Shown here: positions 1 to 41,528 of the stretch, piece by piece
Layout: the number at the start of each line of letters is the position of its first letter
Numbering within the stretch: position 1 is the first letter of the stretch
Source: Escherichia phage HK633
DNA length: 41,528 nt
Sequence record: NC_019719.1
Reading direction: 5' to 3' (one strand)
Notes under the pieces: model-generated
The model's input: only the letters and a program-made list of their open reading frames with translations
Database searches by the model: none
Told to the model about the DNA's origin: nothing
Program-made: the position numbers and the translations under genes

Positions 1-52
1 ACTGTTTGAATTTAACGCTAACCCGATTTTTTTAGTTTTAAGGTGTTGACAT

Positions 53-538
53 ATGGCAGATAAACGAATCCGTTCCGACAGTTCGGCGGCAGCGGTTCAG
101 GCCATGAAAAATGCAGCTGTGGACACCATCGATCCGCCGTCCCATGCAGGTTTGGAGAAAAAAGCCGAACCATTCTGGCATGACAATATCAGATCGAAAG
201 CTCTGGACAGCTGGACGCCTGCCGACCTTCTAGCCGCCGTAGAACTTGCTAATAATCAGCTCTATATCACCGTTTTACGCAAGGATTTACGCAAAGAAGA
301 GCGCATACGCGGGGAGGAGCGAGACGAAGGCCTTATAAAAGACCTCCGCAAGCAAATTGTTGAGCTACAACGAACTATCCTGGCTCAGCGCCGCGACCTC
401 CAGATCCACTCCCACGCAACCAACGGCGAAAGTCGCGACCAGAAGAAACGTAATCAGAACGATCGTGATGCACGGAATACCAAAAACGAGCATCAGGACC
501 AGGACGATAACCTGATCGCCTTTCCCAAGCACGGATAA
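53..538 (+). CDS. Terminase small subunit (P27/HK97-type)
   Basis: First gene of the packaging module, directly upstream of TerL; AAGGTG RBS 7 nt before ATG at 53; 161 aa with charged C-terminal half typical of HK97-type TerS. Family assignment from recall, not a search. Confidence 0.75.
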   Translation: MADKRIRSDSSAAAVQAMKNAAVDTIDPPSHAGLEKKAEPFWHDNIRSKALDSWTPADLLAAVELANNQLYITVLRKDLRKEERIRGEERDEGLIKDLRKQIVELQRTILAQRRDLQIHSHATNGESRDQKKRNQNDRDARNTKNEHQDQDDNLIAFPKHG

Positions 539-544
539 AAGACT

Positions 545-2059
545 ATGACGCGAGGTGAGCGTGTAATAGCGTTCATTGAGCGCTTTTGCATCGTGCCAGA
601 AGGCAAGCTTATCGGCCAACCTATGCGGTTGGACCCCTTTCAGAAAGATTTCATCCTGGCGGTTTACGACAATCCAGCCGGAACGGATATGGCGATCCTC
701 TCCATCGCCCGAAAAAATGGTAAGACTGGCCTGATTGCCGGAATTCTGCTGGCTCACCTGGTGGGGCCTGAAGCGGTGCAGAACACGCAGATTGTCAGCG
801 GTGCACTCAGCCGGGAACAGGCGGCCATCGTTTTTAACCTCGCGGTGAAGATGGTTAACCTGAACCCCAAGCTGCAGGAGATTGTGCACATTACGCCCAG
901 CGGCAAAAAGCTGATCGGCCTGCCGTGTAACGTCGAATACAAGGCTTTATCCGCAGAAGGTAAGACGACGCACGGCCTTTCCCCCATTCTGGCCATTCTC
1001 GATGAAACAGGGCAGGTTAGGGGTCCGCAGGATGATTTTATCGATGCAATAACTACGGCGCAGGGGGCTCATGAAAACCCGCTGCTAATCGTTATCAGTA
1101 CGCAGGCAGCAAACGATGCTGACCTGCTTAGCATCTGGATTGATGATGCGGTCAAATCGAAAGATCCGCACATCGTGTGCCACGTTTATGAAGCGCCAAA
1201 AGACGCTGATATCAGTAAACGCGAGTCCTGGCTGGCTGCGAACCCGGCACTGGGAACATTCAGGTCAGAAAAAGACATGGCGCGCCAGGCTGAGAAAGCT
1301 TGCCGAATGCCAAGCTTCGAAAACACCTTCCGAAACCTCAACCTCAATCAGCGCGTGTCTACCGTATCGCCGTTTATCTCCCGCAGCGTGTGGGAGCTTT
1401 GCGGAGAGATGCCGATTAACACCCCGAGGAAGTGGTACGCGGGGCTGGATCTGTCAGCCAGGAACGACTTAACGGCGCTGGTTATCGCTGGTGAAGCAGA
1501 TGATGGTGTCTGGGATGTTTTCCCCTTCTTCTGGACACCGCAAAAGACTCTTGAAGAGCGAACCAAAACGGACCGAGCACCCTATGACGTTTGGGTGAGG
1601 GAGGGGCTGCTGCGCACCACGCCAGGAGCTTCGGTGGATTACTCATTCGTCGTTGCGGATATCGCTGAAATTATCGGTGATTTCGACCTTACCTCGATGG
1701 CTTTTGACCGCTGGCGCATTGACCAGTTCAGGAAGGATGCCGATGCCATTGGGCTGAGCCTCCCGCTGGTCGAGTTCGGCCAGGGCTTTAAGGATATGGG
1801 GCCAGCTGTAGACACGCTGGAGTCTCTGATGCTTAACGGGCGCGTGAGGCATGGCATGCACCCTGTATTAACGATGTGTGCTGTGAATGCGGTGGTGGTG
1901 AAAGATGCTGCTGGCAACCGCAAGCTCGATAAATCCAAAGCAACGGGCCGTATTGATGGCATGGTCGCAATGACAATGTCCGTTGGTGCTGCTAATGGGG
2001 AAGTTACCGAACAGGGTGGTGACTTCGACGACTTCATTTTCCGACCGCTGAGCATGTGA
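545..2059 (+). CDS. Terminase large subunit
   Basis: 504 aa; Walker-A-like ARKNGKTG near N-terminus; nuclease-domain length; follows TerS and precedes portal. Confidence 0.9.
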   Translation: MTRGERVIAFIERFCIVPEGKLIGQPMRLDPFQKDFILAVYDNPAGTDMAILSIARKNGKTGLIAGILLAHLVGPEAVQNTQIVSGALSREQAAIVFNLAVKMVNLNPKLQEIVHITPSGKKLIGLPCNVEYKALSAEGKTTHGLSPILAILDETGQVRGPQDDFIDAITTAQGAHENPLLIVISTQAANDADLLSIWIDDAVKSKDPHIVCHVYEAPKDADISKRESWLAANPALGTFRSEKDMARQAEKACRMPSFENTFRNLNLNQRVSTVSPFISRSVWELCGEMPINTPRKWYAGLDLSARNDLTALVIAGEADDGVWDVFPFFWTPQKTLEERTKTDRAPYDVWVREGLLRTTPGASVDYSFVVADIAEIIGDFDLTSMAFDRWRIDQFRKDADAIGLSLPLVEFGQGFKDMGPAVDTLESLMLNGRVRHGMHPVLTMCAVNAVVVKDAAGNRKLDKSKATGRIDGMVAMTMSVGAANGEVTEQGGDFDDFIFRPLSM

Positions 2060-3333
2060 TGGAAGAACCTAAATACACGATTGACCTGCGAACCAATAAC
2101 GGCTGGTGGGCAAGGCTGCAGTCCTGGTTTGTCGGCGGGCGTTTAGTCACCCCAAATCAGGGCTCACAGACGGGGCCTGTTTCGGCCCACGGACACCTGG
2201 GCGATTCATCCATTAACGATGAACGGATACTGCAAATTTCGACTGTGTGGCGCTGCGTGAGCCTGATTTCAACGCTCACGGCATGCTTACCGCTTGATGT
2301 CTTCGAAACAGACCAGAATGACAACCGTAAAAAAGTGGATTTGAGCAATCCACTGGCGCGACTGCTGCGCTACTCACCGAATCAGTACATGACCGCCCAA
2401 GAATTCAGGGAGGCCATGACGATGCAGCTCTGTTTCTACGGTAACGCATATGCACTTGTGGACCGCAACAGCGCAGGTGACGTGATCAGCCTTCTCCCGC
2501 TTCAGTCTGCCAATATGGATGTGAAGCTCGTCGGAAAAAAAGTGGTTTATCGCTATCAACGCGACAGCGAATACGCCGACTTTTCGCAGAAAGAGATTTT
2601 TCATCTTAAAGGCTTCGGATTCACCGGGCTTGTAGGCCTGTCACCCATTGCTTTTGCCTGTAAATCGGCAGGTGTGGCAGTTGCGATGGAGGACCAGCAG
2701 CGAGATTTCTTTGCCAACGGCGCCAAGTCTCCGCAAATCCTCTCAACTGGCGAAAAAGTGCTAACTGAACAGCAGCGCTCCCAGGTCGAAGAGAACTTCA
2801 AAGAGATCGCCGGCGGCCCGGTAAAAAAACGCCTCTGGATTCTGGAAGCGGGTTTTTCTACATCGGCAATTGGCGTAACTCCGCAGGATGCCGAAATGAT
2901 GGCGTCCCGAAAATTTCAGGTAAGTGAACTGGCGCGATTCTTTGGCGTACCGCCTCACCTTGTCGGCGACGTCGAGAAATCAACGAGCTGGGGATCGGGC
3001 ATCGAGCAGCAGAATCTCGGCTTCCTGCAGTACACCCTGCAGCCCTATATCTCCAGGTGGGAAAACAGCATTCAGCGGTGGCTTATTCCTGCTAAGGATG
3101 TTGGCCGCATTCATGCTGAGCACAACCTCGACGGCCTGCTGAGGGGCGATTCGGCATCCCGCGCTGCCTTTATGAAGGCAATGGGAGAGGCAGGGCTACG
3201 CACCATCAACGAGATGCGACGAACGGACAACCTCCCGCCATTGCCGGGTGGCGATGTGGCAATGCGCCAGTCGCAATACGTGCCGATCACCGATTTAGGA
3301 ACCAACAAAGAGCCCCGTAATAACGGGGCTTAA
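2059..3333 (+). CDS. Portal protein (HK97 family)
   Basis: 424 aa from ATG 2059 (ORF track begins at GTG 2056); start overlaps TerL stop (TGATG); conserved position between TerL and prohead protease. Confidence 0.88.
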   Translation: MEEPKYTIDLRTNNGWWARLQSWFVGGRLVTPNQGSQTGPVSAHGHLGDSSINDERILQISTVWRCVSLISTLTACLPLDVFETDQNDNRKKVDLSNPLARLLRYSPNQYMTAQEFREAMTMQLCFYGNAYALVDRNSAGDVISLLPLQSANMDVKLVGKKVVYRYQRDSEYADFSQKEIFHLKGFGFTGLVGLSPIAFACKSAGVAVAMEDQQRDFFANGAKSPQILSTGEKVLTEQQRSQVEENFKEIAGGPVKKRLWILEAGFSTSAIGVTPQDAEMMASRKFQVSELARFFGVPPHLVGDVEKSTSWGSGIEQQNLGFLQYTLQPYISRWENSIQRWLIPAKDVGRIHAEHNLDGLLRGDSASRAAFMKAMGEAGLRTINEMRRTDNLPPLPGGDVAMRQSQYVPITDLGTNKEPRNNGA

Positions 3334-3350
3334 TTTTTATGGGGGCCGTA

Positions 3351-4028
3351 ATGCCTGAAATCGTAAAAACGCTGTCCTTCGACGAGACAGAAATCAAATT
3401 CACCGGTGACGGTAAACAGGGGATTTTTGAAGGCTACGCCTCTGTTTTTAATAACACCGATTCCGATGGCGACATCATTCTGCCCGGGGCGTTTAAAAAC
3501 GCGCTGGCGAACCAGACCCGAAAAGTGGCGATGTTTTTTAACCACAGGACGTGGGAACTGCCGGTTGGCAAATGGGACAGCCTGGCTGAGGACGAAAAAG
3601 GCCTGTATGTGCGCGGTCAACTTACCCCAGGACACAGCGGCGCCGCTGACCTGAAAGCGGCAATGCAGCACGGTACGGTTGAAGGTATGTCGGTTGGCTT
3701 TTCCGTTTCGAAAGACGATTACACCATCATTCCAACAGGCCGCATTTTTAAGAATATCCAGGCTCTGCGCGAAATCAGCGTCTGCACTTTCCCCGCCAAC
3801 GAACAGGCTGGCATCGCAGCCATGAAAAGTGTCGATGGTATTGAAACGATTCGTGATGTGGAGAACTGGCTGAGGGATTCAGTCGGCCTCACCAAATCAC
3901 AGGCAGTTGGGCTAATTGCCCGGTTTAAGTCAGCGATTCGGAGCGAGTCCGAGGGCGACGGAAACGAAGCACAAATAAACGCTCTGCTTCAGAGCATCAA
4001 ATCTTTCCCTTCTAACTTAGGTAAATAA
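3351..4028 (+). CDS. Prohead maturation protease (HK97 gp4-like)
   Basis: ATG 3351 preceded by GGGGG 5 nt upstream gives 225 aa, the size I recall for HK97 gp4; ORF track starts 12 nt earlier at 3339. Confidence 0.85.
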   Translation: MPEIVKTLSFDETEIKFTGDGKQGIFEGYASVFNNTDSDGDIILPGAFKNALANQTRKVAMFFNHRTWELPVGKWDSLAEDEKGLYVRGQLTPGHSGAADLKAAMQHGTVEGMSVGFSVSKDDYTIIPTGRIFKNIQALREISVCTFPANEQAGIAAMKSVDGIETIRDVENWLRDSVGLTKSQAVGLIARFKSAIRSESEGDGNEAQINALLQSIKSFPSNLGK

Positions 4029-4030
4029 TT

Positions 4031-5188
4031 ATGTCTGAACTCGCTCTCATTCAAAAAGCTATCGAAGAATCCCAGCAGAAAATGACCCAGCTTTTCGATG
4101 CGCAGAAAGCAGAAATCGAAAGCACAGGCCAGGTTTCCAAACAGTTGCAGTCCGACCTGATGAAAGTACAGGAAGAGCTGACCAAATCCGGCACTCGCCT
4201 CTTCGATCTGGAACAGAAACTGGCATCCGGCGCTGAGAATCCTGGTGAGAAGAAATCCTTCTCTGAACGGGCTGCTGAAGAGCTTATTAAGTCATGGGAC
4301 GGTAAACAGGGCACCTTTGGCGCTAAAACGTTTAACAAGTCACTAGGCAGTGACGCTGATTCGGCTGGCTCACTGATCCAGCCTATGCAGATCCCAGGCA
4401 TCATCATGCCAGGCCTGCGCCGTCTTACCATTCGTGATCTGCTGGCTCAGGGCCGCACTTCCAGTAACGCTCTGGAATATGTGCGTGAAGAGGTGTTTAC
4501 CAATAACGCCGACGTGGTGGCAGAGAAAGCACTGAAGCCAGAATCGGATATCACCTTCAGCAAACAAACCGCGAACGTGAAGACCATCGCGCACTGGGTG
4601 CAGGCATCACGTCAGGTGATGGATGATGCGCCAATGCTTCAGTCCTACATTAACAACCGCCTCATGTACGGCCTGGCACTGAAGGAAGAGGGCCAGCTGC
4701 TGAACGGCGACGGTACCGGGGATAACCTGGAAGGGCTGAACAAAGTGGCAACCGCCTATGACACCTCGCTGAATGCCACCGGCGACACCCGCGCTGACAT
4801 TATCGCTCACGCTATTTATCAGGTGACCGAGTCTGAGTTCAGCGCTTCCGGTATCGTCCTGAACCCGCGCGACTGGCACAACATCGCGTTGCTGAAAGAC
4901 AATGAAGGCCGCTATATCTTCGGTGGTCCTCAGGCATTCACCAGTAACATCATGTGGGGCTTGCCAGTGGTTCCGACTAAGGCGCAGGCCGCCGGCACCT
5001 TTACCGTAGGCGGTTTCGATATGGCCTCACAGGTCTGGGATCGCATGGATGCCACCGTGGAAGTTAGCCGTGAAGACCGCGATAACTTCGTGAAAAACAT
5101 GCTGACCATCCTGTGCGAAGAGCGTCTGGCGCTGGCGCATTATCGCCCGACAGCAATCATCAAGGGCACCTTCTCTTCTGGCTCATGA
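4031..5188 (+). CDS. Major capsid protein (HK97 gp5 type)
   Basis: 385 aa; counting residues gives Lys103 (delta-domain cleavage boundary), Lys169, Asn356 and Glu363 at the positions known for HK97 isopeptide crosslinking. Confidence 0.95.
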   Translation: MSELALIQKAIEESQQKMTQLFDAQKAEIESTGQVSKQLQSDLMKVQEELTKSGTRLFDLEQKLASGAENPGEKKSFSERAAEELIKSWDGKQGTFGAKTFNKSLGSDADSAGSLIQPMQIPGIIMPGLRRLTIRDLLAQGRTSSNALEYVREEVFTNNADVVAEKALKPESDITFSKQTANVKTIAHWVQASRQVMDDAPMLQSYINNRLMYGLALKEEGQLLNGDGTGDNLEGLNKVATAYDTSLNATGDTRADIIAHAIYQVTESEFSASGIVLNPRDWHNIALLKDNEGRYIFGGPQAFTSNIMWGLPVVPTKAQAAGTFTVGGFDMASQVWDRMDATVEVSREDRDNFVKNMLTILCEERLALAHYRPTAIIKGTFSSGS

Positions 5189-5194
5189 TGGAGG

Positions 5195-5216
5195 GGGCGG
5201 GGAAACCCGCCCTTTT
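5195..5216 (+). terminator. Intrinsic terminator-like hairpin after capsid gene (GGGCGGG-GAAA-CCCGCCC + TTTT)
   Basis: 7-bp GC stem, GAAA loop and T4 run read directly from sequence, 6 nt after the capsid stop and 5 nt before the next ATG. Confidence 0.5.
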
Positions 5217-5221
5217 AACGT

Positions 5222-5548
5222 ATGGCGATAGATGTTCTGGATGTAATTTCCCTCAGTCTGTTTAAGCAGCAGATTGAGTTTGAGGAAGACGACAGGGACG
5301 AGCTGATCACGCTGTACGCCCAGGCCGCTTTTGACTACTGCATGCGCTGGTGCGATGAACCAGCATGGAAGGTTGCGGCTGATATTCCTGCCGCCGTTAA
5401 GGGCGCCGTTCTGCTTGTCTTTGCTGACATGTTTGAACACCGGACGGCACAAAGCGAAGTGCAGCTTTATGAGAATGCAGCCGCCGAACGCATGATGTTC
5501 ATTCATCGCAACTGGCGCGGTAAAGCCGAATCAGAGGAGGGCTCCTGA
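5222..5548 (+). CDS. Head-tail connector / DNA-packaging protein (gp6-like)
   Basis: 108 aa directly after capsid gene; position and size match head-completion genes of HK97-like modules. Confidence 0.65.
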   Translation: MAIDVLDVISLSLFKQQIEFEEDDRDELITLYAQAAFDYCMRWCDEPAWKVAADIPAAVKGAVLLVFADMFEHRTAQSEVQLYENAAAERMMFIHRNWRGKAESEEGS

Positions 5549-5886
5549 TGGAACCAGGACGATTCAGGCACCGGGTAAAAATTCTCACCTTCACGACTTC
5601 GCGCGATCCATCTGGTCAGCCGGTTGAATCGTGGACAGGTGGCAACCCGGTCCCGGCTGAGGTAAAGGGGATCAGCGGCAGAGAGCAGCTTTCAGGCGGC
5701 GCGGAAACGGCGCAGGCAACGATTCGCGTCTGGATGCGCTTCAGGTCAGAGCTGAATGCCTCTTCTCGTCTGGAAGTGCTCAGCGGCCCGTATAAAGGTC
5801 AGGTGCTAAATATCATCGGTCCTCCTGTAGCAAATGCGACTGGCACTCGCCTGGAAATTCTTTGCAAAACGGGAGCTGAAAAATGA
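5548..5886 (+). CDS. Head-tail adaptor / head closure protein
   Basis: 112 aa; GAGGAGG RBS; TGATG overlap with previous gene. Confidence 0.65.
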   Translation: MEPGRFRHRVKILTFTTSRDPSGQPVESWTGGNPVPAEVKGISGREQLSGGAETAQATIRVWMRFRSELNASSRLEVLSGPYKGQVLNIIGPPVANATGTRLEILCKTGAEK

Positions 5887-6332
5887 TTGAGACGAGCCTC
5901 GATTTTTCCGGGTTAAATGACATCGCAAAGGATCTGGAGGCGCTTAGCCGCGCTGAAAACAATAAGGTTCTTCGTGATGCCACCCGCGCCGGCGCGGAAG
6001 TGCTTAAGGAAGAAGTGATCGCCCGCGCTCCGGTGCGTACCGGGAAACTGAAAAAAAACGTGGTGGTGGTGACCCAAAAAAGCCGTCGCCGCGGGGAAAT
6101 TTCTTCCGGCGTCCATATTCGTGGCGTTAACCCGCGCACCGGAAACAGCGATAACACGATGAAGGCTAATAACCCGAGAAACGCCTTTTACTGGCGATTC
6201 GTTGAGCTGGGTACCGCGAACATGCCTGCACATCCGTTTGTGCGACCCGCTTACGATACTCGCGAGGAAGAGGCCGCCAGCGTCGCCATTGCCAGGATGA
6301 ATCAGGCTATTGATGAGGTATTGAGCAAGTGA
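5883..6332 (+). CDS. Tail component (HK97 gp10-like)
   Basis: 149 aa; ATGA overlap with upstream gene; position in head-tail joining block. Confidence 0.6.
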   Translation: MIETSLDFSGLNDIAKDLEALSRAENNKVLRDATRAGAEVLKEEVIARAPVRTGKLKKNVVVVTQKSRRRGEISSGVHIRGVNPRTGNSDNTMKANNPRNAFYWRFVELGTANMPAHPFVRPAYDTREEEAASVAIARMNQAIDEVLSK

Positions 6333-6676
6333 ATGAAGATAATATCTACGCCTTGCTTTCTCCCCTGGCAGAAGGACGGGTATATCCCTATGTTGCGCCA
6401 TTAGGTAGTGACGGTAAACCGTCTGTCTCTCCACCCTGGATTATCTTTTCCATCGTCGATGATGTTTCCGCTGACGTGCTGTGTGGTCAGGCAGAGAGCA
6501 GGGTTTCCGTTCAGGTCGATGTGTATTCCACTTCGATCGCTGAATCACGATCCCTGAGAGATTTGGTGCTCGCTTCGCTTGAGCCGTTAACCCCTACAGA
6601 GGTGGTAAAAATCCCCGGGTACGAGCCAGATTATCGGCTCTACCGTGCCACCCTGGATTTTAAAGTTACCCCCTGA
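6329..6676 (+). CDS. Tail completion protein (DUF3168-like)
   Basis: 115 aa; GTG start overlapping upstream stop (GTGA); immediately upstream of major tail protein. Confidence 0.55.
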   Translation: MNEDNIYALLSPLAEGRVYPYVAPLGSDGKPSVSPPWIIFSIVDDVSADVLCGQAESRVSVQVDVYSTSIAESRSLRDLVLASLEPLTPTEVVKIPGYEPDYRLYRATLDFKVTP

Positions 6677-6695
6677 CAATTAATTCACCCAACGA

Positions 6696-6722
6696 ACCCG
6701 CCAGATGGCGGGTTTTCTTTTT
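6696..6722 (+). terminator. Terminator-like hairpin (ACCCGCC-AGAT-GGCGGGT + T-rich run) before major tail gene
   Basis: 7-bp stem, 4-nt loop, TTTTCTTTTT tail read from sequence. Confidence 0.5.
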
Positions 6723-6735
6723 CCAGGAGACAGCT

Positions 6736-7440
6736 ATGTCTGCACTTTATGAAAAATCGCAGCTGACGAAGATCCTTATTTCCTCCCTGCCGTCCACCAA
6801 AGAAACGATGGATTCCGCCACCTTTCTCGATCTGAGTTGCACCATCAAAGAAATTCAGTTCACTGGTGGCCAGAAGCAGGATATCGACGTAACAACACTT
6901 TGCTCTACCGAGCAGGAGAACATCAACGGCCTGCCTTCTCCGTCAGAAATCTCTCTGTCCGGCAACTTCTACAATAATCCAGCGCAGGACGCCTTGCGTG
7001 ATGCGTATGACAACGACACCACTTACGGCTTCCAGATCATCTTCCCGTCAGGTAATGGTTTTAAGTTCCTGGCCGAAGTTCGCCAGCATACCTGGTCATC
7101 TGGTACCAATGGTGTTGTGGCAGCTACATTCTCACTGCGCCTTAAAGGCAAGCCTGTCCCGATTGACTCTGTACTTAAACTGACCACTGATCTTCCTTCC
7201 TCACTGTCTGTAGCGGTGGGGGCTGCGATCAGCATGGCTGTAGTAGCTGCCGGTGGTAAGCCTCCGTATGCCTACACCTGGAAGAAGGCAGGTAGCACCG
7301 TCAGCGGGCAGACATCCGATACCTTTAATAAAGCCACCGCAGTTTCAGGTGATGCAGGTGATTACACCTGTGTGGTTACGGATTCTTCTTCTCCGGTCAA
7401 AACGGTTACCTCAGCTGCCTGCACCCTTACTATCAGTTAA
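6736..7440 (+). CDS. Major tail protein with C-terminal Ig-like domain
   Basis: GGAG RBS; 234 aa; C-terminal ~80 aa resembles Big_2/Ig-like decoration domain as in lambda gpV. Confidence 0.8.
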   Translation: MSALYEKSQLTKILISSLPSTKETMDSATFLDLSCTIKEIQFTGGQKQDIDVTTLCSTEQENINGLPSPSEISLSGNFYNNPAQDALRDAYDNDTTYGFQIIFPSGNGFKFLAEVRQHTWSSGTNGVVAATFSLRLKGKPVPIDSVLKLTTDLPSSLSVAVGAAISMAVVAAGGKPPYAYTWKKAGSTVSGQTSDTFNKATAVSGDAGDYTCVVTDSSSPVKTVTSAACTLTIS

Positions 7441-7474
7441 TGGAGATGCCGGGTTGTCCCGGCATGGATAAGCG

Positions 7475-7861
7475 ATGTCGCAAACTTTAAAACAATTAGC
7501 CATGGCGAAAATGGCTGGCTTTCGCCATAAGACGGTCGTTGTCCCTGAGTGGGAAGGTGTCAAAGTGGTTCTCCGTGAGCCGTCAGGTGAAGCCTGGCTG
7601 CGCTGGCAGGAGGTGGTGAAAGGGGGGGCCGACGATGAAAATGTGTCGGTATCGGAAAAGGCGCACCGTAATCTTTGCGCTGACGTGGTGCTCTTCATTG
7701 ACGTTCTGTGTGACACCGATAAGCAACCGGTATTCAGCGTAGACGAAGAAGAGCAGGTGCGTGAAATCTACGGGCCCGTGCACTCACGTCTGCTCAAACA
7801 GGCGCTTGACCTGATCAACAATGCGGACGAAGCGCGGGAAAAGTCTCAACCCCCGGCGTAA
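7475..7861 (+). CDS. Tail assembly chaperone (gpG-like)
   Basis: 128 aa between major tail and tape measure; the -1 frame is open from 7810 into the next ORF. Confidence 0.75.
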   Translation: MSQTLKQLAMAKMAGFRHKTVVVPEWEGVKVVLREPSGEAWLRWQEVVKGGADDENVSVSEKAHRNLCADVVLFIDVLCDTDKQPVFSVDEEEQVREIYGPVHSRLLKQALDLINNADEAREKSQPPA

Positions 7862-8148
7862 AGTTTCTGATGTCGCTTGCGCTCCGGATGGGGCGCACGC
7901 TCTCAGAGCTTCGGCAGAATATGACGGCAAGCGAGCTTCTGATGTGGATTGAGTACGACAGGCAAAGCCCGGTTGGCGATATTCGCGGTGATATCCATGC
8001 AGCGCAGATTGTCTCTGCCATCTACGGCTCGCAGGGGGCAAAAGTACCGCTGGACGATGCGATCCTGCGCTGGGGTGGTGATGAGCAATCAGAACCGAAG
8101 GACCCGTTTGCAGGGCTTGAGGCGGCACTTACAGCTGCGACACAATAA
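7810..8148 (+). CDS. Tail assembly chaperone T-frame segment (expected G-T fusion via programmed -1 frameshift)
   Basis: -1 frame relative to G is open from 7810; G-rich/A-run GGGAAAAG at 7836-7843 and C5 run at 7850-7854 lie in the overlap; conserved G/GT arrangement in long-tailed phages. Confidence 0.6.
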   Translation, partial: PDQQCGRSAGKVSTPGVKFLMSLALRMGRTLSELRQNMTASELLMWIEYDRQSPVGDIRGDIHAAQIVSAIYGSQGAKVPLDDAILRWGGDEQSEPKDPFAGLEAALTAATQ

Positions 8149-8205
8149 TTGCTTCACATGCCTTCAATGTAGCGATACGCTCTTTCCTTAAGTAAAGGAG
8201 GCGTT

Positions 8206-8394
8206 ATGGAACCACTGGTAGTAGTGTTTGGAATATTCGGCTGGCTGATAAATCTAATTGTGATTTTTTATTTATTACGGTTTAGCACAAGGGCAAATGA
8301 ACAAGTTGAAGCCCTTAAAGAGATAAATAAAAAGCAAGATGCGCAAATAGATTTATTAATACAAGTCGCTCACCAAAGAAAAGACAGTTTATAA
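8206..8394 (+). CDS. Small inner-membrane protein, YebO / HK97 gp15-like moron
   Basis: 62 aa; AAGGAGG RBS 4 nt before ATG; N-terminal TM helix then R-x-S-x-RAN-x-QVE motif; own terminator follows; sits between G/T and tape measure as HK97 gp15 does. Confidence 0.75.
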   Translation: MEPLVVVFGIFGWLINLIVIFYLLRFSTRANEQVEALKEINKKQDAQIDLLIQVAHQRKDSL

Positions 8395-8400
8395 CTCACG

Positions 8401-8425
8401 ACCCGCTATCAAGCGGGTTTTTTTT
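8401..8425 (+). terminator. Intrinsic terminator (ACCCGCT-ATCA-AGCGGGT + T8)
   Basis: Perfect 7-bp stem, 4-nt loop, 8 T residues; ends at tape-measure start. Confidence 0.8.
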
Positions 8426-8437
8426 ATGGGTGAAAAT

Positions 8438-11400
8438 ATGGCTACGTTGCGCGAACTGATCATCAAAATATCTGCAAACTCTCAGTCATTCCAGTCTGAA
8501 ATTTCTCGTGCTTCAAGAATGGGGAATGACTATTACCGGGTAATGCAGACTGGAGGACGCCAATCGGCCGCAGCTTCGCGTGAAACTCAGCGTGCCTTGG
8601 CTGAGGTAACTAGTCAAATAAACACCGCGAAGGCCTCAGCACTGGGAATGGCTGGTGCATTTGCTGGAGCATTTGCGACTGGTCATCTTATATCGCTGGC
8701 CGATGAATGGAGCTCTGTTAATGCCAGGCTAAAGCAGGCTTCCCAGTCGTCAGATGATTTCACGGAGTCCCAGCGGGCGCTGATGGATATTAGCCAGCGA
8801 ACCGGAACCGCCTTCTCTGATAATGCGAGTCTTTTTGCGCGTTCAGCCGCTTCTATGCGTGAATATGGCTACAGTTCAGAAGAGGTTCTGAAGGTAACCG
8901 AGGCTATATCAACAGGGCTTAAGCTGTCAGGCGCAAGCGCGTCTGAAGCGAGTTCGGTAATCACGCAGTTCAGCCAGGCTCTGGCGCAGGGTGTTCTTCG
9001 AGGCGAGGAATTTAACTCCGTCAACGAAAACGGTGATCGAGTTATCCGTGCTCTTGCCGCAGGGATGGGTGTAGCTCGTAAAGATCTGAAGGCAATGGCC
9101 GATCAGGGGATGCTAACCGCAGATAAAGTTGTCCCGGCCCTGATAAGTCAACTTGGCACTATGCGTGGTGAATTTGAGGCAATGCCGCAGACCGTTTCTG
9201 CTGCCACGACGAAAGTCGAAAATGCTTTCATGGCATGGGTAGGTGGCGCTAATGAAGCCACTGGTGCGACAAGTACTCTTGTTGCCGTATTGAATACGGT
9301 TTCTGACAATATAGACACTGTGGCTACGGCTGCCGGAGCTTTGGCTGCGATAGGTGGAGCTCGCTATCTTGGAGGGATGTTTGGCGATCTTGGGAACCAG
9401 ACGGCGCAATTAATAGATGCCAGAAAGAACGAAATTGCGCTCGCAGCTGCAAGGGCTGAATCTGCTACCCAATCACAACGCAAGGCCGCCGCCGATGCTA
9501 TTGCTGCTGAGCGAGCTTACCAGCTTGCTCAGTCAGAACTTGTGCTGGCAAAGAATACTAATGCTGAGGCTACTGCCACTCAAAATGCCATATCCAAGCG
9601 CCGGGCAATGATTACAGCAAATGCGGCACTGGTACAGTCAAACAGAGCCGTTGCAGCCTCTCAGCAGGCACTTAACTCTGCAACATCAGTGCTGGGGCTT
9701 GTAAAAACTGGCGCTACGGGTCTTTTGTCGTTAGTTGGTGGTTTGCCAGGAATTTTAATGTTGGGTGCTGGGGCGTGGTACACGATGTATCAACGCCAAG
9801 AACAAGCCAGGGAATCTGCAATCCAATATGCGGACACAATCGAGCAGGTACGAGATAATCTGAAATCAATGTCTCAGACGCAGATATCCGCCAACCTTGG
9901 ACAGGCGAATATTTCACTGGATGCTCAGAATAGTGCGATTGAACAGCAGAAGCAGAAAGTTGCTGAATTATCCAATCAACTTTATAACGCAAAATTAGCA
10001 GCCAATTCTGCTTCAGAGGGGACATGGCTGTATAACGATGCGGTTGAGAAAGCCGCAGACTTTGCTTCAGAACTTGCGGTTGAAGAAGGCCGACTTGAGC
10101 AAATGCTCAATAAAAGAAAGCAAACACAACAGTTAATAAACGACATAACTGATCAGGCTATAAATAAAACAGTAGAAATGGCTGGCGCCGTAAGTTCTCT
10201 TACAGAGATGTATGACCGGCTGAACAAGGTTTCCAGACAGTCTACAGCAGTGTCCCCACCAAAATATGCAGGACCTGTACTTCCTGCGCTTGATAATAAG
10301 CAACAACAAGCTATTGAGAAAGCACAGCGACAGCTTGAGCTATCTGGCCTTCAGGGTTTGGATAAGGCTCGAAAGCAGGCAGAATTCGATGCATCTGATC
10401 TGAACCTTCCAGCTGGTTGGCGTGAGAAATATGTCAGCATGGAAGTTGAGTCTGCCAGGCAATTACAAGCAATTCGTAACTCAAGCCGCCATAAGGGTGG
10501 AAAATCCGAGGCGGAAAAAACAGCTGATACCTATGACAAGCTGATCAAGCAGCAAAAAGAGCAGATCGCTCTGCAAGGGCAGAATACCGAGCTGGCAAAG
10601 GTTAAATATCAGGTAAGCCAGGGTGAGCTTTCTACGCTAAGTCAGGCCCAGAAAGCCGAAGTTATGCGTAATGCTGCTCTCATCGATCAGGTTAAATTGC
10701 GTGAGCAACTGCGAAATTACGAAGCCAACCTTGCTGACAGTAACGACAGCGCCCGCGCAGCCAATGAAGCGCAACTGCTGGGCTACGGGCAGGGAACCAG
10801 GTTCCGTGAAAGACTTCAGGAGCAGTTCAATCTGCGTAAGGAGTTTGAGCAGAAGAATACCGATCTTCTCCGCCAGCGTCAGGCTGGTGAAATCGACGAG
10901 ACGTTCTATCAGCAGGGGCTGGCACTTAATAAGCGCTACCTCGAAGAGCGCCTGCGCGACCAGGAGGGATATTACGCAGCTTCTGATGCGCAGCGTGACG
11001 ACTGGATGACGGGACTGTCTGAGGGTTATGCGAACTGGGTGGATGAAGCGACAGATTACTCCTCCATGGCAGCTGACGGGATGAAGCAGGCAATGGGTGG
11101 GGCGGTAACTTCGATTACTGACATGCTCAATGGTAACGTCGACAGCTGGAAGGACTGGGGTGTCAGCGTACTGAAGATCATCCAGAATGTTCTGGTCAAT
11201 ATGGCTGTTGCTAACGGCGTCAGTTCAATTGGTTCTCTCTTCAGCTTTGGCGCATCTTCCGCCGCTGCCGCCAGTAGCGGTACTGCAATTCAGAACGCTG
11301 GCGCGAACTTCACCTTTAACGCGAAGGGTAATGTTTACGACTCTCCGTCCCTGAGCGCATACAGCAATGGCGTGTTTCAGACCCCTCAGCTTTTTGCTTT

Positions 11401-11704
11401 TGCCAAAGGAGCGGGTGTGTTTGCAGAGGCTGGACCTGAAGCCATTATGCCGCTTACCCGTGCTGCTGATGGTTCGCTTGGCGTTCGGGCTGTTGGCACT
11501 GGTGGTGGTCAGGCTGTATCTTCGGCTCCACAGGTTTACATCACCATCGATGGCAACGGAAATACTTCCACGCAGACTTCACCCGGCCTTGAGCAATTTG
11601 GTGCTGATGTCGGTAAATATATTGATCAGCGATATAAGCAGAACATCATGCGAGATATTCGGCCTGGCGGTGACATCTGGAACGCAATGAAAGGAACCCG
11701 ATAA
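8438..11704 (+). CDS. Tail tape measure protein
   Basis: 1088 aa from ATG 8438 (track starts at 8426 inside the terminator T-run); long Ala/Gln-rich coiled-coil region; position between G/T and gpM. Confidence 0.9.
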   Translation: MATLRELIIKISANSQSFQSEISRASRMGNDYYRVMQTGGRQSAAASRETQRALAEVTSQINTAKASALGMAGAFAGAFATGHLISLADEWSSVNARLKQASQSSDDFTESQRALMDISQRTGTAFSDNASLFARSAASMREYGYSSEEVLKVTEAISTGLKLSGASASEASSVITQFSQALAQGVLRGEEFNSVNENGDRVIRALAAGMGVARKDLKAMADQGMLTADKVVPALISQLGTMRGEFEAMPQTVSAATTKVENAFMAWVGGANEATGATSTLVAVLNTVSDNIDTVATAAGALAAIGGARYLGGMFGDLGNQTAQLIDARKNEIALAAARAESATQSQRKAAADAIAAERAYQLAQSELVLAKNTNAEATATQNAISKRRAMITANAALVQSNRAVAASQQALNSATSVLGLVKTGATGLLSLVGGLPGILMLGAGAWYTMYQRQEQARESAIQYADTIEQVRDNLKSMSQTQISANLGQANISLDAQNSAIEQQKQKVAELSNQLYNAKLAANSASEGTWLYNDAVEKAADFASELAVEEGRLEQMLNKRKQTQQLINDITDQAINKTVEMAGAVSSLTEMYDRLNKVSRQSTAVSPPKYAGPVLPALDNKQQQAIEKAQRQLELSGLQGLDKARKQAEFDASDLNLPAGWREKYVSMEVESARQLQAIRNSSRHKGGKSEAEKTADTYDKLIKQQKEQIALQGQNTELAKVKYQVSQGELSTLSQAQKAEVMRNAALIDQVKLREQLRNYEANLADSNDSARAANEAQLLGYGQGTRFRERLQEQFNLRKEFEQKNTDLLRQRQAGEIDETFYQQGLALNKRYLEERLRDQEGYYAASDAQRDDWMTGLSEGYANWVDEATDYSSMAADGMKQAMGGAVTSITDMLNGNVDSWKDWGVSVLKIIQNVLVNMAVANGVSSIGSLFSFGASSAAAASSGTAIQNAGANFTFNAKGNVYDSPSLSAYSNGVFQTPQLFAFAKGAGVFAEAGPEAIMPLTRAADGSLGVRAVGTGGGQAVSSAPQVYITIDGNGNTSTQTSPGLEQFGADVGKYIDQRYKQNIMRDIRPGGDIWNAMKGTR

Positions 11705-11706
11705 AA

Positions 11707-12045
11707 ATGGCTATCGAAACTTTCACCTGGTGCCCACGACTTAACGCTGAGGCAGATATAAATTTCCGCGTCAGGAAAGCACAGTTTGGTGATGGATATG
11801 AGCAGGTTTCAGGGGATGGATTGAATACCAGAACCCAGCAGTGGACGCTCAACTTTACTGGCAACGAAACCTACATTTCCGCCATTAAATCTTTTCTCGA
11901 CAGGCATGAAGGAACGAAAGCCTTTCAATGGAAGCCGCCGCTCGAGCCTTTGGGTTTGTATCGTTGCGAAACGTATAAACCCACCGGGCTGGGTGCGGGA
12001 AAATTCAACCTTGAAGCAACATTCATCCAGGCATTTAAACCATGA
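11707..12045 (+). CDS. M: Minor tail protein M
   Basis: 112 aa directly after tape measure; lambda gpM-like order and size. Confidence 0.8.
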   Translation: MAIETFTWCPRLNAEADINFRVRKAQFGDGYEQVSGDGLNTRTQQWTLNFTGNETYISAIKSFLDRHEGTKAFQWKPPLEPLGLYRCETYKPTGLGAGKFNLEATFIQAFKP

Positions 12046-12800
12046 GCTTAAACGCAGACTATCAGAAGCTTGAATCCGGAAACGATGTTCGTCTGATTGA
12101 GGTGGACGGTTCTTCCTTTGGGCTAACGGACGTTCTCCGCTTTCACAATTACCGCATTCCCCACACGGAAGCGGAAATCATCGCCGCTGGTGGGGATGAG
12201 TCCAAGCTTCCGGCGAAACCAATCTGGTGGCAGGGAAATGAATACGCCGCCTGGCCGTATCAGCTGGAAGGCCTGGAAAAATCAACCAGTGGGAGCAATG
12301 CAACGCCATCACTGACGGTTGCGAACATCGAAAGCTCTATTTCTGCCATGTGTCTTGCGTATGACGATCTGCTGCAGGCGAAAGTCACTATTCACGACAC
12401 AAAAGAGAAATATCTCGATGCCAGAAATTTCGCGGACGGCAACCCCACAGCAGACCCGACTCAGGAAAAGCTGCAGGTCTGGTATATCGACGGGAAAACT
12501 GGCGAGCTTGCCGGTGAAACCGTTGAATTTGTTCTGTCCAGCCCGATGGACCTGCAGGGGCAAATGATCCCGACGCGACAGCTTCATTCCCTGTGTACCT
12601 GGTGCATCCGAAATAAATATCGTACCGGCGACGGCTGCGACTATGCCGGCACCCGCTATTTCGATAAAAACAACAACCCGGTAAGCGATCCGTCGCTGGA
12701 TGAATGCAATGGCACGCTGACGGCCTGCAAACTCCGATTCGGCGAAAATAACGAACTCTCGTTTGGTGGCTTCCCTGGTACGTCGCTGATCAGGAGTTGA
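12042..12800 (+). CDS. L: Minor tail protein L
   Basis: 252 aa; ATGA overlap; C-terminal Cys cluster (C-x2-C ... C ... C) consistent with the gpL Fe-S site. Confidence 0.85.
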   Translation: MSLNADYQKLESGNDVRLIEVDGSSFGLTDVLRFHNYRIPHTEAEIIAAGGDESKLPAKPIWWQGNEYAAWPYQLEGLEKSTSGSNATPSLTVANIESSISAMCLAYDDLLQAKVTIHDTKEKYLDARNFADGNPTADPTQEKLQVWYIDGKTGELAGETVEFVLSSPMDLQGQMIPTRQLHSLCTWCIRNKYRTGDGCDYAGTRYFDKNNNPVSDPSLDECNGTLTACKLRFGENNELSFGGFPGTSLIRS

Positions 12801-12801
12801 T

Positions 12802-13512
12802 ATGCGTCAGAAAACCATCGATGCGATTATGGCGCATGCTGCAGCTGAATATCCTCGTGAGTGTTGTGGCGTGGTGGCGCAAAAGAGCCGGGTAGAGAAA
12901 TATTTTCCATGTAGTAACCTCGCTACCGAGCCGACAGAACATTTTCACCTGTCTCCAGAAGACTATGCAGCTGCTGAGGACTGGGGTACGGTGATCGCCA
13001 TCGTTCACAGTCACCCTGACGCCACAACGCAGCCGAGCGAACTGGATAAAGCGCAATGCGACGCAACGCTTTTACCCTGGCATATTGTGAGCTGGCCGGA
13101 GGGGGATTTACGCACCATCCAGCCGCGCGGAGAACTGCCACTGCTGGAGCGTCCGTTTGTGCTTGGACACTTCGACTGCTGGGGGCTGGTAATGAGCTAT
13201 TTCCGGCAAACGCATGGTATCGAGCTCCACGATTACCGGGTGGATTATCCCTGGTGGGAAAACGCCTATCCGGACAATTTTTATCAGGATTGCTGGTATG
13301 AATGCGGATTCAGGGAGTTTGACGGCCCGCCTCAGGAAGGGGACCTCGTCATCATGCAGGTGCAGGCCGATAAGTGGAATCATGCCGGGATTTTACTGGA
13401 GGGTAACATGCTGCTGCACCACCTGTACGGACATCTGAGCCAGCGCGTGCCGTATGGGGGCTACTGGCAGGAAAGGACGATGAAGATTCTTAGACATCAG
13501 AATTTTATTTAA
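12802..13512 (+). CDS. K: Tail tip assembly protein K (JAB/MPN + NlpC/P60)
   Basis: GGAG RBS; HSHPD JAMM-type motif in N-terminal half, Cys/His-containing C-terminal half. Confidence 0.85.
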   Translation: MRQKTIDAIMAHAAAEYPRECCGVVAQKSRVEKYFPCSNLATEPTEHFHLSPEDYAAAEDWGTVIAIVHSHPDATTQPSELDKAQCDATLLPWHIVSWPEGDLRTIQPRGELPLLERPFVLGHFDCWGLVMSYFRQTHGIELHDYRVDYPWWENAYPDNFYQDCWYECGFREFDGPPQEGDLVIMQVQADKWNHAGILLEGNMLLHHLYGHLSQRVPYGGYWQERTMKILRHQNFI

Positions 13513-13559
13513 CAAACTGTCACTGATACTATCGTGTAGCACACAGCAAGGAGAACGAT

Positions 13560-13784
13560 ATGTATACAGTTGGGTTTGGTTGGATCTTCGTCGGTATTTT
13601 TATTGGGTTAATTCTCTGGTTTTTCATCAACCGCGCCAGCGTCAGAGCGAACAGGCAGGTTGAATTACTTGAGTCTATCGACCAGAAATTATCAAAAATA
13701 GTAGATCCAAACTTCGAGGCAAATAACAAAGACCAGTCGAAAGAAAACTACCTTGAAGAAGCAAGGAAAAAAGCTGGGCTTTGA
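13560..13784 (+). CDS. Second YebO / gp15-like small membrane protein (paralogous moron)
   Basis: 74 aa; AAGGAGA RBS; N-terminal TM helix (GLILWFFINRAS) and RAN-x-QVE motif shared with ORF 8206-8394; GATACT -10-like hexamer at 13525-13530; own terminator. Confidence 0.7.
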   Translation: MYTVGFGWIFVGIFIGLILWFFINRASVRANRQVELLESIDQKLSKIVDPNFEANNKDQSKENYLEEARKKAGL

Positions 13785-13800
13785 GAGCGTAAATTAACAA

Positions 13801-13822
13801 ACCACCTACGGGTGGTTTTTTT
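13801..13822 (+). terminator. Intrinsic terminator (ACCACC-TACG-GGTGGT + T7)
   Basis: Perfect 6-bp stem, tetraloop, T7 read from sequence. Confidence 0.8.
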
Positions 13823-13833
13823 ATGGGGGCAGC

Positions 13834-14442
13834 ATGCAAGAGGTAATGACAAGAATTGAGCTAAGTGGCGTGCTAGCTAAGACATATGGAAGGGTTCATC
13901 ACCGTCTGGTTCTCACTACTGCTGAAGCCATTAATGCACTCGCGAAAACCATCAATGGATTCGAGAAATTCTTAAACACAAGCAAAGCCCGAGGGCTGAC
14001 GTATGCCGTTTATAGAGATAAAAAGAATATTGGCGTTGATGATCTCGGCTTTCCCGTCACCGGCGAAGTGATCCGGATTGTCCCTGTAGTAATAGGGAGT
14101 AAAAAGGCTGGTCTTTTGCAGACGATCTTGGGGGCCGTGCTTATTACTGCTGCTGTGTTGACTGGCCCCGGCGGTATTGGCGCTGCTTTCGCTGCTGGTG
14201 GATTGACGGGGTTTGCTGCTGCCACTGGTGCCTCGTTGGTCCTCGGTGGGGTTATTCAGCTTCTTTCACCACAGCCATCAGGCATAGCCAGCAAACAAAG
14301 CGCAGATAACCGTGCATCGTATGCATTCGGCGGTGTTACAAACACCGCGGCACAGGGGTACCCGGTGCCTCTGCTTTATGGTAAGCGTCGAATCGGCGGA
14401 GCGATTATTTCTGCCGGAATTTATGTCGAAGATCAGCAGTAG
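13834..14442 (+). CDS. I: Tail assembly protein I
   Basis: 202 aa; N-terminal ubiquitin-like region and Gly/Ala-rich hydrophobic C-terminal half; between K and J. Confidence 0.8.
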   Translation: MQEVMTRIELSGVLAKTYGRVHHRLVLTTAEAINALAKTINGFEKFLNTSKARGLTYAVYRDKKNIGVDDLGFPVTGEVIRIVPVVIGSKKAGLLQTILGAVLITAAVLTGPGGIGAAFAAGGLTGFAAATGASLVLGGVIQLLSPQPSGIASKQSADNRASYAFGGVTNTAAQGYPVPLLYGKRRIGGAIISAGIYVEDQQ

Positions 14443-14460
14443 ATAACAAACCTTTTTACA

Positions 14461-14484
14461 AGCCACCTCCGGGGGGCTTTTTTT
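14461..14484 (+). terminator. Terminator-like hairpin (GC-rich stem with bulge + T7) before J
   Basis: AGCCACCTCCGGGGGGCT followed by TTTTTTT. Confidence 0.5.
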
Positions 14485-14495
14485 ATGGACGCAAT

Positions 14496-17400
14496 ATGGC
14501 AACTGCAACCGCGATTAAAGGCCGCAAAGGCGGTAGTTCAAAGACACGCACTCCAACTGAACAGCCCGATGATCTGCAGTCAGTTGCGAAGGCGAAAATT
14601 TTAATCGCCCTTGGCGAGGGCGAGTTCTCCGGGCAATTAACCGGCAAAGATATCTACCTGGACGGAACAGCGCTGGAGAACGCCGACGGCTCCCAAAACT
14701 TCAGCGGCGTTACGTGGGAATTTCGCGCGGGAACGCAGGCGCAAAAATATATTCAGGGTATTCCCGGTACCGAAAACGAGATCAGCGTAGGAACTGAGGT
14801 ATCAAGTGCCACAGCCTGGACGCGCACGTTTACCAATACGCAGCTTTCAGCAGTTCGCCTGCGTCTTAAATGGCCCTCGCTTTTCAAACAGGAAGACGAC
14901 GGCGATCTGGTGGGTTACTCGGTCAATTATGCGATTGACCTGCAGACTGACGGCGGCACATGGCAGACGGTACTCAATACCAGCGTGACCGGCAAAACGA
15001 CGTCTGGTTATGAGCGCAGCCACCGTATCGATTTACCGCAGGCTGGCAGCACCTGGACAATACGTCTGCGTAAGATTACCTCTGACGCCAACAGCGCGAA
15101 GATCGGCGACACGATGATGCTGCAGAGCTTCACCGAGGTGATTGACGCCAAACTGCGCTACCCGAACACCGCGCTGCTCTACGTCGAATTCGACTCAAGC
15201 CAGTTCAACGGCTCTATTCCTCAAATTTCATGCGAACCGCGCGGCCGCGTTATCCGCGTTCCAGATACCTACGACCCTGAAACCCGCACTTATAGCGGTA
15301 CATGGACCGGTGCGTTTAAGTGGGCATGGACGGATAACCCTGCGTGGATTTTTTACGACCTGGTTGTTTCTGACCGGTTCGGCCTTGGGCACCGTTTGAC
15401 CGCTGCGAATATTGATAAATGGACGCTTTATCAGGTTGCTCAGTATTGTGATCAGATGGTGCCAGACGGCAAAGGGGGCAACGGTACAGAACCACGTTAT
15501 ACCTGCAACGTGTACATTCAGGACCGGAACGACGCCTACACAGTCCTGCGTGATTTTGCCGCTATCTTCCGTGGCATGACCTACTGGGGCGGGGATCAGA
15601 TTGTGGCCCTGGCTGACATGCCGCGCGATGTTGATTACAGCTATACGCGCGCTAACGTTGTTGGCGGTCGCTTCACCTATTCGAGCAGCACCACGAAAAG
15701 CCGCTACACCACAGCGCTGGTTTCATGGTCAGACCCGGGTAACGCTTATGCCGACGCGATGGAGCCGGTATTTGAGCAGGCGCTGGTGGCGCGGTACGGC
15801 TTCAATCAGCTGGAAATGACAGCCATCGGCTGCACCAGGCAGTCAGAGGCGAACCGAAAGGGGCGCTGGGGTATTCTCACCAATAACAAGGATCGCGTTG
15901 TTTCGTTTGATGTCGGGCTGGACGGAAACATTCCGCAGCCGGGCTACATCATCGCCGTGGCAGACGAGCTGCTTTCCGGAAAGGTTATGGGCGGCCGCAT
16001 CAGCGCCGTTAACGGTCGCGTTATCAAACTTGACCGCGTAGCTGATGCAGCACCAGGTGATCGCCTTATTCTCAACCTTCCCTCCGGAGCGTCGCAGAGC
16101 AGGACCATTCAGGCCGTGAACGGGGAATCAGTCACAGTCACCACGGCATACAGTGAGACGCCACAGGCCGAAGCTGTTTGGGTGGTTGAATCTGACGAGC
16201 TTTACGCGCAGCAGTATCGTGTTGTCAGCGTTTCCGATAACAATGATGGCACTTTCTCGATTACCGGCGCATGGCACGACCCGGATAAATATGCCCGTAT
16301 CGATACCGGAGCCATCATTGACCAACGGCCGGTGAGCGTGATCCCGCCGGGCAACCAGTCGCCGCCTGCGAATATCGTGATCAGCTCGTTTTCCGTGGTT
16401 CAGCAAAATATCAGCGTCGAAACGATGCGCGTGAGCTGGGACCAGGCGCAGAACGCTATCGCCTATGAAGCACAATGGCGCCGCAACGACGGGAACTGGG
16501 TTAACGTGCCGCGCACCTCCACCACGTCATTCGACGTCCCGGGGATTTATGCCGGGCGCTACCTGGTGCGCGTGCGCGCAATCAATGCCGCAGAAATTTC
16601 ATCTGGATGGGGCTACTCAGAAGAGAAAACGCTGACGGGTAAAGTGGGCAATCCACCGAAGCCGGTTGGCTTTATCGCTTCTGAAAACGTGGTATTCGGT
16701 ATCGAGCTGAATTGGGGATTCCCGGCGAATACCGACGACACGCTGAAGACGGAAATTCAGTACAGTCTGACCGGTACCGAAGACGATGCGATGCTGCTGG
16801 CCGATGTGCCTTACCCGCAGCGCAAATATCAGCAGATGGGCCTTAAGGCTGGGCAGATTTTCTGGTACCGCGCGCAGCTGGTTGACCGCAGCGGTAACGA
16901 GTCAGGTTATACCGGCTGGGTTCGTGGGCAGGCCAGTATCGATGTTTCTGACATCACAGATGTGATCCTTGAAGACATCAAAGGGTCTGAGACGTTCAAA
17001 GACCTGATCGAGAACGCTGTGGACAGCAATGAAAAAATTGCTGGCATGGCTGACGACATCAAACAGGCCAACGATGAACTTGAACTCCAGGCGCAGGAAA
17101 TCGCAAAAAACGCGCAGGACATCGGGCAGGTTCAGACCAGCGTTAATGAGCTTTCTAGCACGGTCGGTGATGTGTCGTCTTCTCTCTCAGATCTTGAGCA
17201 GACTGTTGCGACTGCTGATACCGCACTGGGCCAGCGAATCGACAGCATCAGCGTGTCTATGGACGGCATGACGGGCGGGGTGAAGAACTCTGCTATCGCA
17301 ATTATCCAGAACGGGCTGGCACAAGTGGCTACGCGTAAATCGTTGTCAGCTTCGGTCGCAGGGAACAGTGCGCAGCTGGATCGTATTGATGAGGTAATCG

Positions 17401-18047
17401 TTAACGAGAAGGAGGCAACGGCGCGTTCTCTGCTGAGCCTGCAGACGGATGTCAACGGCAACAAGGCATCCATAAACAGCCTGAATCAGACGTTCTCCGA
17501 CTATCAGCAGGCTACGGCCACGCAGATAAACGGCATAACGGCGACGGTGAACGGGCATACCTCCGCCATCACCACTAACGCTCAGGCGATAGCCAACGTT
17601 AATGGCGACCTCAGCGCGATGTACAACATCAAGGTTGGCGTTTCCAGCAACGGTCAGTATTACGCCGCGGGGATGGGTATCGGCGTGGAGAATACGCCAT
17701 CCGGCATGCAGTCGCAGGTTATCTTCCTGGCTGATCGCTTCGCCGTCACCACGGCAGCCGGTAACAGCGTGGCTTTGCCGTTTGTGATCCAGAATGGACA
17801 GACATTCATCCGGGCCAGTTTCATCCAGGACGGCACTATCAGCAACGCAAAGATTGGTAATTTTATCCAGTCGAACAATTATGTTGCTGGTTCTGCTGGC
17901 TGGAAGCTTGATAAAGGGGGGACGTTTGAGAACTACGGTTCGACTGCTGGTGAGGGAGCCATGAAACTGACAAATCAGACGATCAGCGTCAAAGATGGCA
18001 GTAATGTTCTTAGGGTGCAGGTTGGCCGATTAACGGGAGTATTCTGA
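14496..18047 (+). CDS. J: Central tail fibre / host specificity protein J
   Basis: 1183 aa; N-terminus resembles lambda gpJ; fibronectin-III-like middle region; largest tail gene after I. Confidence 0.9.
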   Translation: MATATAIKGRKGGSSKTRTPTEQPDDLQSVAKAKILIALGEGEFSGQLTGKDIYLDGTALENADGSQNFSGVTWEFRAGTQAQKYIQGIPGTENEISVGTEVSSATAWTRTFTNTQLSAVRLRLKWPSLFKQEDDGDLVGYSVNYAIDLQTDGGTWQTVLNTSVTGKTTSGYERSHRIDLPQAGSTWTIRLRKITSDANSAKIGDTMMLQSFTEVIDAKLRYPNTALLYVEFDSSQFNGSIPQISCEPRGRVIRVPDTYDPETRTYSGTWTGAFKWAWTDNPAWIFYDLVVSDRFGLGHRLTAANIDKWTLYQVAQYCDQMVPDGKGGNGTEPRYTCNVYIQDRNDAYTVLRDFAAIFRGMTYWGGDQIVALADMPRDVDYSYTRANVVGGRFTYSSSTTKSRYTTALVSWSDPGNAYADAMEPVFEQALVARYGFNQLEMTAIGCTRQSEANRKGRWGILTNNKDRVVSFDVGLDGNIPQPGYIIAVADELLSGKVMGGRISAVNGRVIKLDRVADAAPGDRLILNLPSGASQSRTIQAVNGESVTVTTAYSETPQAEAVWVVESDELYAQQYRVVSVSDNNDGTFSITGAWHDPDKYARIDTGAIIDQRPVSVIPPGNQSPPANIVISSFSVVQQNISVETMRVSWDQAQNAIAYEAQWRRNDGNWVNVPRTSTTSFDVPGIYAGRYLVRVRAINAAEISSGWGYSEEKTLTGKVGNPPKPVGFIASENVVFGIELNWGFPANTDDTLKTEIQYSLTGTEDDAMLLADVPYPQRKYQQMGLKAGQIFWYRAQLVDRSGNESGYTGWVRGQASIDVSDITDVILEDIKGSETFKDLIENAVDSNEKIAGMADDIKQANDELELQAQEIAKNAQDIGQVQTSVNELSSTVGDVSSSLSDLEQTVATADTALGQRIDSISVSMDGMTGGVKNSAIAIIQNGLAQVATRKSLSASVAGNSAQLDRIDEVIVNEKEATARSLLSLQTDVNGNKASINSLNQTFSDYQQATATQINGITATVNGHTSAITTNAQAIANVNGDLSAMYNIKVGVSSNGQYYAAGMGIGVENTPSGMQSQVIFLADRFAVTTAAGNSVALPFVIQNGQTFIRASFIQDGTISNAKIGNFIQSNNYVAGSAGWKLDKGGTFENYGSTAGEGAMKLTNQTISVKDGSNVLRVQVGRLTGVF

Positions 18048-18048
18048 A

Positions 18049-18351
18049 ATGGCTTATGGAATACAGACCTGGGATGCTTCAGGAAAACCCAACAACTATG
18101 GCATCAAACCCGTTTCCGTCGTTGGGCGAATACAGCTGGCTGCCGGGCAAACCTCAGGCAGCTGGTCTTTTACGGTGCCCTCAGGAATGAAAGTTGGTTT
18201 TGTTCTTTCACTTGATGAAGGAGGTAACAGCGTAGGGCGGCGCATTGTCGCGTCAGGGAGCACAATAACCGTAAGCGCTGCATCTTCTGTAGGTCTGGGT
18301 AATTATCCGGCCTCAAAGTGTGAAGTGGTCGTTTTCATGGAGAAAGCATAA
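18049..18351 (+). CDS. Hypothetical protein, translationally coupled to J
   Basis: 100 aa; starts 2 nt after J stop; beta-rich composition. Confidence 0.55.
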   Translation: MAYGIQTWDASGKPNNYGIKPVSVVGRIQLAAGQTSGSWSFTVPSGMKVGFVLSLDEGGNSVGRRIVASGSTITVSAASSVGLGNYPASKCEVVVFMEKA

Positions 18352-18989
18352 TGGCCGAATTTGGCGCGATGATATTAATGGACAACGGGAACCCATTTGT
18401 AACGCCCCAGTCAACGCCTTTTTGTCTTTACGGCAAGTACACTTTCAACTCCTCTGCTAATGGCAGTTCGCAGCAGGTTGCTCAGAATATTGCATTAAAT
18501 GCTGACTACCCTGTGATGGTATTTATCAGGACCACAAATACCGCCCAGCCCACGCCAGTAATATCTTACCGGAACGGCGGAAATATATATGTCGCGGGGG
18601 TTAATCCCTATAACCAGAGCTTCACGTTAACCGCATATATTTTTGCCATATTTCCCCAGACGTTACCGAAATGGGGGATGGCCATCTGGGATTCGAGCGG
18701 GAAGCTGGTACTCACTAATGAGTCCCGCGTGCTGTCAGACTTGCAGACAATCGGAACGCCTGGAGCAAACGGCGGGATTAACATTGACCAGACGCTTGAT
18801 GGTTCATGGGCAGTGGCTCCATCAAGGCTGGGGCAAGTGAACAGAAACGACGCTTACTCATCTTGTAGGTATTCAGGCACAAGTACAAGAATAAACGCCG
18901 GTACAGCCGCAAATACACCTGGCGGTGCTGGAGGGGTGATAAATAATGGAATTATCCTGACAGCAATTAAAACAGACGCCTATGACTGA
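18351..18989 (+). CDS. Hypothetical protein (possible tail-associated)
   Basis: 212 aa; TAATG overlap with upstream ORF; Gly/Asn/Thr-rich. Confidence 0.55.
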   Translation: MAEFGAMILMDNGNPFVTPQSTPFCLYGKYTFNSSANGSSQQVAQNIALNADYPVMVFIRTTNTAQPTPVISYRNGGNIYVAGVNPYNQSFTLTAYIFAIFPQTLPKWGMAIWDSSGKLVLTNESRVLSDLQTIGTPGANGGINIDQTLDGSWAVAPSRLGQVNRNDAYSSCRYSGTSTRINAGTAANTPGGAGGVINNGIILTAIKTDAYD

Positions 18990-19096
18990 TTGTTTTGAGC
19001 GATCAATAACAAATAATTTATCTATCTAATCAATTATACCCATCGATTATGTATTGGTATCTTCGAAGCTACTGAATACCTCTGGATACTATCAAA

Positions 19097-19330
19097 ATGA
19101 AAAGGCTAATTATCTGCATAGCGGGCGCTTTAATGCTGTCTGGTTGTGCTGGTGTACTTGAGAAACAGAAACCGATTTGCAGCGGCACGGCATATATGGG
19201 TGGCCATGAGAATACCGTTATGATTTACGCCGTTCGAAAGCAAAACAACCAGACGCAATACCGGGCCGGATATCCCTTTAACTGGCGCTGGGTAAGTGCG
19301 AACACATTCACAAGCACGACATGTAAATAA
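19097..19330 (+). CDS. Small lipoprotein moron (candidate Cor-type exclusion lipoprotein)
   Basis: 77 aa; signal peptide with lipobox LSGC; AT-rich upstream region 18990-19096; own terminator. Cor assignment is positional only. Confidence 0.65.
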   Translation: MKRLIICIAGALMLSGCAGVLEKQKPICSGTAYMGGHENTVMIYAVRKQNNQTQYRAGYPFNWRWVSANTFTSTTCK

Positions 19331-19350
19331 CTCATGATTTTCAATGCAAA

Positions 19351-19372
19351 CCTCGCCTCGGCGGGGTTTTTT
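19351..19372 (+). terminator. Intrinsic terminator (CCTCGC-CTCG-GCGGGG + T6)
   Basis: GC stem with one G-U pair followed by TTTTTT. Confidence 0.65.
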
Positions 19373-19388
19373 ATTGCCTGGAGAAAAT

Positions 19389-20660
19389 ATGCTTTATAAC
19401 ACTGGAACCATCGCCATTAACGGAAACAGCGCCACCGGCACGGGCACGAACTGGACGGCACCCGCCAGCCAGGTTCGCGCTGGCCAGACGATTATCGTGA
19501 TGTCTAACCCGGTGCAGCTGTTTCAGATTTCATCCGTGAACAGCGCCACGTCAATGACGGTTACTCCAGCTGCTTCCCCGGCGCTGAGCGGCCAGAAGTA
19601 CGGCATTCTTGTTACTGATAGTCTCTCGGTTGATGGCCTGGCGCAGAGCATGTCTCAGCTCATCAACGAGTATGACGAGAACATCGGCGCCTGGGAGACA
19701 TTTGCCACCACCTCAGCAAATCAGAACATCACCGTTACCATCAACGGCGCTCGTGTAACCATTCCGGCGATCGGCAAACTGGTCCAGAAAGGGAGCAATG
19801 GGGCGGTTGGAGTTTCGGACGGCGGGACCGGGGCAACGAATGCCGCTGACGCTCGCACAAACCTCGGTTTGGTTAAACAGACTTCTATTGATGACGGCAC
19901 ACCGGGTCGATTACTTACTACCGAGTATTCCTTCGGGCTAGGACCAGCGCCCAGATCAACATATCCAATGGGTCAGGGAACACAGTTTTTGATTTATGCA
20001 TCAACACCCAGCAACGGAGAGACTCCGGATTCTTCACTCGGTTGCGGCGTGCAGGTCGCATACGATTCTACAAGAAGGGCTCAATATTTCATAAAAACTA
20101 ATGGATATTTTTATAGTCGGTTTTCACTAACATCAGGAATTCTTGATGCATCCACTGCGTGGAATATGCACTATACAACCAAGAATACTACTAAATCTAG
20201 CGATGGAACCCTTAAGGCTGCGTCTCCGGTTGCCCGTATTGTAGCGAGCCAAGAAGCCTGCCAGCGCTCAGATATAACTGAGGATGGTTTCTCCTGGTGC
20301 GGCTGCGGTACGGCGAATGCAGAAGCTGAAGGTATCAGCATATCTCGTCTTGATGTAGGTGTTTATACGCTTACCGGTTCAGCAGGCCTGGCTTCTTCTG
20401 GCTGGCAACTCTTACCACCTATGGATCCTGGTGGTATGGGGGAGCTAGGTGTCGTTGAGGCAGAGCAAGCCGAAAGCGGCGACCTGACGATTCGCCTGTA
20501 TAAACGCAAATATATCCTAAGCGATGAAGGTGAGATCGTCAAAACCAAAGGTGAATTGATGGACGTGCCGGCGAACAGTTGGATCGATGTGCGTCTCGAT
20601 ATGCCTGAAAGCAGTGCCTGGAATCAGCGTCAGAAAGAGGCGGCTGAGCCTGCTTCGTAA
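19389..20660 (+). CDS. Tail fibre-like protein (putative receptor-binding)
   Basis: 423 aa from ATG 19389 (GGAG RBS); track start 19344 lies inside the terminator; Gly/Thr/Ser-rich, last structural gene before the attachment region. Confidence 0.55.
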   Translation: MLYNTGTIAINGNSATGTGTNWTAPASQVRAGQTIIVMSNPVQLFQISSVNSATSMTVTPAASPALSGQKYGILVTDSLSVDGLAQSMSQLINEYDENIGAWETFATTSANQNITVTINGARVTIPAIGKLVQKGSNGAVGVSDGGTGATNAADARTNLGLVKQTSIDDGTPGRLLTTEYSFGLGPAPRSTYPMGQGTQFLIYASTPSNGETPDSSLGCGVQVAYDSTRRAQYFIKTNGYFYSRFSLTSGILDASTAWNMHYTTKNTTKSSDGTLKAASPVARIVASQEACQRSDITEDGFSWCGCGTANAEAEGISISRLDVGVYTLTGSAGLASSGWQLLPPMDPGGMGELGVVEAEQAESGDLTIRLYKRKYILSDEGEIVKTKGELMDVPANSWIDVRLDMPESSAWNQRQKEAAEPAS

Positions 20661-20831
20661 AAGAAACCGCCGTCTGTCGTATGCAAGAACGGGCGGCGGC
20701 TGGCTGGCGAACTTACGATAGTGCGAGTATTGAATGATTTCCAGCCGTTACCGATTTTACTATGTTTTCAGTAGAACACTCAGACAAAACTGAGACACAC
20801 AAAGCTTTGTACTGGATTGCAAGACTTTGTG

Positions 20832-22013
20832 CTATCTGAGATATAGCAATGTTGGTTGCTCCACCTTTTCATCAACCCAATCCGCCCACCACTGCATCAT
20901 TTCTCTGCGCTTATCGAGATACTGAGCATGGTTGTAAATCCCACGCACAGATCCGCCGTTGGCATGTGCCAGTTGCACTTCAATAGCATCAGCAGGCCAT
21001 TCGTGCTCGTTCATAATCGTGCTGAATTCATGCCTGAATCCGTGACCGCTTTCCAGACCTTCATAGCCGATTTGTTTGATCACAAGCAATACCGCGTTCT
21101 CGCAGATTGGCTTCTTCTTATCGTTGCGCCCGGCAAAAACAAACTCTGATACTGGTTTAGTGATGGAGCTTAGCGTAGTGAGAAGTTCAACCACCTGGTC
21201 TGACATAGGAACAACATGAATCTTGCGTCCCTTCATCACACTGGCGTCGATAGTGATAATCCTGTTTTCAAAATCGACGTTCTTCCATTGCATGGAACGA
21301 AGCTCTTTCGTTCTTAGGGCTGTGTAGCGTAAAACTTTGGTCGCAATGAGCGATACGATGCTTCCTGAAAATGTTGCCAGTGCTTTGTTGAATGCCGGGA
21401 TCTGGTCTGCAGGAAGAAACGGGAAGTTCTTCTTGCGGTATCCCTTCATGGCGTCAGCAAGGTCAGGTGCCGGGTTATATTTAGCCCTTCCGGTGACAAT
21501 AGCGTAACGGAAAACCTCGCCGCATCTTCTGCGGGCTTTGTTGGCTCGCTCCATTGCACCGCGATCTTCAAATCTGCGGATTACTTCCAACAGTTGCATC
21601 GGCTCAATATCCTGAATCTCAAGACCGCCGATGATGGGTAAAATGTCGTCATCAAACATTTTTGCAAGTTCATTTGCATAGCCTACTGACCAGACTTGCT
21701 TCTTGTGCTCGTACCATTCCTTGTAAATGGCGCTAAAGGAATTGTTGTTAGACGAAGCCTTTTTCGCTTTTACCGGATCGATGCCAACCGAGATGTCTTT
21801 CCTCGCGGTCCATGCTTTATCCCTTGCCTCCTGCAAAGTCATAAGCGGATATTTTCCTACGGTCAGGATTTTCTCCTTACCGTCAATCTTGTAGCGAAGC
21901 TGCCATACCTTTTTCCCTGACACAGGGACAAAAAGGTACAGGCCATTACCATCGAGAAGGCGGTATGGTTTTTCTTTCGGCTTTGCTGCTTCTATCTGCT
22001 TAACGGTGAGCAT
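20832..22013 (-). CDS. int: Tyrosine integrase (P4-type)
   Basis: N-terminal AKPKEKPYRLLDGNGLYL arm-binding motif; C-terminal HxxR and RGIYNHAQY catalytic region; ATG 22013 preferred over the GTG at 22049. Confidence 0.85.
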   Translation of the reverse strand: MLTVKQIEAAKPKEKPYRLLDGNGLYLFVPVSGKKVWQLRYKIDGKEKILTVGKYPLMTLQEARDKAWTARKDISVGIDPVKAKKASSNNNSFSAIYKEWYEHKKQVWSVGYANELAKMFDDDILPIIGGLEIQDIEPMQLLEVIRRFEDRGAMERANKARRRCGEVFRYAIVTGRAKYNPAPDLADAMKGYRKKNFPFLPADQIPAFNKALATFSGSIVSLIATKVLRYTALRTKELRSMQWKNVDFENRIITIDASVMKGRKIHVVPMSDQVVELLTTLSSITKPVSEFVFAGRNDKKKPICENAVLLVIKQIGYEGLESGHGFRHEFSTIMNEHEWPADAIEVQLAHANGGSVRGIYNHAQYLDKRREMMQWWADWVDEKVEQPTLLYLR

Positions 22014-22262
22014 GGGTAAAAATCCGGTGGGTAAAATTATTTTATCCACTTTTTACCCGTCATGGAGTGCGGCTGTCAACGATCTGAAGCGAACTATTAC
22101 GAACGGTGAATCTACGGAAAGCTTGATATTCAGGGAATTTTGCGGACTGGTACGGATGGGGGCGAACTGATAAATGGTGTCCCCTGCAGACATCTACTTG
22201 AAGCAGCAGGGGATTGATTGGAATGGTGTTTTTTAGATGTGAGAAATATTTTACCCGCTATT

Positions 22263-22463
22263 TTACCCATTGGCGCGGCTTAAGAGCTTATTTTTGAATT
22301 CACAATGGTCACGATATAACCATCTTGCTCGACCGTGGATAACTTTGGCTTTTGGCAGGTCGCCGGACTTAATCCGGTCATAGATGAAGGTTTTACCGAA
22401 GCCAGTATCGGCCATGATGAATTTCAAATCAACCAGTGAATCAGGCTGTAGTTCGTGTTGCAT
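22263..22463 (-). CDS. xis: AlpA-family excisionase / transcriptional regulator
   Basis: 66 aa, GGAGAT RBS; helix-turn-helix; adjacent to and upstream of int. Confidence 0.75.
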   Translation of the reverse strand: MQHELQPDSLVDLKFIMADTGFGKTFIYDRIKSGDLPKAKVIHGRARWLYRDHCEFKNKLLSRANG

Positions 22464-22594
22464 GAGTGCTATCTCCGAATAGGGAATCGAACCTGCAAAT
22501 CAGGCAATAAAAAACCGCCATCAGGCGGCTTGGTGTTCTTTCAGTTCTTCAATTCGAATATTGGTTACATTGTTTTCATATATGAATAAATAAA

Positions 22595-22774
22595 TTAGCT
22601 TTTTTCGTTGCCTTCGCTTTCTTTATTAATTTTAACAAACTCGTTTTTACCACGCTCTCCAAATGCGTCTTTAGAGTCGTTGTATCCGCAATCGCAGCAC
22701 ACATAATCACCAGACCATCCACGCATTGTTTTTTCTTTTGCAATATTTCCAGAACCGCATTTTGGACAAGACAT
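22595..22774 (-). CDS. Small zinc-ribbon protein
   Basis: 59 aa from ATG 22774 with GGAGGT RBS 6 nt upstream; CPKCG ... CCDCG four-Cys motif. Confidence 0.55.
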   Translation of the reverse strand: MSCPKCGSGNIAKEKTMRGWSGDYVCCDCGYNDSKDAFGERGKNEFVKINKESEGNEKS

Positions 22775-22870
22775 ATCACTACCTCCAAAGCATGAGTGAG
22801 ATGACAACGTAACATTGATTGGAGATTAACAATAGATTGCTGATGTAAAAGATATGTATAAGCTTCGCTT

Positions 22871-23404
22871 TCAAAGTGGAGGCTCTGGTAGCGGCATCCA
22901 GTGTGACGGTTTCCACGACGCACCAGGAATTATCCACCCATCATTAGCGTCAGGATGACCCGGGATGTAAGTCGCCCATTTCATTCGCCAGTCACCTTTC
23001 CTGTCAAACTCCACGGCAACAAGAACGGCTGTTTTGGTATCCGGCATTCGATCACTACAGCTTATCCAACCATCCGGAGTTACCGGAGAGTTGCCATTTA
23101 CATCGAAGTTTGGCTCTGCGTCCTGAACCAGGAGGATGTAACCATTCTTGGCAGTATCAAGTTCTAACGCCTCGGTGACGGTACCGAAATAGCGATTACC
23201 TAAATCCGCATCACAAGTGCTTACATCAATGGAAACCTCCATGCCTTCGATTAATTCTGGCAAGTTGTAAGTTTGGCTTACAGGTTCTGCTCCCAGTGAT
23301 GCCAGTGCAATCCGTGCCACTTCCATTTGTTCGCCACGGGTAAGCCCGTTATCAAGCGGATTTTTAATGAATAATTCGATACGTTCTTTGGTAATAGTGG
23401 TCAT
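22871..23404 (-). CDS. DUF551-like protein
   Basis: 177 aa; AAGGTGA RBS; C-terminal W-rich segment ending HWMPLPEPP typical of DUF551 phage proteins. Confidence 0.6.
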   Translation of the reverse strand: MTTITKERIELFIKNPLDNGLTRGEQMEVARIALASLGAEPVSQTYNLPELIEGMEVSIDVSTCDADLGNRYFGTVTEALELDTAKNGYILLVQDAEPNFDVNGNSPVTPDGWISCSDRMPDTKTAVLVAVEFDRKGDWRMKWATYIPGHPDANDGWIIPGASWKPSHWMPLPEPPL

Positions 23405-23406
23405 AG

Positions 23407-23598
23407 CTATTTCACCTTAATCTCAACATTTCGCAGCTTTAGCTCTACTGGCAGGTCTGACTTTCCTGTTAATGCTAATGCGAGATTTTCTGGGGTAATG
23501 AGAGCAGTTATTGCTTTCCCCATTGCCAGACGAATAATTATTCGTATTTCGCGATCGTCACATGCTCCTGGTCGAACGATTGATATTTGTCCGTCCAT
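23407..23598 (-). CDS. Hypothetical protein
   Basis: 63 aa; AAGGAGAG RBS; tightly packed between neighbours. Confidence 0.5.
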   Translation of the reverse strand: MDGQISIVRPGACDDREIRIIIRLAMGKAITALITPENLALALTGKSDLPVELKLRNVEIKVK

Positions 23599-23599
23599 C

Positions 23600-24316
23600 T
23601 CACTCTCCTTTGATGCGAATGCCAGCGGCGCGGATTGCAGCGATGACTTCAGAAACTTTGTATGCCATTACCGTTTGGTAATCATCGTGAAAATCTGTTC
23701 GATGAAGCATGCTGCTACGTTCTGGGAGCAGTATTTCCCGATCCTCCAGTTCTGCAATGCGCTTCTCTGCGGCTTCCAGCTTCTCGCGCATATCGTCAAC
23801 GTACTCGACCAGAGAACCGCCAGCAGGAATTTCGCACTCCTCGACCAGTTGGAAGTAGATATCAGCTGCGGCCCGTGTGTTGCTATGCCTAGCGTCGCCC
23901 ATCTCACCTTCACGAAGAGCATCGCGTTCGGCGGTAAGATTGGCTATTTTGCTGTCTTTGCCTTCCAGCTCAACGCGCAGCCTCCCTACCGTTAGCGCAA
24001 TTTCCTCGTTCTCCTGGTCGCGGCGTTTGATGTATTGCTGTTTTCTTTCCAGCTCATCCAGCAGCGCCAAGACGGTAGCAGGATTGGCTGCGGCGATGAA
24101 TTCAGCATTGGCCTGCTGTTCCATTTGGAAATCTTCATCGAAACCGCTTTCTGGGTGCGCTCCTTCAATTCTGCAAATGGGAAGATATCCAACAACTTCA
24201 CGATGAATTAGCGCATCATCAGCATCAAATCTCTCCTCTCCATATTCGAGCGACCACACACCACTCGTTGCTTTCTCTGCCTTTTCACGCAGTGCCTGAT
24301 AGTCAATCTTGCTCAC
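23600..24316 (-). CDS. Ea22-like coiled-coil protein
   Basis: 238 aa; GTG start with AAGGAGG RBS 6 nt upstream, overlapping upstream stop (GTGA); acidic coiled-coil composition. Confidence 0.55.
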   Translation of the reverse strand: MSKIDYQALREKAEKATSGVWSLEYGEERFDADDALIHREVVGYLPICRIEGAHPESGFDEDFQMEQQANAEFIAAANPATVLALLDELERKQQYIKRRDQENEEIALTVGRLRVELEGKDSKIANLTAERDALREGEMGDARHSNTRAAADIYFQLVEECEIPAGGSLVEYVDDMREKLEAAEKRIAELEDREILLPERSSMLHRTDFHDDYQTVMAYKVSEVIAAIRAAGIRIKGE

Positions 24317-24795
24317 TGGCTGCCTCCTTTGCGAAGCTGGTCGGCGAACAAACGTACACTAGACGCTTCACTGCGTAGAAACTTAACGGCATAATCAAAA
24401 CCACCTCGTTCTGCGTCGTCTGCTACGTTGTCGAGGTTATCTGCGTACATCTCTACCCCCTGCGCCCGTACTTCAGCCAGGAAAGCGTCGGTAGTTGGGG
24501 TTTCAGTAACATCATCTTCCCATTCGCTAAACTCCTCACGACAAAAGTCATTAAATTCCTTCTCAGATTGCTTAAGCGAGGTATTTTCAGCAGCCATCTT
24601 CGCGCATTTAGCCTCAAGGTTATCAATCGTGATTCCAGCAGAACGACACTCCCGCAACGCCGTTTCCAGTTTTGATTCAAGTTCACCGAACTTACGCACC
24701 AGATATTCAGCGTTTGTTTCGTTAACCTTTAAATCTCGTGGGAAGCATTTACCTTTCAGAAAACCATCCATCTCAATTAGTGACATTTGTTTCAT
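24313..24795 (-). CDS. Hypothetical coiled-coil protein
   Basis: 160 aa from ATG 24795, which overlaps the stop of the upstream small ORF (ATGA). Confidence 0.5.
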
Positions 24796-24956
24796 TTCTT
24801 CCCACTCCGCCACATCGCATTCAGATATTTGTTGTCATTAACAGAACCGAAACTATTTCTCTTAAGCAATTCCTCTCTCGATGGCATTGGCTTTACGCGT
24901 TGGCGAATAATCATTTCTGCCGGAAGAATGCCGGGATTGTATGCAAGTCCTCTCAT
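24792..24956 (-). CDS. Small hypothetical protein
   Basis: 54 aa from ATG 24956 with GAGGA RBS; stop overlaps next start (ATGA). Track ORF 24792-25106 begins at a TTG. Confidence 0.35.
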
Positions 24957-24966
24957 GGTAAATTCC

Positions 24967-25260
24967 TCAGTCATTACTGATAGCGCCATAGCGTGATCGA
25001 TAATTACGCAGGCGCGGGTCAATTTCAGGGAAGTGGGTATATGTGGCTTTGCGGAATGGTCGGATTGATGTCTGGTAAATTCGCTCGCGTTCTTCTTTCT
25101 CTGCAAGCCATATACAATGGCGAAATTCCTTTTCCTCTTTCGTTTCCTGCGGTAGCGACATTATCCGATCGTAGTTTTTTCTGAATTTATCCAGCACCTC
25201 CGATACGGAATTGCCGGAACAGCGGCGCGGGTCATCCGCACCATACAGAGGCGCTGGCAT
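24967..25260 (-). CDS. Hypothetical protein
   Basis: 97 aa from ATG 25260 with AAGGA RBS; track start at 25281 is TTG. Confidence 0.45.
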
Positions 25261-25283
25261 AATGGAATCCTTATTTTGCAAAT

Positions 25284-25667
25284 CTAGAAGGGAATTGAAT
25301 CGTCGTATTCAGGATGATTTTGATGATTGCTACTTTGCTGCTGTTGGCTGTTTCCTGAAGTTGCAAATCCAATCTTTGCATTCAGTAATTCAAGATTGAT
25401 TGATTGACCATTTTGCCCCTGATAAACATCAACCCTGATGTTTTCTCCGGTAATTTCAACAATGCCACCTTCAACAAGAACACTACGGTAGTAATCCGCT
25501 TGCGCTCCCGGCTTGGCAAATACAACGGCGCTGTAGTTTGTCCATTCTTTCTTTTTTGTCTGGCGATCGTAATACTGAACGCCAGCACGGATGTTGAATC
25601 CGATATTTTCCCCGGCCTGAAACTCTCTTGCGGGTTTGTTTAGTCTTACTGTAATCGAATGTGCCAT
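25284..25667 (-). CDS. Single-stranded DNA-binding protein-like (OB fold, acidic DSIPF tail)
   Basis: 127 aa; C-terminus ...EYDDSIPF resembles the SSB partner-binding tip; TAATG coupling to erf. Confidence 0.6.
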   Translation of the reverse strand: MAHSITVRLNKPAREFQAGENIGFNIRAGVQYYDRQTKKKEWTNYSAVVFAKPGAQADYYRSVLVEGGIVEITGENIRVDVYQGQNGQSINLELLNAKIGFATSGNSQQQQSSNHQNHPEYDDSIPF

Positions 25668-26272
25668 TAAGCAGCCGCTCCTTCTAATTCGTCTCGTCTG
25701 ATGTTGTAAACGTCCTGCGCTTTATGCTGCTCCGGTGTGCCTTCGAGCATCTTCCACGCTTTGGCGAACGCCTGTTTAAGCTCTTCTACGGTGTTTTTCT
25801 GCATTGCTGCGTCAGTGAATGCTTTTAGAACCTGTTCAGGTGTAGGTGATGGTTTTGATTGCTTTGCTGCTGCGTTCTGCTGATGTTTATGCTCGTCGGT
25901 ATCTGCATCTTTAGCATCATCAATGCCGAACAAACCATTGAGGCAATACTTGCGTGCATAAGAGCTTGTAGCTCCCGTAACTTGTGCAGAATCCATTCCT
26001 TTCTTGCTTTCTTCCTCTCGTGCTAGCGCGGTTGCCGTATGACTGTTTTCGCCATCAGTAATAGTTGCCGTGGCTTTCACGTAATACCGATCACCAATCA
26101 ACACAACTTCATCGCTGATTGATAAAAACAGACCATTCAGTAACGGCTTAACGCCTTCAAGAATGTCTTCGCAGCTTCTGTATTTATATTTGCCGAATGA
26201 GTTGTACTGATTCTTTGGCGCGTTCAGATTCTCCTGAATAGCTGCCAGTCTTGCGTAAAATTCTTTGCTCAT
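25667..26272 (-). CDS. erf: ERF-family single-strand annealing protein
   Basis: 201 aa from ATG 26272 (track start 26302 is TTG); conserved central region and Lys/Ala-rich C-terminus as in P22 Erf. Confidence 0.7.
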   Translation of the reverse strand: MSKEFYARLAAIQENLNAPKNQYNSFGKYKYRSCEDILEGVKPLLNGLFLSISDEVVLIGDRYYVKATATITDGENSHTATALAREEESKKGMDSAQVTGATSSYARKYCLNGLFGIDDAKDADTDEHKHQQNAAAKQSKPSPTPEQVLKAFTDAAMQKNTVEELKQAFAKAWKMLEGTPEQHKAQDVYNIRRDELEGAAA

Positions 26273-26361
26273 ATGATTGTTCTCAGAATGGACACGGCCC
26301 AAGGAAATAACGCTGATTTAATACTTCAGTCTTTGCCGCATTTAAAAATACGCGAACACCT

Positions 26362-26532
26362 TCACGATCTCCCTTCTGGCGATACATTAACGCCTGCTGC
26401 GTGTACATGCGTCTCTGTAACTTGCTCTCCTTCACTGTGGTTGCAAGTGACATGAATATCTCCTTCGTTACCGATTAAATCTTTCATCTGACGAATGAAT
26501 TCTTCGTCTGACCAGTTATCTGTAAAACTCAT
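26362..26532 (-). CDS. Small acidic protein (position of P22 arf)
   Basis: 56 aa from ATG 26532, overlapping kil-like stop (ATGA); track start is GTG at 26547. Confidence 0.4.
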   Translation of the reverse strand: MSFTDNWSDEEFIRQMKDLIGNEGDIHVTCNHSEGEQVTETHVHAAGVNVSPEGRS

Positions 26533-26681
26533 TTCCTGCGATACCACGGAAGGTTGATAGCTGATTTCATAGCTTTATTTGCTTCAAGCCACATTTTTGA
26601 ATCACCAATAAATCTGGCTATTACTGCTTTGTTCTGTGCTGCACGAAGCATCTGGTGATTGATGGCTATTTCATTGCGCAT
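26529..26681 (-). CDS. kil: Kil-like small protein
   Basis: 50 aa, hand-translated; GAGG RBS 7 nt upstream; motif IARFIGDSKMW resembles lambda Kil; not in ORF track (below 60 aa). Confidence 0.45.
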   Translation of the reverse strand: MRNEIAINHQMLRAAQNKAVIARFIGDSKMWLEANKAMKSAINLPWYRRK

Positions 26682-26797
26682 AATAAGACCTCAACTCTTT
26701 TCCATCCGTCACGTAATTTACGGGTGATTCGTTCAAGTAAAGATTCATTTAGTTGGAAGGCACCCATGCGAGCGCCTCCCGCGATTGCGTAAATCAT
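26666..26797 (-). CDS. cIII: cIII-like FtsH inhibitor
   Basis: 43 aa, hand-translated; AAGGAA RBS 6 nt upstream; core ESLLERITRKLRDGWKR matches lambda cIII as recalled. Confidence 0.65.
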   Translation of the reverse strand: MIYAIAGGARMGAFQLNESLLERITRKLRDGWKRVEVLLCAMK

Positions 26798-26821
26798 GGG
26801 TGGTTCCTTATGTTGGTTTTA

Positions 26822-27724
26822 TTAGTAGGTTATTTTTGTTGCGAATACTTCGCCTTTTACGATGGCTGTTATGATATTTTTAGCAACATCTTCTGATGCG
26901 CCAACCTTGATAAGGTCAGCAAGTATTTTGTTATTTACTTCTTTCCGGTGAGCTTTATCCTTTGCTCTACGCTCTTCTTCGTCCTTGATTCTTTTTTCTT
27001 CTGCTATTCTGGCTTGCTCTTTTGCTTCAGCCTCGCGACGGATTCGTTCAGCCTCCTCCTGTGCTTTTCTGCGTTCTGCTTCAATTGCTGCCTGCTTTTC
27101 TCTTTCAGCTCGTTCTGCTGCGGCCTTAGCTTCTGCTTCTCGCCTTGCTGCTGCTTCAATTTCGGCTTTTGCCTTTGCTTCGGCTTCTGCTCTGGCTTTC
27201 TCTTCAGCTTCTCTTTTTAATCGTTCTTCATGCTCTCGCTTTTCCTGCTCCGCTTTGAGTCTTGCCTCTTCTCTTTGGCGGTCAAATTCGCGATCCATCA
27301 AAATCGCTATTTCATGGTCAGACTCAATTTGCTTTGCGAGAGCTTCAGCTGCTGCCTTAGCTTCTTCTTCGGCTTTAATCCGCGCCTGTTCTTCCTCATA
27401 ATCAGTAAGAGGCTGGCGCGCCTTGGCTTTCAGTTCATCAAGGCGATCGCGCACTGTCTTGCGGTTGGCATCAATTAGCTTTGGAATTTCCTTCAGTTCA
27501 GCAACAAGGTCTTTGCCAAGACCATCGAGATATGTTTTCGTCTGCGCAACTTTATACGCCAGAGAAGCGATCTCCTTTCTGCCCTTTGCCGTTGTGATAT
27601 CAGGCACAAAGGACATAACTTCACGTTCAACCTTTTGAAGGATTTCTTCAATCTGGTCGGCAGACTGAAATACAGTCATTGCATTTGATTTTTCAATAAC
27701 AACTAAATCTGTTACTTCACTCAT
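26822..27724 (-). CDS. Hypothetical protein with N-terminal globular domain and E/A/K/R-rich low-complexity helical region
   Basis: 300 aa from ATG 27724 (GGAGGA RBS); roughly 150 aa of EAKR repeats (TolA-like composition); first gene after the leftward terminator. Confidence 0.6.
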   Translation of the reverse strand: MSEVTDLVVIEKSNAMTVFQSADQIEEILQKVEREVMSFVPDITTAKGRKEIASLAYKVAQTKTYLDGLGKDLVAELKEIPKLIDANRKTVRDRLDELKAKARQPLTDYEEEQARIKAEEEAKAAAEALAKQIESDHEIAILMDREFDRQREEARLKAEQEKREHEERLKREAEEKARAEAEAKAKAEIEAAARREAEAKAAAERAEREKQAAIEAERRKAQEEAERIRREAEAKEQARIAEEKRIKDEEERRAKDKAHRKEVNNKILADLIKVGASEDVAKNIITAIVKGEVFATKITY

Positions 27725-27736
27725 ATATCCTCCATC

Positions 27737-27763
27737 AAAAAAATTGCCCTCACACTGGAGGGC
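27737..27763 (-). terminator. Intrinsic terminator on minus strand (GCCCTC-CAGTGT-GAGGGC + AA + T7), tL-like
   Basis: Perfect 6-bp stem; U7 tail on the minus strand; between the PL-proximal genes and the recombination cassette. Confidence 0.65.
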
Positions 27764-27912
27764 AAAGAAGATTTCCAATAATCAGAACAAGTCGGCTCCT
27801 GTTTAGTTACGAGCGACATTGCTCCGTGTATTCACTCGTTGGAATGAATACAAAGTGCAGTGTTTATTCTGTTGTTTGTGCCAAAAATAAAGGCCGACTA
27901 TGCGTCCTGAAA

Positions 27913-28278
27913 TTACTTAACCAATGATGCTGCATATTCGATAAGGTAAAGTTTTGGAGCAAGCCAAATTTTCAGCCAGTCGAAATAATTGAAGAAAACA
28001 ACAATAGAAGTAATCGCTATTCCTGATGTGACAAGTAGTGATAAAAGAACAATATCTGCATCATCTCCTTTATTCCATGCAAAAATCATCAGATAAACAC
28101 ACGCTATAATCACCAATACACAGATAGCCTGAATTCCAGCTGATGATACGGCGTGCCACATCAAAAGCTGATGGATGACATCAGGAATCTGTGCCTGGCT
28201 AAATGAAACAGCCGCGTCTATTCCATTGCTGGCTTTTTGCAGTAGTTCTACGAGAATCTTGTTTGCTTGTTCTTCCAT
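27913..28278 (-). CDS. Small integral membrane protein (sieB-position; function unknown)
   Basis: 121 aa; AAGGTGA RBS; two to three hydrophobic helices; flanked by 13-bp direct repeats. Confidence 0.6.
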   Translation of the reverse strand: MEEQANKILVELLQKASNGIDAAVSFSQAQIPDVIHQLLMWHAVSSAGIQAICVLVIIACVYLMIFAWNKGDDADIVLLSLLVTSGIAITSIVVFFNYFDWLKIWLAPKLYLIEYAASLVK

Positions 28279-28588
28279 ATATCACCTTGATTGTAATAAG
28301 CATGAAATTATTTACGGCTAAAAAATAAAGGCCACCATCAGCAGCCTTGTTGTAAATGTTGCAGGTATCAAGTAAGTAATTAGATGGAGCGCCATAAATT
28401 ATGAATTCATCGTTTGTCGGATCCATCTCCATCTCTTGGCCTATTGCCATTCTTGCGTCAGTGTCATCAGCGGCGAAGCATAAAACAGCCCACGCTCCCA
28501 TTGTTTTAAAAAGAACTGCAATTGGCTGTGGTTTTACTGAATTTGCGTTAGCGCGAAAATCACAAATCGCACTTTCATGAAATTCCAT
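28199..28588 (-). CDS. Hypothetical protein
   Basis: 129 aa from ATG 28588 (GAGGT RBS), 8 nt after N stop; C-terminal 80 nt overlaps the membrane-protein gene in another frame. Confidence 0.45.
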   Translation of the reverse strand: MEFHESAICDFRANANSVKPQPIAVLFKTMGAWAVLCFAADDTDARMAIGQEMEMDPTNDEFIIYGAPSNYLLDTCNIYNKAADGGLYFLAVNNFMLITIKVIYGRTSKQDSRRTTAKSQQWNRRGCFI

Positions 28589-28596
28589 ATCTAACC

Positions 28597-28923
28597 TCAA
28601 ATAAGTGGTTTGCTGCCTAGTTTCATTTTCTGGCGACCAACACAAGTCACACCCATTTCACTGCGTGGCTTGCTGTACCATGTGCGCTGATTCTTGCGCT
28701 CAATACGTTGCAGGTTGCTTTCAATCTGTTCGTGGTATTCAGCCAGCACTGTAAGGTCTATCGGATTCAGTGCGCTTTCTACTCGTGATTTCGGTTTGCG
28801 ATTCAGCGAGAGAATAGGGCGGTTAACTGGTTTTGCGCTTACCCCAACTAACAGGGGATTTGCTGCTTTCCATTGAGCCTGTTTCTCTGCGCGACGTTCG
28901 CGGCGGCGTGTTTGTGCATCCAT
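28597..28923 (-). CDS. N: Antitermination protein N
   Basis: 108 aa; N-terminal arginine-rich motif MDAQTRRRERRAEKQAQWK and most of the sequence match lambda N as recalled. Confidence 0.9.
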   Translation of the reverse strand: MDAQTRRRERRAEKQAQWKAANPLLVGVSAKPVNRPILSLNRKPKSRVESALNPIDLTVLAEYHEQIESNLQRIERKNQRTWYSKPRSEMGVTCVGRQKMKLGSKPLI

Positions 28924-29191
28924 CTGGATTCTCCTGTCAGTTAGCTTTGGTGGTGTGGTGGCTGGTAGTCTAGCTCCAGCTTGTTGAGTCTCATTCGGAG
29001 GGGTATAACCGGCACCCCAGCGATTTTTCCATGCGACAACGTGCGCGTTATGGCGGCCTTATCGCCCGCGGCTCCCCATCTCGTCCACGCTATTGCTAGC
29101 GTTGGGAGCGCTTCACCGCTCAACAGTAGGTAAGCACTTGCCAGTGACTAGCTGGCTTCACCACACCCCAAAGCCTTCTGCTTTGAATGCT

Positions 29192-29222
29192 GCCCTTCTT
29201 CAGGGCTTAATTTTTAAGAGCC
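29192..29222 (-). promoter_or_regulatory. nutL (boxA GCTCTTA + boxB GCCCTGAAGAAGGGC)
   Basis: Minus strand reads GGCTCTTAAAAATTAAGCCCTGAAGAAGGGC, the lambda nutL sequence. Confidence 0.85.
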
Positions 29223-29266
29223 TCACCTTCATGGTGGTCAGTGCGTCCTGCTGATGGCTTAAAATT

Positions 29267-29334
29267 ACAAGAAAGATTGTATGTTGTAAACAAGAAATAT
29301 TGTAAAAAGGGGCGTGAAAAACAAACTCCATTGT
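29267..29334. promoter_or_regulatory. OL operator cluster (three 14-bp ACAA-N6-TTGT sites) with PL
   Basis: ACAAGAAAGATTGT 29267-29280, ACAAGAAATATTGT 29290-29303, ACAAACTCCATTGT 29321-29334; phage-434 operator architecture. Confidence 0.75.
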
Positions 29335-29383
29335 TTTTAAATGAACAATAGTTTGTTTTTGGTTATCGAGATTGAGGTGGGGA

Positions 29384-29784
29384 TTACTGGTTGCAGGTTC
29401 CGACTACATCACCAACAAATGATTTGGTTGATGTAAGTTGTTGCATACCTGGGATATTCATTACTTTGGAGTAAAGAGCTTTTTTGTCTGTAGTGATTGA
29501 CCAAGTTTCAACGGTTATTCCTCCTCCAGACTGGTATTCTCCTACCATAGTGTTCGATGACAAAGCAGTGTATTTCATCTCTGGATAGACGCCAGAAACT
29601 GATTCATAAACTGATGATTTATCGCCATTTATTGTTACGTGGAAAACGGAATCTTCCGTGCTGTCTTTTGTAAACTCGTAACGATCGCCATTCATTGACC
29701 CGTACCCGTGCAGGTTTGTGACAATCCAGCATTCAGAATTGGCGCTGGTAGTTAAGAGTATTGAGAGTAGCGCCGCAATCCTGA

Positions 29785-29788
<4 letters not shown>
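29384..29788 (-). CDS. Secreted protein of unknown function at the rex position, coupled to cI
   Basis: 134 aa from ATG 29788, which overlaps the cI stop (ATGA); signal peptide MIRIAALLSILLTTSANS; two Cys in the mature part; between cI and OL. Confidence 0.65.
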
Positions 29789-30736
<948 letters not shown>

Positions 30737-30744
30737 GACATTCC

Positions 30745-30776
30745 CGCTCTTACACATCCCAGCCCTGAAAAAGGGC
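30745..30776 (+). promoter_or_regulatory. nutR (boxA CGCTCTTA + boxB GCCCTGAAAAAGGGC)
   Basis: Exact lambda nutR elements read on the plus strand downstream of cro. Confidence 0.85.
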
Positions 30777-30844
30777 ATCAAATTAAACCACACCTATGGT
30801 GTATGCATTTATTTGCATACATTCAATCAATTGTTATCTAAGGA

Positions 30845-30890
30845 AATACTTACATATGGTTCGTGCAAACAAACGCAACGAGGCTCTACG
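30845..30890 (-). promoter_or_regulatory. PRE with CII binding site TTGC-N6-TTGC
   Basis: Minus strand reads TTGCGTTTGTTTGC at 30875-30888, inside the 5' end of cII. Confidence 0.6.
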
Positions 30891-31149
30891 AATCGAGAGT
30901 GCGTTGCTTAACAAAATCGCAATGCTTGGAACTGAGAAGACAGCGGAAGCTGTGGGAGTTGATAAGTCGCAGATCAGCAGGTGGAAGAGGGATTGGATTC
31001 CAAAGTTCTCAATGCTGCTTGCTGTTCTTGAATGGGGTGTCGTTGACGACGACATGGCTCGATTGGCACGACAAGTTGCTTCGATTCTCACCAATAAAAA
31101 ACGCCCGGCGGCAACCGAGCGTTCTGAACAAATCCAGATGGAATTCTGA
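30856..31149 (+). CDS. cII: Transcriptional activator CII
   Basis: 97 aa from ATG 30856 (AAGGA RBS); MVRANKRNEALRIESALLNKIAMLGTEKTAEAVGVDKSQISRWKRDW... matches lambda CII as recalled; track ORF starts upstream at 30796. Confidence 0.9.
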   Translation: MVRANKRNEALRIESALLNKIAMLGTEKTAEAVGVDKSQISRWKRDWIPKFSMLLAVLEWGVVDDDMARLARQVASILTNKKRPAATERSEQIQMEF

Positions 31150-31175
31150 GGTCATTACTGGATCAATCCACAGGA
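31095..31175 (-). ncRNA. oop: OOP-like antisense RNA with conserved terminator
   Basis: Minus strand GGUUGCCGCCGGGCGUUUUUUAUU at about 31095-31118 matches the lambda oop terminator inside the 3' end of cII; 5' end inferred from lambda. Confidence 0.45.
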
Positions 31176-31181
31176 GTAATT

Positions 31182-31343
31182 ATGACAAAACGTCGTAAGA
31201 AATACCAGGAAAAAGAAGAGATTCGACACCCTGATTCACCTGAGGGATTAGTGGTAGCCGCAGCAAATAACAGGGCGTTCGCAGAACGCCTTGTTGGTGT
31301 TTACAGACTAGCCAAAGCAGGAGTGAAACATGGGCGTCGTTAA
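31182..31343 (+). CDS. Small basic ORF at the position of the lambda O start
   Basis: 53 aa; GGAG RBS 5 nt upstream; begins at the conserved lambda-like AGGAGTnATTATGACAAA context. Confidence 0.3.
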   Translation: MTKRRKKYQEKEEIRHPDSPEGLVVAAANNRAFAERLVGVYRLAKAGVKHGRR

Positions 31344-32220
31344 GTTAGCTGATTACAGGCATAACCCTGTACAACATCAGGAGGCATCCAGTATGGGGTA
31401 TGTCTCTATACACCGCCAGTTTATGGACAGCAGGCTCTATAAGGACTCTCAGGCAGTACATCTTTGGCTTCACTTAATCCTCAAGGCTAATCACGAATCT
31501 ACTGTCGTCAATACGGATATCGGTCCGATAACTGTTGATCGCGGTCAGATGATAACTGGACGCCCGTCTCTGGTCAGAGAAACATTCATCCCCGACAACA
31601 AAGTTCGGAGCTTATTACGGACTTTTGAGTCGAAAGGGATGCTTAATATTTGCTCGATGGGGAAGAAATTTAGCCTGTTTACAATCGTTAAATATGACGA
31701 TTTTCAGGCAAAAAATTGTCCAACGGTTGTCCAACGGTTGTCCAACGCAAACACCAGTAATGGCGCGGCTCTCAGCGGAGATTGTCCAACTGCTGTCCAA
31801 CGGTTGTCCATAAACAATAATATAAATAATATCTCTAATACTGACGTATTAGAGAGTGCAACAGCAGACAAAAAGTCTGACAAGAAAAAACCTTCCGTTA
31901 GCTGTCAGGATGTTGTCGATGCTTACCACGAAATCCTTCCTGAAGCGCCAAGAATCCGCGCACTGAATGACAAGCGTAAAAACCAGATCCGAACGTTCTG
32001 GCGCAAAGCCGGAGTGATAACCCGCCAGCTTGACGGGCATGGGTTCACGATGCAGGACTGGAGAAATTATTTGAGCTACGTAGGCGAAAATTGCCGATGG
32101 ATGTTCGAAGAACGCCCAAACCATCAACGCGGAACCGTCTGGCACAAAAAGGGATTTGATTTCCTGCTTAACGACAATACCTACCTGAAAGTTCGTGAGG
32201 GTGAACACGATGACCGATAA
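31330..32220 (+). CDS. Replication initiator (O-like, iteron-binding)
   Basis: 296 aa; contains the origin iterons within the coding sequence; directly upstream of the helicase gene. Confidence 0.75.
   Translation: MGVVKLADYRHNPVQHQEASSMGYVSIHRQFMDSRLYKDSQAVHLWLHLILKANHESTVVNTDIGPITVDRGQMITGRPSLVRETFIPDNKVRSLLRTFESKGMLNICSMGKKFSLFTIVKYDDFQAKNCPTVVQRLSNANTSNGAALSGDCPTAVQRLSINNNINNISNTDVLESATADKKSDKKKPSVSCQDVVDAYHEILPEAPRIRALNDKRKNQIRTFWRKAGVITRQLDGHGFTMQDWRNYLSYVGENCRWMFEERPNHQRGTVWHKKGFDFLLNDNTYLKVREGEHDDR
31716..31845. repeat. Replication origin: TTGTCCAACGG iterons plus AT-rich region
   Basis: At least five copies of (T)TGTCCAAC between 31716 and 31811, followed by AACAATAATATAAATAATATCTCTAATA. 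Confidence 0.75.
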
Positions 32221-33646
32221 TTTTTATGCGCCGCCCCATAGCATCGAGGCAGAGCAGGCGGTGATTGGTGGATTGCTTCTGGATGATGACAGCAGTGAGC
32301 GCGTCCAGAAAGTTCTGGCGATGCTGAAGCCTGATTCATTTTACAGCCGACCACACAAAATCCTTTTCGAAGAAATAACCAGAATGCACCGTGAGCAAAA
32401 GCCAGTAGATGGCCTGACGCTTTTCGATGAACTGGAGCGTAAATCGTTAACGGCGTCTGTTGGCGGTTTTGCTTATATCGCTGAGATCGCAAAGAACACG
32501 CCGAGCGCCGCAAACATCGTTGCCTATGCAATGCAGGTTCGTGAAACCGCAATGGAACGCTACGCCATCAACCGCATGACTGAAGCGACGGAATTGCTCT
32601 ATTCCCGCAACGGAATGACTGCAACGCAGAAGTACGAAGCTATTCAGGCGATTTTCACGCAACTGACAGACCATGCAAAAACCGGATCGCGTCGCGGCCT
32701 TCGCTCATTTGGTGAGGTCATGGAAGACTGGGTTAGCGACCTTGAGAAGCGATTTGACCCGTCAGGCGAACAGCGAGGAATGAGCACAGGGATCCCATCG
32801 CTGGACAGGATGCTGTCACCGAAAGGTCTGGTGAAAGGTTCTCTGTTTGTCATTGGCGCTCGCCCTAAGATGGGGAAAACGACGCTATACAGCCAGATGG
32901 CAATCAACTGCGCAGTGCATGAGAAAAAGCCCGCTCTGATGTTCAGCCTTGAAATGCCAGGTGACCAGATACTGGAAAAACTGGTAGGGCAGAAGTCTGG
33001 TGTTAACCCGAATATTTTTTACCTTCCGGCGACAAATGACGCTGATGACGGCTATCAGGGTGATTACGATGGTGACTTCAACAGGGCGATCGAAACAGCC
33101 AATCGCTTGAGTGAAATCGACATGCTTTACATCGACGACACGCCGGGATTATCTCTGGCTCAAATCGTCAGCGAAAGCCGTCGAATCAAGCGAGAAAAAG
33201 GATGTGTTGGCATGATTCTGGTCGATTACCTGACACTAATGACCGCTGAAAAGGCCGATCGCAACGACCTTGCTTACGGCATGATCACCAAAGGACTGAA
33301 GAACCTTGCCAAAGAGCTTGATTGCGTTGTTGTGCTTCTGACGCAGCTTAACCGCGCATTGGAAAGCAGAACCAATAAACGCCCATTACCAAGTGACTCA
33401 CGAGATACAGGGCAGATTGAACAGGATTGCGATTATTGGGTGGGGATCCATCGTGAAGGTGCTTTTGATGACAGTGTTCCACCTGGTGAAACCGAACTAA
33501 TCCTTCGTCTCAATCGTCATGGCAATACCGGCACGGTGTATTGCATTCAGGCAAATGGCGCTATTTATGACACAGACCAACAGTCCGCTGAAATGCGCCG
33601 CCGTGAACGCGAGGAACCGCAATCCAAGAAGAAAGGAGGATTCTGA
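32210..33646 (+). CDS. Replicative DNA helicase (DnaB-like)
   Basis: 478 aa from ATG 32210 (GAGGGTG RBS); N-terminal PPHSIEAEQAVIGGLL DnaB motif; Walker A GARPKMGKT. Confidence 0.9.
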   Translation: MTDNFYAPPHSIEAEQAVIGGLLLDDDSSERVQKVLAMLKPDSFYSRPHKILFEEITRMHREQKPVDGLTLFDELERKSLTASVGGFAYIAEIAKNTPSAANIVAYAMQVRETAMERYAINRMTEATELLYSRNGMTATQKYEAIQAIFTQLTDHAKTGSRRGLRSFGEVMEDWVSDLEKRFDPSGEQRGMSTGIPSLDRMLSPKGLVKGSLFVIGARPKMGKTTLYSQMAINCAVHEKKPALMFSLEMPGDQILEKLVGQKSGVNPNIFYLPATNDADDGYQGDYDGDFNRAIETANRLSEIDMLYIDDTPGLSLAQIVSESRRIKREKGCVGMILVDYLTLMTAEKADRNDLAYGMITKGLKNLAKELDCVVVLLTQLNRALESRTNKRPLPSDSRDTGQIEQDCDYWVGIHREGAFDDSVPPGETELILRLNRHGNTGTVYCIQANGAIYDTDQQSAEMRRREREEPQSKKKGGF

Positions 33647-33729
33647 TGACCATCTACATCACTGAGCTTGTAACAGGCCTGCTGGTAATCGCAGGCCTTT
33701 TTATTTGGGGGAGAGTAAATCGTGGCTGA
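33646..33729 (+). CDS. Possible 27-aa hydrophobic peptide
   Basis: AGGAGG RBS 6 nt upstream of ATG 33646, which overlaps the helicase stop (TGATG). Confidence 0.3.
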   Translation: MTIYITELVTGLLVIAGLFIWGRVNRG

Positions 33730-33928
33730 GTTTATGCTCGTCGCACTCAAATGCGTTGGCGTTGGATGGATTCTTCTGACGTTTTTTATTGTTCTGCATA
33801 GCTACATTCGTCTTGTGAATGACGGTAAAGACCCATGGTATACGTTGTTTGGCGCTGCATTTGTCTGGGTGATTATCGGTGTTATGCCTGTTGTCGTAGC
33901 AAAAGTGGCGTGGCGTTTTGTGAGTTGA
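33722..33928 (+). CDS. Small membrane protein
   Basis: 68 aa from GTG 33722 (GGGGGAGAG upstream) or 64 aa from ATG 33734; two hydrophobic helices. Confidence 0.45.
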   Translation: MAEFMLVALKCVGVGWILLTFFIVLHSYIRLVNDGKDPWYTLFGAAFVWVIIGVMPVVVAKVAWRFVS

Positions 33929-33935
33929 GGTAACG

Positions 33936-34346
33936 ATGAAGCAAACAATCTTCCTCCGAAGTAAGCAACAACAGCAAGCCGCAATCAACGCCATCCTCGA
34001 AACTCCTCTCGATAAAGACAAGCCAGTCACCATCCGCATTACTGACTACAAGCGCAACCTTGACCAGAACGCAAAATTTCACGCGATGCTGGCGGATATC
34101 GCTTGTCAGGTTCAATGGTGCGGCAAATGGTTAAAACCAGAGCAATGGAAGGTTTTGTTGATCAGCGGTCATGCAGTGGCAACAAAGCAGGAAGCTGATG
34201 TTTTGCCCGGGCTTGAAGGCGAATACGTCAACATTCGCGAAAGCAGCGCGCAGATGAGTGTGAAGCGTATGGCAAGTCTGATCGAGTACACAACAGCCTG
34301 GGCTATTGGTCAGGGTGTCAGATTTACCGACAGGAGGTATGAATGA
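33936..34346 (+). CDS. ninB: NinB recombination protein
   Basis: 136 aa; GAGG RBS; resembles lambda NinB. Confidence 0.8.
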
Positions 34347-34525
34347 GGCGACAGCGACGAAGTATCACCGACATCATCTGCGAAAACTGCAAATACCTTC
34401 CAACGAAACGCTCCAGAAATAAACGCAAGCCAATCCCAAAAGAATCTGACGTAAAAACCTTCAACTACACGGCTCACCTGTGGGATATCCGGTGGCTTAG
34501 AGAACGTGCGAGGAAAACAAGGTGA
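34343..34525 (+). CDS. ninE: NinE
   Basis: 60 aa; [51 protein letters not shown] matches lambda NinE as recalled; ATGA overlap with ninB. Confidence 0.75.
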
Positions 34526-34692
34526 TTGACCCAAATCGAAGTTACGAACAAGAAAGCGTCGAGCGGGCTTTAACGTGCGCTAACTGCGGTCAGAAGCTGC
34601 ATGTGCTGGAAATTCACGTGTGTGAGCACTGCTGCGCAGAACTGATGAGCGATCCGAATAGCTCAATGTACGAGGAAGAAGACGATGAATGA
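34522..34692 (+). CDS. ninF: NinF
   Basis: 56 aa from GTG 34522 (GAGGAA RBS); [37 protein letters not shown] zinc-ribbon motif as in lambda NinF. Confidence 0.6.
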
Positions 34693-35407
34693 GTTAATAA
34701 ATGGCAATGCCATCAAAATGACAAGCATTGAAATCGCTGAGTTGGTGGGTAAGCGTCATGACAATGTGAAACGTACCATCGAAACGCTGGCTAAAAATGG
34801 TGTTATCCGGCTTCCTCAAATTGAGGTTTCCGAAAGAATCAATAACTTAGGGTTCAATGTTCAGTACGAGCATTACGTCTTCGAGGGCGAACAAGGTAAG
34901 CGAGACAGTATTGTCGTTGTTGCCCAGTTGTCGCCAGAGTTCACCGCTCGCCTTGTTGACCGCTGGCGAGAGCTTGAAGAAACTGCGGTTAATATCCCCA
35001 AAACGCTACCAGAAGCGTTGCGCCTTGCTGCTGATCTTGCTGAGCAGAAAATGCAACTGGAAAACCAGCTCGCAATTGCCGCACCTAAAGTTGAGTTTGC
35101 CGATCGCGTTGGCGAGGCCAGCGGAATTTTGATTGGAAACTTTGCAAAGGTTGTTGGAATTGGTCCAAACAAACTGTTTGCGTGGATGCGCGATCACAAA
35201 ATCCTTATTGCTTCAGGTTCCCGGCGCAATGTGCCAATGCAGGAATATATGGAGCGCGGCTATTTCACAGTGAAAGAAACAGCGGTCAACACAAATCACG
35301 GAATACAGATATCGTTCACCACAAAAATCACCGGGCGTGGTCAACAGTGGCTGACCAGAAAGCTGCTCGATAACGGAATGCTGAAAGTAACAGGTGAGGC
35401 TGCTTAA
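34685..35407 (+). CDS. Rha-family regulator / phage antirepressor (KilAC-type C-terminus)
   Basis: 240 aa; N-terminal MTSIEIAELVGKRHDNVKRTIETL Rha-like motif. Confidence 0.7.
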   Translation: MNELINGNAIKMTSIEIAELVGKRHDNVKRTIETLAKNGVIRLPQIEVSERINNLGFNVQYEHYVFEGEQGKRDSIVVVAQLSPEFTARLVDRWRELEETAVNIPKTLPEALRLAADLAEQKMQLENQLAIAAPKVEFADRVGEASGILIGNFAKVVGIGPNKLFAWMRDHKILIASGSRRNVPMQEYMERGYFTVKETAVNTNHGIQISFTTKITGRGQQWLTRKLLDNGMLKVTGEAA

Positions 35408-35697
35408 TGGCTAACCTACGCAAAGAAGCACGCGGCAGAGAATGTCAGGTACGTATTTACGGCGTATGCAATGGCAATCCTGAAACTACAGTTCTGGCAC
35501 ATTACCGGATGGCTGGAATTTGCGGAACGGGAATGAAACCTGACGACCTGATCGGCGCATGGGCTTGTAGTGACTGCCACGCGGAGATCGACCGGCGCAC
35601 CCATAACCTCGACAACAAAGACGCCAGACTTTACCACCTCGAAGGCGTGATCAGGACGCAGGCGATACTGCTGAAGGAGGGGAAGATTAAGCCATGA
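35407..35697 (+). CDS. DUF1364 / YbcO-like putative nuclease
   Basis: 96 aa; Cys/His-rich (C-x..C, C-x2-C-H); typical nin-region gene upstream of rusA. Confidence 0.55.
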   Translation: MANLRKEARGRECQVRIYGVCNGNPETTVLAHYRMAGICGTGMKPDDLIGAWACSDCHAEIDRRTHNLDNKDARLYHLEGVIRTQAILLKEGKIKP

Positions 35698-36056
35698 ACG
35701 AATATCAGTTTGTGCTTCCTTACCCGCCGTCGGTGAATACCTACTGGCGAAGACGGGGGAGTCAATACTACATCAGCGATAAAGGCCAGAAATACCGAAA
35801 AGACGTTCAGCAAATCATCCGCCAACTCAAGTTAGACATTTTCACCAAATCACGACTCCGCATCAAAGTCATCGCAGACGTTCCAGACTCCCGCCGCCGC
35901 GACCTCGATAACATCCTGAAAGGTTTACTCGATTCCCTTATCCACGCCGGATTTGCGGAAGACGACGAGCAATTCGATGACATTCGCGTAATTCGTGGTG
36001 TGAAAGTACCAGGCGGACGGCTTGGAATAAAAATCACCGAACTGGAGAACGCATGA
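35694..36056 (+). CDS. rusA: Holliday junction resolvase RusA
   Basis: 120 aa; LPYPPSVN N-terminus and DxDN region (RRRDLDNILKGLLDSL) typical of RusA. Confidence 0.85.
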   Translation: MNEYQFVLPYPPSVNTYWRRRGSQYYISDKGQKYRKDVQQIIRQLKLDIFTKSRLRIKVIADVPDSRRRDLDNILKGLLDSLIHAGFAEDDEQFDDIRVIRGVKVPGGRLGIKITELENA

Positions 36057-36241
36057 ACGCCACAATTCAAACGATACCAGAGCTTCTTATCCAGACACGA
36101 GGCAATCAGACCGAAGTGGCGAGGATGCTTTCCTGCGCAAGAGGAACGGTGCTCAAGTACAACCGAGATAGCAAAGGCGAGCGTCACGTAATAGTTAACG
36201 GCGTCCTGATGGTCAAACAGGGCAAGAGGGGAAGACGATGA
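36053..36241 (+). CDS. ninH: NinH
   Basis: 62 aa; GNQTEVARMLSCARGTVLKY helix-turn-helix as in lambda NinH. Confidence 0.7.
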   Translation: MNATIQTIPELLIQTRGNQTEVARMLSCARGTVLKYNRDSKGERHVIVNGVLMVKQGKRGRR

Positions 36242-36861
36242 GACTCGAAAGCGTAGCTAAATTTCATTCGCCAAAAAGCCCGATGATGAGCGACTCACCA
36301 CGGGCCACGGCTTCTGACTCTCTTTCCGGTACTGATGTGATGGCTGCTATGGGGATGGCGCAATCACAAGCCGGATTTGGAATGGCTGCATTCTGTGGTA
36401 AGCACGAACTCAGCCAGAACGACAAACAAAAGGCTATCAACTATCTGATGCAATTTGCACACAAGGTATCGGGGAAATACCGTGGTGTGGCAAAGCTCGA
36501 AGGAAATACTAAGGCAAAGGTGCTGCAAGTGCTCGCAACATTCGCTTATGCGGATTATTGCCGTAGTGCCGCGACGCCGGGCGCAAGATGCAGAGATTGT
36601 CACGGTACTGGCCGGGCCGTTGATATTGCCAAAACAGAACGGTGGGGGAGAGTTGTCGAGAAAGAGTGCGGAAGATGCAAAGGCGTCGGCTATTCAAGGA
36701 TGCCAGCAAGCGCAGCATATCGCGCTGTAACGATGCTAATCCCAAACCTTACTCAACCCACCTGGTCACGCACTGTTAAGCCGCTGTATGACGCTCTGGT
36801 GGTGCAATGCCACAAAGAAGAGTCAATCGCAGACAACATTTTGAGTGCGGTCACACGTTAG
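36238..36861 (+). CDS. Q: Late antiterminator Q
   Basis: 207 aa; matches lambda Q as recalled, including the CRDCHGTG ... CGRCKG zinc site. Confidence 0.9.
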   Translation: MRLESVAKFHSPKSPMMSDSPRATASDSLSGTDVMAAMGMAQSQAGFGMAAFCGKHELSQNDKQKAINYLMQFAHKVSGKYRGVAKLEGNTKAKVLQVLATFAYADYCRSAATPGARCRDCHGTGRAVDIAKTERWGRVVEKECGRCKGVGYSRMPASAAYRAVTMLIPNLTQPTWSRTVKPLYDALVVQCHKEESIADNILSAVTR

Positions 36862-36903
36862 CGGCATGATTGCCACGGATGGCAACATCTTTACGGCATG
36901 ATA

Positions 36904-36940
36904 TTGACTTTTTGAATAAAGTTGGGTAAATTTGACCCAA
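36904..36940 (+). promoter_or_regulatory. Late promoter PR' (TTGACT -35, TAAATT -10, 17-bp spacer) with qut region
   Basis: TTGACT at 36904-36909 and TAAATT at 36927-36932; same layout as lambda PR'. Confidence 0.7.
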
Positions 36941-36968
36941 CGATGGATAAATGCACTCGTTAAATAAA

Positions 36969-36996
36969 GCCCTGAGTTAATAGCTCGGGGCTTTTT
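36969..36996 (+). terminator. tR'-like intrinsic terminator close to PR'
   Basis: GCCCTGAG-TTAATAG-CTCGGGGC (one G-U pair) followed by TTTTT, about 30-60 nt downstream of the predicted start. Confidence 0.55.
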
Positions 36997-37882
36997 CATT
37001 TCTGCAATCCGGTCAGGACTTTCGAGTTAATGCGTGCTGCACGACACGTTGACACTCATACGCGAGAGCCCTGAGCCAGATTGAAGGCTATCAGGTAAGA
37101 GCATATCGACGCACTGATAGGGCTGGATTGGAAGATCATTCAGAGACCCGGCAGACAGATGTGTTCTTTCCGATGGTTTTCGTAAGCGACTTTGCGGTTT
37201 TTTAGAAACTGATCACAAAGATAAATGCAAACGAAGAAATGTATCTGGCCGTAGCTTAACCGCTAAACACCAGTGAGGTATTCCAGTTCCTCATCAACGA
37301 ATCTGGCGCACTGGCCCGGTGTGATTAATAATGGGCACACAACAGGTAAGAGCATTAAAGAACTGGCAAAGAGCTTAACGGTCTGCGAAAGCATTTCTTA
37401 GTGGCACAACTGGCCGGTACAACTGAGTGCTCTTTCCGGTGTGGTGAATGCGCAGGCTGATGCGCGCAGGAGAGCTTCGGAAGAACAAGGTGCCTGTATA
37501 CAAGCCGGAGATCAGCGCCGGCCACCACAGCCAAATCCACCCAGAGCAAAACCGTTGTTCATCCTTACCATTCCCTCAGTATTTTGGGCTACAACCCTCA
37601 GCCCATTTTTTAAAGCGTACTTCCACCAAGAACCAGACCTAACCAACTCATTGCTGACACTCTGTGGATACGGTTGTCTAGTGCGCTTTAAAAAAGAAAA
37701 CCCAGCATCAATGGCTGGGCTTCGTGATATGAGCGGCATGTATTGTTGGCGCAATCCACGCCTGATTTGCTCATGAATGCGGTCACGAACAAACCCGTTA
37801 CAAATCAACCGTAACCCGGATTTGTTCAAGCGACCATATCCATAATTCCTAATTTGAACAGATCCCCTTCTGGGGGTAAGAC

Positions 37883-38206
37883 ATGAAGATGCCAGAAAAA
37901 AATGACCTGTTAGCCGCCATTCTCGCGGCAAAGGAACAAGGCATCGGGGCAATCCTTGCGTTTGCAATGGCGTACCTTCGCGGCAGATATAATGGCGGTG
38001 CGTTTACAAAAACAGTAATCGACGCAACGATGTGCGCCATTATCGCCTGGTTCATTCGTGACCTTCTCGACTTCGCCGGACTAAGTAGCAATCTCGCTTA
38101 TATAACGAGCGTGTTTATCGGCTACATCGGTACTGACTCGATTGGTTCGCTTATCAAACGCTTCGCTGCTAAAAAAGCCGGAGTAGAAGATGGTGGAAAT
38201 CAATAA
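37883..38206 (+). CDS. S: Holin S (class I, dual-start)
   Basis: 107 aa; begins MKMPEKN (Met1-Lys2-Met3 dual start as in lambda S105/S107); three TM segments. Confidence 0.95.
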
Positions 38207-38666
38207 TCAACGCAAGGCGTTCCTCGATATGCTGGCGTGGTCAGAGGGAACTGATAACGGACGTCAGAAAACCAGAAATCATGGTTATGACGTCATTGTT
38301 GGCGGAGAGCTATTCACTGATTACTCCGATCACCCTCGCAAACTTGTCACGCTAAACCCCAAACTCAAATCAACAGCAGCCGGACGTTACCAGCTTCTTT
38401 CCCGTTGGTGGGATGCCTATCGTAAGCAGCTTGGCCTGAAAGACTTCTCTCCGAAAAGCCAGGACGCTGTGGCATTGCAGCAGATTAAAGAGCGTGGCGC
38501 TTTACCGATGATTGATCGGGGTGATATTCGTCAGGCTATTGATCGTTGCAGCAATATTTGGGCTTCATTGCCCGGTGCTGGCTACGGTCAGTATGAACAC
38601 AAGATCGATAGTCTGATTGCCAAATTCAAAGAAGCTGGCGGGGTGGTTAATGAAACTTCGCTATAA
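38190..38666 (+). CDS. R: Endolysin R (lytic transglycosylase)
   Basis: 158 aa; matches lambda R as recalled ([24 protein letters not shown]...). Confidence 0.95.
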
Positions 38667-39111
38667 GCTGGTTATTTCTGCTTTCCTCCTGACTTTATTC
38701 GGTTCTCTCGTCTGGTCAGCTAATCATTACCACAATAAAGCCATTGAATACAAAAAACAGCGCGACGAAAACGCTATGGCATTAGATTCGGCTATGGCGA
38801 CGATCTCTGATATGCAGAAGCGTCAACGTGACGTAGCAGAACTCGATGCCAGATATACAAAGGAGCTTGCTGATGCTAACGCGACTATCGAAAGTCTCCG
38901 TGCTGATGTTTCTGCTGGTCGTAAGCGCCTGCAAGTCGCCGCCACCTGTGCAAAGTCAACGACCGGAGCCAGCAGCATGGGCGATGGAGAAAGCCCAGGA
39001 CTTACAGCAGATGCTGAACTCAATTATTACCGTCTCCGAAGTGGAATCGACAAGATAACCGCGCAGGTTAACTACCTGCAGGAATACATCAGGACGCAAT
39101 GCCTGAAATAA
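38650..39111 (+). CDS. Rz: Spanin inner-membrane subunit Rz
   Basis: 153 aa from ATG 38650; N-terminal TM helix then coiled coil; overlaps R 3' end. Confidence 0.8.
   Translation: MKLRYKLVISAFLLTLFGSLVWSANHYHNKAIEYKKQRDENAMALDSAMATISDMQKRQRDVAELDARYTKELADANATIESLRADVSAGRKRLQVAATCAKSTTGASSMGDGESPGLTADAELNYYRLRSGIDKITAQVNYLQEYIRTQCLK
38873..39058 (+). CDS. Rz1: Spanin outer-membrane lipoprotein Rz1 (embedded in Rz, +1 frame)
   Basis: 61 aa from ATG 38873 with AAGGAG RBS 7 nt upstream; lipobox VVSAC then Pro-rich region. Confidence 0.65.
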   Translation: MLTRLSKVSVLMFLLVVSACKSPPPVQSQRPEPAAWAMEKAQDLQQMLNSIITVSEVESTR

Positions 39112-39142
39112 TTTTTTTGCAAATCACAAAGTCAATTTAATG

Positions 39143-39168
39143 AGCCTCGCGAAAAGCGGGGCTTTTTT
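39143..39168 (+). terminator. Intrinsic terminator after lysis genes (AGCCTCGC-GAAAA-GCGGGGCT + T6)
   Basis: 8-bp stem with one G-U pair, 5-nt loop, TTTTTT. Confidence 0.7.
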
Positions 39169-39318
39169 ATGTCCGCAGTAAACGCGCATTCTCGTGCGCA
39201 TATCAACCAAGAGCTTTTCGGGATATGAGACAGAGACAGGACGGTGGCTTACATCGTGCCGCTCTTGGGCTGTCCATGTCTGCGAGAACTGGCTCATATC
39301 ACCAAAAAGGTAAATACG

Positions 39319-39549
39319 ATGTCCAATATCATCCCGATTGATTTCGAAGGCCATCCCATGCGTTTTTCTGACGATGGCTGGTTTGACGCGACTGCGGCAG
39401 CTGACAAGTTCAACAAGGAGCCGGCTCAGTGGCTTAGGCTTCCTGAGACTGTCCGTTACATCGAGGCGTTAAAGAGTAGATATGGGAATATCACATATGT
39501 AAAAACCAGCCGCGCTCGCAAAGAAAGTGCCTGGTGGAAGCATAAATAA
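39319..39549 (+). CDS. KilA-N domain protein
   Basis: 76 aa from ATG 39319; motif GWFDATAAADKFNKEPAQWLRLPETVRYIEAL resembles the KilA-N/APSES core. Confidence 0.5.
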   Translation: MSNIIPIDFEGHPMRFSDDGWFDATAAADKFNKEPAQWLRLPETVRYIEALKSRYGNITYVKTSRARKESAWWKHK

Positions 39550-39560
39550 CTGGAGGACTT

Positions 39561-39896
39561 ATGATTTCGTATGAGGTTGAGTTTCCGACCCATAAATCGT
39601 TTAGCTTAAAAATTAATGGTTACTCTTCAACAGAGGGGCTGGATTGTAAAACGGTTGAGGCTATTGGCGGAGACGTCAACGTGCGGCTCGAAAAGAAGAC
39701 TCTGTTGATGGTCCCTTATCATGAAGACATCACGCCAGATTTCACCTTGGAAGGTTACAAGCAGCGCGCTGAAACTTACGCGAAAACTGTGATCGATCAG
39801 ATTGTTAATGCGGCTCAGCACCGAGCCGCTGACGATTTAATTCAGGAAGTTACGAACGCGGTTACTTCTTCTGAATTATTTTCTCAACTCTCTTAA
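39561..39896 (+). CDS. Hypothetical protein
   Basis: 111 aa; GGAGG RBS 4 nt upstream of ATG. Confidence 0.5.
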   Translation: MISYEVEFPTHKSFSLKINGYSSTEGLDCKTVEAIGGDVNVRLEKKTLLMVPYHEDITPDFTLEGYKQRAETYAKTVIDQIVNAAQHRAADDLIQEVTNAVTSSELFSQLS

Positions 39897-40107
39897 TCGC
39901 CTCGTGAGCATCTGGGGCCGATGAAATTTCAGGCGGTGTAACCTCCTTCAGTACATCCATCAGAACGTCCCTAACATTCTGTTTTGGTGACAGTTTGTTA
40001 ACAGCTTCAATAATCAGAGAAAAAACCAGTTTATTGGTGGCTTTTTCAATCTGTAATTCACGTTGTAAATCTGCAACTGCTTTTTCCAGTTCTGACATGG
40101 AACCCAT
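39862..40107 (-). CDS. Hypothetical helical protein on the opposite strand (convergent moron)
   Basis: 81 aa; AGGA-type RBS; 3' end overlaps 39561-39896 by 35 nt; antisense to late transcription. Confidence 0.4.
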   Translation of the reverse strand: MGSMSELEKAVADLQRELQIEKATNKLVFSLIIEAVNKLSPKQNVRDVLMDVLKEVTPPEISSAPDAHEAIKRVEKIIQKK

Positions 40108-40236
40108 GGGTATTTTCCTTTTCAGAGGTAATCAGCCATCCCTCCGCATTGAATGCGCCAGTGTCCCACCACTGACGGGCTGAATGCTTACCTTAACCAG
40201 GGTTAATGAGAAGTAACACCCTGATATTCAGACAGT

Positions 40237-40259
40237 AGCCGCCATCGTGCGGCTTTTTT
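40237..40259 (+). terminator. Intrinsic terminator (AGCCGC-CATCGT-GCGGCT + T6)
   Basis: Perfect 6-bp stem and T6 run, 16 nt before the next gene. Confidence 0.7.
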
Positions 40260-40274
40260 ATTAGAGATTCGCTG

Positions 40275-40862
40275 GTGGCTGAAGACATAAAATTTGTGGT
40301 GGTCGGCCATCACATCCGCTTAGGACATGCACAACGTCTTGCTGCGCTGCTGCATGCTCATCTGCTGGTTGATGACGATAACCACGGCGCGAACTGGAAT
40401 CATCGCCGCGCGCTTGAGTGGGCAGCAGAACAAACCTGCCGGGTAGTGGTGTTGGAAGACGACGCACTGCCAGTACATGGATTCGCCGAAAAGGTAACGT
40501 ACTGGCTGGCGCGCTTCCCTGACGACATGCTGAGCTTTTATCTCGGTACCGGCCGACCGCCGCAGTATCAGAAAGAGATTGCCGGAATGCTGGTGGAATC
40601 AGACAGAGTAAACGCTGATTACCTTGTTCTTAACAAACTGATTCACGGCGTATGTTATAGCCCTCCTCAGGGCAGGCTGGCGCGCATGCTTAACGCATGG
40701 AATAAAACGCTGGCAGCTGATTACGCCGTCGGTGAGGCATTCGGTGGCCGGGTGATTTATCCGTGTTACTCGCTGGTGGATCACGCTGACCTCCCGACGG
40801 TTGAGCGTCACCCTGACAACGAACCGAGGACGGAACGCCGCCGCGCATGGAGACTGGCATGA
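40275..40862 (+). CDS. Hypothetical alpha/beta protein translationally coupled to HNH endonuclease
   Basis: 195 aa from GTG 40275 (no in-frame ATG for about 90 codons); stop overlaps HNH ATG (ATGA); beta-alpha-beta pattern with DDD and VVVLEDD acidic motifs. Confidence 0.5.
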   Translation: MAEDIKFVVVGHHIRLGHAQRLAALLHAHLLVDDDNHGANWNHRRALEWAAEQTCRVVVLEDDALPVHGFAEKVTYWLARFPDDMLSFYLGTGRPPQYQKEIAGMLVESDRVNADYLVLNKLIHGVCYSPPQGRLARMLNAWNKTLAADYAVGEAFGGRVIYPCYSLVDHADLPTVERHPDNEPRTERRRAWRLA

Positions 40863-41200
40863 ACAAAGAGCCCCGCGTATATGGCAGCCGATGGGATAAG
40901 GCCCGTCTGCGTTTCCTGCAGCAGCACCCACTATGTGTGATGTGCGAGCAGCAGGGGCGCATAACACCAGCAACGGTGGTCGACCATATCGTGCCCCACA
41001 AACTGAAAGATGCGCTTAAGTCAGGTAACCCTCTGGCCATATCGAAAGCACAGCTCCTGTTCTGGAGTAAAGAGAACTGGCAGCCACTGTGCAAAGCGCA
41101 TCATGACTCAACGAAACAGAGAATGGAGAAGAGCGGCGCGGTAATCGGTTGTGATGCCAACGGCTACCCGCTCGATCCTGCGTCTCACTGGAGCACGTAA
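40859..41200 (+). CDS. HNH endonuclease (terminase-associated, HK97 gp74-like)
   Basis: 113 aa from ATG 40859 (GGAGA RBS); C-x2-C ... H ... H-N-H zinc-finger pattern (CVMCEQQGR...VDHIVPH...CKAHH). Confidence 0.8.
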   Translation: MNKEPRVYGSRWDKARLRFLQQHPLCVMCEQQGRITPATVVDHIVPHKLKDALKSGNPLAISKAQLLFWSKENWQPLCKAHHDSTKQRMEKSGAVIGCDANGYPLDPASHWST

Positions 41201-41403
41201 TGAAAGACCTCATCATTGAATACCGAGACGGTAAGTTTGTTCAGCTGGCGATTGATGGCGTGGAGATGAAGCGCGTAACGTCTATCCAGTTCTCCCACAC
41301 CTTAGGCGAGGACGTACCGACATTGACCGTGTCAGGACATGTGTGGTCCGAGTATGGGAAAGGCGATCACAAACTCGAACAGGTAGACAAACATTCGGCA
41401 TAG
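41200..41403 (+). CDS. Hypothetical small protein
   Basis: 67 aa; TAATG overlap with HNH stop; last ORF before the genome end. Confidence 0.45.
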   Translation: MKDLIIEYRDGKFVQLAIDGVEMKRVTSIQFSHTLGEDVPTLTVSGHVWSEYGKGDHKLEQVDKHSA

Positions 41404-41528
41404 CGCGGCGGCGGCAAGTCGATTATCTATCATGTGAAATCATTTCAAATGCAACGATATCAAATGAGAATGAATCGCATTCAGGGCAGGGGGGGGATCA
41501 AATCTTCAAAACCTTTGCCCTAAATGAC

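Follow-up and report, generated by a model that had tools for sequence, protein, structure and literature searches.

Terminator-like hairpins at the late-gene junctions of the HK97-like Escherichia phage HK633

Why are late genes of Escherichia phage HK633 preceded, one after the other, by GC-rich hairpins, and what is the T-run + ATGG sequence that ends several of them? We addressed these questions in sequence record NC_019719.1 (41,528 nt, hereafter the window), the whole of which is an HK97-like lambdoid phage genome whose late region is 97 to 98.5% identical at the DNA level to those of HK75, mEpX1, HK106 and HK97. In our assessment, the hairpins are quite probably of the rho-independent-terminator type and lie at intercistronic junctions of a Q-antiterminated late operon.

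The late operon carries hairpins in excess of chance

A first-pass annotation had listed seven hairpins before late genes, and all seven were found where it had placed them. Folded as RNA, they gave dG values of -9.9 to -21 kcal/mol, and for six of the seven, comparison with dinucleotide shuffles gave z-scores of -3.9 to -5.3. The exception is the weak I|J hairpin (14461-14478; z -1.65), in which a T>G substitution at 14474 breaks the stem found in the family consensus. A strict scan of region 1-20700 (stems of 7 bp or more with 5 or more G-C pairs and a T-rich tail; 200 shuffles) returned 6 sites on the + strand versus 0.33 ± 0.56 expected, a count that no shuffle reached, and 1 site versus 0.64 expected on the - strand. 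The hairpins are co-oriented with the late genes and have the anatomy of intrinsic terminators, and all larger intergenic gaps of the late operon contain one, apart from the promoter-side gaps upstream of morons. The junction described as common to three of them was also recovered, TTTTTTTATGG occurring exactly three times (8419, 13816 and 14478, + strand), and TTTTTATGG gives a fourth copy at 3334 on the same strand; the four copies of TTTTTATGG compare with 0.43 ± 0.67 expected and were reached in 0 of 100 shuffles.

With one further hairpin described below, we number the sites J1 to J8 in genome order. They begin -23 to +20 nt from the upstream stop codon, and in six of them the U-tract is canonical, at 6 to 9 nt. 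Not all eight are credible as terminators, since J4 has no U-tract and that of J1 is interrupted (approximate d-scores, -44 and -7, respectively).

Anatomy of the eight junctions

All features given here lie on the + strand. J1 (3311-3338; dG -16.7, z -5.3) pairs 3311-3318 with 3323-3330 and continues into the interrupted U-tract TAATTTTT; the hairpin proper (3311-3330) sits inside the last portal codons, the portal stop being 3331-3333, and was found in 82 of 82 relatives. Next (3339-3353) come ATGGGGGCC, a 3-nt spacer and the protease start at 3351, the Shine-Dalgarno (SD) sequence being GGGGG at 3341-3345. J2 (5195-5216; dG -21, z -4.7) comes directly after the major capsid gene (stop 5186-5188) and ends in a T4 tract, 5 nt before the gp6 start. 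The gp6 gene has no SD beside its start, and its sole GGAGG lies just 5' of the hairpin. Across 83 loci, the J2 stem is invariant, the loop is variable and the T-run is only 3 to 4 nt long. J3 (6696-6722; dG -16.1, z -4.9), a hairpin followed by TTTCTTTTT, separates gp11 from the major tail gene (SD AGGAG, 6725-6729; start 6736); 73 relatives have at least six different stems at this junction, all arranged as hairpin, T-run, GGAG and ATG.

J4 (7446-7465; dG -15.6, z -3.0) lies 5 nt past the major tail gene stop and, with its d-score, is not terminator-like; it was absent from the first-pass list. At its position, relatives with the 156-amino-acid tail-tube type have a canonical GCGGCTTCGGCCGC + T7, and those with the 147-amino-acid type have nothing. 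J5 (8401-8425, with T7-8; dG -13, z -4.4) starts 6 nt past a gp15-like (YebO-type) moron and precedes the tape-measure gene, ahead of which ATGGGTGAAAAT (SD GGGTGA, 8428-8433) leads to the start at 8438 (8426-8440); this T|H junction has a hairpin in 36 of 38 variants, including moron-free ones. J6 (13801-13822, with T7; dG -12.2, z -3.9) stands between a gp20-like YebO-type moron and gene I, where ATGGGGGCAGC (SD GGGGG, 13825-13829) is followed by the start at 13834 (13823-13836). J7 (14461-14484, with T7; dG -9.9), at the I/J junction, carries the weakening substitution; a hairpin is present in 37 of 37 variants of this junction, and their consensus, AGCCACC-loop-GGTGGCT, folds at about -14. 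Then come ATGGACGCAAT, with a weak SD (TGGA), and the gene J start at 14496 (14485-14498). Finally, J8 (19351-19372, with T6; dG -14.3, z -4.1) lies between cor and the side tail-fibre gene, within a 41-nt cassette (19348-19388) containing the SD GGAG at 19380-19383; the most likely start of the tail-fibre gene is 19389, 3' of the hairpin, rather than 19344.

The terminator idea is not new for these hairpins, as the sites are already annotated in close relatives. Between them, the GenBank records of HK97, HK75, HK106, phi80 and mEp390 carry (putative) rho-independent terminator features at all seven. HK97 and HK75 each label six of them; J1 is labelled in both of these records and in HK106, and J8 in HK106, phi80, mEp390 and others, while J4 also carries a putative terminator feature in HK97 (records compared: AF069529, HM173637 and JQ086369 for HK97, HK75 and HK106). 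The sites are the same and the difference is essentially nil, the window having in addition the substitution in the I|J stem. The records conflict on the start codons of the protease, tape-measure and tail-fibre genes. The genome paper on HK97 and HK022 is reportedly that of Juhala et al. (2000), and a literature search found no transcriptomics on the HK97 group. The existence, conservation and terminator anatomy of the proposed series stand, but the reading of ATGG as gene start does not; the scheme attached to the series, with morons insulated and Q-modified polymerase reading through, is the standard one.

The ATGG behind the T-run is a Shine-Dalgarno element

Judged from the sequence, the ATGG junction, which had been taken to abut the gene starts, is an SD element right behind the U-tract and not a shared start codon, the real start being 11 to 12 nt further 3'. 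The GGRG or GGTGA at this point is conserved and pairs with the anti-SD sequence, with duplex energies of -8.4 kcal/mol for the protease (ending 4 nt before the ATG), -8.3 for the tape measure and -8.4 for gene I, so that at three of the four ATGG sites such a duplex lies 3 to 4 nt from the second ATG. The duplex of gene J, at only -3.0, is a point against this reading, in line with its weak SD.

It is improbable that the first ATG is itself a functional start, which would make the protease and tape-measure proteins four residues longer or create short ORFs overlapping the starts of I and J. TATGG is strikingly recurrent, and at 3339 and 8426 the first ATG is in frame with its gene and annotated as the start of both in the HK75 record. 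At I and J, however, it lies 11 nt upstream of 13834 and 14496 and out of frame with them, and it is preceded by a U-tract alone, with no SD. Moreover, relatives replace it with ATT, ACG, GTG or AAT and keep the G-run; at the tape-measure junction, the replacements are ATT, ACG or AAT and GGGTGA is kept. Positions 3331-3347 show zero polymorphism in 81 loci, whereas 3348-3350, the would-be fourth codon, varies at all three positions in genes that are otherwise 97 to 100% identical. The HK97 record, which comes from the group that worked on the proteins in question, starts gene 4 (protease) and the tape measure at the second ATG.

Conservation and covariation among relatives

In about 80 IMG/VR relatives (73 to 83 loci, depending on the junction), the same gene junctions keep hairpins, with loop-only variation, compensatory changes or full stem replacement. 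The stems of J1 and J2 are invariant or nearly so and their loops variable; at J1, the number of minor-allele loci per site is 1.06 in the stem versus 6.5 in the loop. J6 and J7 together form a single family of hairpin sequences, in which 97.3% of cells are paired, a value as high in 0 of 500 shuffles, and changes have occurred on both sides in four of seven pairs. This family holds G-U pairs that would mismatch on the other strand. At J3, J5, J6 and J7, the U-tract survives complete turnover of the stem.

Morons may account for some of the hairpins

According to Juhala et al. (2000), as summarised in PMC3594210, a moron is a transcription unit of promoter, gene and terminator that has been inserted between late genes which are themselves conserved. 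Three hairpins (8401, 13801 and 19351) fit this pattern, each directly following a low-GC or accessory gene (the gp15-like and gp20-like morons and cor) that is present or absent between relatives; the GC contents of the two moron genes are 0.33 and 0.40 versus 0.52. At K|I, the sole moron-free relative (L020) also lacks the hairpin. Together with the Q context, these observations fit moron terminators that would be read through under Q, although the predicted moron promoters are weak, with 8 to 9 of 12 consensus matches.

Insulation of morons, as proposed in the first-pass annotation, therefore suits these three sites but does not explain the hairpins at 3311, 5195, 6696 and 14461, which have no adjoining moron in the window. 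In 73 to 83 relatives, no moron occurs at three of these four junctions (J1, J2 and J3), and a hairpin is always present. Unlike moron terminators, J1, J2, J3, J4 and J7 have no moron joined to them in the window, the T|H junction retains its hairpin even when moron-free, and the cassette shared between phages includes the SD of the next gene, which the definition of a moron does not.

Q antitermination and a proposed mechanism

The window encodes a Q antiterminator (36238-36861, +; Pfam PF03589, E 1.8e-57), which we take to belong to a family other than that of lambda Q. As in lambda (pR', qut, tR'), the gene is followed by a pR'/tR'-like pair (36904-36994, +), composed of a promoter at 36904-36932 and a strong 13-bp hairpin with a T-tail at 36966-36994; the HK106 record places a PR'-like promoter just behind its own Q gene, in the equivalent position. 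Further hairpins with T-runs on the late transcript lie after the lysis genes (39142-39164, +; d-score +15) and upstream of ORF 40275-40862 (40237-40254, +; d-score +13). Three more hairpins are located upstream of the head-tail series on the same transcript.

The Q gene and the pR'/tR'-like pair fit the read-through proposed earlier; termination and read-through themselves, like every physiological role discussed below, are what we infer from these features. Each junction can be described as a compact unit comprising a stop codon, a GC hairpin within 20 nt, a U-tract, the SD of the next gene, a spacer of 3 to 7 nt and the start. Polymerase lacking the Q modification acquired at pR', originating from moron promoters, stray promoters or leakage through tR', would stop at the hairpins, so that a lysogen could express its morons with the structural genes kept silent. 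In lytic growth, Q-modified polymerase would read through every hairpin, and in the resulting mRNA the hairpin and U-tract would flank the next ribosome-binding site on its 5' side. The ATGG at four junctions would be the beginning of this SD (UAUGGRG, cf. UAAGGAGG). J2 and J4, with a short U-tract and none, respectively, and located behind the two most abundant structural genes, would be the best candidates for an extra role, either guarding the mRNA 3' end or damping translation of the next gene.

Two other roles do not suit these sites. They cannot shield a lysogen from leaky expression of the lysis genes, because these are transcribed ahead of the head and tail genes from one transcript. 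Nor can stoichiometry be the purpose of a terminator ahead of the protease and capsid genes, which would reduce the very product required in the largest amount.

Alternative explanations

It is possible, if somewhat doubtful, that the hairpins act mainly after transcription, blocking 3'-to-5' exonucleases after endonucleolytic cuts and stabilising upstream mRNA, damping translation of the next gene or delivering a distant SD to it from 5 to 9 nt before its start, and raising capsid and tail-tube output relative to downstream neighbours. Indeed, any lytic-phase role must be post-transcriptional, because Q-modified polymerase would ignore terminators. J4, without a U-tract, and J2, with only 3 to 4 U, have stems that are nevertheless among the most stable or most conserved; KpF5 and lambda have a T-run-free GC hairpin straight after the capsid gene, in unrelated sequences; and the position of the GGAGG of gp6 would suit SD delivery. 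However, a stability element does not need the canonical U-tracts seen in six of the eight hairpins, nor their retention through complete stem turnover, and J1 follows the portal gene, whose product is low-copy.

We consider it rather unlikely that the units of hairpin, T-run and SD are mosaic joints, that is, linker cassettes for the exchange of morons or tail modules by short-homology recombination, or moron leftovers, whose presence reflects history as much as function. The J8 cassette is identical at 38 of 41 positions to one between unrelated genes in KpF5, with all three differences in the loop, and a 26-mer of the cassette is present in at least 120 IMG/VR contigs, where it precedes at least 4 unrelated gene families and follows at least 9. 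Shared elements recur at T-run + ATGGGTGAA (J5 and J7), T-run + ATGGG[GC]GC (J1, J6 and J7) and T-run + ..CTGGAGAAA (J3, J5 and J8), besides the kinship of the J6 and J7 hairpins; HK97 has morons 22/23, which the window lacks, inserted upstream of the J7 hairpin, and at J5 both morons and hairpins differ while the downstream T-run + ATGGGTGAAAT is unchanged. Against this, J1, J2 and J3 keep their hairpins where no moron is found, and the strictly polar orientation, the U-tracts and the compensatory changes indicate that selection acts on the RNA. The 20-mer TTTTTTATGGGTGAAATATG precedes 14 downstream gene families, but by a rough estimate this may reflect convergent evolution of an efficient SD behind a U-tract. 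There is next to no likelihood that the hairpins are chance palindromes, by-products of coding constraint or DNA-level protein-binding palindromes. J1 does overlap the portal coding sequence, and further scan matches at 14353 and 14393, inside gene I, look accidental; yet the excess is confined to one strand, every hairpin lies between genes or at the end of one, the loop codons of J1 change amino acids while its stem codons are fixed, and G-U pairs and one-sided T-runs are unfit for symmetric DNA sites. The stems, at 7 to 11 bp, are also too short for RNase III, which requires about 20 bp. The shuffles and the conservation among relatives effectively refute this explanation.

Relation to known systems

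Taken as terminator-type hairpins of a Q-antiterminated operon, the sites in the window have several counterparts. Klebsiella phage KpF5, whose capsid protein is 68% identical, has hairpins at the same five junctions, some of different sequence; at the capsid (J2) junction, it has a different GC hairpin and no T-run. Lambda has about five such junctions, compared with eight in the head-tail region of the window: D|E, where the hairpin is followed by T7; E|Fi, where it lacks a T-run; I|J, arranged as hairpin-TTTATGGAG-ATG; J|lom; and lom|stf, which has T6-GTGGGGTGAAT-ATG. T-phi of T7, after gene 10, is a partial terminator or stabilising hairpin behind the major capsid gene, and REP hairpins stabilise malE in malEFG; J2 and J4 are similarly stable GC hairpins just 3' of the most expressed gene in a polycistronic unit, although the polymerase in question would be host RNAP modified by Q and not T7 RNAP.

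A trailing ribosome represses the intrinsic terminator tR2, its efficiency being less than 10% at 5 nt versus about 90% at 28 nt from the stop codon (Li et al. 2015, PMC4824070). All eight hairpins begin inside this stop-codon zone, and therefore even unmodified polymerase might read through them when the upstream gene is translated; the system of Li et al. was a synthetic two-reporter operon (PMC4824070), from which we extrapolate to the sites in the window.

Hairpins at the junctions of the late genes

The window is a complete HK97-like lambdoid genome of 41.5 kb that starts at cos. Its plus strand carries, in this order, the genes for terminase, portal, protease, major capsid protein, gp6/7/10/11, major tail protein and the G/T chaperones, followed by a gp15-like gene, the tape measure gene (H), M, L, K, a gp20-like gene, I, J, two ORFs, cor and the side tail fiber gene (stf). 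Across the late region (3000-20000), identity is 98.5% with HK75, 98.1% with mEpX1, 97.5% with HK97 and 97.4% with HK106. The chaperone genes at 7475-7861 and 7870-8148 form a G/T-type pair whose counterpart in HK97 is gp13/gp14, joined through a -1 frameshift according to the annotation of that record.

The first-pass annotation had described terminator hairpins in front of seven late genes, and all seven were present, namely, at the junctions portal/protease (J1, 3311), capsid/gp6 (J2, 5195), gp11/major tail (J3, 6696), T/tape measure (J5, 8401), K/I (J6, 13801), I/J (J7, 14461) and cor/stf (J8, 19351). RNA folding energies ranged from -9.9 to -21 kcal/mol, with z scores of -3.9 to -5.3 against dinucleotide shuffles for six of them. 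J7 was weak in the window (z of -1.65; -9.9 versus about -14 kcal/mol for the family consensus, AGCCACC-loop-GGTGGCT), because position 14474 is a G where the consensus has a T, which breaks one pair of the I/J stem; the same variant was found in one relative (L005). The list of seven had missed an eighth hairpin, J4 (7446-7465, plus strand, dG of -15.6), located 5 nt past the major tail stop codon and 9 nt before gp13.

With stems of 6 to 11 bp and tetraloops, the hairpins resemble intrinsic terminators, which have a GC-rich stem of about 5 to 14 bp and a short loop. All lie on the plus strand, at the ends of or between plus-strand genes, and all eight begin between -23 and +20 nt relative to the upstream stop codon. 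The U-tract comprises 6 to 9 T at J3, J5, J6, J7 and J8, is short at J2 (T4, and T3 in some relatives), is interrupted at J1 (TAATTTTT) and is absent from J4. An approximate d-score placed J2, J3, J5, J6 and J8 among terminator-like structures and J7 on the borderline; it was slightly negative for J1 and clearly spoke against a terminator at J4. The ranking is only rough, since the d'Aubenton-Carafa formula was combined with modern energy parameters, and the tR'-like hairpin of this phage itself came out slightly negative.

Could such structures arise by chance, or serve another purpose? Chance palindromes were ruled out by the shuffle counts: a strict scan of the plus strand from 1 to 20700 found 6 terminator-like sites versus 0.33 ± 0.56 in 200 shuffles, while the minus strand gave 1 site versus 0.64 expected. 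In addition, three copies of TTTTTTTATGG and four of TTTTTATGG are present, exclusively on the plus strand, versus 0.43 expected, and each sizeable intergenic gap of the late operon is filled by a hairpin, except for the gaps on the upstream, promoter side of the morons, as the accessory genes are called. The stems are too short for RNase III sites, and strand polarity together with G-U pairs rules out symmetric binding sites at the DNA level. No Rfam family reached its gathering score anywhere in the window. Two hairpins within the 3' end of gene I (14353-14373 and 14393-14417) were also picked up by the terminator scans; with their poor T-tails, they are probably due to chance.

The "ATGG" following the T-run belongs to a Shine-Dalgarno element

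Several of the hairpins had been described as sharing a T-run + ATGG junction. At each of the four sites, another ATG follows 11 to 12 nt downstream, and the first one is not the real start. The first ATG does not share the reading frame of gene I or of gene J. Relatives can have ATT, ACG, GTG or AAT in place of the first ATG, but they retain the GGGG, GGAG or GGGTGA that comes next. Short upstream ORFs beginning at the T-run ATG were ruled out because this ATG is not conserved. Pairing of the "ATGG" segments with the 3' end of 16S rRNA, 3 to 4 nt before the second ATG and thus at the distance of a Shine-Dalgarno (SD) element (3 to 9 nt upstream of the start), reached -8.4 kcal/mol for the protease gene, -8.3 for H and -8.4 for I, values of -8 kcal/mol being attained by only 7.6% of random 18-mers; for gene J, the pairing was weak (-3.0). 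At J1, positions 3331-3347, comprising the TAA, the T-run and ATGGGGGCC, were invariant in 81 loci and all three positions of 3348-3350 were variable, which fits 3348-3350 being a spacer rather than a codon. We conclude that "ATGG" is the beginning of an SD set directly after the U-tract and that the real starts are 3351 (protease), 8438 (tape measure), 13834 (I) and 14496 (J).

Public records conflict at 3339/3351, 8426/8438 and 19344/19389. For the protease and tape measure genes, the HK97 record uses the second ATG and the HK75 record the first, and in the HK75 and HK106 records the tail fiber coding sequence runs through the hairpin. Conservation and SD analysis favor 3351, 8438 and 19389 as the likely starts, that of the tail fiber gene lying at 19389, behind a GGAG, rather than at 19344, from which the gene would run through the hairpin. 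The conflicting annotations of these three genes are thus likely settled.

Conservation of the junction layout

Conservation was studied in 80 IMG/VR loci encoding a capsid protein at least 94% identical and having mosaic flanks, in which seven junctions were placed by means of protein anchors. J1 and J2 each showed one hairpin type across relatives, with substitutions mostly in the loop; at J1, where the stem itself is coding, the number of loci with a minor allele was 1.06 per site in the stem, 6.5 in the loop and 2.35 in the upstream coding sequence. At J3, at least six different stems were found, each followed by a T-run, GGAG and ATG; because these stems do not line up with one another, a MAFFT alignment of the J3 variants yielded hardly any consensus structure in RNAalifold. 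J5 had a hairpin in 36 of 38 variants, including moron-less ones, which read TGA-GCCCGCGGCTGCGGGC-T6-ATGGGTGAAAT-ATG, and distinct morons carried distinct hairpins. At J6, most moron-bearing variants had a hairpin and the sole moron-less locus had none. J7 had one in all 37 variants, and HK97 morons 22/23 lie upstream of this hairpin.

Covariation rests on the J6/J7 set, the loop-anchored alignments of J3 and J5 being gapped and left out. In this hairpin family, 97.3% of the cells were paired, a value biased upward by anchoring the alignment on the loop of each sequence's best hairpin, and none of 500 shuffles was as high. Four of the seven pairs had changed on both sides, for example, from A-U to G-C, C-G or U-A. 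Compensatory change or turnover, as expected of a structure under selection, was thus found.

The hairpins extend to more distant phages. The Klebsiella phage KpF5, whose capsid protein is 68% identical, has hairpins at portal/protease, after the capsid gene, on both sides of the tail tube gene and before the tape measure gene, some of them unrelated in sequence to those of the window. In lambda, we found hairpins at D/E (6095-6135, with T7, just before the capsid gene), E/Fi (7163-7180, with no T-run), I/J (15462-15505, followed by TTTATGGAG), J/lom (18920-18935) and lom/stf (19612-19650, where the junction reads T6-GTGGGGTGAAT-ATG). Since lambda itself has such hairpins, the junction layout is general to lambdoid siphophages: the order stop codon, hairpin, U-tract, SD and start codon is kept well beyond sequence similarity.

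Part of this had been annotated before. The HK97 record (AF069529) marks the counterparts of J1 to J7, J4 included, as "putative terminator"; the HK75 record annotates six of these, the HK106 record has six terminators including the post-cor one, and the post-cor terminator is also annotated in phi80 and mEp390. Judging from GenBank feature tables and secondary citations, the feature is already known. The first-pass observation was confirmed, and its interpretation is conventional and partly supported. As it stands, it has little significance, putative terminators having been annotated in the HK97 group since 2000 and the proposed roles being textbook ones. The new content is confined to the reassignment of "ATGG" to the SD, the additional hairpin J4, the wide reach of the conservation and the recurrence of a cassette described below.

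Control of the late operon and the morons

The Q antiterminator gene (36238-36861, plus strand; Pfam PF03589, E value of 1.8e-57) lies upstream of the late genes. It is followed by a pR'-like promoter (36904-36932, TTGACT-17-TAAATT) and a tR'-like hairpin of 13 bp with a T-tail (36966-36994), both identified by consensus match only. Between the lysis genes and cos, the same late transcript also has hairpins with a T-run at 39142-39164 and 40237-40254, and the series thus extends upstream along this transcript. A literature search for 3'-end mapping in the late operon of the HK97 group or lambda retrieved nothing usable and no transcript data.

The sites are best read as hairpins of the intrinsic-terminator type, placed where genes meet in a late operon under Q antitermination. 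Unmodified polymerase would stop at the hairpins and Q-modified polymerase would read through them, three of the hairpins would end moron transcripts, and the U-tract would have a second function, flanking the following ribosome-binding site on its 5' side. That termination tunes stoichiometry is unlikely, given that the gene behind J1 encodes the product required in the largest amount. Li et al. (2015; PMC4824070) reported that tR2 is repressed by a ribosome located at the stop codon if the spacer is short, the efficiency being <10% at a 5-nt spacer and about 90% beyond about 27 to 30 nt. If this applies here, polymerase would be halted at these sites chiefly while the upstream cistron is untranslated, and ribosome gating would be a second gate beside Q.

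The concept of the moron, a gene with its own promoter and terminator, is traced to the HK97/HK022 genome paper in the summary given in PMC3594210. The gp15-like and gp20-like genes each lie between two genes that are adjacent in related phages: the T/H gap measures 10 to 22 nt in some loci and 291 to 1633 nt in others, and the K/I gap 11 nt in one locus (L020) versus 324 to 782 nt elsewhere. The GC content is 0.33 for the gp15-like gene and 0.40 for the gp20-like gene, compared to 0.52 for the late region, from which cor (0.47) differs marginally. Behind each moron (8206-8394, 13560-13784 and 19097-19330), a hairpin with T6-8 begins 6 to 20 nt past the stop codon. As to promoters of their own, the upstream gaps contain weak predictions with 8 to 9 of 12 consensus matches, none of them above the scan threshold. 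Genes 8206-8394 and 13560-13784 both match the Pfam YebO-like family (PF13974) of small YebO-type proteins; with this match and their low GC content, the gp15-like and gp20-like morons are therefore distant paralogs inserted at two different junctions.

Hairpins after the tail tube and capsid genes

The hairpin downstream of the major tail gene varies with the type of tail protein. The 234-amino-acid type, which is that of the window, has J4 with no T-run, the 156-amino-acid type is followed by a canonical GCGGCTTCGGCCGC+T7, and the 147-amino-acid type has nothing at this position. J4 more likely acts on the mRNA, by protecting a 3' end or damping translation of the next gene, than by terminating transcription, and the same is perhaps true of J2. 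The hairpins resembling real terminators can thus be set apart from these two, which probably act on mRNA.

At J2, gp6 (start at 5222) has no SD within 18 nt. The sole GGAGG (5190-5194) directly precedes the hairpin behind the capsid gene and did not vary among 52 loci; in KpF5 the arrangement is the same, with another hairpin. Region 5190-5224 may represent a "split" SD bridged by the hairpin, or a translation throttle.

A recurrent hairpin, T-run and SD cassette

A 41-nt cassette at 19348-19388, consisting of the J8 hairpin, T6, ATTGCC and TGGAGAAAAT, has a match in KpF5 at about 13438-13478. The two are identical at 38 of 41 positions (93%), all three differences being in the loop, and neither flank is similar, the cassette lying between cor and stf here and between an unrelated lipoprotein gene and the tape measure gene in KpF5. 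A 26-mer of the cassette was found in at least 120 viral contigs (IMG/VR), where the genes that follow it belong to at least 4 unrelated families and those that precede it to at least 9. The unit of hairpin, T-run, spacer and SD thus seems to behave as a mosaic piece of its own. A bolder reading, which we consider rather improbable, is that this unit is a portable "terminator-RBS cassette" of about 40 nt, common to unrelated gene pairs, and a patch of homology at which phage recombinases swap morons and tail gene modules, with a ready-made ribosome-binding site for the new downstream gene. Such patches would correspond to the linker sequences of the old modular theory of phage evolution and, if real, would bear on the origin of lambdoid mosaicism and on moron traffic.

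The 20-mer T6-ATGGGTGAAAT-ATG precedes 14 unrelated gene families and stands behind 77 different upstream segments, with a good hairpin in 91% of its occurrences. Its recurrence possibly reflects convergence on a good SD after the U-tract, the estimate of chance convergence being crude and not separating convergence from transfer. The near-identical 20-mer at 8420-8440 (TTTTTTATGGGTGAAATATG) was found in at least 120 viral contigs (IMG/VR; L208-L304).

Follow-up and report, generated by a model that had tools for sequence, protein, structure and literature searches.

A probable lambda G/GT-type -1 ribosomal frameshift in the tail assembly chaperone genes of Escherichia phage HK633

The chaperone pair and its gene neighborhood

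The DNA analyzed here, referred to below as the window, is a stretch of 41,528 nucleotides from Escherichia phage HK633 (NC_019719.1). Two overlapping chaperone reading frames, G and T, sit in it between the tail tube and tape measure genes, in the order tail tube, G, T, tape measure (Table 1). The tube gene matched the PHROG 158 major tail protein family (2.2e-103), and its equivalents in the HK97 and HK75 records are labeled 'major tail subunit'. In addition to the model listed in the table, the tape measure gene was matched by Pfam Phage_HK97_TLTM (5.7e-34) and Tape_meas_lam_C (2.3e-12). A small moron of 189 nt is found between T and the tape measure gene, outside the frameshift cassette; its equivalent in the HK97 record carries the note 'moron product'. 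A terminator-like hairpin was seen at 8400-8419.

G was assigned to Pfam family PF06222, Phage_TAC_1 (1.6e-60), and its residues 1-127 matched the PDB entry 2ob9, 'Tail assembly chaperone' (E=1.1e-78); a protein identical to it has been deposited for HK75, HK106 and mEpX1. T was assigned to PF06223, Phage_tail_T (2.6e-20). Both parts are found in PHROG 14766, a fusion family of 224 positions in which G matches positions 1-127 and T positions 122-224. The PHROG search also placed the chaperone proteins in PHROGs 344 and 337, and no NCBIfam model matched G, T or the fusion.

The G frame terminates at a TAA (7859-7861), and its zero-frame product ends in ...DEAREKSQPPA. The -1 frame is interrupted by a TGA at 7807-7809; from 7810 onwards it stays open as far as the TAA at 8146-8148, with an overlap of 52 nt between it and G. 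The opening of this frame at 7810, the length of the overlap and the ATG of the T frame at 7870 had all been given correctly in the original prediction. Two elements of the overlap had been proposed there as possible slip sites: GGGAAAAG at 7836-7843, which is read CGG GAA AAG in the zero frame and GCG GGA AAA GTC in the -1 frame, and a run of five C (the C5 run), read CCC CCG in the zero frame and ACC CCC GGC in the -1 frame. The peptide encoded in the -1 frame upstream of the first of these, PDQQCGRSAGK, is probably never translated in that frame, as judged from the sequences of the relatives, since the upstream limit of the open frame varies freely among them (overlaps of 10 to 160 nt) and the peptide is not conserved. 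The ATG at 7870 most likely encodes an internal methionine of a G-T fusion.

Table 1. Coordinates of the chaperone genes, their neighbors and the elements of the overlap.
Feature	Coordinates	Strand	Evidence or remark
Major tail (tube) protein gene, HK97 gp12 equivalent, C-terminal Ig-like domain; upstream neighbor of the chaperone pair	6736..7440	+	Pfam Phage_TTP_11, Phage_tail_3, Ig_3
G-type tail assembly chaperone ORF, HK97 gp13 equivalent, 128 aa	7475..7861	+	Zero-frame product
-1-frame stretch open 5' of the slip site	7810..7842	+	Upstream limit varies among relatives
Proposed slip site G_GAA_AAG	7837..7843	+	Deposited fusion junction, clade invariance, A_AAG in relatives, lambda alignment
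T part, C-terminal 101 aa of the proposed 224-aa G-T fusion, HK97 gp14 equivalent	7843..8148	+	-1 frame after the slip, VSTPGVKFLMSLALRMGR...TAATQ
C5 run, not the slip site; from -1-frame codons ACC CCC GGC (Thr-Pro-Gly)	7850..7854	+	Within the conserved linker V-x-x-P-G-x-x-F-L-M
T-frame ATG, coding for Met in the conserved F-L-M motif	7870..7872	+	Separate start in some records
Small YebO-like membrane-protein moron, HK97 gp15 equivalent, between T and the tape measure gene	8206..8394	+	Pfam YebO, 1.2e-09
Tape measure protein gene, downstream neighbor, G / G-T binding partner	8426..11704	+	Pfam TMP_3, 2.7e-58

The proposed slip site in HK97 and other relatives

To place the locus among known phages, the region 7300-8500 was compared with deposited records; it was 100% identical to HK75 and 99.8% identical to HK97 (genes 13 and 14; AF069529 / NC_002167), with no difference from the HK97 DNA at 7830-7875. 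HK97 has the same gene order; its Gp13 is one residue apart from the G of the window (KGGGDDEN in HK97, KGGADDEN in the window), and the structure of its G part is that in PDB 2ob9. The HK97 record assembles gene 14 from two joined pieces and describes it as 'translated due to a -1 frameshift', and the mEpX1 record is annotated likewise. Outside this locus the window is another lambdoid mosaic than HK97; only 50-56% of 17000-41528 is covered by the best whole-genome matches.

The deposited HK97 Gp14 (AAF31104.1 / NP_037707.1) and the HK106 fusion (AFH20700.1), which are annotators' conceptual translations, share the junction ...DEAREK/VSTPGVKFLMS..., the slash marking the change of frame. This EK/V junction places the slip on GAA AAG (7838-7843), in agreement with the tRNA-Lys slip from AAG to AAA within GGGAAAAG that had been originally predicted. 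The site is HK97's own annotated site, a point overlooked in the first reading. An exact-sequence look-up in a collection of 15 billion proteins returned AREK/VSTPGV only; fusions at CGG, at the C5 run or at GCG were not found in it. A slip one codon earlier (on CGG/GAA, yielding ...ARGKV...) was considered and rejected, as re-pairing would be impossible there, and this fusion has not been deposited.

As the original prediction had noted, and as the codon register confirms, neither candidate is a textbook X_XXY_YYZ heptamer in the zero frame. In G_GAA_AAG the A-site tRNA meets a cognate codon on moving from AAG to AAA, but the P-site change from GAA to GGA leaves a second-position mismatch. 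Some relatives have a canonical heptamer, A_AAA_AAG or G_GGA_AAG, in this place. When rarity was examined among the ORFs of the window, the motif alone was not above chance: A_AAG is found in frame at 56 of 10,872 codons, or ~0.09 expected per 17-codon overlap, and there are five in-frame copies of G_GAA_AAG, a second one lying within G itself at 7655-7661. Because these motifs are common in frame, the case rests on position and conservation. Only one of the five G_GAA_AAG copies, that in the overlap, opens a long -1 ORF (101 aa, with the Phage_tail_T domain).

Conservation was examined in 302 related loci with 70 distinct G ends, 49 of the loci coming from different bacterial species. The genome-wide locus search used a 6-sequence alignment; single-protein searches of viral contigs yielded near-identical loci only, and these were used for haplotype counts and not for diversity. 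Only one element is common to nearly all Enterobacterales relatives (~45 species), namely an A_AAG lying in frame where G ends; the zero frame there closes with N_NNA_AAG, the preceding codon being AAA, GGA, GAA, GCA or GUA. A_AAA_AAG followed by a stop is present in Evi, BP-4795, Morganella and Proteus, G_GGA_AAG in mEp390, Enterobacter and Kluyvera, A/G_GCA_AAG followed by a stop in Klebsiella, Pantoea and Erwinia, and G_GTA_AAG in Pantoea; G_GAA_AAG is that of the HK97 clade and, in a different context, of Cronobacter and Leclercia. In ~80 Klebsiella prophage loci the -1 frame is open for 10 nt only, and GCA_AAG is therefore the sole possible site there. Distant relatives in Halomonas and Pseudomonas have A_AAC in place of A_AAG, and in one distant Bordetella relative the slip site could not be placed.

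Family-wide conservation is also seen in the peptide encoded 3' of the slip, V-[ASK]-x-P-[GEL]-x-x-F-[LM]-M. Among the 89 loci (11 haplotypes) of the HK97 clade CGGGAAAAG is invariant, and at 7844-7858 five of the seven variable sites are non-synonymous in the zero frame yet synonymous in the -1 frame. The fusion of G and T by a programmed -1 frameshift, as originally proposed, is thus backed by gene order, Pfam families, the HK97 GenBank annotation and the comparative data.

Proposed mechanism and comparison with characterized sites

We infer from these data that the shift is ribosomal, and that the overlap very probably contains a programmed -1 frameshift of the lambda G/GT type in which a slip on G_GAA_AAG gives rise to a 224-aa fusion. 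Most ribosomes would translate 7475-7861 and release the 128-aa chaperone, and a small fraction would slip one base back. In this event tRNA-Lys(mnm5s2UUU) would move from AAG (7841-7843) to the cognate AAA (7840-7842), and tRNA-Glu from GAA (7838-7840) to GGA (7837-7839), with an imperfect re-pairing via a second-position G.U. The next codon would be GTC (7843-7845), and the -1 frame would be read on to 8148, with the junction ...A-R-E-K/V-S-T-P-G-V-K-F-L-M... If lambda is taken as a guide, G would coat the tape measure protein in many copies, and the rare G-T would recruit the tail tube protein through its T domain.

The lambda site, G_GGA_AAG, has been experimentally defined (Levin, Hendrix & Casjens 1993, as cited in PMC5009743). 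It has the same position, between tube gene V and tape measure gene H, with a -1 shift near the 3' end of G. Common to lambda and to the mechanism proposed for the window are a tRNA-Lys slip from AAG to AAA that needs no stimulatory structure and a zero-frame tail of 5 codons past the slip site. The two T frames both belong to PF06223 (BLASTP E=8e-6), and the lambda junction, ...GK/VFDGE..., aligns with ...K/VSTPG... in the window. There are also differences: the lambda heptamer (GCG GGA AAG) is canonical, whereas that of the window (CGG GAA AAG) leaves a P-site tRNA-Glu with a second-position mismatch after the slip, and the G proteins of lambda and the window display no BLASTP similarity.

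At the E. coli dnaX site, A_AAA_AAG, tRNA-Lys likewise steps back one base, from AAG to AAA, and the translation system is that of the same host (PMC6924986, PMC3711429). However, dnaX combines a canonical double-Lys heptamer with a Shine-Dalgarno-like sequence on its upstream side and a hairpin on its downstream side, and its efficiency is high, whereas the window has a one-Lys site and no detectable stimulator. In the Z_ZZN tetramers of the IS3 family (A_AAG), as in the window, only the A-site tRNA-Lys re-pairs cognately (Sharma et al. 2014, PMC4066793). The IS sites tested in that study depend on a strong downstream pseudoknot, with 5.6% frameshifting in its presence and about 0.15%, a level at which tetramers barely exceed background, in its absence (PMC4066793); the window is without such an element.

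The search for stimulators covered both sides of the slip site. The fold of 7844-7935 had a z of -0.49, downstream folds of 25 relatives at three window sizes gave no consistent signal when compared to shuffles, and the consensus fold of 28 diverse sequences (-0.23 kcal/mol) had 3 pairs and no covarying pair. An Rfam scan yielded no match, and no Shine-Dalgarno-like stimulator was visible by eye upstream, in 7815-7836. A stimulated signal of the dnaX or IS3/IS911 type, namely a Shine-Dalgarno-like element and/or a hairpin or pseudoknot 5-9 nt away, was thus not found. The only strong local hairpin (about 7879-7896) begins ~36 nt 3' of the slip site. As these searches brought up no RNA stimulator, the site probably functions on its own and with low efficiency, like that of lambda.

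G_GAA_AAG is a poor heptamer, offering good re-pairing for one tRNA only, and it is measurably weak: AUG GAA AAG has served as a low-slippage control with one slippable tRNA, giving mainly the zero-frame product (Peng et al. 2019, PMC6924986). This control mRNA apart, literature searches for GGAAAAG with 'tail' and for HK97 gp13/gp14 returned nothing HK97-specific. A_AAG, on the other hand, shifts more readily in E. coli than any other tetramer (PMC4066793). Two unnamed HK97-like chaperone genes displayed 6-7% frameshifting in reporters (PMC3711429), and long-tailed phages share a conserved G-T frameshift that occurs at a low level (PMC5009743). In its gene position, its -1 overlap devoid of a separate ribosome binding site, its conserved shift-prone sequence and its protein families, the locus belongs with the lambda G-T class of tail chaperone G/GT -1 frameshifts of long-tailed phages (Xu, Hendrix & Duda 2004).

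Alternative readings and implications

The same site could also function by other mechanics, with tRNA-Lys alone slipping in the P site on AAG while UCU waits in the A site; in most relatives the codon waiting there is a stop, a 'shifty stop' arrangement. The codon before AAG varies across the family and A_AAG is conserved; in most lineages a stop lies directly 3' of AAG, which would give a slow A site; and tRNA-Glu on GGA needs a second-position mismatch (PMC6924986). In the HK97 clade, however, AAG is followed by UCU or UCG, both sense codons, and not by a stop, and heptamers perform ~10-fold better than tetramers in E. coli (PMC4066793). We regard this route as possible but rather unlikely. 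As the one-tRNA and two-tRNA routes yield the same protein, they are not separable by sequence data; we infer both the choreography of the tRNAs and the efficiency of the shift from the comparisons described above.

A different explanation is that no fusion is made, and that T is translated alone from the ATG at 7870, for instance by ribosomes that terminate at the G stop 8 nt upstream and then reinitiate. The closeness of this ATG to the G stop is consistent with such a scenario, and in many records it is the start of a separate gene, among them HK75 and the NCBI prophage annotation, which names the 92-aa product 'phage tail assembly protein T'. Nevertheless, independent translation of T seems very unlikely. 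The 20 nt 5' of the ATG contain no AGGA, GGAG or GAGG; the -1-frame peptide leading from the slip to the ATG, V-x-x-P-G-x-x-F-L, is conserved family-wide; the open frame extends back to A_AAG in every case, in some by just 10 nt; and two Xenorhabdus relatives (L276 and L284) have Leu, not Met, at the position of the ATG. The homologous T of lambda is made solely as G-T, and lambda assembly depends critically on the G:GT ratio, which is about 30:1 (PMC5009743). Some free T may be produced alongside G-T.

More improbable still is a slip on the C5 run, in which tRNA-Pro would move from CCG (7853-7855) to CCC (7852-7854), or from CCC to ACC, with the fusion reading ...EKSQPP/GVKFLM... The run lies within the overlap, 5-9 nt 5' of the G stop; the tetramers C_CC.C and C_CC.U are measurably shifty with a pseudoknot, and C_CCG was 1.8- to 3.6-fold over background (PMC4066793). 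In the zero frame, however, it reads A_CCC_CCG, and the P-site re-pairing would be to ACC. It is confined to the HK97 clade, all other relatives having CCN GGN without a run, and in two haplotypes it is broken by a C>T change at 7854 (a P>L replacement in zero-frame reading but synonymous for the -1 frame), whereas GGGAAAAG is invariant. Changes at 7845, 7848 and 7854 cause S>F/C, Q>L and P>L replacements in the zero frame and are silent in the -1 frame, indicating that the stretch is already under -1-frame selection. A fusion with SQPPGV was absent from the databases. This part of the original prediction was consequently abandoned, the run being clade-specific, broken in two haplotypes and part of a stretch that is under selection in the -1 frame.

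Slippage of RNA polymerase on an A run may be practically dismissed, for although A8-A9 runs in relatives (Evi GTTAAAAAAAAG, Halomonas A9) fall within the known length range for slippage (PMC3711429) and two loci (L094 and L095) differ as A7/A8 at the DNA level, the window has only four A compared to the >7 A quoted (PMC3711429), and the Klebsiella and Pantoea relatives have AAA only.

The site described here is an already known one, the HK97 gp13/gp14 recoding event annotated in GenBank; it is real but ordinary, and the frameshift adds no new kind of biology. It does bear on annotation: HK75 and NCBI prophage records list G and a 92-aa 'protein T / DUF4035' separately, where the correct product should be the 224-aa fusion with the EK/V junction.

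For the PF06222 and PF06223 family as a whole, a more general scenario may be offered, tentatively and at somewhat less than even confidence: the selected element could be the tetramer A_AAG only, acting by a slip of tRNA-Lys alone, with a stop usually 3' of it and a drifting P-site codon, and HK97 would then use the sequence of a low-slippage control with neither an adjacent stop nor a detectable stimulator. If this is true, either a G-T:G ratio well below lambda's ~1:30 is tolerated in tail assembly, or there is an unrecognised stimulator, such as the nascent peptide, the context of the codons or the CCNGG that is conserved a few bases 3' of the site. Among them the relatives offer a ready-made range of slip-site variants in one homologous position (A_AAA_AAG, G_GGA_AAG, G_GAA_AAG, N_GCA_AAG and G_GUA_AAG), which could be used to ask how much weight P-site re-pairing carries in vivo, and how precise the G:GT ratio has to be.

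The frameshift and its annotation

The -1 frameshift joining G, the tail assembly chaperone ORF, to T, the -1-frame part downstream of it, was confirmed, with G_GAA_AAG at 7837-7843 as the slip site. The resulting fusion (G-T) is 224 aa long, with the junction ...AREK|VSTPG.... This is an already known frameshift, that of HK97 gp13/gp14, and a member of the lambda G/GT class. It was reportedly described by Juhala et al. in 2000 and also by Xu, Hendrix and Duda in 2004.

When the sequence was re-read, all frames and coordinates of the original prediction proved correct, including a G/-1 frame overlap of 52 nt. In this region the zero frame (that of G) ends GCG CGG GAA AAG TCT CAA CCC CCG GCG TAA (A R E K S Q P P A *), and the -1 frame reads GCG GGA AAA GTC TCA ACC CCC GGC GTA AAG TTT CTG ATG (A G K V S T P G V K F L M). 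Two slip points had been proposed, an AAG to AAA slip and a C5 run; as had been recognized, neither forms an X_XXY_YYZ heptamer when read in the zero frame.

Features of the chaperone region
Feature	Position	Strand	Remarks
Tail tube gene	6736-7440	+	Ig-like C-terminus; neighbour of G
G ORF, 128 aa	7475-7861	+	stop TAA 7859-7861
Open -1 frame	7810 to TAA 8146-8148	+	closed upstream by TGA 7807-7809
GGGAAAAG	7836-7843	+	
CCCCC (C5 run)	7850-7854	+	
ATG of T frame	7870	+	
YebO-like small membrane protein ORF, 62 aa	8206-8394	+	Pfam PF13974, 1.2e-09; between T and tape measure gene
Tape measure gene, 1092 aa	8426-11704	+	neighbour of chaperone pair

G matches Pfam PF06222 (Phage_TAC_1, 1.6e-60) and PDB 2ob9 ('Tail assembly chaperone', 1.1e-78), and the -1 frame matches PF06223 ('Minor tail protein T', 2.6e-20). 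Since G covers positions 1-127 and the T frame positions 122-224 of the 224 in PHROG 14766, that family is one of fusion proteins.

Over 7300-8500 the sequence shares 100% identity with phage HK75 and 99.7-99.9% with HK97, mEpX1, HK106, HK446, mEp234 and HK544. Elsewhere the window is a different lambdoid mosaic, with at most 56% of 17000-41528 covered by any one phage record. In the HK97 GenBank record gene 13 is the tail assembly chaperone and gene 14 a two-piece CDS 'translated due to a -1 frameshift'; the mEpX1 record carries the same remark, and that of HK75 lists G and T as two separate genes. Fusions were built for every conceivable slip point and looked up as exact sequences in a collection of 15 billion proteins. 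The only one deposited was ...DEAREK|VSTPGVKFLMS..., from HK106 (AFH20700.1 / YP_007151681.1), with a one-residue variant from HK97 (AAF31104.1 / NP_037707.1); fusions through CGG (ARGKV), the C5 run (SQPPGV) and GCG (SQPPAV) were absent from the collection. The deposited fusions are conceptual translations and show that annotators assigned the slip to GAA AAG. In Enterobacteriaceae prophage copies and in HK75, T is entered as a separate protein of 92 aa ('phage tail assembly protein T / DUF4035 domain-containing protein'), and only a few phage records contain the fusion; routine annotation thus mostly misses the frameshift.

Conservation of the slip site

The comparison drew on viral contigs for close relatives, on GenBank for ten diverged phages and on different bacterial species for 49 loci; in all it covered 302 related loci with 70 distinct G ends. 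Nearly all Enterobacterales relatives have an in-frame A_AAG at the G end with T in the -1 frame; in distant Halomonas and Pseudomonas relatives A_AAC replaces it, and in one distant Bordetella relative the comparison could not place the slip site. The codon preceding AAG differs between lineages: AAA in Evi, BP-4795, Morganella, Proteus, Providencia and Pectobacterium (A_AAA_AAG, then TAG or TAA directly); GGA, as in lambda's G_GGA_AAG, in mEp390, Enterobacter and Kluyvera; GAA in the HK97 clade and, in a different context (GTG GAA AAG CCG TAA), in Cronobacter and Leclercia; GCA in Klebsiella, Raoultella, Pantoea and Erwinia; and GTA in one Pantoea. About 80 Klebsiella loci have a -1 frame open for just 10 nt (TAA AGC AAA GTA), which leaves GCA_AAG as the sole place where a shift is possible. 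Past the slip site, the family shares a conserved -1-frame linker peptide, V-[ASK]-x-P-[GEL]-x-x-F-[LM]-M, and V-S-T-P-G-V-K-F-L-M of the window agrees with it from the first residue. Together with the deposited EK|V junction and the invariance of CGGGAAAAG across 89 HK97-clade loci (11 haplotypes), the conservation of A_AAG bears out the AAG to AAA candidate.

The C5 run, the second candidate, was rejected. It is confined to the HK97 clade, where it forms the linker codons ACC CCC GGC (Thr-Pro-Gly), is interrupted by 7854 C>T in 2 of the 11 haplotypes, and has no deposited SQPPGV fusion. Moreover, five of the seven variable sites in 7844-7858 alter the zero-frame amino acid (S>F or S>C at 7845, Q>L, P>L, A>G; S>L and S>W in the actual haplotypes that combine a 7845 change with one at 7846) and are silent in the -1 frame; at the remaining two sites the zero-frame residue is kept and the -1-frame replacements are conservative (S>A, V>I). 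This pattern indicates that -1-frame selection is already active directly after 7843, which is incompatible with a slip at 7850-7855.

The lambda G end reads GCG GGA AAG TGT TCG ACG GTG AGC TGA. BLASTP found no similarity between the two G proteins; the T frames align (E=8e-6) with CGKVFDGELSFALKLAREMGR paired with AGKVSTPGVKFLMSLALRMGR, which puts the lambda K|V junction at the position homologous to that of the window. Compared with lambda's GGGAAAG, the window site looks like lambda plus one extra A, in a different upstream register.

Two of 80 Evi-type loci (L094 and L095, prophages) have A7 instead of A8 at A_AAA_AAG (about 1160-1175 in these loci), placing T in the +1 frame relative to G. 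The missing A is either an indel that inactivates the slippery run or an error in sequencing the homopolymer, and the HK97 A4 version would be less prone to such length changes. Small indels upstream of an intact slip-site region terminate G early in L256 (Leclercia adecarboxylata NCTC13032) and L252 (a Klebsiella-type viral contig), likely decaying prophages or assembly errors.

Neighbouring genes

The Ig-like domain of the tube protein is in frame at residues about 150-234 (Pfam Ig_3, Ig_2 and I-set; PHROG Hoc-like matches); the tube proteins of the Morganella, Cronobacter, Proteus and mEp390 relatives are about 155 aa long and lack it. A GC-rich hairpin (GCCGGGTTGTCCCGGC, about 7446-7465) between the tube stop and the chaperone start is a 'putative terminator' in the HK97 record and a stem_loop in that of mEpX1; it has no T run, is absent from the terminator-scan output, and might keep chaperone expression below that of the tube protein. 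The YebO-like ORF, gene 15 (gp15, 'moron product') in the HK97 record, is followed by a terminator-like hairpin at 8400-8419. Klebsiella phage ST101-KPC2phi6.3, with a chaperone of just 57% identity, also has a YebO-like gene between T and the tape measure gene, which suggests that this position has been used for insertion more than once.

Mechanics of the slip and other routes to T

At G_GAA_AAG, tRNA-Lys would move from AAG to its cognate AAA, and P-site tRNA-Glu would shift from GAA to GGA, where its second position is mismatched. Peng et al. (2019) took AUG GAA AAG as a low-slippage control on which a single tRNA can slip, and obtained mostly zero-frame product (PMC6924986). The sequence does not distinguish a joint slip of both tRNAs from a slip of tRNA-Lys alone, because the protein is the same either way. 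T is unlikely to come mainly from independent translation at its ATG: no Shine-Dalgarno sequence precedes this ATG, the -1-frame peptide before it is conserved, the T frame is open back to A_AAG in every case, and two Xenorhabdus relatives have Leu in place of its Met. Transcriptional slippage is implausible on the four-A run of the window, though it might contribute on the A8-A9 runs of some relatives.

No tetramer is more shift-prone in E. coli than A_AAG, which reaches 5.6% with a pseudoknot; without a stimulator, tetramers stay near background at about 0.15% (PMC4066793). Reporters of two unnamed HK97-like chaperone genes, from a cluster selected for A-rich heptamers, gave 6-7% frameshifting (PMC3711429). 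The fold of 7844-7935 (z = -0.49) revealed no stimulator, the downstream windows of 25 relatives no consistent folding signal, and the consensus fold of 28 diverse sequences three pairs at -0.23 kcal/mol with no covariation; Rfam gave no match, and AGGA, GGAG and GAGG do not occur within 20 nt upstream. Most relatives have a stop codon directly 3' of AAG, and a slowed A site there may favour the shift; in the HK97 clade five sense codons follow instead. The heptamer lets one tRNA re-pair well and has no visible stimulator, so it probably gives a low level of G-T on its own, like the site of lambda.

The motif by itself is unremarkable: in-frame A_AAG occupies 56 of the 10,872 codons of the window (about 0.09 expected per 17-codon overlap), and in-frame G_GAA_AAG has five copies. 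An in-frame T_GAA_AAG also lies near the 3' end (codon 382 of 394) of a minus-strand 393-aa ORF (20832-22013), where a -1 slip would enter a 50-codon frame reaching past the zero-frame stop; this is probably chance. The case for the site rests on its position, its conservation and the 101-aa T-domain ORF, which just one G_GAA_AAG copy, that at 7837-7843, opens, and not on motif rarity. A second copy lies inside G at 7655-7661 (TCG GAA AAG GCG, codon 61), where the -1 frame closes after three codons; if the heptamer shifts appreciably, an equal fraction of ribosomes would abort there.

Follow-up and report, generated by a model that had tools for sequence, protein, structure and literature searches.

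What occupies the short, AT-rich stretch that separates the tail assembly chaperone genes of Escherichia phage HK633 from its tape measure gene, and what might it do for the phage? The DNA considered here is the sequence record NC_019719.1, 41,528 nucleotides long and referred to below as the window, and the stretch in question lies at positions 8149-8425. A preliminary description, made from the letters and a list of open reading frames, placed a small membrane protein gene at this site and likened it to gene 15 of phage HK97. Here the genes on either side, the coding status and signals of the element, its relatives and its probable function are taken in turn.

The tail genes on either side

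Upstream of the element lie two overlapping plus-strand reading frames. The tail assembly chaperone G (HK97 gp13; 7475-7861) is identified by Pfam family Phage_TAC_1 (E 1.6e-60). The T reading frame (HK97 gp14; 7810-8148) is open from 7810 and is joined to G as a G-T fusion via a -1 frameshift: Pfam Phage_tail_T matches 7870-8148 (E 1.5e-20) in a frame that is -1 relative to G, and the HK97 record describes gp14 as 'translated due to a -1 frameshift'. Where G and T overlap, GGGAAAAG occurs at 7836-7843; there the codons of the G frame read CGG GAA AAG and the textbook X XXY YYZ heptamer is out of register. Slippage of a single tRNA from AAG to AAA at the overlap would yield the -1 shift annotated in HK97.

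Downstream lies the gene for the tape measure protein (HK97 gp16/H; 8438-11704, plus strand), which encodes 1088 residues and is taken to start MATLRE, as in HK97. Read mechanically, its open reading frame begins at an ATG at 8426, overlapping the T-run of the preceding terminator. Position 8438 is the likelier start, since related loci (L033, L034) lack the upstream ATG and HK97 annotates MATLRE. The position between the G/T chaperone genes and the tape measure gene, as given in the preliminary description, is confirmed by the Pfam matches and by comparison with HK97.

Further upstream, the major tail protein (6736-7440) has a C-terminal immunoglobulin-like domain, with the tail-tube domains N-terminal to it. 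Its residues from about 154 to 218 match Ig_3 (E 8e-7; 29.8 bits, below the cut-off of 30) and Ig_2 (E 3e-6; 27.9 bits, above the cut-off of 27).

A small coding gene with its own translation and termination signals

The list of open reading frames holds a single frame of at least 30 residues within 8149-8425, located on the plus strand at 8206-8394, and none of that length on the minus strand. It begins with ATG and encodes 62 residues, and the gene call is backed by the open reading frame list, Pfam family YebO, PHROG family phrog_5031 and an AlphaFold2 model; it is referred to here as gene 15 and its product as gp15. Direct reading of the sequence places a Shine-Dalgarno motif, AAGGAGG, at 8195-8201 on the plus strand, 4 nt 5' of the ATG, and its GGAGG core is invariant in an alignment of five loci. 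On the same strand, a terminator scan identified an intrinsic terminator at 8400-8425, formed by a GACCCGCT-ATCA-AGCGGGTT stem-loop with a T8 tail. The hairpin itself (8400-8419) has an 8-bp stem and a 4-nt loop, and its fold of -13 kcal/mol compares with a mean of -3.8 for shuffled sequences (z = -4.1; none of 200 shuffles was as stable). Both the strong ribosome-binding site and the intrinsic terminator described earlier are therefore borne out. The possibility that the cassette specifies a small RNA is unsupported, as no RNA family in Rfam matched anywhere in the window at gathering thresholds.

Comparison with relatives indicates that the frame is a genuine gene. When gene 15 is set beside that of a 97%-identical relative, 12 of the 13 nucleotide differences are third-position changes and the 13 altered codons are synonymous without exception; against a relative with 77% protein identity, 22 codon changes are synonymous and 11 non-synonymous. 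This third-position bias and synonymous excess argue that gp15 is under purifying selection and that gene 15 is a real coding gene.

The product is predicted in silico to be a single-pass inner-membrane protein, in keeping with the original proposal: it has one hydrophobic N-terminal segment, residues 3-23 (mean Kyte-Doolittle value 2.5), with R25 and R29 after it. A single-sequence AlphaFold2 model consists of one continuous helix spanning residues 2-61 (mean pLDDT 94). By the positive-inside rule, E2 ahead of the hydrophobic helix and R25 and R29 behind it suggest an N-out/C-in topology, in which about two residues would be periplasmic and a 38-residue helical tail would be cytoplasmic.

gp15 matches the Pfam YebO family (PF13974) with 38.7 bits, against a gathering threshold of 27, in an alignment that spans positions 8-53 of the 80-position profile and so leaves out its C-terminal third. 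It also belongs to phrog_5031 (E 4e-29), a PHROG family of unknown function. The identical protein occurs in prophages of E. coli, where PGAP labels it 'YebO family protein'; six of 5426 complete E. coli genomes carry it, in prophages and at the same position. No defence-system model in PADLOC matches gp15 or the alternative cargos of the same genomic slot, which are described below.

Identity with HK97 gene 15

The preliminary description had classed the element as a YebO or HK97 gp15-type moron and had proposed alignment with gp15 and with E. coli YebO as a check. Both comparisons agree with that classification: gp15 exceeds the Pfam YebO cut-off, is identical to HK97 Gp15 (AAF31105.1) at 61 of 62 residues (98.4%) and shares 38% identity with E. 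coli YebO across 48 residues. At the nucleotide level, positions 8100-8460 differ from HK97 at one base in 361, a difference that leaves the terminator and the two intergenic regions untouched. The single change gives Leu14 here and Met14 in HK97, inside the transmembrane helix. Apart from an offset of 3, gene 15 stands at the same genome coordinate as in HK97, with gp14 (T) and gp16 as its neighbours, and the HK97 GenBank record lists 'Gp15, moron product' together with a putative terminator at the matching position. HK97 Gp15 thus shares with the present protein its locus, length, ribosome-binding site, terminator and flanking genes, and differs by Leu14/Met14. The Leu14 allele is shared more widely, with gp15 being 100% identical in HK75, HK446, mEp234, HK544, HK106 and mEpX1. 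The element is HK97 gene 15 itself, rather than something of the gp15 type, and so is already known. HK97 gene 15 is said to be the first element to which the name moron was given, by Juhala and colleagues in 2000, and the element is in this respect the founding moron.

The phage as a whole belongs among the HK97-like lambdoid phages, and its left arm is about 98% identical to those of HK75, HK106 and mEpX1, in matches that cover 83-85% of 25 kb. The right arm (25001-41528) is a mosaic of HK542, mEp506, HK022 and Sf6-like segments, with best matches of about 96-97%. No phage record in the collection searched covers more than 63% of the right arm, which points to a new combination within the HK97-like group. 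Mosaicism is also seen among phages with an identical gp15 (HK544, locus L010; HK446, locus L012; and loci L018 and L020), this time in the tape measure protein. When compared with the product of 8438-11704, residues 1-300 are at least 80% identical, the middle portion (residues from about 300 to 700) falls to 26-48% in some, and the C-terminal 300 residues fall to 44-73% in others.

An insertion at a recurrent cargo slot

The limits of the inserted DNA can be read from relatives that lack it. DNA similarity to the Escherichia phage SaltyDalty and the Salmonella phage SW-37 ends at 8144, and resumes at 8413 in SW-37 and at 8415 in a Klebsiella phage, which delimits an AT-rich segment of moron DNA at 8145-8412 (plus strand) that is absent from these relatives. 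In HK022, a mere 19 nt without any gene separates gp14 (T), which runs to 8458, from the tape measure gene gp16, which begins at 8478. As the two genes are adjacent in HK022, the inserted element is a moron in the sense of Juhala et al. (2000). Its composition points the same way: GC content inside the cassette is 0.31-0.39, compared with 0.52-0.59 in the flanks, and over 8149-8412 it is 0.37, compared with 0.58 in gene T and 0.52 at the start of the tape measure gene. Composition unlike that of the flanks and a terminator of its own are both features by which morons are recognised.

The T/tape-measure junction repeatedly serves as a slot for cargo. In SaltyDalty (L002:3151-3545) it holds a 97-residue open reading frame with a signal-peptide-like N-terminus, for which there was no match in Pfam, PHROG or PADLOC, and in SW-37 (L003:292-794) it holds a 137-residue lipoprotein of phrog_890. 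These two cargos have GC contents of 0.32 and 0.39, respectively, each has its own terminator, and a TAGGAT -10-like motif upstream is common to both. Elsewhere in the window, other patches of low GC content (0.38-0.44, against a window mean of 0.50) occur at 13601-14000, 18801-19200, 22401-22800, 27601-28400 and 29201-29600, and these could be other morons or accessory genes.

The promoter

The proposal that the element is a self-contained transcription cassette holds clearly for its terminator. The promoter that this proposal placed within 8149-8205 did not emerge from a sigma-70 consensus scan of 7400-9000, which returned no site matching at 9 or more of 12 positions. The best candidate is a weak putative sigma-70 promoter at 8153-8181 on the plus strand, TTCACA-17 nt-TACGCT, which matches 8 of 12 consensus positions; a relaxed scan also gave two further sites, just as weak, within the 3' end of gene T. 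The two hexamers and their 17-nt spacing are retained in three related loci (L023, L027, L033) in which the spacer sequence has diverged, and the pair recurs where the gp15 of the relatives is 97% and 86% identical. This conservation lends the candidate modest support, short of proof. That gene 15 has a promoter of its own is suggested by the reported expression of HK97 gp15 from the prophage (PMC3594210).

Probable function

The role of gp15 has been studied in HK97. According to the account of Cumby et al. (2012) given in PMC3594210, HK97 gp15 is made from the prophage and inserted in the inner membrane, and it keeps the DNA of HK97 and HK75 from entering the cell, with a specificity that depends on the tail. 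In published work on HK97, swapping the tail region between HK97 and HK022 relieved the inhibition by gp15, and a 2026 review connects gp15 with the step of HK97 injection that involves the tape measure protein and PtsG (PMC12939059). By analogy with this near-identical gene, the stretch at 8149-8425 can with high confidence be taken as the gene 15 superinfection-exclusion moron of an HK97-like temperate phage. The tape measure protein is identical to HK97 gp16 at 1084 of 1089 residues (99%), so this phage, like HK97, would carry both an exclusion gene and a sensitive tail type.

The AT-rich cassette between T and the tape measure gene was acquired horizontally, and a sequence of events in which it acts can be proposed. 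In a lysogen, gp15 would be produced by the repressed prophage and placed in the inner membrane; superinfecting HK97 or HK75 would adsorb, and entry of their genomes would then be blocked independently of repressor immunity, with specificity set by the tail-tube and tape-measure region of the incoming phage. These steps are carried over from the HK97 experiments. Since almost none of gp15 is expected to be exposed to the periplasm, the most likely site of interference would be the bilayer itself, where gp15 would act on the DNA conduit derived from the tape measure protein or on its partner PtsG. Late transcripts of lambdoid phages are antiterminated by Q and read through terminators; during lytic growth, such transcription presumably passes the gene 15 terminator to reach the tape measure gene.

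The same late transcripts would cover gene 15, and this raises the alternative that the gene is mainly an accessory of the late operon in lytic growth, its expression from the prophage being incidental. It might, for example, manage the phage's own tape measure at the membrane, or stop progeny from injecting into an already infected cell. Its weak promoter match (8/12) would suit such a role, as would the constant orientation in which it precedes an HK97-type tape measure gene throughout the 80 IMG/VR loci surveyed below. However, HK022 does without gene 15, and relatives with 93-95% identical G and T genes hold unrelated cargo in the slot, which together imply that the gene is dispensable for tail assembly. 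Prophage expression and gp15-dependent exclusion have, moreover, been published (PMC3594210), and a mainly lytic role is accordingly very unlikely. Superinfection exclusion from the prophage remains the preferred reading, and as a discovery it adds little: this is a textbook moron, annotated in HK97, whose product is a characterised superinfection exclusion protein.

Related genes at the T/tape-measure junction

Homologues of gp15 have been said to be mostly, or only, bacterial (PMC3594210; a 2019 review). A scan of IMG/VR with a small alignment recovered 109 related stretches, and 80 loci were retained from these. In all 80, a gp15/YebO-like gene immediately precedes an HK97-type tape measure gene in the same orientation, at a distance of 40-60 nt in 79 and of 417 nt in the other. 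A T homologue lies upstream of the gene in 79, and the remaining locus ends at a contig edge. In two loci (L035, L056) T is displaced 1.6-2.5 kb from the gene, and in the Klebsiella phage ST147-VIM1phi7.2 (L004:1598-3849) an IS21-family element, comprising a transposase and an AAA ATPase, lies between T and the YebO-like gene. This phage-borne series amounts to a small update to the picture of mostly bacterial homologues.

The proteins fall into classes about 100, 97, 86, 77, 63, 51 and 47% identical to the gp15 of the window, and the gene is AT-rich in all of these classes. A 77-residue YebO-like protein of Klebsiella phages (among them P7641 and ST147-VIM1phi7.2) makes up the 47-51% class. 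Between the window and P7641, identity is 51% for gp15, 58% for G, 62% for T and 54% for the tape measure protein; such similar divergence would fit long residence and not recent capture. The P7641-type gene is still AT-rich (GC 0.35) despite its divergence.

Across these loci, which are highly redundant, the divergence of gp15 and that of the tape measure protein show a rank correlation of 0.71, and the same holds for T. Two classes break the trend: in the Klebsiella class gp15 is at 47-51% while residues 1-300 of the tape measure protein are at 76-84%, and in the L040/L041 class gp15 is at 62-64% with the same tape measure residues at 46-64%. Co-evolution of gp15 with the tape measure protein is not claimed, because adjacency alone explains the correlation and two classes depart from it.

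A broader reading is that gp15/YebO-like genes, instead of being picked up sporadically and recently, are long-standing, diversifying residents of this junction in the HK97-type tail operons of phages of E. coli, Klebsiella and other enterobacteria, each tuned to exclude phages with the adjacent type of tape measure, so that exclusion gene and target would form a linked pair. It draws on the adjacency to an HK97-type tape measure gene in 80 of 80 loci, from 100% to 47% identity and AT-rich throughout. Physical linkage explains the same pattern equally well, however, and gp15 divergence does not cleanly track the tape-measure N-terminus, which leaves this reading rather unlikely. The graded natural variants that lie beside tape measure genes could serve to map exclusion specificity.

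Comparison with known systems

The chromosomal relative of gp15 is E. coli K-12 YebO (b1825, NP_416339.1), which is 38% identical to it over 48 residues by BLASTP. Both proteins have one N-terminal transmembrane helix, an R-x-S-x-R-x-N-x-Q motif and a helical tail, and an alignment of four sequences that includes them has 12 invariant columns. YebO is 95 residues long and is encoded beside mgrB; in comparison, gp15 lacks the last 30 or so and the first eight or so residues. Membership of the YebO family and the similarity over the transmembrane and juxtamembrane region could suggest that gp15 is a lysogenic-conversion copy of the host protein that alters envelope physiology, with exclusion as a side effect, but this is most improbable, since gp15 covers positions 8-53 of the 80-position profile and is missing the C-terminal third of YebO, neither overexpression nor deletion of E. 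coli YebO is reported to have affected HK97 propagation (PMC3594210), and the idea yields no testable mechanistic prediction at present.

The 77-residue proteins of HK97-like phages of Klebsiella (for example QBP28426.1 of ST147-VIM1phi7.2, and that of P7641) are likewise encoded between T and the tape measure gene. Their genes are AT-rich (GC 0.35) and each has a terminator of its own; the proteins are members of phrog_5031 and Pfam YebO, are 47-51% identical to gp15 and extend 15 residues further at the C-terminus. Upstream of these genes, an extended -10-like TGTTATGTT replaces the TTCACA/TACGCT pair. A YebO-like gene is also seen in the tail module of an unrelated siphovirus group, in the Klebsiella phage VLCpiS11a (Guernseyvirinae; L006:2489-2743). 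Its 84-residue open reading frame shares 41% identity with E. coli YebO across 29 residues and reaches 26.6 bits on Pfam YebO, just short of the threshold (27); it is carried on the strand opposite to that of the tail genes, with the gene of the tail assembly chaperone on one side and that of an annotated minor tail protein on the other.

In mode of action, gp15 resembles P22 SieA, Tuc2009 Sie2009 and TP-J34 Ltp, which are likewise prophage-encoded membrane proteins or lipoproteins that block DNA entry after adsorption. These proteins are unlike gp15 in size and topology, and no sequence relationship between them and gp15 is expected; gp15 itself gave no PADLOC hit. Escape from Ltp, as from gp15, maps to the tape measure protein (PMC10883804).

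Follow-up and report, generated by a model that had tools for sequence, protein, structure and literature searches.

Tail genes K and I overlap in lambda, with nothing in between, and in Escherichia phage HK633 they are separated by a 321-bp spacer (13513-13833) that holds a complete small gene cassette. What is this gene, how is it related to the gp15-like gene found elsewhere in the tail operon, and what might its product do? The original prediction, made from the sequence of the window (the whole 41,528-nucleotide stretch of HK633 DNA, record NC_019719.1), read it as a second exclusion-type moron and a paralog of gp15. We find that the gene is gene 20, a moron already catalogued in HK022/HK97-type phages and not a new one; its identity and the anatomy of its cassette, taken alone, we regard as close to certain. 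The full statement, that the gene 20 product (gp20) would be a prophage-made inner-membrane blocker of DNA entry with a specificity unlike that of gp15, we consider evenly balanced.

The gene 20 cassette at the K-I junction

The features to which the text refers are the following.

12802-13512, + strand: tail gene K, the upstream flank (Pfam JAB and NlpC/P60 domains; annotated as Gp19 in HK97)
13491-13797, + strand: exchangeable cargo segment, made up of the final ~7 codons of K together with gene 20 and its promoter-like region (from homology breaks and GC content)
13524-13532, + strand: extended -10 promoter-like element TGaTACTAT (from conservation of TGnTAnnnT among diverged cassettes)
13525-13530, + strand: GATACT hexamer, read from the sequence and overlapped by the extended -10 element
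13548-13554, + strand: ribosome-binding site (RBS) AAGGAGA, read from the sequence, 5 nt before the ATG
13560-13784, + strand: gene 20 ORF, 74 aa, YebO-family protein with a single predicted membrane pass (ORF list, Pfam, PHROG)
13799-13825, + strand: intrinsic terminator with an 8-bp stem, TACG loop and T7 tract, ending 8 nt before the start of gene I
13834-14442, + strand: tail gene I, the downstream flank (Pfam Lambda_tail_I)
8206-8394, + strand: gp15 homologue, 62 aa, the second YebO-family moron of the window, at the junction of chaperone gene T with tape-measure gene H
8400-8427, + strand: intrinsic terminator of the gp15 cassette (folding, -13.0 kcal/mol, z = -3.7)

The original description of the locus, a 74-aa ORF in a cassette between K and I with an AAGGAGA RBS of its own and a terminator behind it, holds in every coordinate. 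The terminator is a AAACCACC-TACG-GGTGGTTT hairpin at 13799-13818 followed by seven T residues, with a folding energy of -14.9 kcal/mol (z = -2.8), and the element carries a terminator annotation in HK97, HK75, and other phages. The -10-like hexamer GATACT that the prediction had pointed out is also present, but the extended -10 element overlapping it is the better supported of the two.

The first 25 kb of HK633 are about 98% identical to HK75, HK106, mEpX1, and HK97 (coverage 76-85%), and the tail regions of HK633 and HK97 share the same coordinates. In comparisons with HK140, mEp390, and LMessi, homology breaks off at 13488-13490 and restarts at 13797-13800, and these three phages carry other small genes at the K-I junction (phrog_914, a phrog_890 lipoprotein, and phrog_2320). 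Together with the overlap of K and I in lambda, these breaks and alternative cargoes identify the junction as a cargo hot spot at which a unit of approximately 13491-13797 is exchanged. GC content is 0.395-0.40 in 13500-13799 versus 0.53-0.56 in K and 0.51-0.57 in the distal part of I. A moron in the sense of Juhala and Hendrix is an add-on cassette that is dispensable for phage growth and has its own expression signals, as described in PMC3594210; gene 20 matches this usage in being DNA inserted between otherwise adjacent genes, in its deviant GC content, and in having its own terminator, predicted in silico.

The gene 20 ORF is identical in DNA sequence to gene 20 of HK022 (AAF30371.1), annotated as 'moron gene product', and across the whole cassette a single base, located in the spacer ahead of the terminator, distinguishes HK633 from HK022. 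Copies with 99% identity or more are present in 26 phage records that represent 12 distinct phages (HK022, HK97, HK75, HK106, HK446, HK542, HK544, mEp234, mEp235, mEp506, mEpX1, and ECP1), in which the gene is usually labelled 'similar to HK022 gp20' (for example, HK75_18 and HK544_018). HK022 gene 20, HK75_18, and HK544_018 share with the HK633 gene their ORF DNA, K-I position, RBS, and terminator, with no difference of substance. As an object, then, the cassette is nothing new and has been in GenBank since the HK022 and HK97 genomes were deposited.

One carrier departs from this uniformity. In HK97, a single C-to-T change turns Gln33 (CAG) into an amber codon (TAG, HK97 position 13656), which explains why the HK97 annotation has no CDS at the site and why its gene numbers skip 20. 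Since HK97 tolerates the amber codon, gene 20 is dispensable for the phage. With gene 20 knocked out in the reference HK97 genome, no conclusion about gp20 can be drawn from the published gp15 work on HK97, and HK633, HK75, or HK106 is the right background in which to ask if exclusion becomes wider or different when another YebO-like protein is present.

gp20 as a YebO-family protein and its possible role in exclusion

gp20 matches the Pfam YebO family (PF13974) with 47.7 bits (E = 1.8e-12), and the gp15 homologue encoded at 8206-8394 does so with 38.7 bits, against a gathering cut-off of 27; both also match phrog_5031 (138.9 bits and E = 6.9e-41 for gp20, 4e-29 for the gp15 homologue), and the RefSeq name for the E. 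coli prophage copies is 'YebO family protein'. None of the PADLOC defence models matched gp20, gp15, or their relatives. Near its N-terminus the protein has a predicted membrane helix (about residues 5-23; mean Kyte-Doolittle hydropathy 2.36); NRASVRANRQVELLESI follows, and a variable linker leads from there to a C-terminal YLEEARKKAGL. Directly after the helix stands the YebO-family motif N-R-A-S-x-R-x-N-x-Q-x-E-L-L, in gp20 as NRASVRANRQVELLE, and residues R25, S27, R29, N31, Q33, and L37 do not vary in alignments to which E. coli K-12 YebO was added. The N-terminal helix and the R-x-S-x-RAN-x-QVE-x-L motif had been seen at the outset to be common to the two HK633 ORFs, and the pairwise alignment bears this out well beyond chance (BLASTP, 43% identity over 44 aa, E = 5e-9, confined to the helix and juxtamembrane region); judged from the alignments, the motif is the signature of the YebO family. 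Conservation in gp20 is highest in the columns where the protein is predicted to leave the membrane on the cytoplasmic side and in those at its very C-terminal end. Because the four N-terminal residues are uncharged and three arginines fall within nine residues past the helix, the positive-inside rule predicts an N-out protein with a cytoplasmic tail of about 50 residues. In an AlphaFold model from a 30-sequence alignment (mean pLDDT 69), a long helix at 3-48 is joined through a low-confidence linker to a shorter one at 53-71.

How close is gp20 to the one phage member of the family that has been characterised? The gp15 homologue in HK633 matches HK75 gp15 at 100% identity and HK97 gp15, whose annotation reads 'moron product', at 98.4%. 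HK97 gp15 (Cumby et al., 2012, via PMC3594210) belongs to the same Pfam and PHROG families and, like gp20, is a small single-pass membrane protein that has the motif and is encoded by a moron with its own terminator in the tail operon. However, its slot is the T-H junction rather than the K-I junction, its promoter is a candidate TTCACA-17 nt-TACGCT, read by eye, rather than an extended -10 element, and its tail, KQDAQIDLLIQVAH, is without the YLEEARKKAGL end of gp20. gp20 and gp15 are strongly unlike each other in the tail and in the outer part of the helix, and the gp20 tail DQKLSKIVDPNFEANNKDQSKENYLEEARKKAGL does not align with the gp15 tail KKQDAQIDLLIQVAHQRKDSL. The chromosomal YebO of E. 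coli K-12 (b1825, 95 aa, beside mgrB), which like gp20 passes the Pfam YebO cut-off, is nearer in the core: residues 15-43 of gp20 are 73% identical over 30 aa (E = 1e-13) to a YebO core of IGLILWFFINRAS-R-N-Q-ELLE, versus 38% identity between gp15 and YebO. Unlike gp20, K-12 YebO has a longer N-terminus, an unrelated and longer acidic tail, and a chromosomal locus rather than a prophage one, and blastn of the cassette against E. coli genomes returned prophage copies only, with no DNA-level similarity to yebO.

In PMC3594210, HK97 gp15 is described as a prophage-expressed inner-membrane protein that keeps HK97 and HK75 from injecting their genomes while leaving the receptor unblocked, and its C-terminal region, where the sequence departs from that of YebO, is proposed as the seat of the new function; overexpression or deletion of YebO is reported there to leave HK97 unaffected. 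Injection by HK97 depends on PtsG, in the inner membrane, and on FkpA, a chaperone of the periplasm (PMC5099701). Several other prophage-expressed small envelope proteins stop superinfection at or before DNA entry (TP-J34 Ltp, Tuc2009 Sie2009, P22 SieA, and Cor of HK022, N15, and phi80), none of them related in sequence to gp20, and both Ltp and gp15 can be overcome when the tape-measure region is altered (PMC10883804). Two of these are further unlike gp20: Cor acts at the outer membrane, on the receptor FhuA, and Ltp belongs to Gram-positive hosts and is a lipoprotein. HK633 also has a Cor-like gene, at 19097-19330. The importance of gp20 is modest and lies in its kinship to gp15, since few inner-membrane proteins that block injection by siphophages of Gram-negative hosts have been characterised.

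The genomic context of YebO-like genes adds to this comparison. All 77 YebO-like loci that we found outside the phage-record collection (68 in IMG/VR, 5 in species-representative genomes, and 4 in assemblies, from searches seeded with phage-type sequences) lie on the tail-gene strand and inside a siphovirus tail cluster. They use three slots. The T-H junction holds the gp15 clade, a Klebsiella type, and two gp20-type loci; the position directly after H holds the gp20 type in five IMG/VR and two assembly loci, as well as nine loci with a longer protein of 153-154 aa that has a YebO N-terminus; and the third slot is the K-I junction, so that the gp20 type is found in all three. Genes from different slots are interleaved in our neighbour-joining tree, which implies that the gp20-type cassette has switched slots more than once, although cassettes also spread by recombination in the flanking genes and the independent insertions are for this reason few. 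The gp20 type is rare in species-representative genomes, where a contig scan gave 5 YebO-like loci. In HK633, gene 20 is not immediately upstream of the tape-measure gene, unlike gp15, its slot being the K-I junction. We also considered whether gp20 is tied to one type of tape measure and rejected this: it occurs alike with the HK97 type (TMP_3, HK97_TLTM, and lambda-C domains) and the HK022 type (lambda-C only), as in HK022 and mEp235, which carry gp20 and have tape-measure proteins without the TMP_3 and HK97_TLTM domains. The restriction of family members to tape-measure and tail-tip junctions, with the gp20 type moving together with its own promoter-like element and terminator, suggests a link to tail function.

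These observations, namely the homology to gp15, the anatomy of the cassette, and the linkage to tail clusters, argue for an exclusion function of gp20 by analogy, and we put its probability at or slightly short of an even chance; the label 'exclusion-type' given to gp20 in the original prediction would hold by homology only. The searchable literature contains no experiment on gp20 and no mention of its function or of its relationship to gp15. Counting against exclusion, gp20 is without the distinctive C-terminal segment of gp15, and its homology to gp15 is limited to the membrane helix and juxtamembrane motif; the tolerance of HK97 for the loss of gene 20 and the absence of a PADLOC match count on the same side. 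Since YebO is closer to gp20 in the core and yet is reported not to affect HK97, the shared core alone does not confer exclusion. If gp20 does exclude, it would be expressed from the repressed prophage, as gp15 is, and would insert in the inner membrane with 4 residues outside, one helix, and about 50 cytoplasmic residues, where it could block the entry of a superinfecting siphophage genome at the membrane or at the channel-forming step. It would do so independently of gp15 and with a specificity of its own, set by the outer helix half and the entire tail, the parts in which it departs from gp15. A broader and more tentative reading, which we think rather less probable than exclusion by gp20 itself, is that YebO-family morons are slot-hopping injection blockers linked to tape-measure and tail-tip genes, with gp20 as a second specificity class that would act from the cytoplasmic side on the channel-forming step. 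Were gp20 a blocker with its own specificity, double carriers such as HK633 would exclude two different sets of siphophages.

The main rival to exclusion, to which we give perhaps one chance in five, is that gp20 acts as a prophage-expressed mimic of YebO that binds YebO's partner at the cytoplasmic face of the inner membrane and so alters the membrane physiology of the host, a case of lysogenic conversion and not of exclusion. The much greater identity of gp20 than of gp15 to YebO in the core is what such mimicry would lead one to expect, as is the fact that the most conserved columns are those of the juxtamembrane cytoplasmic motif held in common with chromosomal YebO; moreover, with about 4 residues predicted outside the membrane, gp20 would offer little to meet an incoming tail in the periplasm. 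However, YebO has no established function, such that no pathway can be named for the mimic to enter, and mimicry does not predict that every phage-borne member should sit beside tape-measure or tail-tip genes. The sole characterised phage member, gp15, is an exclusion protein, and exclusion is the function that we continue to prefer for gp20.

Selection on gene 20 and conservation of its expression signals

Is gene 20 maintained for any function at all? It could be a functionless passenger in coliphages that rides on a recombination block shared with the end of K and the beginning of I, a possibility that we consider unlikely, more so than mimicry of YebO. The 225-bp ORF has one segregating site among 13 coliphage copies and a nucleotide diversity (pi) of 0.0007; the corresponding values for the tail genes are 0.060 (K), 0.084 (L), 0.118 (M), and 0.015 (I). 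The low-diversity block in these 13 phages runs from ~13444 to ~14100, past gene 20 on both sides and into the 5' half of I, and since it exceeds the gene, the near-zero diversity of the ORF reflects a recent horizontal spread of the block and not selection. The one segregating site is, moreover, the nonsense mutation of HK97, and the cassette is rare, being present in 7 of 5426 complete E. coli genomes (the gp15 cassette is in 6), both of which would suit a passenger.

Deeper comparisons tell against it. Relative to a close homologue (locus L038), gene 20 has 21 synonymous and 8 non-synonymous differences, for a dN/dS of 0.06; other close pairs with gene 20 give 0.05-0.08, and diverged homologues in Enterobacter, Serratia, and Pantoea prophages give 0.05-0.2. 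The gp20-type protein is thus under strong purifying selection across the wider subfamily, and among the coliphages themselves 12 of the 13 copies are intact.

The expression signals have been kept as well. No site ahead of gene 20 was recovered by a strict sigma-70 -35/-10 scan, and the putative promoter of the gene is a consensus-like element only. However, 21 of 24 distinct gp20-type cassettes have TGnTAnnnT at 34-42 nt before the start codon, in upstream DNA that has otherwise diverged and looks unalignable by inspection, and the element is present in 24 of 43 distinct YebO-like cassettes versus 2.15 expected from shuffles. From the position of this element, the gene 20 transcript is predicted to start near 13539-13540. 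Diverged homologues of gene 20 keep an AAGGAG- or GGAG-type RBS, and their cassettes retain a hairpin and T-run terminator that differs in sequence; in cassettes of the Serratia type, a second small gene precedes the next tail gene. The conservation of RBS, promoter-like element, and terminator across all three insertion slots speaks against a passenger. Rfam gave no match at the gathering threshold in the whole window and sub-threshold noise only in 13400-13900, and we propose no RNA element; the eLife paper on HK022 lysogens contains no expression data for gene 20.

In lambdoid late operons, the antiterminated late transcript passes terminators, and during lytic growth it would presumably read through the gene 20 terminator in the same way.

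Co-occurrence with gp15 and the origin of gene 20

The original prediction held that two exclusion-type morons in one tail operon would be unusual. This is not what we find in coliphages: gp15 occurs in 7 distinct sequenced coliphages of our collection, and all seven also carry the gene 20 cassette. Both genes are intact in HK633, HK75, HK446, HK544, HK106, mEp234, and mEpX1, and HK97 combines gp15 with the amber gene 20.

It had further been suggested that the two proteins may act together. A membrane hetero-oligomer or some other exclusion system of two parts would account for the presence of both genes in one operon and for the phages in which both are intact, and the similar helices and juxtamembrane motifs of the two proteins could conceivably pair. 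However, five phages have gene 20 and no gp15 (HK022, mEp235, HK542, mEp506, and ECP1), and among IMG/VR contigs with both junctions visible, 5 (plus HK97) have both types intact, 9 have the gp15 type only, with no YebO-like gene at the K-I junction, and about 19 have the gp20 type only. The existence of gp15-only and gp20-only loci means that the two are not an obligate pair. The two genes are also separate transcription units 5 kb apart, and in HK97 exclusion is reported to be mediated by gp15 (PMC3594210) although gene 20 is broken. Joint action thus fares poorly against independent assortment, and we consider a two-part system very improbable; independent action of gp20 remains the reading that we prefer.

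The word 'paralog' also needs qualification, since gp20 and gp15 do belong to the same YebO family but do not derive from a duplication. That gp20 is a recent duplicate of gp15 within the phage lineage that later diverged could be imagined from the presence of both in one genome, one family, and one operon, but we reject this origin and give it almost no weight: the DNA of the two cassettes shares nothing beyond chance 7-9-mers, the gp20 core is nearer to chromosomal YebO (73%) than to gp15 (43%), HK022 carries gene 20 without gp15, and in the neighbour-joining tree gp20 falls in a separate clade whose members occupy the K-I, H-M, and T-H slots in other genera. In this tree, which is a rough one, the gp15 clade groups with the Klebsiella-phage type, and the gp20 clade comprises proteins of 74-86 aa from Enterobacter, Serratia, Pantoea, and Escherichia prophages with the common C-terminus YLEEARKKAGL.

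One Klebsiella-phage protein (L004:5929-6162) links the two clades, having a gp15-like middle and a gp20-like C-terminus, and it suggests that gp15 has lost an end of the YLEEARKKAGL type. If gp20 does have an exclusion specificity of its own, gp15, gp20, and this 'bridge' protein would form a ready-made system for mapping specificity determinants. Also of use are the caveat that gene 20 is amber-broken in HK97, the extended -10 footprint, and the census of tail junctions.

Spread of the gene 20 cassette

The stretch of about 650 bp surrounding gene 20, whose product gp20 is a 74-aa YebO-family membrane protein (window 13560-13784, plus strand), is almost without variation across 13 phages from Hong Kong, Mexico, and elsewhere, and the portions of K, L, and M that adjoin it diverge by 6-12% among the same phages.

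Window about 13444-14100: near-invariant block, comprising the 3' end of K, the 5' half of I, and, between them, the gene 20 cassette

This is a mosaic block of recent spread. An Enterobacter sichuanensis prophage (strain WCHECL1597, L092:7001-7222; L numbers denote loci fetched for comparison) encodes a gp20 protein 100% identical to that of the window, also at the junction of tail genes K and I, and the K-to-I DNA of the two is 94.9% identical, which shows that the spread has crossed genera.

The K-I junction itself is a hot spot for cargo. It holds phrog_914 proteins in HK140, LMessi, and one Serratia prophage, a phrog_890 lipoprotein in mEp390, and, besides its phrog_914 protein, a phrog_2320 protein in LMessi; in the Serratia prophage, a YebO-like gene precedes the phrog_914 gene within this one slot.

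L010:1243-1584: cargo at the K-I junction
L011:1207-1653: cargo at the K-I junction
L012:1245-1934: cargo at the K-I junction
L006:5278-5610: cargo at the K-I junction

An amber codon in HK97

In the HK97 reference genome, codon 33 of gene 20 is changed from CAG to TAG (window 13656, equivalent to position 13656 of HK97 AF069529; L001:6144), and for this reason no gene 20 is annotated in that phage. A supE suppressor would insert glutamine at this codon and so restore the wild-type protein. Functional gp20 was therefore absent from the published experiments on HK97 gp15, the exclusion protein, in non-suppressing hosts.

Other YebO-like proteins

YebO-like proteins are also found beside the tape-measure gene.

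L004:5929-6162 (Klebsiella phage P7641): 77-aa YebO-like protein, encoded immediately 5' of the tape-measure gene
L058-L066, about 7962-8432 in each locus (nine IMG/VR contigs): 153-154-aa proteins, just 3' of the tape-measure gene

The 77-aa protein, which recurs in L056 and in about 20 records of Klebsiella phages, has a gp15-like middle (KQSAQIDLLIALAH) and a gp20-like C-terminus (YLEEARKKAGL), features that make it a bridge from the gp15 clade to the gp20 clade. The longer proteins fuse a YebO-like N-terminus (Pfam YebO, 1.8e-13) to an additional C-terminal region of ~90 residues. A weak gp15-like match in Klebsiella phage VLCpiS11a (Guernseyvirinae; L005:4989-5243; tblastn E = 6e-3, 31% identity) falls on the other strand from the tail genes, between genes for an annotated 'minor tail protein' and a tail assembly chaperone, and may represent either a distant family member in reverse orientation or a match by chance.

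Other small-gene sites in the window

Morons 22 and 23 sit between I and J in HK97 and HK022; in the window this gap (14443-14495) contains a terminator hairpin (AGCCACCTCCGGGGGGCTTTTTTT) and nothing else, so the I-J slot is empty. At 19097-19330, where HK022, HK75, and others have the Cor exclusion protein, the window encodes a 77-aa lipoprotein (MKRLIICIAGALMLSGC...); its tail region therefore holds three small exclusion-type genes, gp15 (8206-8394, plus strand), gp20 (exclusion-type by homology), and cor.

Follow-up and report, generated by a model that had tools for sequence, protein, structure and literature searches.

Organization of the locus downstream of J

The window analyzed in this work, that is, the whole 41,528-nucleotide sequence of Escherichia phage HK633 (NC_019719.1), harbors two short genes, hereinafter ORF1 and ORF2, placed immediately downstream of J and followed by cor and by a side tail fibre gene; their coordinates and those of the associated signals are reported in Table 1. 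A single base, the A at position 18048, separates the J stop codon from the ATG of ORF1, and the final A of the ORF1 stop codon is also the first base of the ORF2 start codon, resulting in the sequence TAATG and in a 1-nt overlap. The positions and the overlap given in an earlier note on this DNA are exact at the sequence level, the reading of ORF1 beginning one base past the J TGA. No terminator-like or promoter-like site was found from J through the end of ORF2; since the three genes form one transcription unit that lacks internal signals and has tight junctions, their co-expression is plausible.

Table 1. Coordinates of the genes and signals of the J-cor region of HK633.
Feature	Position	Strand	Remarks
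J	14496..18047	+	1183 aa; stop TGA = 18045-18047
Distal J domain (~aa 1042-1183)	17620..18047	+	98-100% DNA identity block with phi80 from near 17620
Shine-Dalgarno site GGGAG for ORF1	18035..18039	+	in the J 3' end; 9 nt before the ATG; sequence reading
ORF1	18049..18351	+	100 aa; stop TAA = 18349-18351
Shine-Dalgarno site GGAG for ORF2	18339..18342	+	in the ORF1 3' end; 8 nt before the ATG; sequence reading
ORF2	18351..18989	+	212 aa; start ATG = 18351-18353
cor, FhuA-inactivating superinfection-exclusion lipoprotein	19097..19330	+	NCBIfam NF047972 lamb_exclu_cor, E 4e-41; phrog_1119
Intrinsic terminator-like hairpin after cor	19348..19375	+	9-bp stem with 5 GC pairs, then TTTTATT
Side tail fibre gene	19389..20660	+	phrog_1591, E 5e-137; Pfam Phage_tail_C_2

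A survey of 85 loci (not de-duplicated) revealed that J adjoins the pair in 83 of them, that the J-ORF1 junction is tight (+1, +2 or -1 nt) in 81 and that the 1-nt overlap between ORF1 and ORF2 is present in 82. The coupling to J claimed in the earlier note is acceptable as far as a plausible co-expression is concerned, but it does not hold for T1 and for the Klebsiella phage Roth93, where J and ORF1 are separated by a gap of 44-45 nt containing a hairpin and a T-run. In more distant loci the adjacent pair is kept in 28 cases out of 28, with spacers ranging from -4 to +5 nt. The conserved coupling is that of ORF1 with ORF2, and the coupling to J is not universal.

As for the downstream genes, the cor product possesses a lipoprotein signal with the lipobox LSGC and a maximum 19-residue Kyte-Doolittle hydropathy of 2.09, and cor provides the module with its cognate exclusion function. 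A terminator equivalent to the hairpin that follows it is annotated in the phi80 record. The side tail fibre gene probably starts at 19389 rather than at 19344: the phrog_1591 alignment begins at residue 15 of the longer reading frame, and a Shine-Dalgarno-like GGAG precedes the ATG at 19389.

Families, composition and predicted structure of ORF1 and ORF2

The earlier note had assigned the two proteins to no family. Both of them are full-length members of PHROG families: ORF1 belongs to phrog_557 (E 2.4e-36, with aa 1-99 covering positions 1-100 of a 100-position profile) and ORF2 to phrog_425 (E 9.7e-75, with aa 1-212 covering positions 1-224 of 224). Their counterparts are, respectively, gp22 and gp23 of N15/phi80 (PHI80_22 and PHI80_23), orf32 and orf31 of T1, gp30 and gp31 of ES18, and gp53 and gp54 of Roth93, the latter being confirmed as an ORF2 homologue. 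Homologues were found in 344 (ORF1) and 348 (ORF2) phage records with an identical genus breakdown, and the two genes represent an obligate pair. Over 66 unique loci, ORF1 and ORF2 gave median pairwise dN/dS values of 0.078 and 0.044, respectively; such low values reflect strong purifying selection and, together with the number of records carrying homologues, indicate that ORF1 and ORF2 are real genes and not chance reading frames.

The description of both proteins as Gly/Asn/Thr-rich fits ORF2 (G 10.4%, N 9.4%, T 9.4%) and not ORF1, which is instead rich in Gly (14%), Ser (14%) and Val (13%), with N and T accounting for 4% and 5%. Their description as beta-rich agrees with the AlphaFold2 models, both of which are predicted to be all-beta: a disordered N-terminal arm followed by a 7-strand beta-sandwich at aa 22-99 in ORF1, and two beta-sandwich domains in ORF2 (pLDDT 84, pTM 0.81). 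With Foldseek, no significant neighbour was retrieved from the PDB for either model. The matches of ORF2 to the PCSK9 C-terminal domain (TM 0.27) are not significant, and the top matches of ORF1, to the Sf6 tailspike, show 30-35% identity over ~78 columns but an E of 0.2 and a TM of 0.32. The Pfam comparison of ORF1 with Tailspike_C (PF21519, the C-terminal beta-sandwich of Sf6-type tailspikes) gave 15.8 bits, against a cut-off of 27 bits, and an E of 0.015; three weak hints thus concur on ORF1 as a possible Tailspike_C domain, one of them coming from a sequence search, but the profile search of the PDB did not recover this link. Sequence searches of the PDB with ORF1 and ORF2, performed with both single sequences and profiles, returned nothing significant.

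The conservation of ORF2 is uneven: segments 1-27 and 96-160 are conserved, and segments 28-95 and 161-200 are variable. Eighteen distant relatives of at least 200 aa (P0394, for example) retain only aa ~1-130 and have a different C-terminal part, and replacements concentrate at aa ~150-200. The HK022-type protein is 212 aa long versus 224 aa in phi80, and the identity between the two falls at aa ~151-188, the DNA identity being 34-58% at 18802-18915. On the basis of these alignments, ORF2 has the layout of receptor-binding proteins (RBPs), that is, a conserved N-terminal part and a variable, swappable C-terminal head. Receptor-contact surfaces often show positive selection; none was detected in any 12-codon window of ORF1 or ORF2, the highest pN/pS values being 0.28 at ORF1 aa 73-84 and 0.27 at ORF2 aa 181-192.

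Relationship of ORF2 to DUF6453

HK633 ORF2 falls below every Pfam threshold, and neither ORF1 nor ORF2 matches PF20051 (DUF6453) at E <= 0.1. When a profile of diverse ORF2 sequences was compared with DUF6453, a match with an hhalign probability of 92.1% (E 6.2e-7, 78 columns) was obtained, in which ORF2 aa 56-139 align to aa 155-239 of Rtp44. Direct PF20051 matches were given by 3 of 52 diverse family members (best E 9.4e-6), and the register was consistent in the hmmsearch of many of them. These comparisons identify ORF2 as a remote homologue of DUF6453, with a relationship at the superfamily level. [quoted passage not shown] The corresponding PDB entry, 9rpt, is not among the top 50 PDB fold matches of the ORF2 model.

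Distribution of the pair and its relationship with receptor use

The 941-bp stretch embedding ORF1 and ORF2 is 100% identical in HK633, HK022 and mEp235, the HK022 locus being identical to that of HK633, where cor is also present. The order J, ORF1, ORF2, cor is shared by T1, ES18 and phi80, with cor lying on the opposite strand in T1 and ES18. HK022 has been reported to be FhuA-dependent, and the FhuA users HK022, T1, N15, ES18 and phi80 all possess the cassette, which is missing in close relatives not using FhuA; these statements are taken from the passages of PMC13164509 that cite Wietzorrek 2006. Carriers of the pair also include JLBYU37, JLBYU41, JLBYU60 and Teewinot, whose FhuA dependence was demonstrated experimentally (PMC10373560). 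The FhuA-independent webervirus Roth44 is devoid of both genes (PMC12629751), and we did not find the pair in the LptD-type phage Rtp or in the LamB-type phage lambda. The presence or absence of the pair follows receptor use, in agreement with PMC8594841, PMC12629751 and PMC13164509.

According to a first rival reading, proposed in the KanT1 paper from PHROG labels (PMC13164509), ORF1 and ORF2 might be membrane proteins helping Cor in superinfection exclusion, and the genes do adjoin cor in E. coli phages. We consider this reading very improbable. Neither protein has a signal peptide, a lipobox or a hydrophobic segment (nor a TM segment in the case of ORF1), their hydropathy maxima over 19 residues being 1.27 and 0.82, respectively, far from the value of Cor; according to hydropathy, the T1 and Roth93 homologues likewise lack membrane-targeting signals. 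The "membrane protein" labels of the pair are without support. Moreover, the pair occurs in 111 records of Klebsiella phages, only 2 of which have a detectable Cor, no Cor-like gene was found at the Roth93 locus, and Stx phages carry Cor without the pair; the pair is thus independent of Cor. The strand of cor in T1 and ES18, the coupling of the pair to the late tail gene J, its inclusion with the J tip in a segment shared with phi80 (see below) and the homology with an RBP are also at odds with a role in exclusion.

According to the second one, the two genes might be morons, i.e., lysogenic-conversion genes unrelated to virion function, which would account for the PHROG category of phrog_425 ("moron, auxiliary metabolic gene and host takeover") and for a location, the end of the tail operon, that in lambda is occupied by lom. 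This is extremely improbable, since the pair has no promoter of its own and is translationally coupled to J, is always found as a pair directly after J and also occurs in phages with a strictly virulent lifestyle (T1, dhillonviruses and weberviruses, for instance).

The distal end of J

The Pfam matches of J (FNIII-A_GpJ, Phage-tail_3 and Phage_Tail_Tip) identify it as the central tail fibre/tip attachment protein, and its end is a short stub. Indeed, HK633 J terminates 25 aa past PF09327, and the alignment of the C-termini revealed that lambda J carries ~130 additional residues, corresponding to its receptor-binding domain, that are absent from HK633 J.

The comparison with phi80 revealed a block of 98-100% identity spanning J from aa ~1042 to its end, ORF1 (100% identical to gp22) and aa 1-85 of ORF2; the rest of J shares only ~52% protein identity with phi80. 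The last 45 aa are the best-conserved J segment among pair carriers (58-100% identity), with values of 76% in T1, 58% in ES18 and 60% in Roth93, versus 31% in Rtp and 13% in lambda, which lack the pair; outside this segment, Rtp J is as similar to HK633 J as T1 J is. Between HK633 and Roth93, the identity is 53% for ORF1 and 31% for ORF2, and ORF2 appears to be the component, among stub, ORF1 and ORF2, that diverges most upon a change of host genus. The distal J domain is inherited jointly with ORF1 and ORF2, and we propose that it might represent the docking site of the pair.

The conservation of the stub is equally compatible with J itself touching FhuA. One may then imagine that J binds FhuA via its C-terminal stub and that ORF1 and ORF2 are non-structural factors for tip assembly or folding, similar to the chaperones of tail-fibre assembly and absent from the mature virion. 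In line with this scenario, the stub is strongly conserved in FhuA phages and different in the LptD phage Rtp, a J-like protein has been treated as the RBP of FhuA phages (PMC10373560), the search of the literature for virion proteomics found no study detecting ORF1 or ORF2 proteins, and the ES18 record flags gp33 as "present in virion", with no such flag on gp30 and gp31. In the cryo-EM structure of T1, the distal tip and the ORF1/ORF2-type proteins were not resolved (PMC11945409). Nevertheless, we regard a direct binding by J as improbable: the stub consists of just ~45 residues per chain behind a generic fibre repeat, the experimentally characterized homologue of ORF2 is an RBP and not a chaperone (10.1101/2025.07.07.663478), ORF2 itself has the layout of an RBP, and published models favour a complex between the ORF2 homologue and FhuA. 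In these AlphaFold predictions, the complex of Roth93 gp54 with FhuA has an ipTM of 0.75, versus 0.45 for gp53 (PMC12629751); according to the LptDE paper, AlphaFold complex predictions can misplace an RBP (bioRxiv 10.1101/2025.07.07.663478).

The arm motif and the possible role of ORF1

A short motif, WG-x3-WD-x2-G, is present at the N-terminus of ORF1, in the middle of ORF2 and, in a looser form, at the N-terminus of ORF2. The shared arm spans 11-13 residues with E values from 3e-5 to 8e-5; the two ORF2 arms are in register, yet their E is 0.37. In the models of the monomers each of these arms is disordered, and that of ORF1 is near-invariant.

An adaptor role of ORF1 is what we propose from its conservation, its coupling and this motif. 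Alternatively, ORF1 might be a dedicated chaperone that assists the folding of ORF2, or its loading onto J, and departs afterwards, ORF2 alone being the FhuA binder. The small size of ORF1, its translational coupling to ORF2 in nearly all surveyed loci, the low score of its published FhuA model and the existence of single-chain DUF6453 RBPs that function without an ORF1 homologue are all in agreement with this arrangement, which we consider conceivable and, on the whole, unlikely. Indeed, ORF1 is better conserved than ORF2, it shares the phi80 block with the J stub (both 100% identical), and its arm, being near-invariant and sharing its motif with ORF2, looks like a stable interface, a feature with which a chaperone is still compatible.

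A different arrangement, which we hold to be quite unlikely, is that ORF1 and ORF2 form a single heteromeric RBP head, resolving the mismatch between a trimeric J and a monomeric FhuA. If this were true, the three arms would plug into the three identical C-terminal J stubs, the module would be related to the single-chain DUF6453 RBPs, albeit encoded by two genes, and would be made of repeated arm and beta-sandwich units, and ORF1 would consequently belong to the RBP itself and not be an "accessory" protein.

Some related ideas were rejected. The possibility that a DUF6453 protein had been split, with ORF1 as its N-terminal third, was discarded, since a profile of diverse ORF1 sequences compared with DUF6453 gave an E of 0.077, a probability of 0.7% and a non-collinear register. 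As for the idea that ORF1 and ORF2 together comprise three homologous domains, the arm motif alone was supported, the beta-sandwich bodies having no pairwise homology. When six segments, among them the thirds of DUF6453, were tested jointly, 12 on-diagonal alignments out of 15 were obtained, against 3.2 +/- 1.7 in column shuffles (summed-score z ~6.7), a result that is suggestive only, because the segment borders were picked after the motifs had been seen. Natural fusions could not be used as Rosetta-stone evidence: P0098, P0106, P0084, P0092 and P0303 are chimeras generated by deletions in decayed prophages, and P0378 is a spurious match to a repetitive protein.

Discussion

Since the Luria-Delbruck era, FhuA (TonA), the ferrichrome transporter of the outer membrane, has figured in textbooks as a phage receptor. 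The protein by which T1, phi80, HK022 and N15 bind it is disputed, different papers naming J, the ORF1/ORF2 genes or, in one case, an exclusion role for the latter. Overall, the data reported in this work make it probable that ORF1 and ORF2 form the module by which a lambdoid phage of the HK022/phi80 type, infecting via FhuA, recognizes its receptor, and the locus is the best candidate for the FhuA binder. The idea of a tip-associated host-range factor, put forward in the earlier note, is the one favoured by the evidence, and its alternative, a fibre-assembly factor, found no specific support.

According to the model that we propose, J would form a trimeric central fibre in which a short conserved stub replaces the LamB-binding domain of lambda J, and ORF2 would act as a separate, terminal receptor-binding protein. 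Attachment to the phage would be ensured by its conserved N-terminal part (~aa 1-130), and contact with FhuA, on the extracellular side, by its variable C-terminal head (~aa 140-212). ORF1, the obligate partner of ORF2, synthesised in step with it thanks to the stop/start overlap, would most likely be interposed between the J stub and ORF2, serving as adaptor or stabiliser. Lastly, the blocking of FhuA by Cor would protect infected cells and lysogens from re-adsorption. Within this model, we infer that the two proteins are located in the virion, that ORF2 binds FhuA directly and that ORF1 is an adaptor, and the stoichiometry is likewise inferred.

The two genes, called uncharacterised in the earlier note, are so at the bench only. 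A role of the locus in FhuA binding was already proposed in the BASEL paper, in KlebPhaCol and in a 2026 preprint, where the second gene after J is named FhuA RBP (PMC8594841; PMC12629751; bioRxiv 10.64898/2026.04.02.716166); the finding is hence real and not new. The family link between the FhuA-type and the LptD-type RBPs suggests a common origin of modules regarded as "unrelated". The gain is otherwise modest: the replacement of database labels such as "outer membrane", "membrane associated" or "moron" with "receptor-binding module", the genome-based prediction of receptor use, and the availability of the J stub, ORF1, ORF2 and cor as a defined cassette to retarget siphophages. Since the locus lies in a well-behaved and easily manipulated lambdoid background, the question is directly testable.

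Comparison with known systems

The pair of HK633 belongs to the same families, has the same position after J and the same overlap as that of N15, phi80, T1, ES18 and Roth93, a locus referred to in small siphoviruses of the BASEL type as the "bona fide FhuA RBP locus", and the E. coli carriers have cor downstream as in HK633. Nothing substantial distinguishes it from the N15/phi80-type pair, and HK633 is a plain member of the family.

The DUF6453 RBPs (Rtp44 and the Oekolampad RBP, the latter in PDB 9rpt with LptDE) share with ORF2 a homologous core, and their genetic organization is also similar, with a separate RBP gene adjoining a J with a short stub and a cognate exclusion lipoprotein gene alongside. 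They differ in being single chains of ~311 aa that target LptD, with ~100 more N-terminal residues and no ORF1 partner, and in the Rtp gene lying on the opposite strand, whereas the HK633 pair is predicted to recognize FhuA.

The same logic, and the same receptor, are found in T5, where pb5, a dedicated monomeric RBP, is bound non-covalently to the tip of the central fibre and a small lipoprotein, Llp, blocks FhuA (PMC9586334; PMC8594841). No sequence or fold similarity between pb5 and ORF1 or ORF2 was detected. The T5 protein is a single polypeptide of ~640 aa, and, at variance with HK633, its gene is located upstream of the terminase genes instead of after the fibre gene and is not accompanied by an ORF1-like partner.

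In the case of lambda, the upstream parts of J are homologous to those of HK633 J, and both binders would be terminal at the tip of the central fibre, a position that is predicted for HK633. In lambda, the binder consists of the covalent C-terminal ~130 residues of J, directed to LamB, whereas in HK633 separate genes are predicted to have taken over this function.

Organization of the Region Downstream of J

The genome is that of a mosaic lambdoid phage of the HK022/HK106/mEp234 group, carried complete in the window. The two ORFs that the earlier note had placed right after J, the central tail fibre gene, with a TAATG overlap were borne out at the same coordinates; the stop codon TAA of ORF1 overlaps the start codon of ORF2, both Shine-Dalgarno (SD) sequences have a suitable spacing as read from the sequence, and no promoter-like or terminator-like site was found on scanning the J-ORF1-ORF2 stretch. 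ORF1 and ORF2 are genuine genes, their median pairwise dN/dS (0.078 and 0.044, respectively; 66 unique loci) being near the values of the J tip (0.074) and of cor (0.107), which encodes the superinfection-exclusion lipoprotein acting on FhuA. Structure prediction gave all-beta models for both, as had been anticipated, and the expected Gly/Asn/Thr richness holds for ORF2, while ORF1 is Gly/Ser/Val-rich. Contrary to the earlier note, a family can be assigned to each, ORF1 and ORF2 being full-length members of phrog_557 and phrog_425, respectively; comparison of the two window sequences with Pfam, NCBIfam and PDB gave no significant match.

Features of the window and of the T1 (L001) and Roth93 (L004) loci
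Feature	Position	Length	Remarks
YebO-like ORF	13560-13784	74 aa	between K and I tail-assembly homologues; PF13974 E 1.8e-12; phrog_5031
J	14496-18047	1183 aa	FNIII-A_GpJ, Phage-tail_3, Phage_Tail_Tip domains; stop TGA 18045-18047
98-100% identical DNA block, window vs. phi80	~17620 to ~18600		J aa ~1042-end, whole ORF1, ORF2 aa 1-85
ORF1	ATG 18049	100 aa	one base past J stop; SD GGGAG 18035-18039
ORF2	18351-18989	212 aa	SD GGAG 18339-18342
Identity to phi80 34-58%	18802-18915		ORF2 aa ~151-188
cor	19097-19330		NCBIfam 'phage exclusion lipoprotein Cor', E 4e-41
Strong terminator-like hairpin	19348-19375		after cor
Side tail fibre gene, listed ORF	19344-20660		3' of cor; overlaps hairpin
Gap, putative attachment site	20661-20831	~170 bp
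Tyrosine integrase	20832-22049 (- strand)		Arm-DNA-bind_3, Phage_int_M, Phage_integrase
J-ORF1 junction compared, window	18045-18051
J-ORF1 spacer, T1	L001 4654-4698
J-ORF1 spacer, Roth93	L004 4143-4186
ORF, Roth93 locus	L004 6810-7022 (- strand)	70 aa	no family match

As for the surrounding genes, the listed fibre ORF overlaps the hairpin, and the fibre probably starts at ATG 19389, which has a GGAG SD and where the PHROG and Pfam alignments begin. The integrase gene follows directly, and the intervening gap is where the attachment site would be expected. The YebO-like ORF is probably a moron.

Distribution of the Pair and the Exclusion Hypothesis

HK022 and mEp235 have the same 941-bp ORF1-ORF2 sequence (100% identity), to which phi80 is ~95% identical across the first 788 bases. 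Homologues of ORF1 and ORF2 occur in 344 and 348 phage records, respectively, with an identical genus breakdown; the two genes overlap by 1 nt in 82 of 85 related loci (not de-duplicated), and in each of 28 loci of greater distance the ORF2-like gene is directly preceded by an ORF1-like one. They are an obligate pair. The junction between J and ORF1 is +1, +2 or -1 nt in 81 of the same 85 loci (+1 or -1 nt in temperate lambdoid phages), whereas in T1 and Roth93, both virulent, the two genes lie 44-45 nt apart, and the intervening DNA contains a GC hairpin with a T-run (in T1, annotated as a terminator). Therefore, of the coupling proposed in the earlier note, only that between ORF1 and ORF2 is universal; the spacer and the tight junction may be alternative means of adjusting how much receptor-binding protein (RBP) is made relative to J. 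In eight 'Campylobacter phage' records (e.g., MG065679.1, Campylobacter phage A13a), homologues of ORF1, ORF2 and Cor are present that are typical of T1-like coliphages; the hosts given for these records look to be due to contamination or mislabelling.

The authors of the KanT1 paper, who described the cassette as common to T1, HK022, N15, ES18 and phi80, all FhuA phages, proposed a role in Cor-mediated exclusion on the basis of the PHROG 'membrane' labels (PMC13164509). This is contradicted by several observations: neither protein has a signal peptide, a lipobox or a hydrophobic stretch, and their 19-residue hydropathy maxima are 1.27 (ORF1) and 0.82 (ORF2) versus 2.09 for Cor, which has a lipobox; moreover, among Klebsiella phage records the pair is present in 111 and Cor in only two, Stx phages have Cor without the pair, and in T1 and ES18 cor lies on the opposite strand. 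These observations refute both the membrane and the exclusion label. The PHROG labels have been propagated to phage entries in RefSeq, and at least one paper was misled by them (PMC13164509). Weberviruses, in which a recognisable Cor is almost never found (2/111 Klebsiella records), either have no FhuA-directed exclusion or use an unrelated protein for it.

The J Tip and Its Proposed Partners

In the BASEL study, the genes directly 3' of gpJ and the cognate exclusion lipoprotein gene were considered the 'bona fide RBP locus' of small siphoviruses, whose alleles correspond to the terminal receptor, FhuA, BtuB, LptD or YncD (PMC8594841), a view confirmed on 101 siphoviruses, with AlphaFold3 models in support, in a 2026 preprint (bioRxiv 10.64898/2026.04.02.716166). 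In a table of the preprint, phage CPL00221 has CDS_0024 as GpJ and CDS_0026 as its FhuA RBP, so the RBP is the second gene after J, i.e., the ORF2 family; the ORF1 family is an unnamed accessory. According to KlebPhaCol, Roth93 gp53 and gp54 are restricted, among weberviruses, to FhuA-sensitive ones, and the predicted complex with FhuA has an ipTM of 0.75 for gp54 versus 0.45 for gp53 (PMC12629751). The FhuA-RBP assignment is therefore published, as a prediction only, and is disputed: in a J Virol paper, J itself was taken to be the RBP (PMC10373560). The cryo-EM structure of T1 did not resolve the distal tip (PMC11945409). Against J as the FhuA binder, the window J ends 25 residues past Phage_Tail_Tip, without the ~130-residue C-terminal domain of lambda J.

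Genes after J, and identity of each J to the window J (rest of J compared in three segments)
Phage	ORF1 homologue	ORF2 homologue	Last 45 aa	Rest of J
phi80	PHI80_22 ('similar to N15 gp22')	PHI80_23 ('similar to N15 gp23')	100%	52-100%
T1	orf32	orf31	76%	23-48%
ES18	gp30	gp31	58%	22-37%
Klebsiella webervirus Roth93	gp53	gp54	60%	21-57%
Rtp (LptD type)			31%	21-51%
lambda (own receptor domain)			13%	21-35%

In all five pair-carrying phages J ends in a conserved stub, GEGAMKxTNxxISVxDGSxxLRVQxGRLTG[VS][FW]; before the last 45 residues, Rtp J and T1 J are equally similar to the window J. Outside the block shared with phi80, J is only ~52% identical. Thus, a single block of high identity to phi80 takes in the tip of J, ORF1 and ORF2 in its N-terminal half, whereas the C-terminal head of ORF2 is variable. 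This supports a physical unit at the J tip, although the block alone is silent on which component contacts FhuA.

ORF1 is the more conserved member of the pair (mean column identity 78% versus 57%; 100% versus 82% identity to phi80). Its model consists of a single seven-stranded sandwich (aa 22-99) and a disordered arm (aa 1-21), whose motif WGxQTWDAxGxPNNYG is near-invariant even in distant loci; a motif of 11-13 residues is common to this arm and the internal arm of ORF2 (E 3e-5 to 8e-5), and ORF2 aa 13-24 are frozen (pN 0.001 versus pS 0.49). Since conserved segments left disordered in the model of a monomer are usually interfaces, we favour for ORF1 an adaptor or stabiliser role linking the J stub with ORF2; it may instead act as a transient chaperone. 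A collective test on six ~100-residue segments placed 12 of 15 alignments on the diagonal versus 3.2 +/- 1.7 in shuffles, a result suggestive only because the segment borders were set after the motifs were known. The possibility that ORF1 supplies the N-terminal third of a DUF6453 protein (PF20051, the Rtp44 family of LptD-type RBPs) split into two genes was also tried and rejected (profile E 0.077, wrong register).

ORF2 and the LptD-Type RBPs

The confident model of ORF2 (pLDDT 84, pTM 0.81) comprises two beta-sandwich domains, at about aa 25-99 and 131-207, with an arm of lower confidence in front of each (aa 1-24 and 100-130). Structure comparison with PDB revealed no significant neighbour for either model; a viral predicted-structure library gave 17 matches to ORF2 at E <= 1e-3 (best ones TM 0.54-0.62), nearly all unnamed or uncharacterised phage proteins. 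An exhaustive profile search of 1.84 billion proteins returned only 131 cluster representatives, and in eighteen proteins of at least 200 aa the match is limited to ORF2 aa ~1-130, the C-terminal part being different. This is the classic RBP layout, in which a conserved attachment part is combined with an exchangeable head. Five sequences from bacterial genomes (P0098, P0106, P0084, P0092, P0303) are in-frame deletion chimeras in which the C-terminal half of ORF2 is fused to a fragment of J or of a minor tail protein; they reflect prophage decay, and their annotation as 'phage tail protein' or 'TipJ family' is misleading.

A diverse ORF2 profile (52 sequences, Neff 6.4) matched DUF6453 with a probability of 92% (E 6.2e-7), aligning ORF2 aa 56-139 with Rtp44 aa 155-239; three family members match PF20051 directly, and many others match a DUF6453 HMM in the same register. 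This homology strengthens the predicted RBP role of ORF2.

On the whole, the observation on ORF1 and ORF2 was correct, and the host-range role suggested for them is the best-supported interpretation, already proposed in the literature; a classical phage, HK022, has an identical locus. Three additions can be made to the published picture: the identity block shared with phi80, the refutation of the membrane and exclusion labels and, as the main new result, the remote homology of ORF2 to the solved LptD-type RBP family. [quoted passage not shown] The FhuA-type and LptD-type families were termed unrelated in the 2026 preprint (bioRxiv 10.64898/2026.04.02.716166); from the profile match, they instead have a homologous core in common.

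Follow-up and report, generated by a model that had tools for sequence, protein, structure and literature searches.

Escherichia phage HK633 carries a Cor exclusion lipoprotein gene and a side tail fibre gene at the distal end of its tail operon

Lipoproteins of the Cor type have been described in several phages as agents of superinfection exclusion. Cor of HK022, N15 and phi80 inactivates FhuA and thereby keeps out phages that depend on it, as stated in the part of PMC3594210 that cites Uc-Mass 2004, and the receptor of HK022 is itself encoded by fhuA (PMC6814406). Llp of phage T5, solved in complex with FhuA (8A60), is likewise a small outer-membrane lipoprotein that targets FhuA and causes superinfection exclusion; Llp and Cor are treated in the literature as one functional family, with an identity of ~20% according to the same literature, and both hold a terminal cysteine pair (Cys11-Cys58 in Llp, Cys12 and Cys60 in mature Cor), yet Llp is made early in infection by a lytic phage and not from a prophage. 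HK97 and HK106 have, as HK633 does, a side tail fibre gene, stf, that follows cor and closes the late operon. In HK97 and HK106 the fibre has another distal half and comes with a separate Tfa assembly protein, whereas the HK633 fibre ends in the PF25670 domain and is without Tfa; the fibre of HK022 also differs from it at the C-terminus. The PF25670/PHROG 1591 fibres of phi80, HK75, mEp234, ECP1 and many Enterobacter or E. coli prophages share with that of HK633 the same three-part architecture, the absence of tfa and an overall identity of 45-89%.

The window analysed here is the complete genome of Escherichia phage HK633 (NC_019719.1; 41,528 nucleotides; 50.3% AT, 49.7% GC). Gene J is followed by an ORF of 100 aa, an ORF of ~212-224 aa, cor, a terminator and stf, and this order in HK633 (Table 1) matches the annotation of phi80 (Cor, CBH95076.1) and N15 (Cor, gp24), with the same order from J to stf visible in HK022 too; the initial annotation had named this very site as the one that Cor occupies in the three phages. 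The gap before cor, cor itself, the terminator and the start of stf are kept almost base for base across several sequenced phages, which places them beyond chance. The region has the usual make-up of the distal end of the late (tail) operon in an HK022-like lambdoid siphophage, and it is an ordinary one that has been correctly read, cor and stf being already annotated in GenBank for HK633. Taken as a whole, it is best explained as the close of the tail operon, made up of a Cor unit for FhuA exclusion and, behind it, a side tail fibre gene, a reading to which we assign a probability of roughly 0.88. A PADLOC search with Cor, Stf and the two J-coupled ORFs returned zero matches.

Table 1. [quoted passage not shown]
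Feature	Position	Strand	Description
J	end at 18047		from ORF listing and raw sequence
First J-coupled ORF	18049-18351		100 aa; tightly packed behind J
Second J-coupled ORF	18351-18989		212 aa; tightly packed
Intergenic gap	18990-19096	none	separates second J-coupled ORF from cor; presumably holds promoter and 5' UTR of cor
-35-like hexamer ATTATA	19033-19038	+	by homology to annotated cor -35 of phi80; weak consensus match
Extended -10 TGGTATCTT	19055-19063	+	predicted; homologous to phi80-annotated promoter
cor	19097-19330	+	77-aa phage exclusion lipoprotein Cor
Cor signal peptide	19097-19144	+	
Codon of lipidated Cys17	19145-19147	+	
Intrinsic terminator of cor unit	19348-19375	+	9-bp stem, 4-nt loop, T-run
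GGAG ribosome-binding site	19380-19383	+	5 nt before stf start; invariant in five phages
stf	19389-20660	+	423-aa side tail fibre protein
Stf residues 1-161	19389-19871	+	conserved N-terminal part ending in GGTGATNAADARTNLGL; presumed tail attachment
Stf residues 162-260	19872-20168	+	hypervariable stretch; candidate receptor-specificity module
Stf residues 266-407	20184-20609	+	conserved C-terminal domain PF25670 (Pfam)
GC-rich hairpin just past stf stop	20667-20699	-	fold computed; followed on minus strand by TTTCTTTT, T-run read by eye
IntS-type (HK620/Sf6/CPS-53) tyrosine integrase	20832-22049	-	Pfam Arm-DNA-bind_3, Phage_int_M, Phage_integrase; actual stf neighbour
attP core TGGTGTCCCCTGCAG	22175-22189	none	identical to 3' end of tRNA-Arg argW; between int and xis-like ORF 22263-22463

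The gene behind the gap encodes a protein that begins with MKRLIICIAGALMLSGC and is, as initially annotated, a lipoprotein of 77 aa with the lipobox L-S-G-C17. It had been proposed that this protein may play a role similar to that of Cor, which proved an understatement, since the protein is Cor itself: the suggested alignment to Cor proteins gave 100% identity to HK022 Cor and 79% to phi80 Cor, the NCBIfam Cor equivalog NF047972 was matched over profile positions 1-76 of 78 with 138.8 bits against a cutoff of 31 (E = 4.2e-41), PHROG 1119 was matched at 2.4e-37, and the exact sequence is found on 151 contigs, where it is named Cor. The same 77-aa sequence is present in HK022 (AAF30376.1), HK75, HK106, HK542 and HK544. 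HK022 and HK633 further share the flanking gap, the terminator and the position behind J and the two J-coupled ORFs, and their cor genes are set apart by one synonymous base in the Cys17 codon (TGT against TGC), while in phi80 and N15 the N-terminal third of mature Cor and the region upstream have diverged. The precursor opens with a lipoprotein signal peptide, MKRLIICIAGALMLSG, followed by C17-A18; processing is predicted, and the alanine at +2, being non-Asp, is of the kind that goes with outer-membrane sorting. Among 30 Cor homologues C17 is invariant, and so are Y55, G58, P60, F61, W65 and C76, with C28, R56, A57, Y59, N62 and W63 conserved in at least 90%; the cysteine pair C28/C76 and the core motif YRAGYPFNW are both present in HK633 Cor. 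No family was found for Cor in a Pfam search, and a PDB sequence search gave a sole match to TraV at the level of the signal peptide (E = 1.9).

A lipoprotein at this position could have a function other than FhuA blockade, for instance as a spanin-like lysis component or as a host-fitness or virulence factor of the Bor/Lom type. The functions of small phage lipoproteins are diverse, and for this one neither a Pfam family nor a PADLOC match nor a significant relative among solved structures was obtained; still, it is identical to the Cor of HK022, which is reported to inactivate FhuA, it scores far above the cutoff of a curated equivalog model, and its gene lies in the same phage as a J protein that shares 99% identity with its counterpart in the FhuA-dependent HK022, with zero differences past residue 1021. 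We therefore regard another function as very improbable. The sequence evidence supports a Cor that would shut off the FhuA receptor in HK633 lysogens. The precursor would be cut between LSG and C17 and then lipidated, and the mature protein would inactivate FhuA so that FhuA-dependent phages become unable to adsorb or inject; besides HK633 and HK022 themselves, the excluded phages would include phi80, N15 and T1. Judging from T5 Llp, Cor probably attaches to the periplasmic face of the FhuA plug and closes the extracellular loops. The AF2 model of Cor has a pLDDT of 82.7, and a Foldseek search of the PDB with it returned nothing at E <= 0.001, the top matches being generic small beta-barrels of the Tudor/chromo-like kind. 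Llp (8a60_B) came at rank 44 with E = 0.41 and TM 0.45-0.54, and as the Cor model matches it just weakly, the Llp-like mechanism is drawn from the literature.

The gap in front of cor had been noted as 107 bp long and AT-rich, and it measures 107 bp at 70.1% AT against 50.3% for the genome; in terms of GC, the gap has 30%, cor 47% and the genome 49.7%. HK022, HK75 and mEp234 have almost the same gap sequence, and alignment shows it largely conserved in phi80, where good conservation upstream of cor is limited to a TGnTAT element and ~35 bp at the end of the leader. This element is common to HK633, phi80 and N15, the equivalents of the HK633 extended -10 being TGGTATTGT in phi80 and TGTTATTGT in N15. 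The phi80 record, in which cor is annotated with a lipoprotein signal peptide, also holds a promoter, a transcription start and a terminator at homologous positions, and mapping from it by alignment predicts a start at ~19071 in HK633. A strict sigma-70 consensus scan of the gap found no promoter; the mapped -35 is poor, and 19 nt separate it from the -10 hexamer. At the other end, the terminator that cor had been said to have of its own was recovered: the terminator scan gave a 9-bp stem (19348-19369) with TTTATT behind it, and the RNA of 19331-19392 folds at -18.4 kcal/mol (z = -2.1). The records of mEp234, HK106 and phi80 annotate a rho-independent terminator at this position too.

A moron, as reportedly defined by Juhala et al. 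in 2000, has an independent promoter and terminator, is expressed in the prophage and is atypical in composition. HK633 cor, a candidate moron, would form a small self-contained transcription unit, with a presumed extended -10 promoter in the gap and the intrinsic terminator behind it, and its presumed own promoter together with the terminator would allow it to be expressed from a repressed prophage. The stf gene, on the other hand, would depend wholly on late transcription continuing past the cor terminator; going by lambda biology, Q-antiterminated late transcripts probably read through into it.

The long ORF that contains stf opens at 19344, and the start given in the initial annotation, at 19389 with a GGAG ribosome-binding site just past the terminator, is confirmed: GGAG, five nucleotides and the ATG at 19389 lead into a protein of 423 aa, this block is invariant in phi80, HK022, HK75 and mEp234, and the ATG at 19344 is ACA in phi80. 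The protein had also been described as rich in Gly, Ser and Thr, which make up 10.6%, 10.6% and 10.2% of it (31.4% in total). The suggestion that it may be a side tail fibre is supported by a PHROG 1591 match over residues 1-421 (1.3e-136), by a Pfam match to PF25670 (Phage_tail_C_2; 8.1e-31, 107.3 bits against a cutoff of 27), by the deposition of the exact 423-aa protein as "side tail fiber protein [Escherichia phage HK633]" and by the alignment to side tail fibres that had been called for, in which residues 1-172 are 84-87% identical to the N-terminus of the HK97 and HK106 Stf (84.3% and 87.2%, respectively). A conserved antisense gene inside stf, like "gp25" of phi80, was rejected, the frame holding a stop in HK633.

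Stf is a mosaic. The N-terminal part is 68-97% conserved in sliding windows over 40 homologues, with the minimum at its C-terminal edge, and residues 2-97 align with the N-terminal part of depolymerases from Klebsiella phages (e.g. 7lzj, 8e-13). Residues 162-260 show either 87-91% or 8-22% identity among homologues between flanks that are 77-99% identical, and GC drops to 0.36-0.44 in the last ~50 codons of this stretch. The HK633 allele is a rare one: 87-91% identity is reached only in a handful of proteins from Enterobacter and E. coli prophages (P0002-P0007) and other sequenced phages have none above 45%, the phage records that match it being only those of Hafnia and Proteus phages (37-45%). 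When this stretch alone was searched against the PDB, an insignificant resemblance (E = 0.4) to endo-beta-N-acetylglucosaminidase repeats was obtained. Residues 140-407 match the C-terminus of the long-tail-fibre proximal protein of SU10 (7z47_D, 2.8e-9). The AF2 monomer model of Stf, made from a 40-sequence alignment, was poor (mean pLDDT 51.5), and its Foldseek matches, all with TM < 0.2 (R-pyocin fibre, phage K gp144, IgG Fc), were discarded as meaningless, so that structure gives no support to the domain roles considered below.

It could be argued that the 423-aa gene has lost its function or can be dispensed with, as a relic comparable to the frameshifted stf of laboratory lambda, or that it encodes a virion or tail-associated protein other than a fibre, with no influence on host range. 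Lambda does adsorb without side fibres (PMC10721106), the HK633 structure model is of low confidence, the exact allele comes from one genome only, and no tfa chaperone gene lies behind stf, where no ORF of at least 40 aa fits wholly between its stop at 20660 and int. However, several annotated relatives, including phi80, HK75 and mEp234, are likewise without tfa, and Tfa is thus not a defining trait of the PF25670 subgroup; moreover, the ORF is intact and of full length compared with 120 homologues, which range from 344 to 453 aa with nearly all of them at 415-453 aa, its ribosome-binding site and start are conserved, and the strong conservation of both flanks of the variable stretch implies selection. 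A relic or a non-fibre protein is accordingly an improbable account, and we retain the side tail fibre.

As a side tail fibre, Stf would presumably be trimeric, with its conserved N-terminal third anchoring it to the tail, and it may set host range, as the initial annotation proposed. By analogy with the Stf of lambda Ur, it would speed initial reversible adsorption, and the binding of J to FhuA would still be the irreversible step. We tentatively propose that in fibres of the PF25670 class the exchangeable stretch of residues 162-260 carries receptor specificity and the conserved C-terminal domain serves in folding or trimerisation, as a built-in module that replaces Tfa; such a role would fit the absence of a separate chaperone gene, and the rare allele of HK633, found otherwise almost exclusively in prophages of the Enterobacter cloacae complex and a few of E. 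coli, could then steer the first contact of adsorption to a surface structure that these hosts have in common. In most tail fibres, though, the receptor-binding part is C-terminal, which argues against an internal stretch as the specificity module. The C-terminus of SU10 gp12, homologous to that of Stf, belongs to a proximal fibre segment and joins a second protein (PMC9509320), which hints that the PF25670 domain docks and does not act as a chaperone. Perhaps the fibre is real and its specificity resides in the conserved C-terminal domain, which is predicted to be beta-rich (pLDDT ~70-78) and might recognise a widely shared receptor, for instance an LPS core sugar, with the middle serving as a spacer or as an antigenic or decoy surface; the discrete replacement of alleles between conserved flanks, and also the foreign GC content of residues 162-260, are instead the usual signature of a specificity determinant. 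Each placement of specificity, in the internal stretch or in the C-terminal domain, is a possibility that we regard as less likely than not.

Beyond the stop of stf, the hairpin on the minus strand looks like a terminator for leftward transcripts from the int side, and it belongs to a widely conserved junction, positions 20664-20760 being present in 5403 out of 5426 E. coli genomes. The initial annotation had placed stf before attP. This does not hold: a position of attP between stf and int was rejected, as int adjoins stf and the attP core lies beyond int, on its upstream side. A tRNA scan of the whole genome found none, so attP was placed with the help of E. coli chromosomes: similarity to the intS-argW junctions of K-12 and PEC389 ends at the core. 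The attP core annotated in HK620 (1368-1383) maps to 22174-22189 of HK633. Around int, the DNA of the early/left region has 98.7% identity to HK620 over the aligned 55% of 21001-41528. With attP upstream of int, integration leaves stf and int next to each other, and in the PEC389 prophage a tail-fibre gene and intS are contiguous, next to argW.

The main value of these results lies in a confirmed annotation, Cor and Stf being in GenBank already and Cor being identical to that of HK022. The correct start of stf is at 19389; in some relatives, HK75 among them, the annotated gene starts from an ATG further upstream and runs through the cor terminator. If the internal stretch of Stf proves to be receptor-binding, swapping it may help in the engineering of host range. 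Finally, in phages of the IntS/argW type attP is located upstream of int, and the cor-stf-int block hence remains intact at one end of the prophage.

Distal to J, HK633 carries cor, a lipoprotein gene, and stf, a side tail fibre gene, both already annotated in public HK633 records, and the region is in this sense an ordinary, known feature. The initial annotation had described an AT-rich gap after the J-coupled ORFs (two, packed between J and cor), a 77-aa lipoprotein with the lipobox LSGC and its own terminator, a Gly/Ser/Thr-rich protein of 423 aa and, beyond it, attP. Its observations are confirmed and its interpretation is supported except for the attP placement: the gap was reproduced, the lipoprotein ORF was recovered from the ORF list and raw sequence with a lipoprotein-type signal peptide (MKRLIICIAGALMLSGC), and Gly, Ser and Thr make up 31.4% of the large protein. 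The phi80 and N15 annotations show the order J, 100-aa ORF, ~212-224-aa ORF, cor, terminator, stf, and HK022 has it too, so that the lipoprotein does occupy the cor slot of these phages, as had been proposed. HK022 p24 and p25 are exact counterparts of the two J-coupled ORFs, which are also conserved in phi80 and N15. Neither ORF belongs to a Pfam or NCBIfam family, the sole match being a weak sub-threshold one to Tailspike_C, and nothing seems to justify their PHROG labels, "outer membrane protein" and "membrane associated protein". HK75 matches the left arm at 98% identity, with HK106, mEpX1 and mEp234 also close, and the int region shares 98.7% identity with HK620 where the right half of the window aligns; the 41,528-bp HK633 genome is a mosaic in which an HK75/HK022-like structural arm (98%) adjoins an HK620/Sf6-like int region.

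Features of the J-distal region and the int-attP interval of HK633
Feature	Position	Strand	Remarks
J end	18047		ORF list and raw sequence
First J-coupled ORF	18049-18351		100 aa
Second J-coupled ORF	18351-18989		212 aa
Intergenic gap	18990-19096		107 bp, 70% AT (window overall 50% GC)
Mapped -35, poor	19033-19038		phi80 annotation via alignment
Predicted extended -10	19055-19063		TGGTATCTT; mapped from phi80 annotation
Mapped cor transcription start	~19071		phi80 annotation via alignment
cor (lipoprotein ORF)	19097-19330		77 aa; start MKRLIICIAGALMLSGC
cor terminator stem-loop	19348-19369		terminator scan; followed by a T-run
Stf conserved N-terminal zone	Stf 1-161		40-homologue alignment
Stf hypervariable middle zone	Stf 162-260 (19872-20168)		40-homologue alignment
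Stf conserved C-terminal zone	Stf 261-423		40-homologue alignment
IntS-type integrase	20832-22049	minus	gene next after stf
attP core	22175-22189		TGGTGTCCCCTGCAG; 15-bp 3′ end of tRNA-Arg argW
xis-like ORF	22263-22463		beyond attP core from int

Judged by its sequence, the lipoprotein is Cor. The alignment that had been suggested gave 100% protein identity to HK022 Cor and 79% to phi80 Cor, and the score on the NCBIfam equivalog "phage exclusion lipoprotein Cor" was 138.8 bits (cutoff 31), which supports the proposed Cor-like receptor-blocking role. PHROG 1119 was matched at 2.4e-37, tblastn found 100% matches in HK75, HK542, HK544 and HK106, all annotated Cor, and 151 contigs carry the exact sequence. 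Across 30 homologues C17, C76, Y55, G58, P60, F61 and W65 are invariant, and conservation is 90% or higher at C28 and at most positions of YRAGYPFNW. In PMC3594210, citing Uc-Mass et al. 2004, Cor of HK022, N15 and phi80 is described as protecting lysogens from FhuA-dependent phages by inactivating FhuA, and ferrichrome uptake as being lowered too. Since the HK022 receptor is encoded by fhuA (PMC6814406) and J is identical to HK022 J at 1169 of 1183 residues (0 differences past residue 1021), HK633 is almost certainly FhuA-dependent, and Cor would block the phage's own receptor in HK633 lysogens. In the crystal structure of FhuA with Llp, the T5 superinfection-exclusion lipoprotein, Llp binds the plug from the periplasm and loops EL7 and EL8 fold inward; its authors expect a similar action of Cor (PMC9586334), and in a 2026 preprint Cor and Llp fall into one group on the basis of their predicted folds. 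Our AF2 model of Cor reached a pLDDT of 82.7 (>90 in the mature domain), and Foldseek returned no match to it at E <= 0.001, ranking Llp (8a60_B) 44th (E = 0.41, TM 0.45-0.54); an Llp-like mechanism for Cor is therefore one that we infer from the literature. By the established Lol sorting rule, the Ala at +2 of Cor predicts outer-membrane sorting.

The cor terminator is solid, as the scan and the fold (-18.4 kcal/mol, z = -2.1) bear out, whereas the promoter is less secure and is regarded as putative. A strict sigma-70 scan found none in the 107-bp gap, and the promoter parts were placed by mapping through alignment from the phi80 record, in which cor is called a moron and is given a -35, a -10, a transcription start, a signal peptide and a terminator; the counterparts of the extended -10 are TGGTATTGT in phi80 and TGTTATTGT in N15. 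By analogy with lambda, stf would be reached solely by antiterminated late transcripts. Its long ORF opens at 19344, and a GGAG followed after 5 nt by the ATG at 19389 gives the 423-aa product. The upstream ATG is absent from phi80 and the terminator-GGAG-ATG block is unchanged across phi80, HK022, HK75 and mEp234, which makes 19389 credible as the true start proposed initially. The GenBank fibre gene of HK75 (3845-5191) begins at the upstream ATG, equivalent to 19344 in HK633, and runs through the cor terminator hairpin; this start is probably misannotated. The fibre genes of mEp234 and HK633 begin at the GGAG-preceded ATG. Inside stf, phi80 has an annotated antisense moron, "gp25", matching a minus-strand frame at 19394-19651. 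In HK633 this frame is broken by a stop after 42 codons, and in HK022 at the same place, which argues against a conserved gene.

The 423-aa protein is, from its homologies, a side tail fibre, as had been supposed. An identical protein occurs once in the records, under the name "side tail fiber protein [Escherichia phage HK633]"; the match to PHROG 1591 "tail fiber protein" spans residues 1-421 (1.3e-136), that to Pfam PF25670 spans residues 266-407 (8e-31), and alignment to side tail fibres gave 84-87% identity to HK97 and HK106 Stf over residues 1-172. Klebsiella phage depolymerases match residues 2-97 through their N-termini (7lzj, 8e-13), and SU10 gp12, the proximal protein of the long tail fibre, matches residues 140-407 through its C-terminal part (7z47_D, 2.8e-9), a chain of which residues 1-90 only were built (PMC9509320). 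The ORF list contains no gene for Tfa, the tail fibre assembly chaperone, after stf; phi80, HK75 and mEp234 likewise have none after the fibre gene, unlike HK106 and HK97.

The placement of these genes before attP did not hold, as the integrase adjoins stf. Positions 22040-22189 match the intS-argW junction of E. coli K-12 and many other strains, the similarity ending exactly past TGGTGTCCCCTGCAG, and the annotated HK620 attP core (1368-1383) maps to 22174-22189. We therefore place attP between int and the xis-like ORF, about 1.5 kb past stf; a site between stf and int is ruled out by the argW-derived core on the far side of int. In the PEC389 prophage the genes run J ... fibre genes - intS - argW, so that the integrase and the fibre gene nearest to it stay contiguous after integration. 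Tail-fibre genes and intS remain neighbours in argW prophages. In E. coli ET479 (NZ_CP100950.1, 1480475-1480709, annotated torI) the whole int-attP-xis interval is uninterrupted (100% coverage, 97.5% identity), which may reflect a tandem or differently integrated prophage. The ~100 bp after the stf stop (20664-20760), with a GC-rich hairpin at 20667-20699, occur in 5403 of 5426 complete E. coli genomes (median 3 copies), and always have a tail-fibre, tfa or pin module ending on one side and leftward genes (dinI-like, int) on the other; they probably serve as a convergent terminator and a mosaic junction.

Within Stf, the flanks of the middle zone are 77-99% identical in nearly all homologues, while the HK633 middle zone is 87-91% identical in six Enterobacter and E. 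coli proteins and 8-22% in all others; it behaves as a discrete exchangeable allele. GC drops to 0.36-0.44 over its last ~50 codons. This allele otherwise occurs mainly in Enterobacter prophages, and in no other sequenced phage does identity to it exceed 45%. The monomer structure prediction was poor (pLDDT 51.5) and a fold search with it gave no meaningful match; for this reason the domain roles are only inferred, the N-terminal zone perhaps serving as anchor, the middle as receptor module and the C-terminal zone as folding module.

Follow-up and report, generated by a model that had tools for sequence, protein, structure and literature searches.

Positions 26362–26797 of Escherichia phage HK633 (NC_019719.1; the window is the whole stretch of 41,528 nucleotides) very probably belong to a common and already annotated mosaic cassette, an N-dependent pL operon with a lambda-class cIII gene, a lambda-family kil gene and two small overlapping reading frames, ORF3 and ORF4. 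The segment would form the middle of the early-left operon of an HK97/HK022-like lambdoid phage, with the order N, coiled-coil gene, cIII, kil, ORF3, ORF4, erf, ssb-like gene and abc2. The homologies, the identities to RefSeq proteins, the frames under selection and the synteny are observed directly. The minus strand was read from 25400 to 27600, taking every ORF of at least 20 aa, and the features are listed in Table 1. The initial annotation had described three small minus-strand ORFs of 43, 50 and 56 aa, and these are found just where it placed them, with the CIII core ESLLERITRKLRDGWKR and the Kil-like motif FIGDSKMW present verbatim as quoted; it had also said that the 56-aa ORF begins at a non-ATG codon in the mechanical ORF track, which indeed lists it as a 61-aa ORF with a GTG start. 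That reading missed the frame of ORF4: the single third ORF is in fact two overlapping ORFs, and it is ORF4 on which selection acts in the overlap.

Table 1. Features of the early-left region of HK633, in window coordinates and in operon order.
Feature	Coordinates	Strand	Evidence or remark
N antiterminator, lambda-type, 108 aa	28597..28923	(-)	Pfam N36 E 1.5e-26; first early-left operon gene
Candidate tL-type terminator: GC-rich hairpin and T run	27744..27765	(-)	consensus scan; just upstream of coiled-coil gene
Ala/Glu/Lys-rich coiled-coil protein, 300 aa	26822..27724	(-)	phrog_1376 E 3e-108; equivalent to Sf6 gene 33
cIII, 43 aa, lambda class	26666..26797	(-)	Pfam PF02061 E 4e-15
kil, 50 aa, lambda/HK97 family	26529..26681	(-)	Pfam PF06301 E 1.7e-20
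ORF3, 56 aa, Arf-like conserved N-terminus	26362..26532	(-)	phrog_2123 E 6e-40
ORF4, 56 aa, HkaM / HK97 gp42 family	26283..26453	(-)	phrog_1723 E 4.5e-34
erf, 201 aa, single-strand annealing recombinase, P22/HK97 type	25667..26272	(-)	Pfam ERF E 2e-44
SSB-like protein, 127 aa, HK97 gp40 homolog	25284..25667	(-)	phrog_44 SSB E 9e-28; C-terminus ...DDSIPF
abc2, 97 aa, P22-type anti-RecBCD protein	24967..25260	(-)	91/97 residues equal P22 Abc2

The genes flanking the segment are those expected of such an operon. N is lambda-type, as had been proposed, with 98 of 107–108 residues identical to lambda N in a global alignment, and the candidate terminator ahead of the coiled-coil gene is one that N-modified polymerase would read through. 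The 300-aa coiled-coil protein gave no matches in a Pfam search, and PGAP labels the gene either 'TolA' or 'coiled-coil domain-containing'. Downstream, the erf and SSB-like genes that had been reported are both present (Table 1). Erf is identical to HK97 Erf at 201/201 residues and is 75% identical to P22 Erf, and the SSB-like protein shares 119 identical residues with HK97 gp40 but reaches only E 0.013 against the NCBIfam ssb model; BLASTP found no similarity between this protein and P22 Abc1, and comparison of the gene with lambda Ea10 gave no meaningful match.

As lambdoid genes cIII and kil are textbook examples, and the assignment of the first two small ORFs to them is confirmed by both Pfam and PHROG. 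The cIII start codon has the sequence TAAGGA 7 nt ahead of the ATG, and its 43-aa product, MIYAIAGGARMGAFQLNESLLERITRKLRDGWKRVEVLLCAMK, scores 56 bits against Pfam Lambda_CIII (cutoff 25.7), matches phrog_550 at E 1.6e-20, and is identical, residue for residue, to RefSeq WP_000638547.1. Alignment to the lambda and P22 proteins, which had been suggested as a check, is positive in both cases, with 69% identity to lambda CIII and 72% identity to P22 C3, and the core ESLLERITRKLRDGWKR is identical in lambda CIII. In lambda CIII, activity requires residues 14–37 and needs nothing beyond them, and two classes of CIII protein are distinguished, the lambda class and the HK022 class (Kobiler et al., PMC1838920). 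Within this region 18 of 24 residues are identical in HK633, 17 of them contiguous, and the equivalent of R32 is kept. The HK633 protein belongs to the lambda class, as do those of mEp213 and Sf6, whereas HK97 and HK022 carry HK022-class CIII. Within the pL operon the gene follows N and stands immediately upstream of kil, with which it overlaps, as in lambda, P22 and HK97. By homology its product would be a competitive inhibitor of the host FtsH protease, so that CII would be stabilized and lysogeny favored, and the 43-aa protein retains the amphipathic region that lambda CIII requires for activity and that suffices for it. Lambda CIII is 54 aa long with a C-terminal tail, and the HK633 protein is without lambda's C-terminal 17 residues; these fall outside the sufficient 14–37 region, that sufficiency being known for the lambda allele.

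The kil gene follows with a 16-nt overlap, not with the ATGA-type junction that had been described for all of these ORFs and that does hold between kil and ORF3. The sequence GAGG stands 7 nt ahead of the kil ATG, and the 50-aa product, MRNEIAINHQMLRAAQNKAVIARFIGDSKMWLEANKAMKSAINLPWYRRK, scores 72.6 bits against Pfam Lambda_Kil (cutoff 27.6) and matches the PHROG Kil family at E 1.2e-35. Codon position 3 accounts for 20 of the 31 kil polymorphisms. The protein is identical to HK97 Kil and to RefSeq WP_001243355.1 and is 55% identical to lambda Kil across 33 aa. BLASTP, run with word size 2 and an E limit of 10, found no similarity between it and the 62-aa Kil of P22, nor any between lambda Kil and P22 Kil. 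The proposed alignment thus succeeds for lambda and fails for P22, and the comparisons place HK633 Kil in the lambda/HK97 family, not with the P22 type. Lambda Kil exerts a ZipA-dependent block of FtsZ assembly (Haeusser et al., PMC3961180), and by homology the HK633 protein would block FtsZ-ring assembly and cause cells to filament once the operon is derepressed. The filamentation test that had been proposed for this ORF has in effect been done at the level of the region, because the UTI89 region described as "cIII, kil2, two small ORFs, erf" was enriched in a sorted filamentation screen (Mediati et al., PMC6206680), which resolved regions and not single genes, and the kil2 protein of this UPEC strain is identical to HK633 Kil.

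As well-known genes, cIII and kil of HK633 are routinely annotated, and the description of these ORFs as unannotated is true only of the ORF track with its 60-aa cutoff. RefSeq/PGAP names WP_000638547.1 "protease FtsH-inhibitory lysogeny factor CIII" and WP_001243355.1 "host cell division inhibitory peptide Kil", and the CIII and Kil proteins so named by PGAP in UTI89 and MS6192 are identical to those of HK633. A search of NCBIfam found no models for cIII, kil, ORF3 or ORF4, and PGAP evidently names cIII and kil by a route other than NCBIfam models. In the mEp213 record CIII, Kil, both small ORFs, Erf, the gp40 homolog and Abc2 are all annotated, with notes that equate the two small ORFs and cIII with Sf6 genes 29, 30 and 32; five genes, 29 to 33, lie under the match in the Sf6 record, and the HK97 annotation (AF069529) lists cIII, kil, gp42.1/gp42, erf, gp40 and abc2. 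The 581-bp interval used for DNA comparison is 99.0% identical to mEp213, mEp043 and HF4s and 94–98.5% identical to mEp234, HK544, Sf101, CUS-3, Sf6 and others, and 2181 of 5426 complete E. coli genomes contain a match to it, with coverage of at least 80% in 461. In a comparison over 25 kb, the window shows 95–96% identity with HK542, HK75, HK022, HK106 and mEpX2 along about half its length.

Among the closest relatives of the cassette, the HK97 region has the same genes in the same order, although the HK97 record fuses ORF3 and ORF4 into gp42.1 where HK633 keeps two ORFs, and the same cassette is found in mEp213, mEp043, HK544, Sf6 (genes 29–33), Sf101 and CUS-3. Lambda (NC_001416) has cIII followed by an overlapping kil in an N-dependent pL operon, as in HK633, but continues with gam-bet-exo where HK633 continues with ORF3-ORF4-erf-ssb-abc2.

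The space between kil and erf also departs from the initial annotation. The third ORF had been said to lead into erf, but 89 nt separate the end of ORF3 from the erf ATG (26272), and ORF4 occupies that space. ORF4, with the product MSLATTVKESKLQRRMYTQQALMYRQKGDREGVRVFLNAAKTEVLNQRYFLGPCPF, has a strong ribosome-binding site of its own (AAGGAG-N7-ATG) and, in the +1 frame, has 92 nt in common with ORF3. Among 53 haplotypes from the closest 160 IMG/VR loci (at least 97.5% identical, and so a source of counts only and not of deep divergence), all 11 variants within the 92-nt overlap are at third positions of ORF4 codons and synonymous there; in ORF3 the same 11 are at first positions, where ten are nonsynonymous, one of these ten being a nonsense change. 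Synonymous variation in ORF4 has about the same density inside and outside the overlap, and the ORF3 frame therefore imposes no extra constraint. Comparison of six lineages (Sf6-type, Klebsiella, Enterobacter, Pseudocitrobacter, Erwinia and Yersinia) gives pN/pS values in the overlap of 0.19–0.52 in the ORF4 frame versus 1.3–7.8 in the ORF3 frame, and ORF4 as a whole has 20 synonymous and 3 nonsynonymous polymorphisms and a pN/pS of 0.25–0.51. ORF4 is thus well supported as a gene whose frame is under purifying selection in the overlap.

A profile search with ORF4 recovers 96 cluster representatives of about 56–62 aa, and those with species names come from Escherichia, Salmonella, Enterobacter, Erwinia, Pantoea, Serratia, Kosakonia, Citrobacter and Yersinia. 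Residues S10, A21, R25, N46, F50, P55 and F56 are invariant. When the alignment of the 56-aa type is set against one built independently for the 62-aa type, which includes HkaM of phage HK620 (NP_112046), hhalign returns a probability of 98.2% and E 5.4e-14 over 55 columns; at the profile level, ORF4 is homologous to HkaM. The two have the same site before a recombinase gene and the same C-terminal Pro-Phe, and differ in that HkaM has 62 aa and precedes Sak4 whereas ORF4 has 56 aa and precedes Erf. The loci examined were the window, HK620 and ten others, and in each of them the ORF4 homolog is immediately upstream of a strand-annealing recombinase gene, coding for Erf, a Rad52-like protein of 235 aa or a Sak4/RecA-like ATPase, and this pairing occurs in Escherichia, Klebsiella, Salmonella, Enterobacter, Erwinia, Pseudocitrobacter and Yersinia. 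A scan of genome contigs with the ORF4 profile yielded 8 loci with a single degenerate pattern, a sample of lineage diversity and not a census. An AF2 model of ORF4 (pLDDT 91.6) predicts a two-helix hairpin with a free C-terminal tail, for which Foldseek searches of PDB and BFVD returned generic helical hairpins only (E > 0.1).

ORF3 is probably also a small gene, with its functional part in the N-terminal 22 residues or so and the rest a by-product, the 30-residue tail being an unconstrained read-through across ORF4. Its start lies at the kil stop, in the ATGA junction, through which its translation is probably coupled to that stop. This position between kil and erf matches that of Arf in P22, and the ORF3 N-terminus and P22 Arf have the motif SDEEFI in common. 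Direct comparisons with P22 Arf give a weak match to its family phrog_2445 (E 0.013), a short BLASTP match (47% over 17 aa, E 0.005) and an hhalign probability of 41% over 19 columns, and one public source names a near-identical ORF3 protein 'accessory recombination function protein'. These likenesses are of position and motif, short of established homology, and weakly suggest a relationship to Arf; the molecular function of P22 Arf is itself unknown (PMC12315714).

Other readings of the two ORFs can be weighed against this one. That ORF3 is not a gene, with its 5' part kept for the 3' end of kil, the ORF4 ribosome-binding site or an mRNA structure, and with ORF4 alone coding, would fit the PGAP calls (only ORF4 in MS6192, neither ORF in UTI89), the poor spacing of a Shine-Dalgarno sequence, AGGAA, that directly abuts the ATG, and the searches of Pfam and NCBIfam, which gave no family for ORF3. 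We consider it unlikely, as 12 of the 16 polymorphisms in the first 26 codons are at third positions of ORF3's own codons, and the N-terminal peptide motif MS[FI][TA]DxW[ST][DE][DE]xF[IV]RxM recurs across genera joined to unrelated tails of 9 to 38 residues. The N-terminal pN/pS values against Enterobacter, Pseudocitrobacter and Salmonella relatives point the same way, being 0.24–0.57 in the ORF3 frame and 0.59–1.66 in the two others, although in the SPN9CC comparison the frames barely differ (0.57 versus 0.59). A further reading takes ORF3 and ORF4 as one gene, in which a +1 shift, programmed or ancestral, gives a protein of 82–83 aa. HK97 gp42.1 is annotated as just such a protein (83 aa, beginning where ORF3 begins and ending at the stop of ORF4), nine database proteins of 70–82 aa match both ORFs, and in the 160 IMG/VR loci ORF3 and ORF4 always move together as one module, with similarity breakpoints where one gene gives way to the next, at the starts of kil and ORF3 and shortly past the ORF4 stop. 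The HK97 fusion, however, arises through two one-base insertions 8 nt apart relative to the window, and the join points of the fusion proteins vary (after residues 26, 29, about 35, 43, 45, 46, 48 and 50), most of them being represented by single sequences. A single-base deletion anywhere in the overlap is enough to create an 82-aa ORF from this 250-nt unit, and with so many different join sites sporadic indels or sequencing or assembly errors fit, and a programmed frameshift does not. ORF4 moreover has its own start and is present in HK620, Yersinia and Erwinia where ORF3 is missing, and a single gene is highly improbable; a programmed frameshift from ORF3 into ORF4 was rejected as unlikely on the same grounds, namely the scattered joins and an ORF4 that has its own start and occurs alone.

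The cassette could also be of the P22 type, c3-kil-arf-erf with exactly three small genes, in which the full 56-aa ORF3 is the equivalent of Arf and stands directly before erf. The order cIII-kil-small ORF-erf does mirror that of P22 (NC_002371), c3-kil-arf-erf-abc1-abc2, as the initial annotation had said, and Erf and Abc2 (94% identical) are of P22 type; several phage records carry ORF3 at its full length or close to it, the family is PHROG 2123, and the ORF3 frame is open for 26–31 codons into ORF4 in the five lineages that have ORF3. Against this, ORF3 stops short of erf and ORF4 fills the gap, the ORF3 tail is without purifying selection and is interrupted by the nonsense change in one haplotype, and versions of the ORF3 family only 31–35 aa long occur. 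The open tail is also no longer than in synonymous-codon shuffles of ORF4 (P 0.12–0.48 per lineage, Fisher combination about 0.2). The idea of a functional ORF3/ORF4 overlap, with the tail kept open by selection, was dropped, as the openness does not go beyond chance. Kil is unrelated in sequence to that of P22, HK633 is without Abc1, having the SSB-like gp40 homolog in its place, and P22 is without an HkaM-like ORF4; of the six P22 genes c3, kil, arf, erf, abc1 and abc2, homologs were found for C3, Erf and Abc2 and not for Kil and Abc1, with ORF3 a weak match to Arf. A P22-type cassette is thus very unlikely, and the term P22-style, apt for Erf and Abc2, does not extend to the lambda-type Kil or the replaced Abc1. 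Since Kil is of lambda/HK97 type, Abc1 is absent, an SSB-like gene follows erf and the backbone is HK97/HK022-like, we prefer to describe the region as a mosaic cassette of the HK97/mEp213/Sf6 type, with ORF3 and ORF4 as separate overlapping genes. Related phages have different parts of this interval: P22 has Arf only, HK620 has HkaM only, and the two types occur together and overlap in HK633, in Sf6-type alleles such as that of UTI89 and in SPN9CC.

The position of ORF4 beside recombinase genes raises the question of a part in recombination. HkaM was described as an orphan of unknown function in HK620 (Hutinet et al., PMC5928155), and in oligonucleotide recombineering Sak4 and SSB alone reach the level of the whole HK620 module, to which HkaM adds nothing (PMC5928155); as HkaM is dispensable in that assay, a recombination role for ORF4 would derive from gene position alone. 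The C-termini of the 62-aa HkaM subfamily have the form S/D-E-L/I-P-F, and the invariant C-terminal Pro-Phe of the family resembles, in sequence, the C-terminal tip of SSB, DDDIPF. It is conceivable, if doubtful, that the HkaM family including ORF4 is a general accessory factor of strand-annealing recombinases acting as a mimic of the SSB tail, with the Arf-like ORF3 peptide a second such factor; if so, the mimicry would engage the recombinase or compete for host SSB-binding proteins. As with CIII and Kil, any such biochemical activities would be those suggested by analogy with work on lambda, P22 and HK620.

Annotation of the cassette in phage genomes goes back to the sequencing of HK97, and its recognition in HK633 has little discovery value. 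It does illustrate that functional phage genes are lost from view when an ORF track stops at 60 aa, and that public records disagree on the kil-erf interval, with both, one or neither of the overlapping ORFs called. ORF4 is a homolog of HkaM under selection, where the published HK620 study had HkaM as an orphan, and the residual interest of the region lies in an interval of about 250 nt that encodes HkaM-like and Arf-like peptides beside phage recombinases.

The interval between kil and erf in HK633 contains two small ORFs. The initial annotation placed one small ORF there (ORF3, 56 aa) and overlooked the next, ORF4, the fourth small ORF of the cassette, which has its own ribosome-binding site and overlaps ORF3 by 92 nt in the window. 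Purifying selection acts on the ORF4 frame in this overlap, and HkaM of phage HK620, termed an orphan by the HK620 authors (PMC5928155), is a homologue of ORF4. The C-terminal Pro-Phe is invariant in ORF4, recalling the tip of SSB.

The kil–erf interval is annotated inconsistently in RefSeq, as in the MS6192 and UTI89 loci listed in the table, and phage records variously call one of the ORFs, both, or a fusion of the two. Fusion of ORF3 and ORF4 into a single ORF of 70–83 aa is seen in HK97 and sporadically among database proteins (P0015, P0023, P0024, P0031, P0032, P0038, P0044, P0048, and P0051). The fusion junction varies among cases, and the fusions appear to stem not from a programmed frameshift but from sporadic single-base insertions or deletions, or from errors in sequencing.

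Coordinates of early-left features in HK633 and of the kil–erf interval in related loci
Feature	Sequence	Coordinates	Strand	Remarks
ORF4, 56 aa	HK633	26283-26453	minus	AAGGAG ribosome-binding site
Coiled-coil protein, 300 aa	HK633	26822-27724	minus	Ala/Glu/Lys-rich; between N region and cIII
Terminator-like hairpin and T run	HK633	27744-27765	minus	Upstream of coiled-coil gene
121-aa ORF	HK633	27913-28278	minus	Hydrophobic stretches; between N and coiled-coil gene
Terminator-like hairpin and T run	HK633	28328-28348	minus	Upstream of 121-aa gene
Fused ORF3/ORF4	HK97 (L180)	1501-1752
kil–erf interval	MS6192 (L002)	3299-3548		ORF4 called, ORF3 not
kil–erf interval	UTI89 (L178)	2166-2425		ORF3 and ORF4 both uncalled, sequence intact

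Two further genes lie between N and cIII. The 121-aa ORF matches phrog_3054 (unknown function), and Pfam and NCBIfam searches with it gave no match. The coiled-coil protein likewise has no Pfam match, and is named either 'TolA' or 'coiled-coil domain-containing' by PGAP; its relatives differ in length, which suggests repeat expansion, with a mechanical ORF of 318 codons in the window versus 340 in L172 and an annotated 322 aa in mEp213. L172 (JAFADF010000066.1), a contig of 3.9 kb that carries the label 'MAG: Actinomycetes bacterium', bears this E. coli lambdoid cassette, with cIII and kil proteins identical to those of the window, and is probably contamination or misbinning in that metagenome-assembled genome. 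Both hairpins, each within the early-left operon, are candidate N-suppressed tL terminators, and a comparable GCCCTC...GAGGGC hairpin is located upstream of cIII in HK022.

The cassette is mosaic, and comparison of window positions 26240-26830 with 160 related IMG/VR loci (L006-L165) shows that gene boundaries are the exact start and end points of similarity to related phages. Breakpoints fall at the kil start, at the ORF3 start, and shortly past the ORF4 stop, with one within cIII where its conserved core begins; within ORF4, a divergent central stretch distinguishes the window allele from that of Sf6/UTI89.
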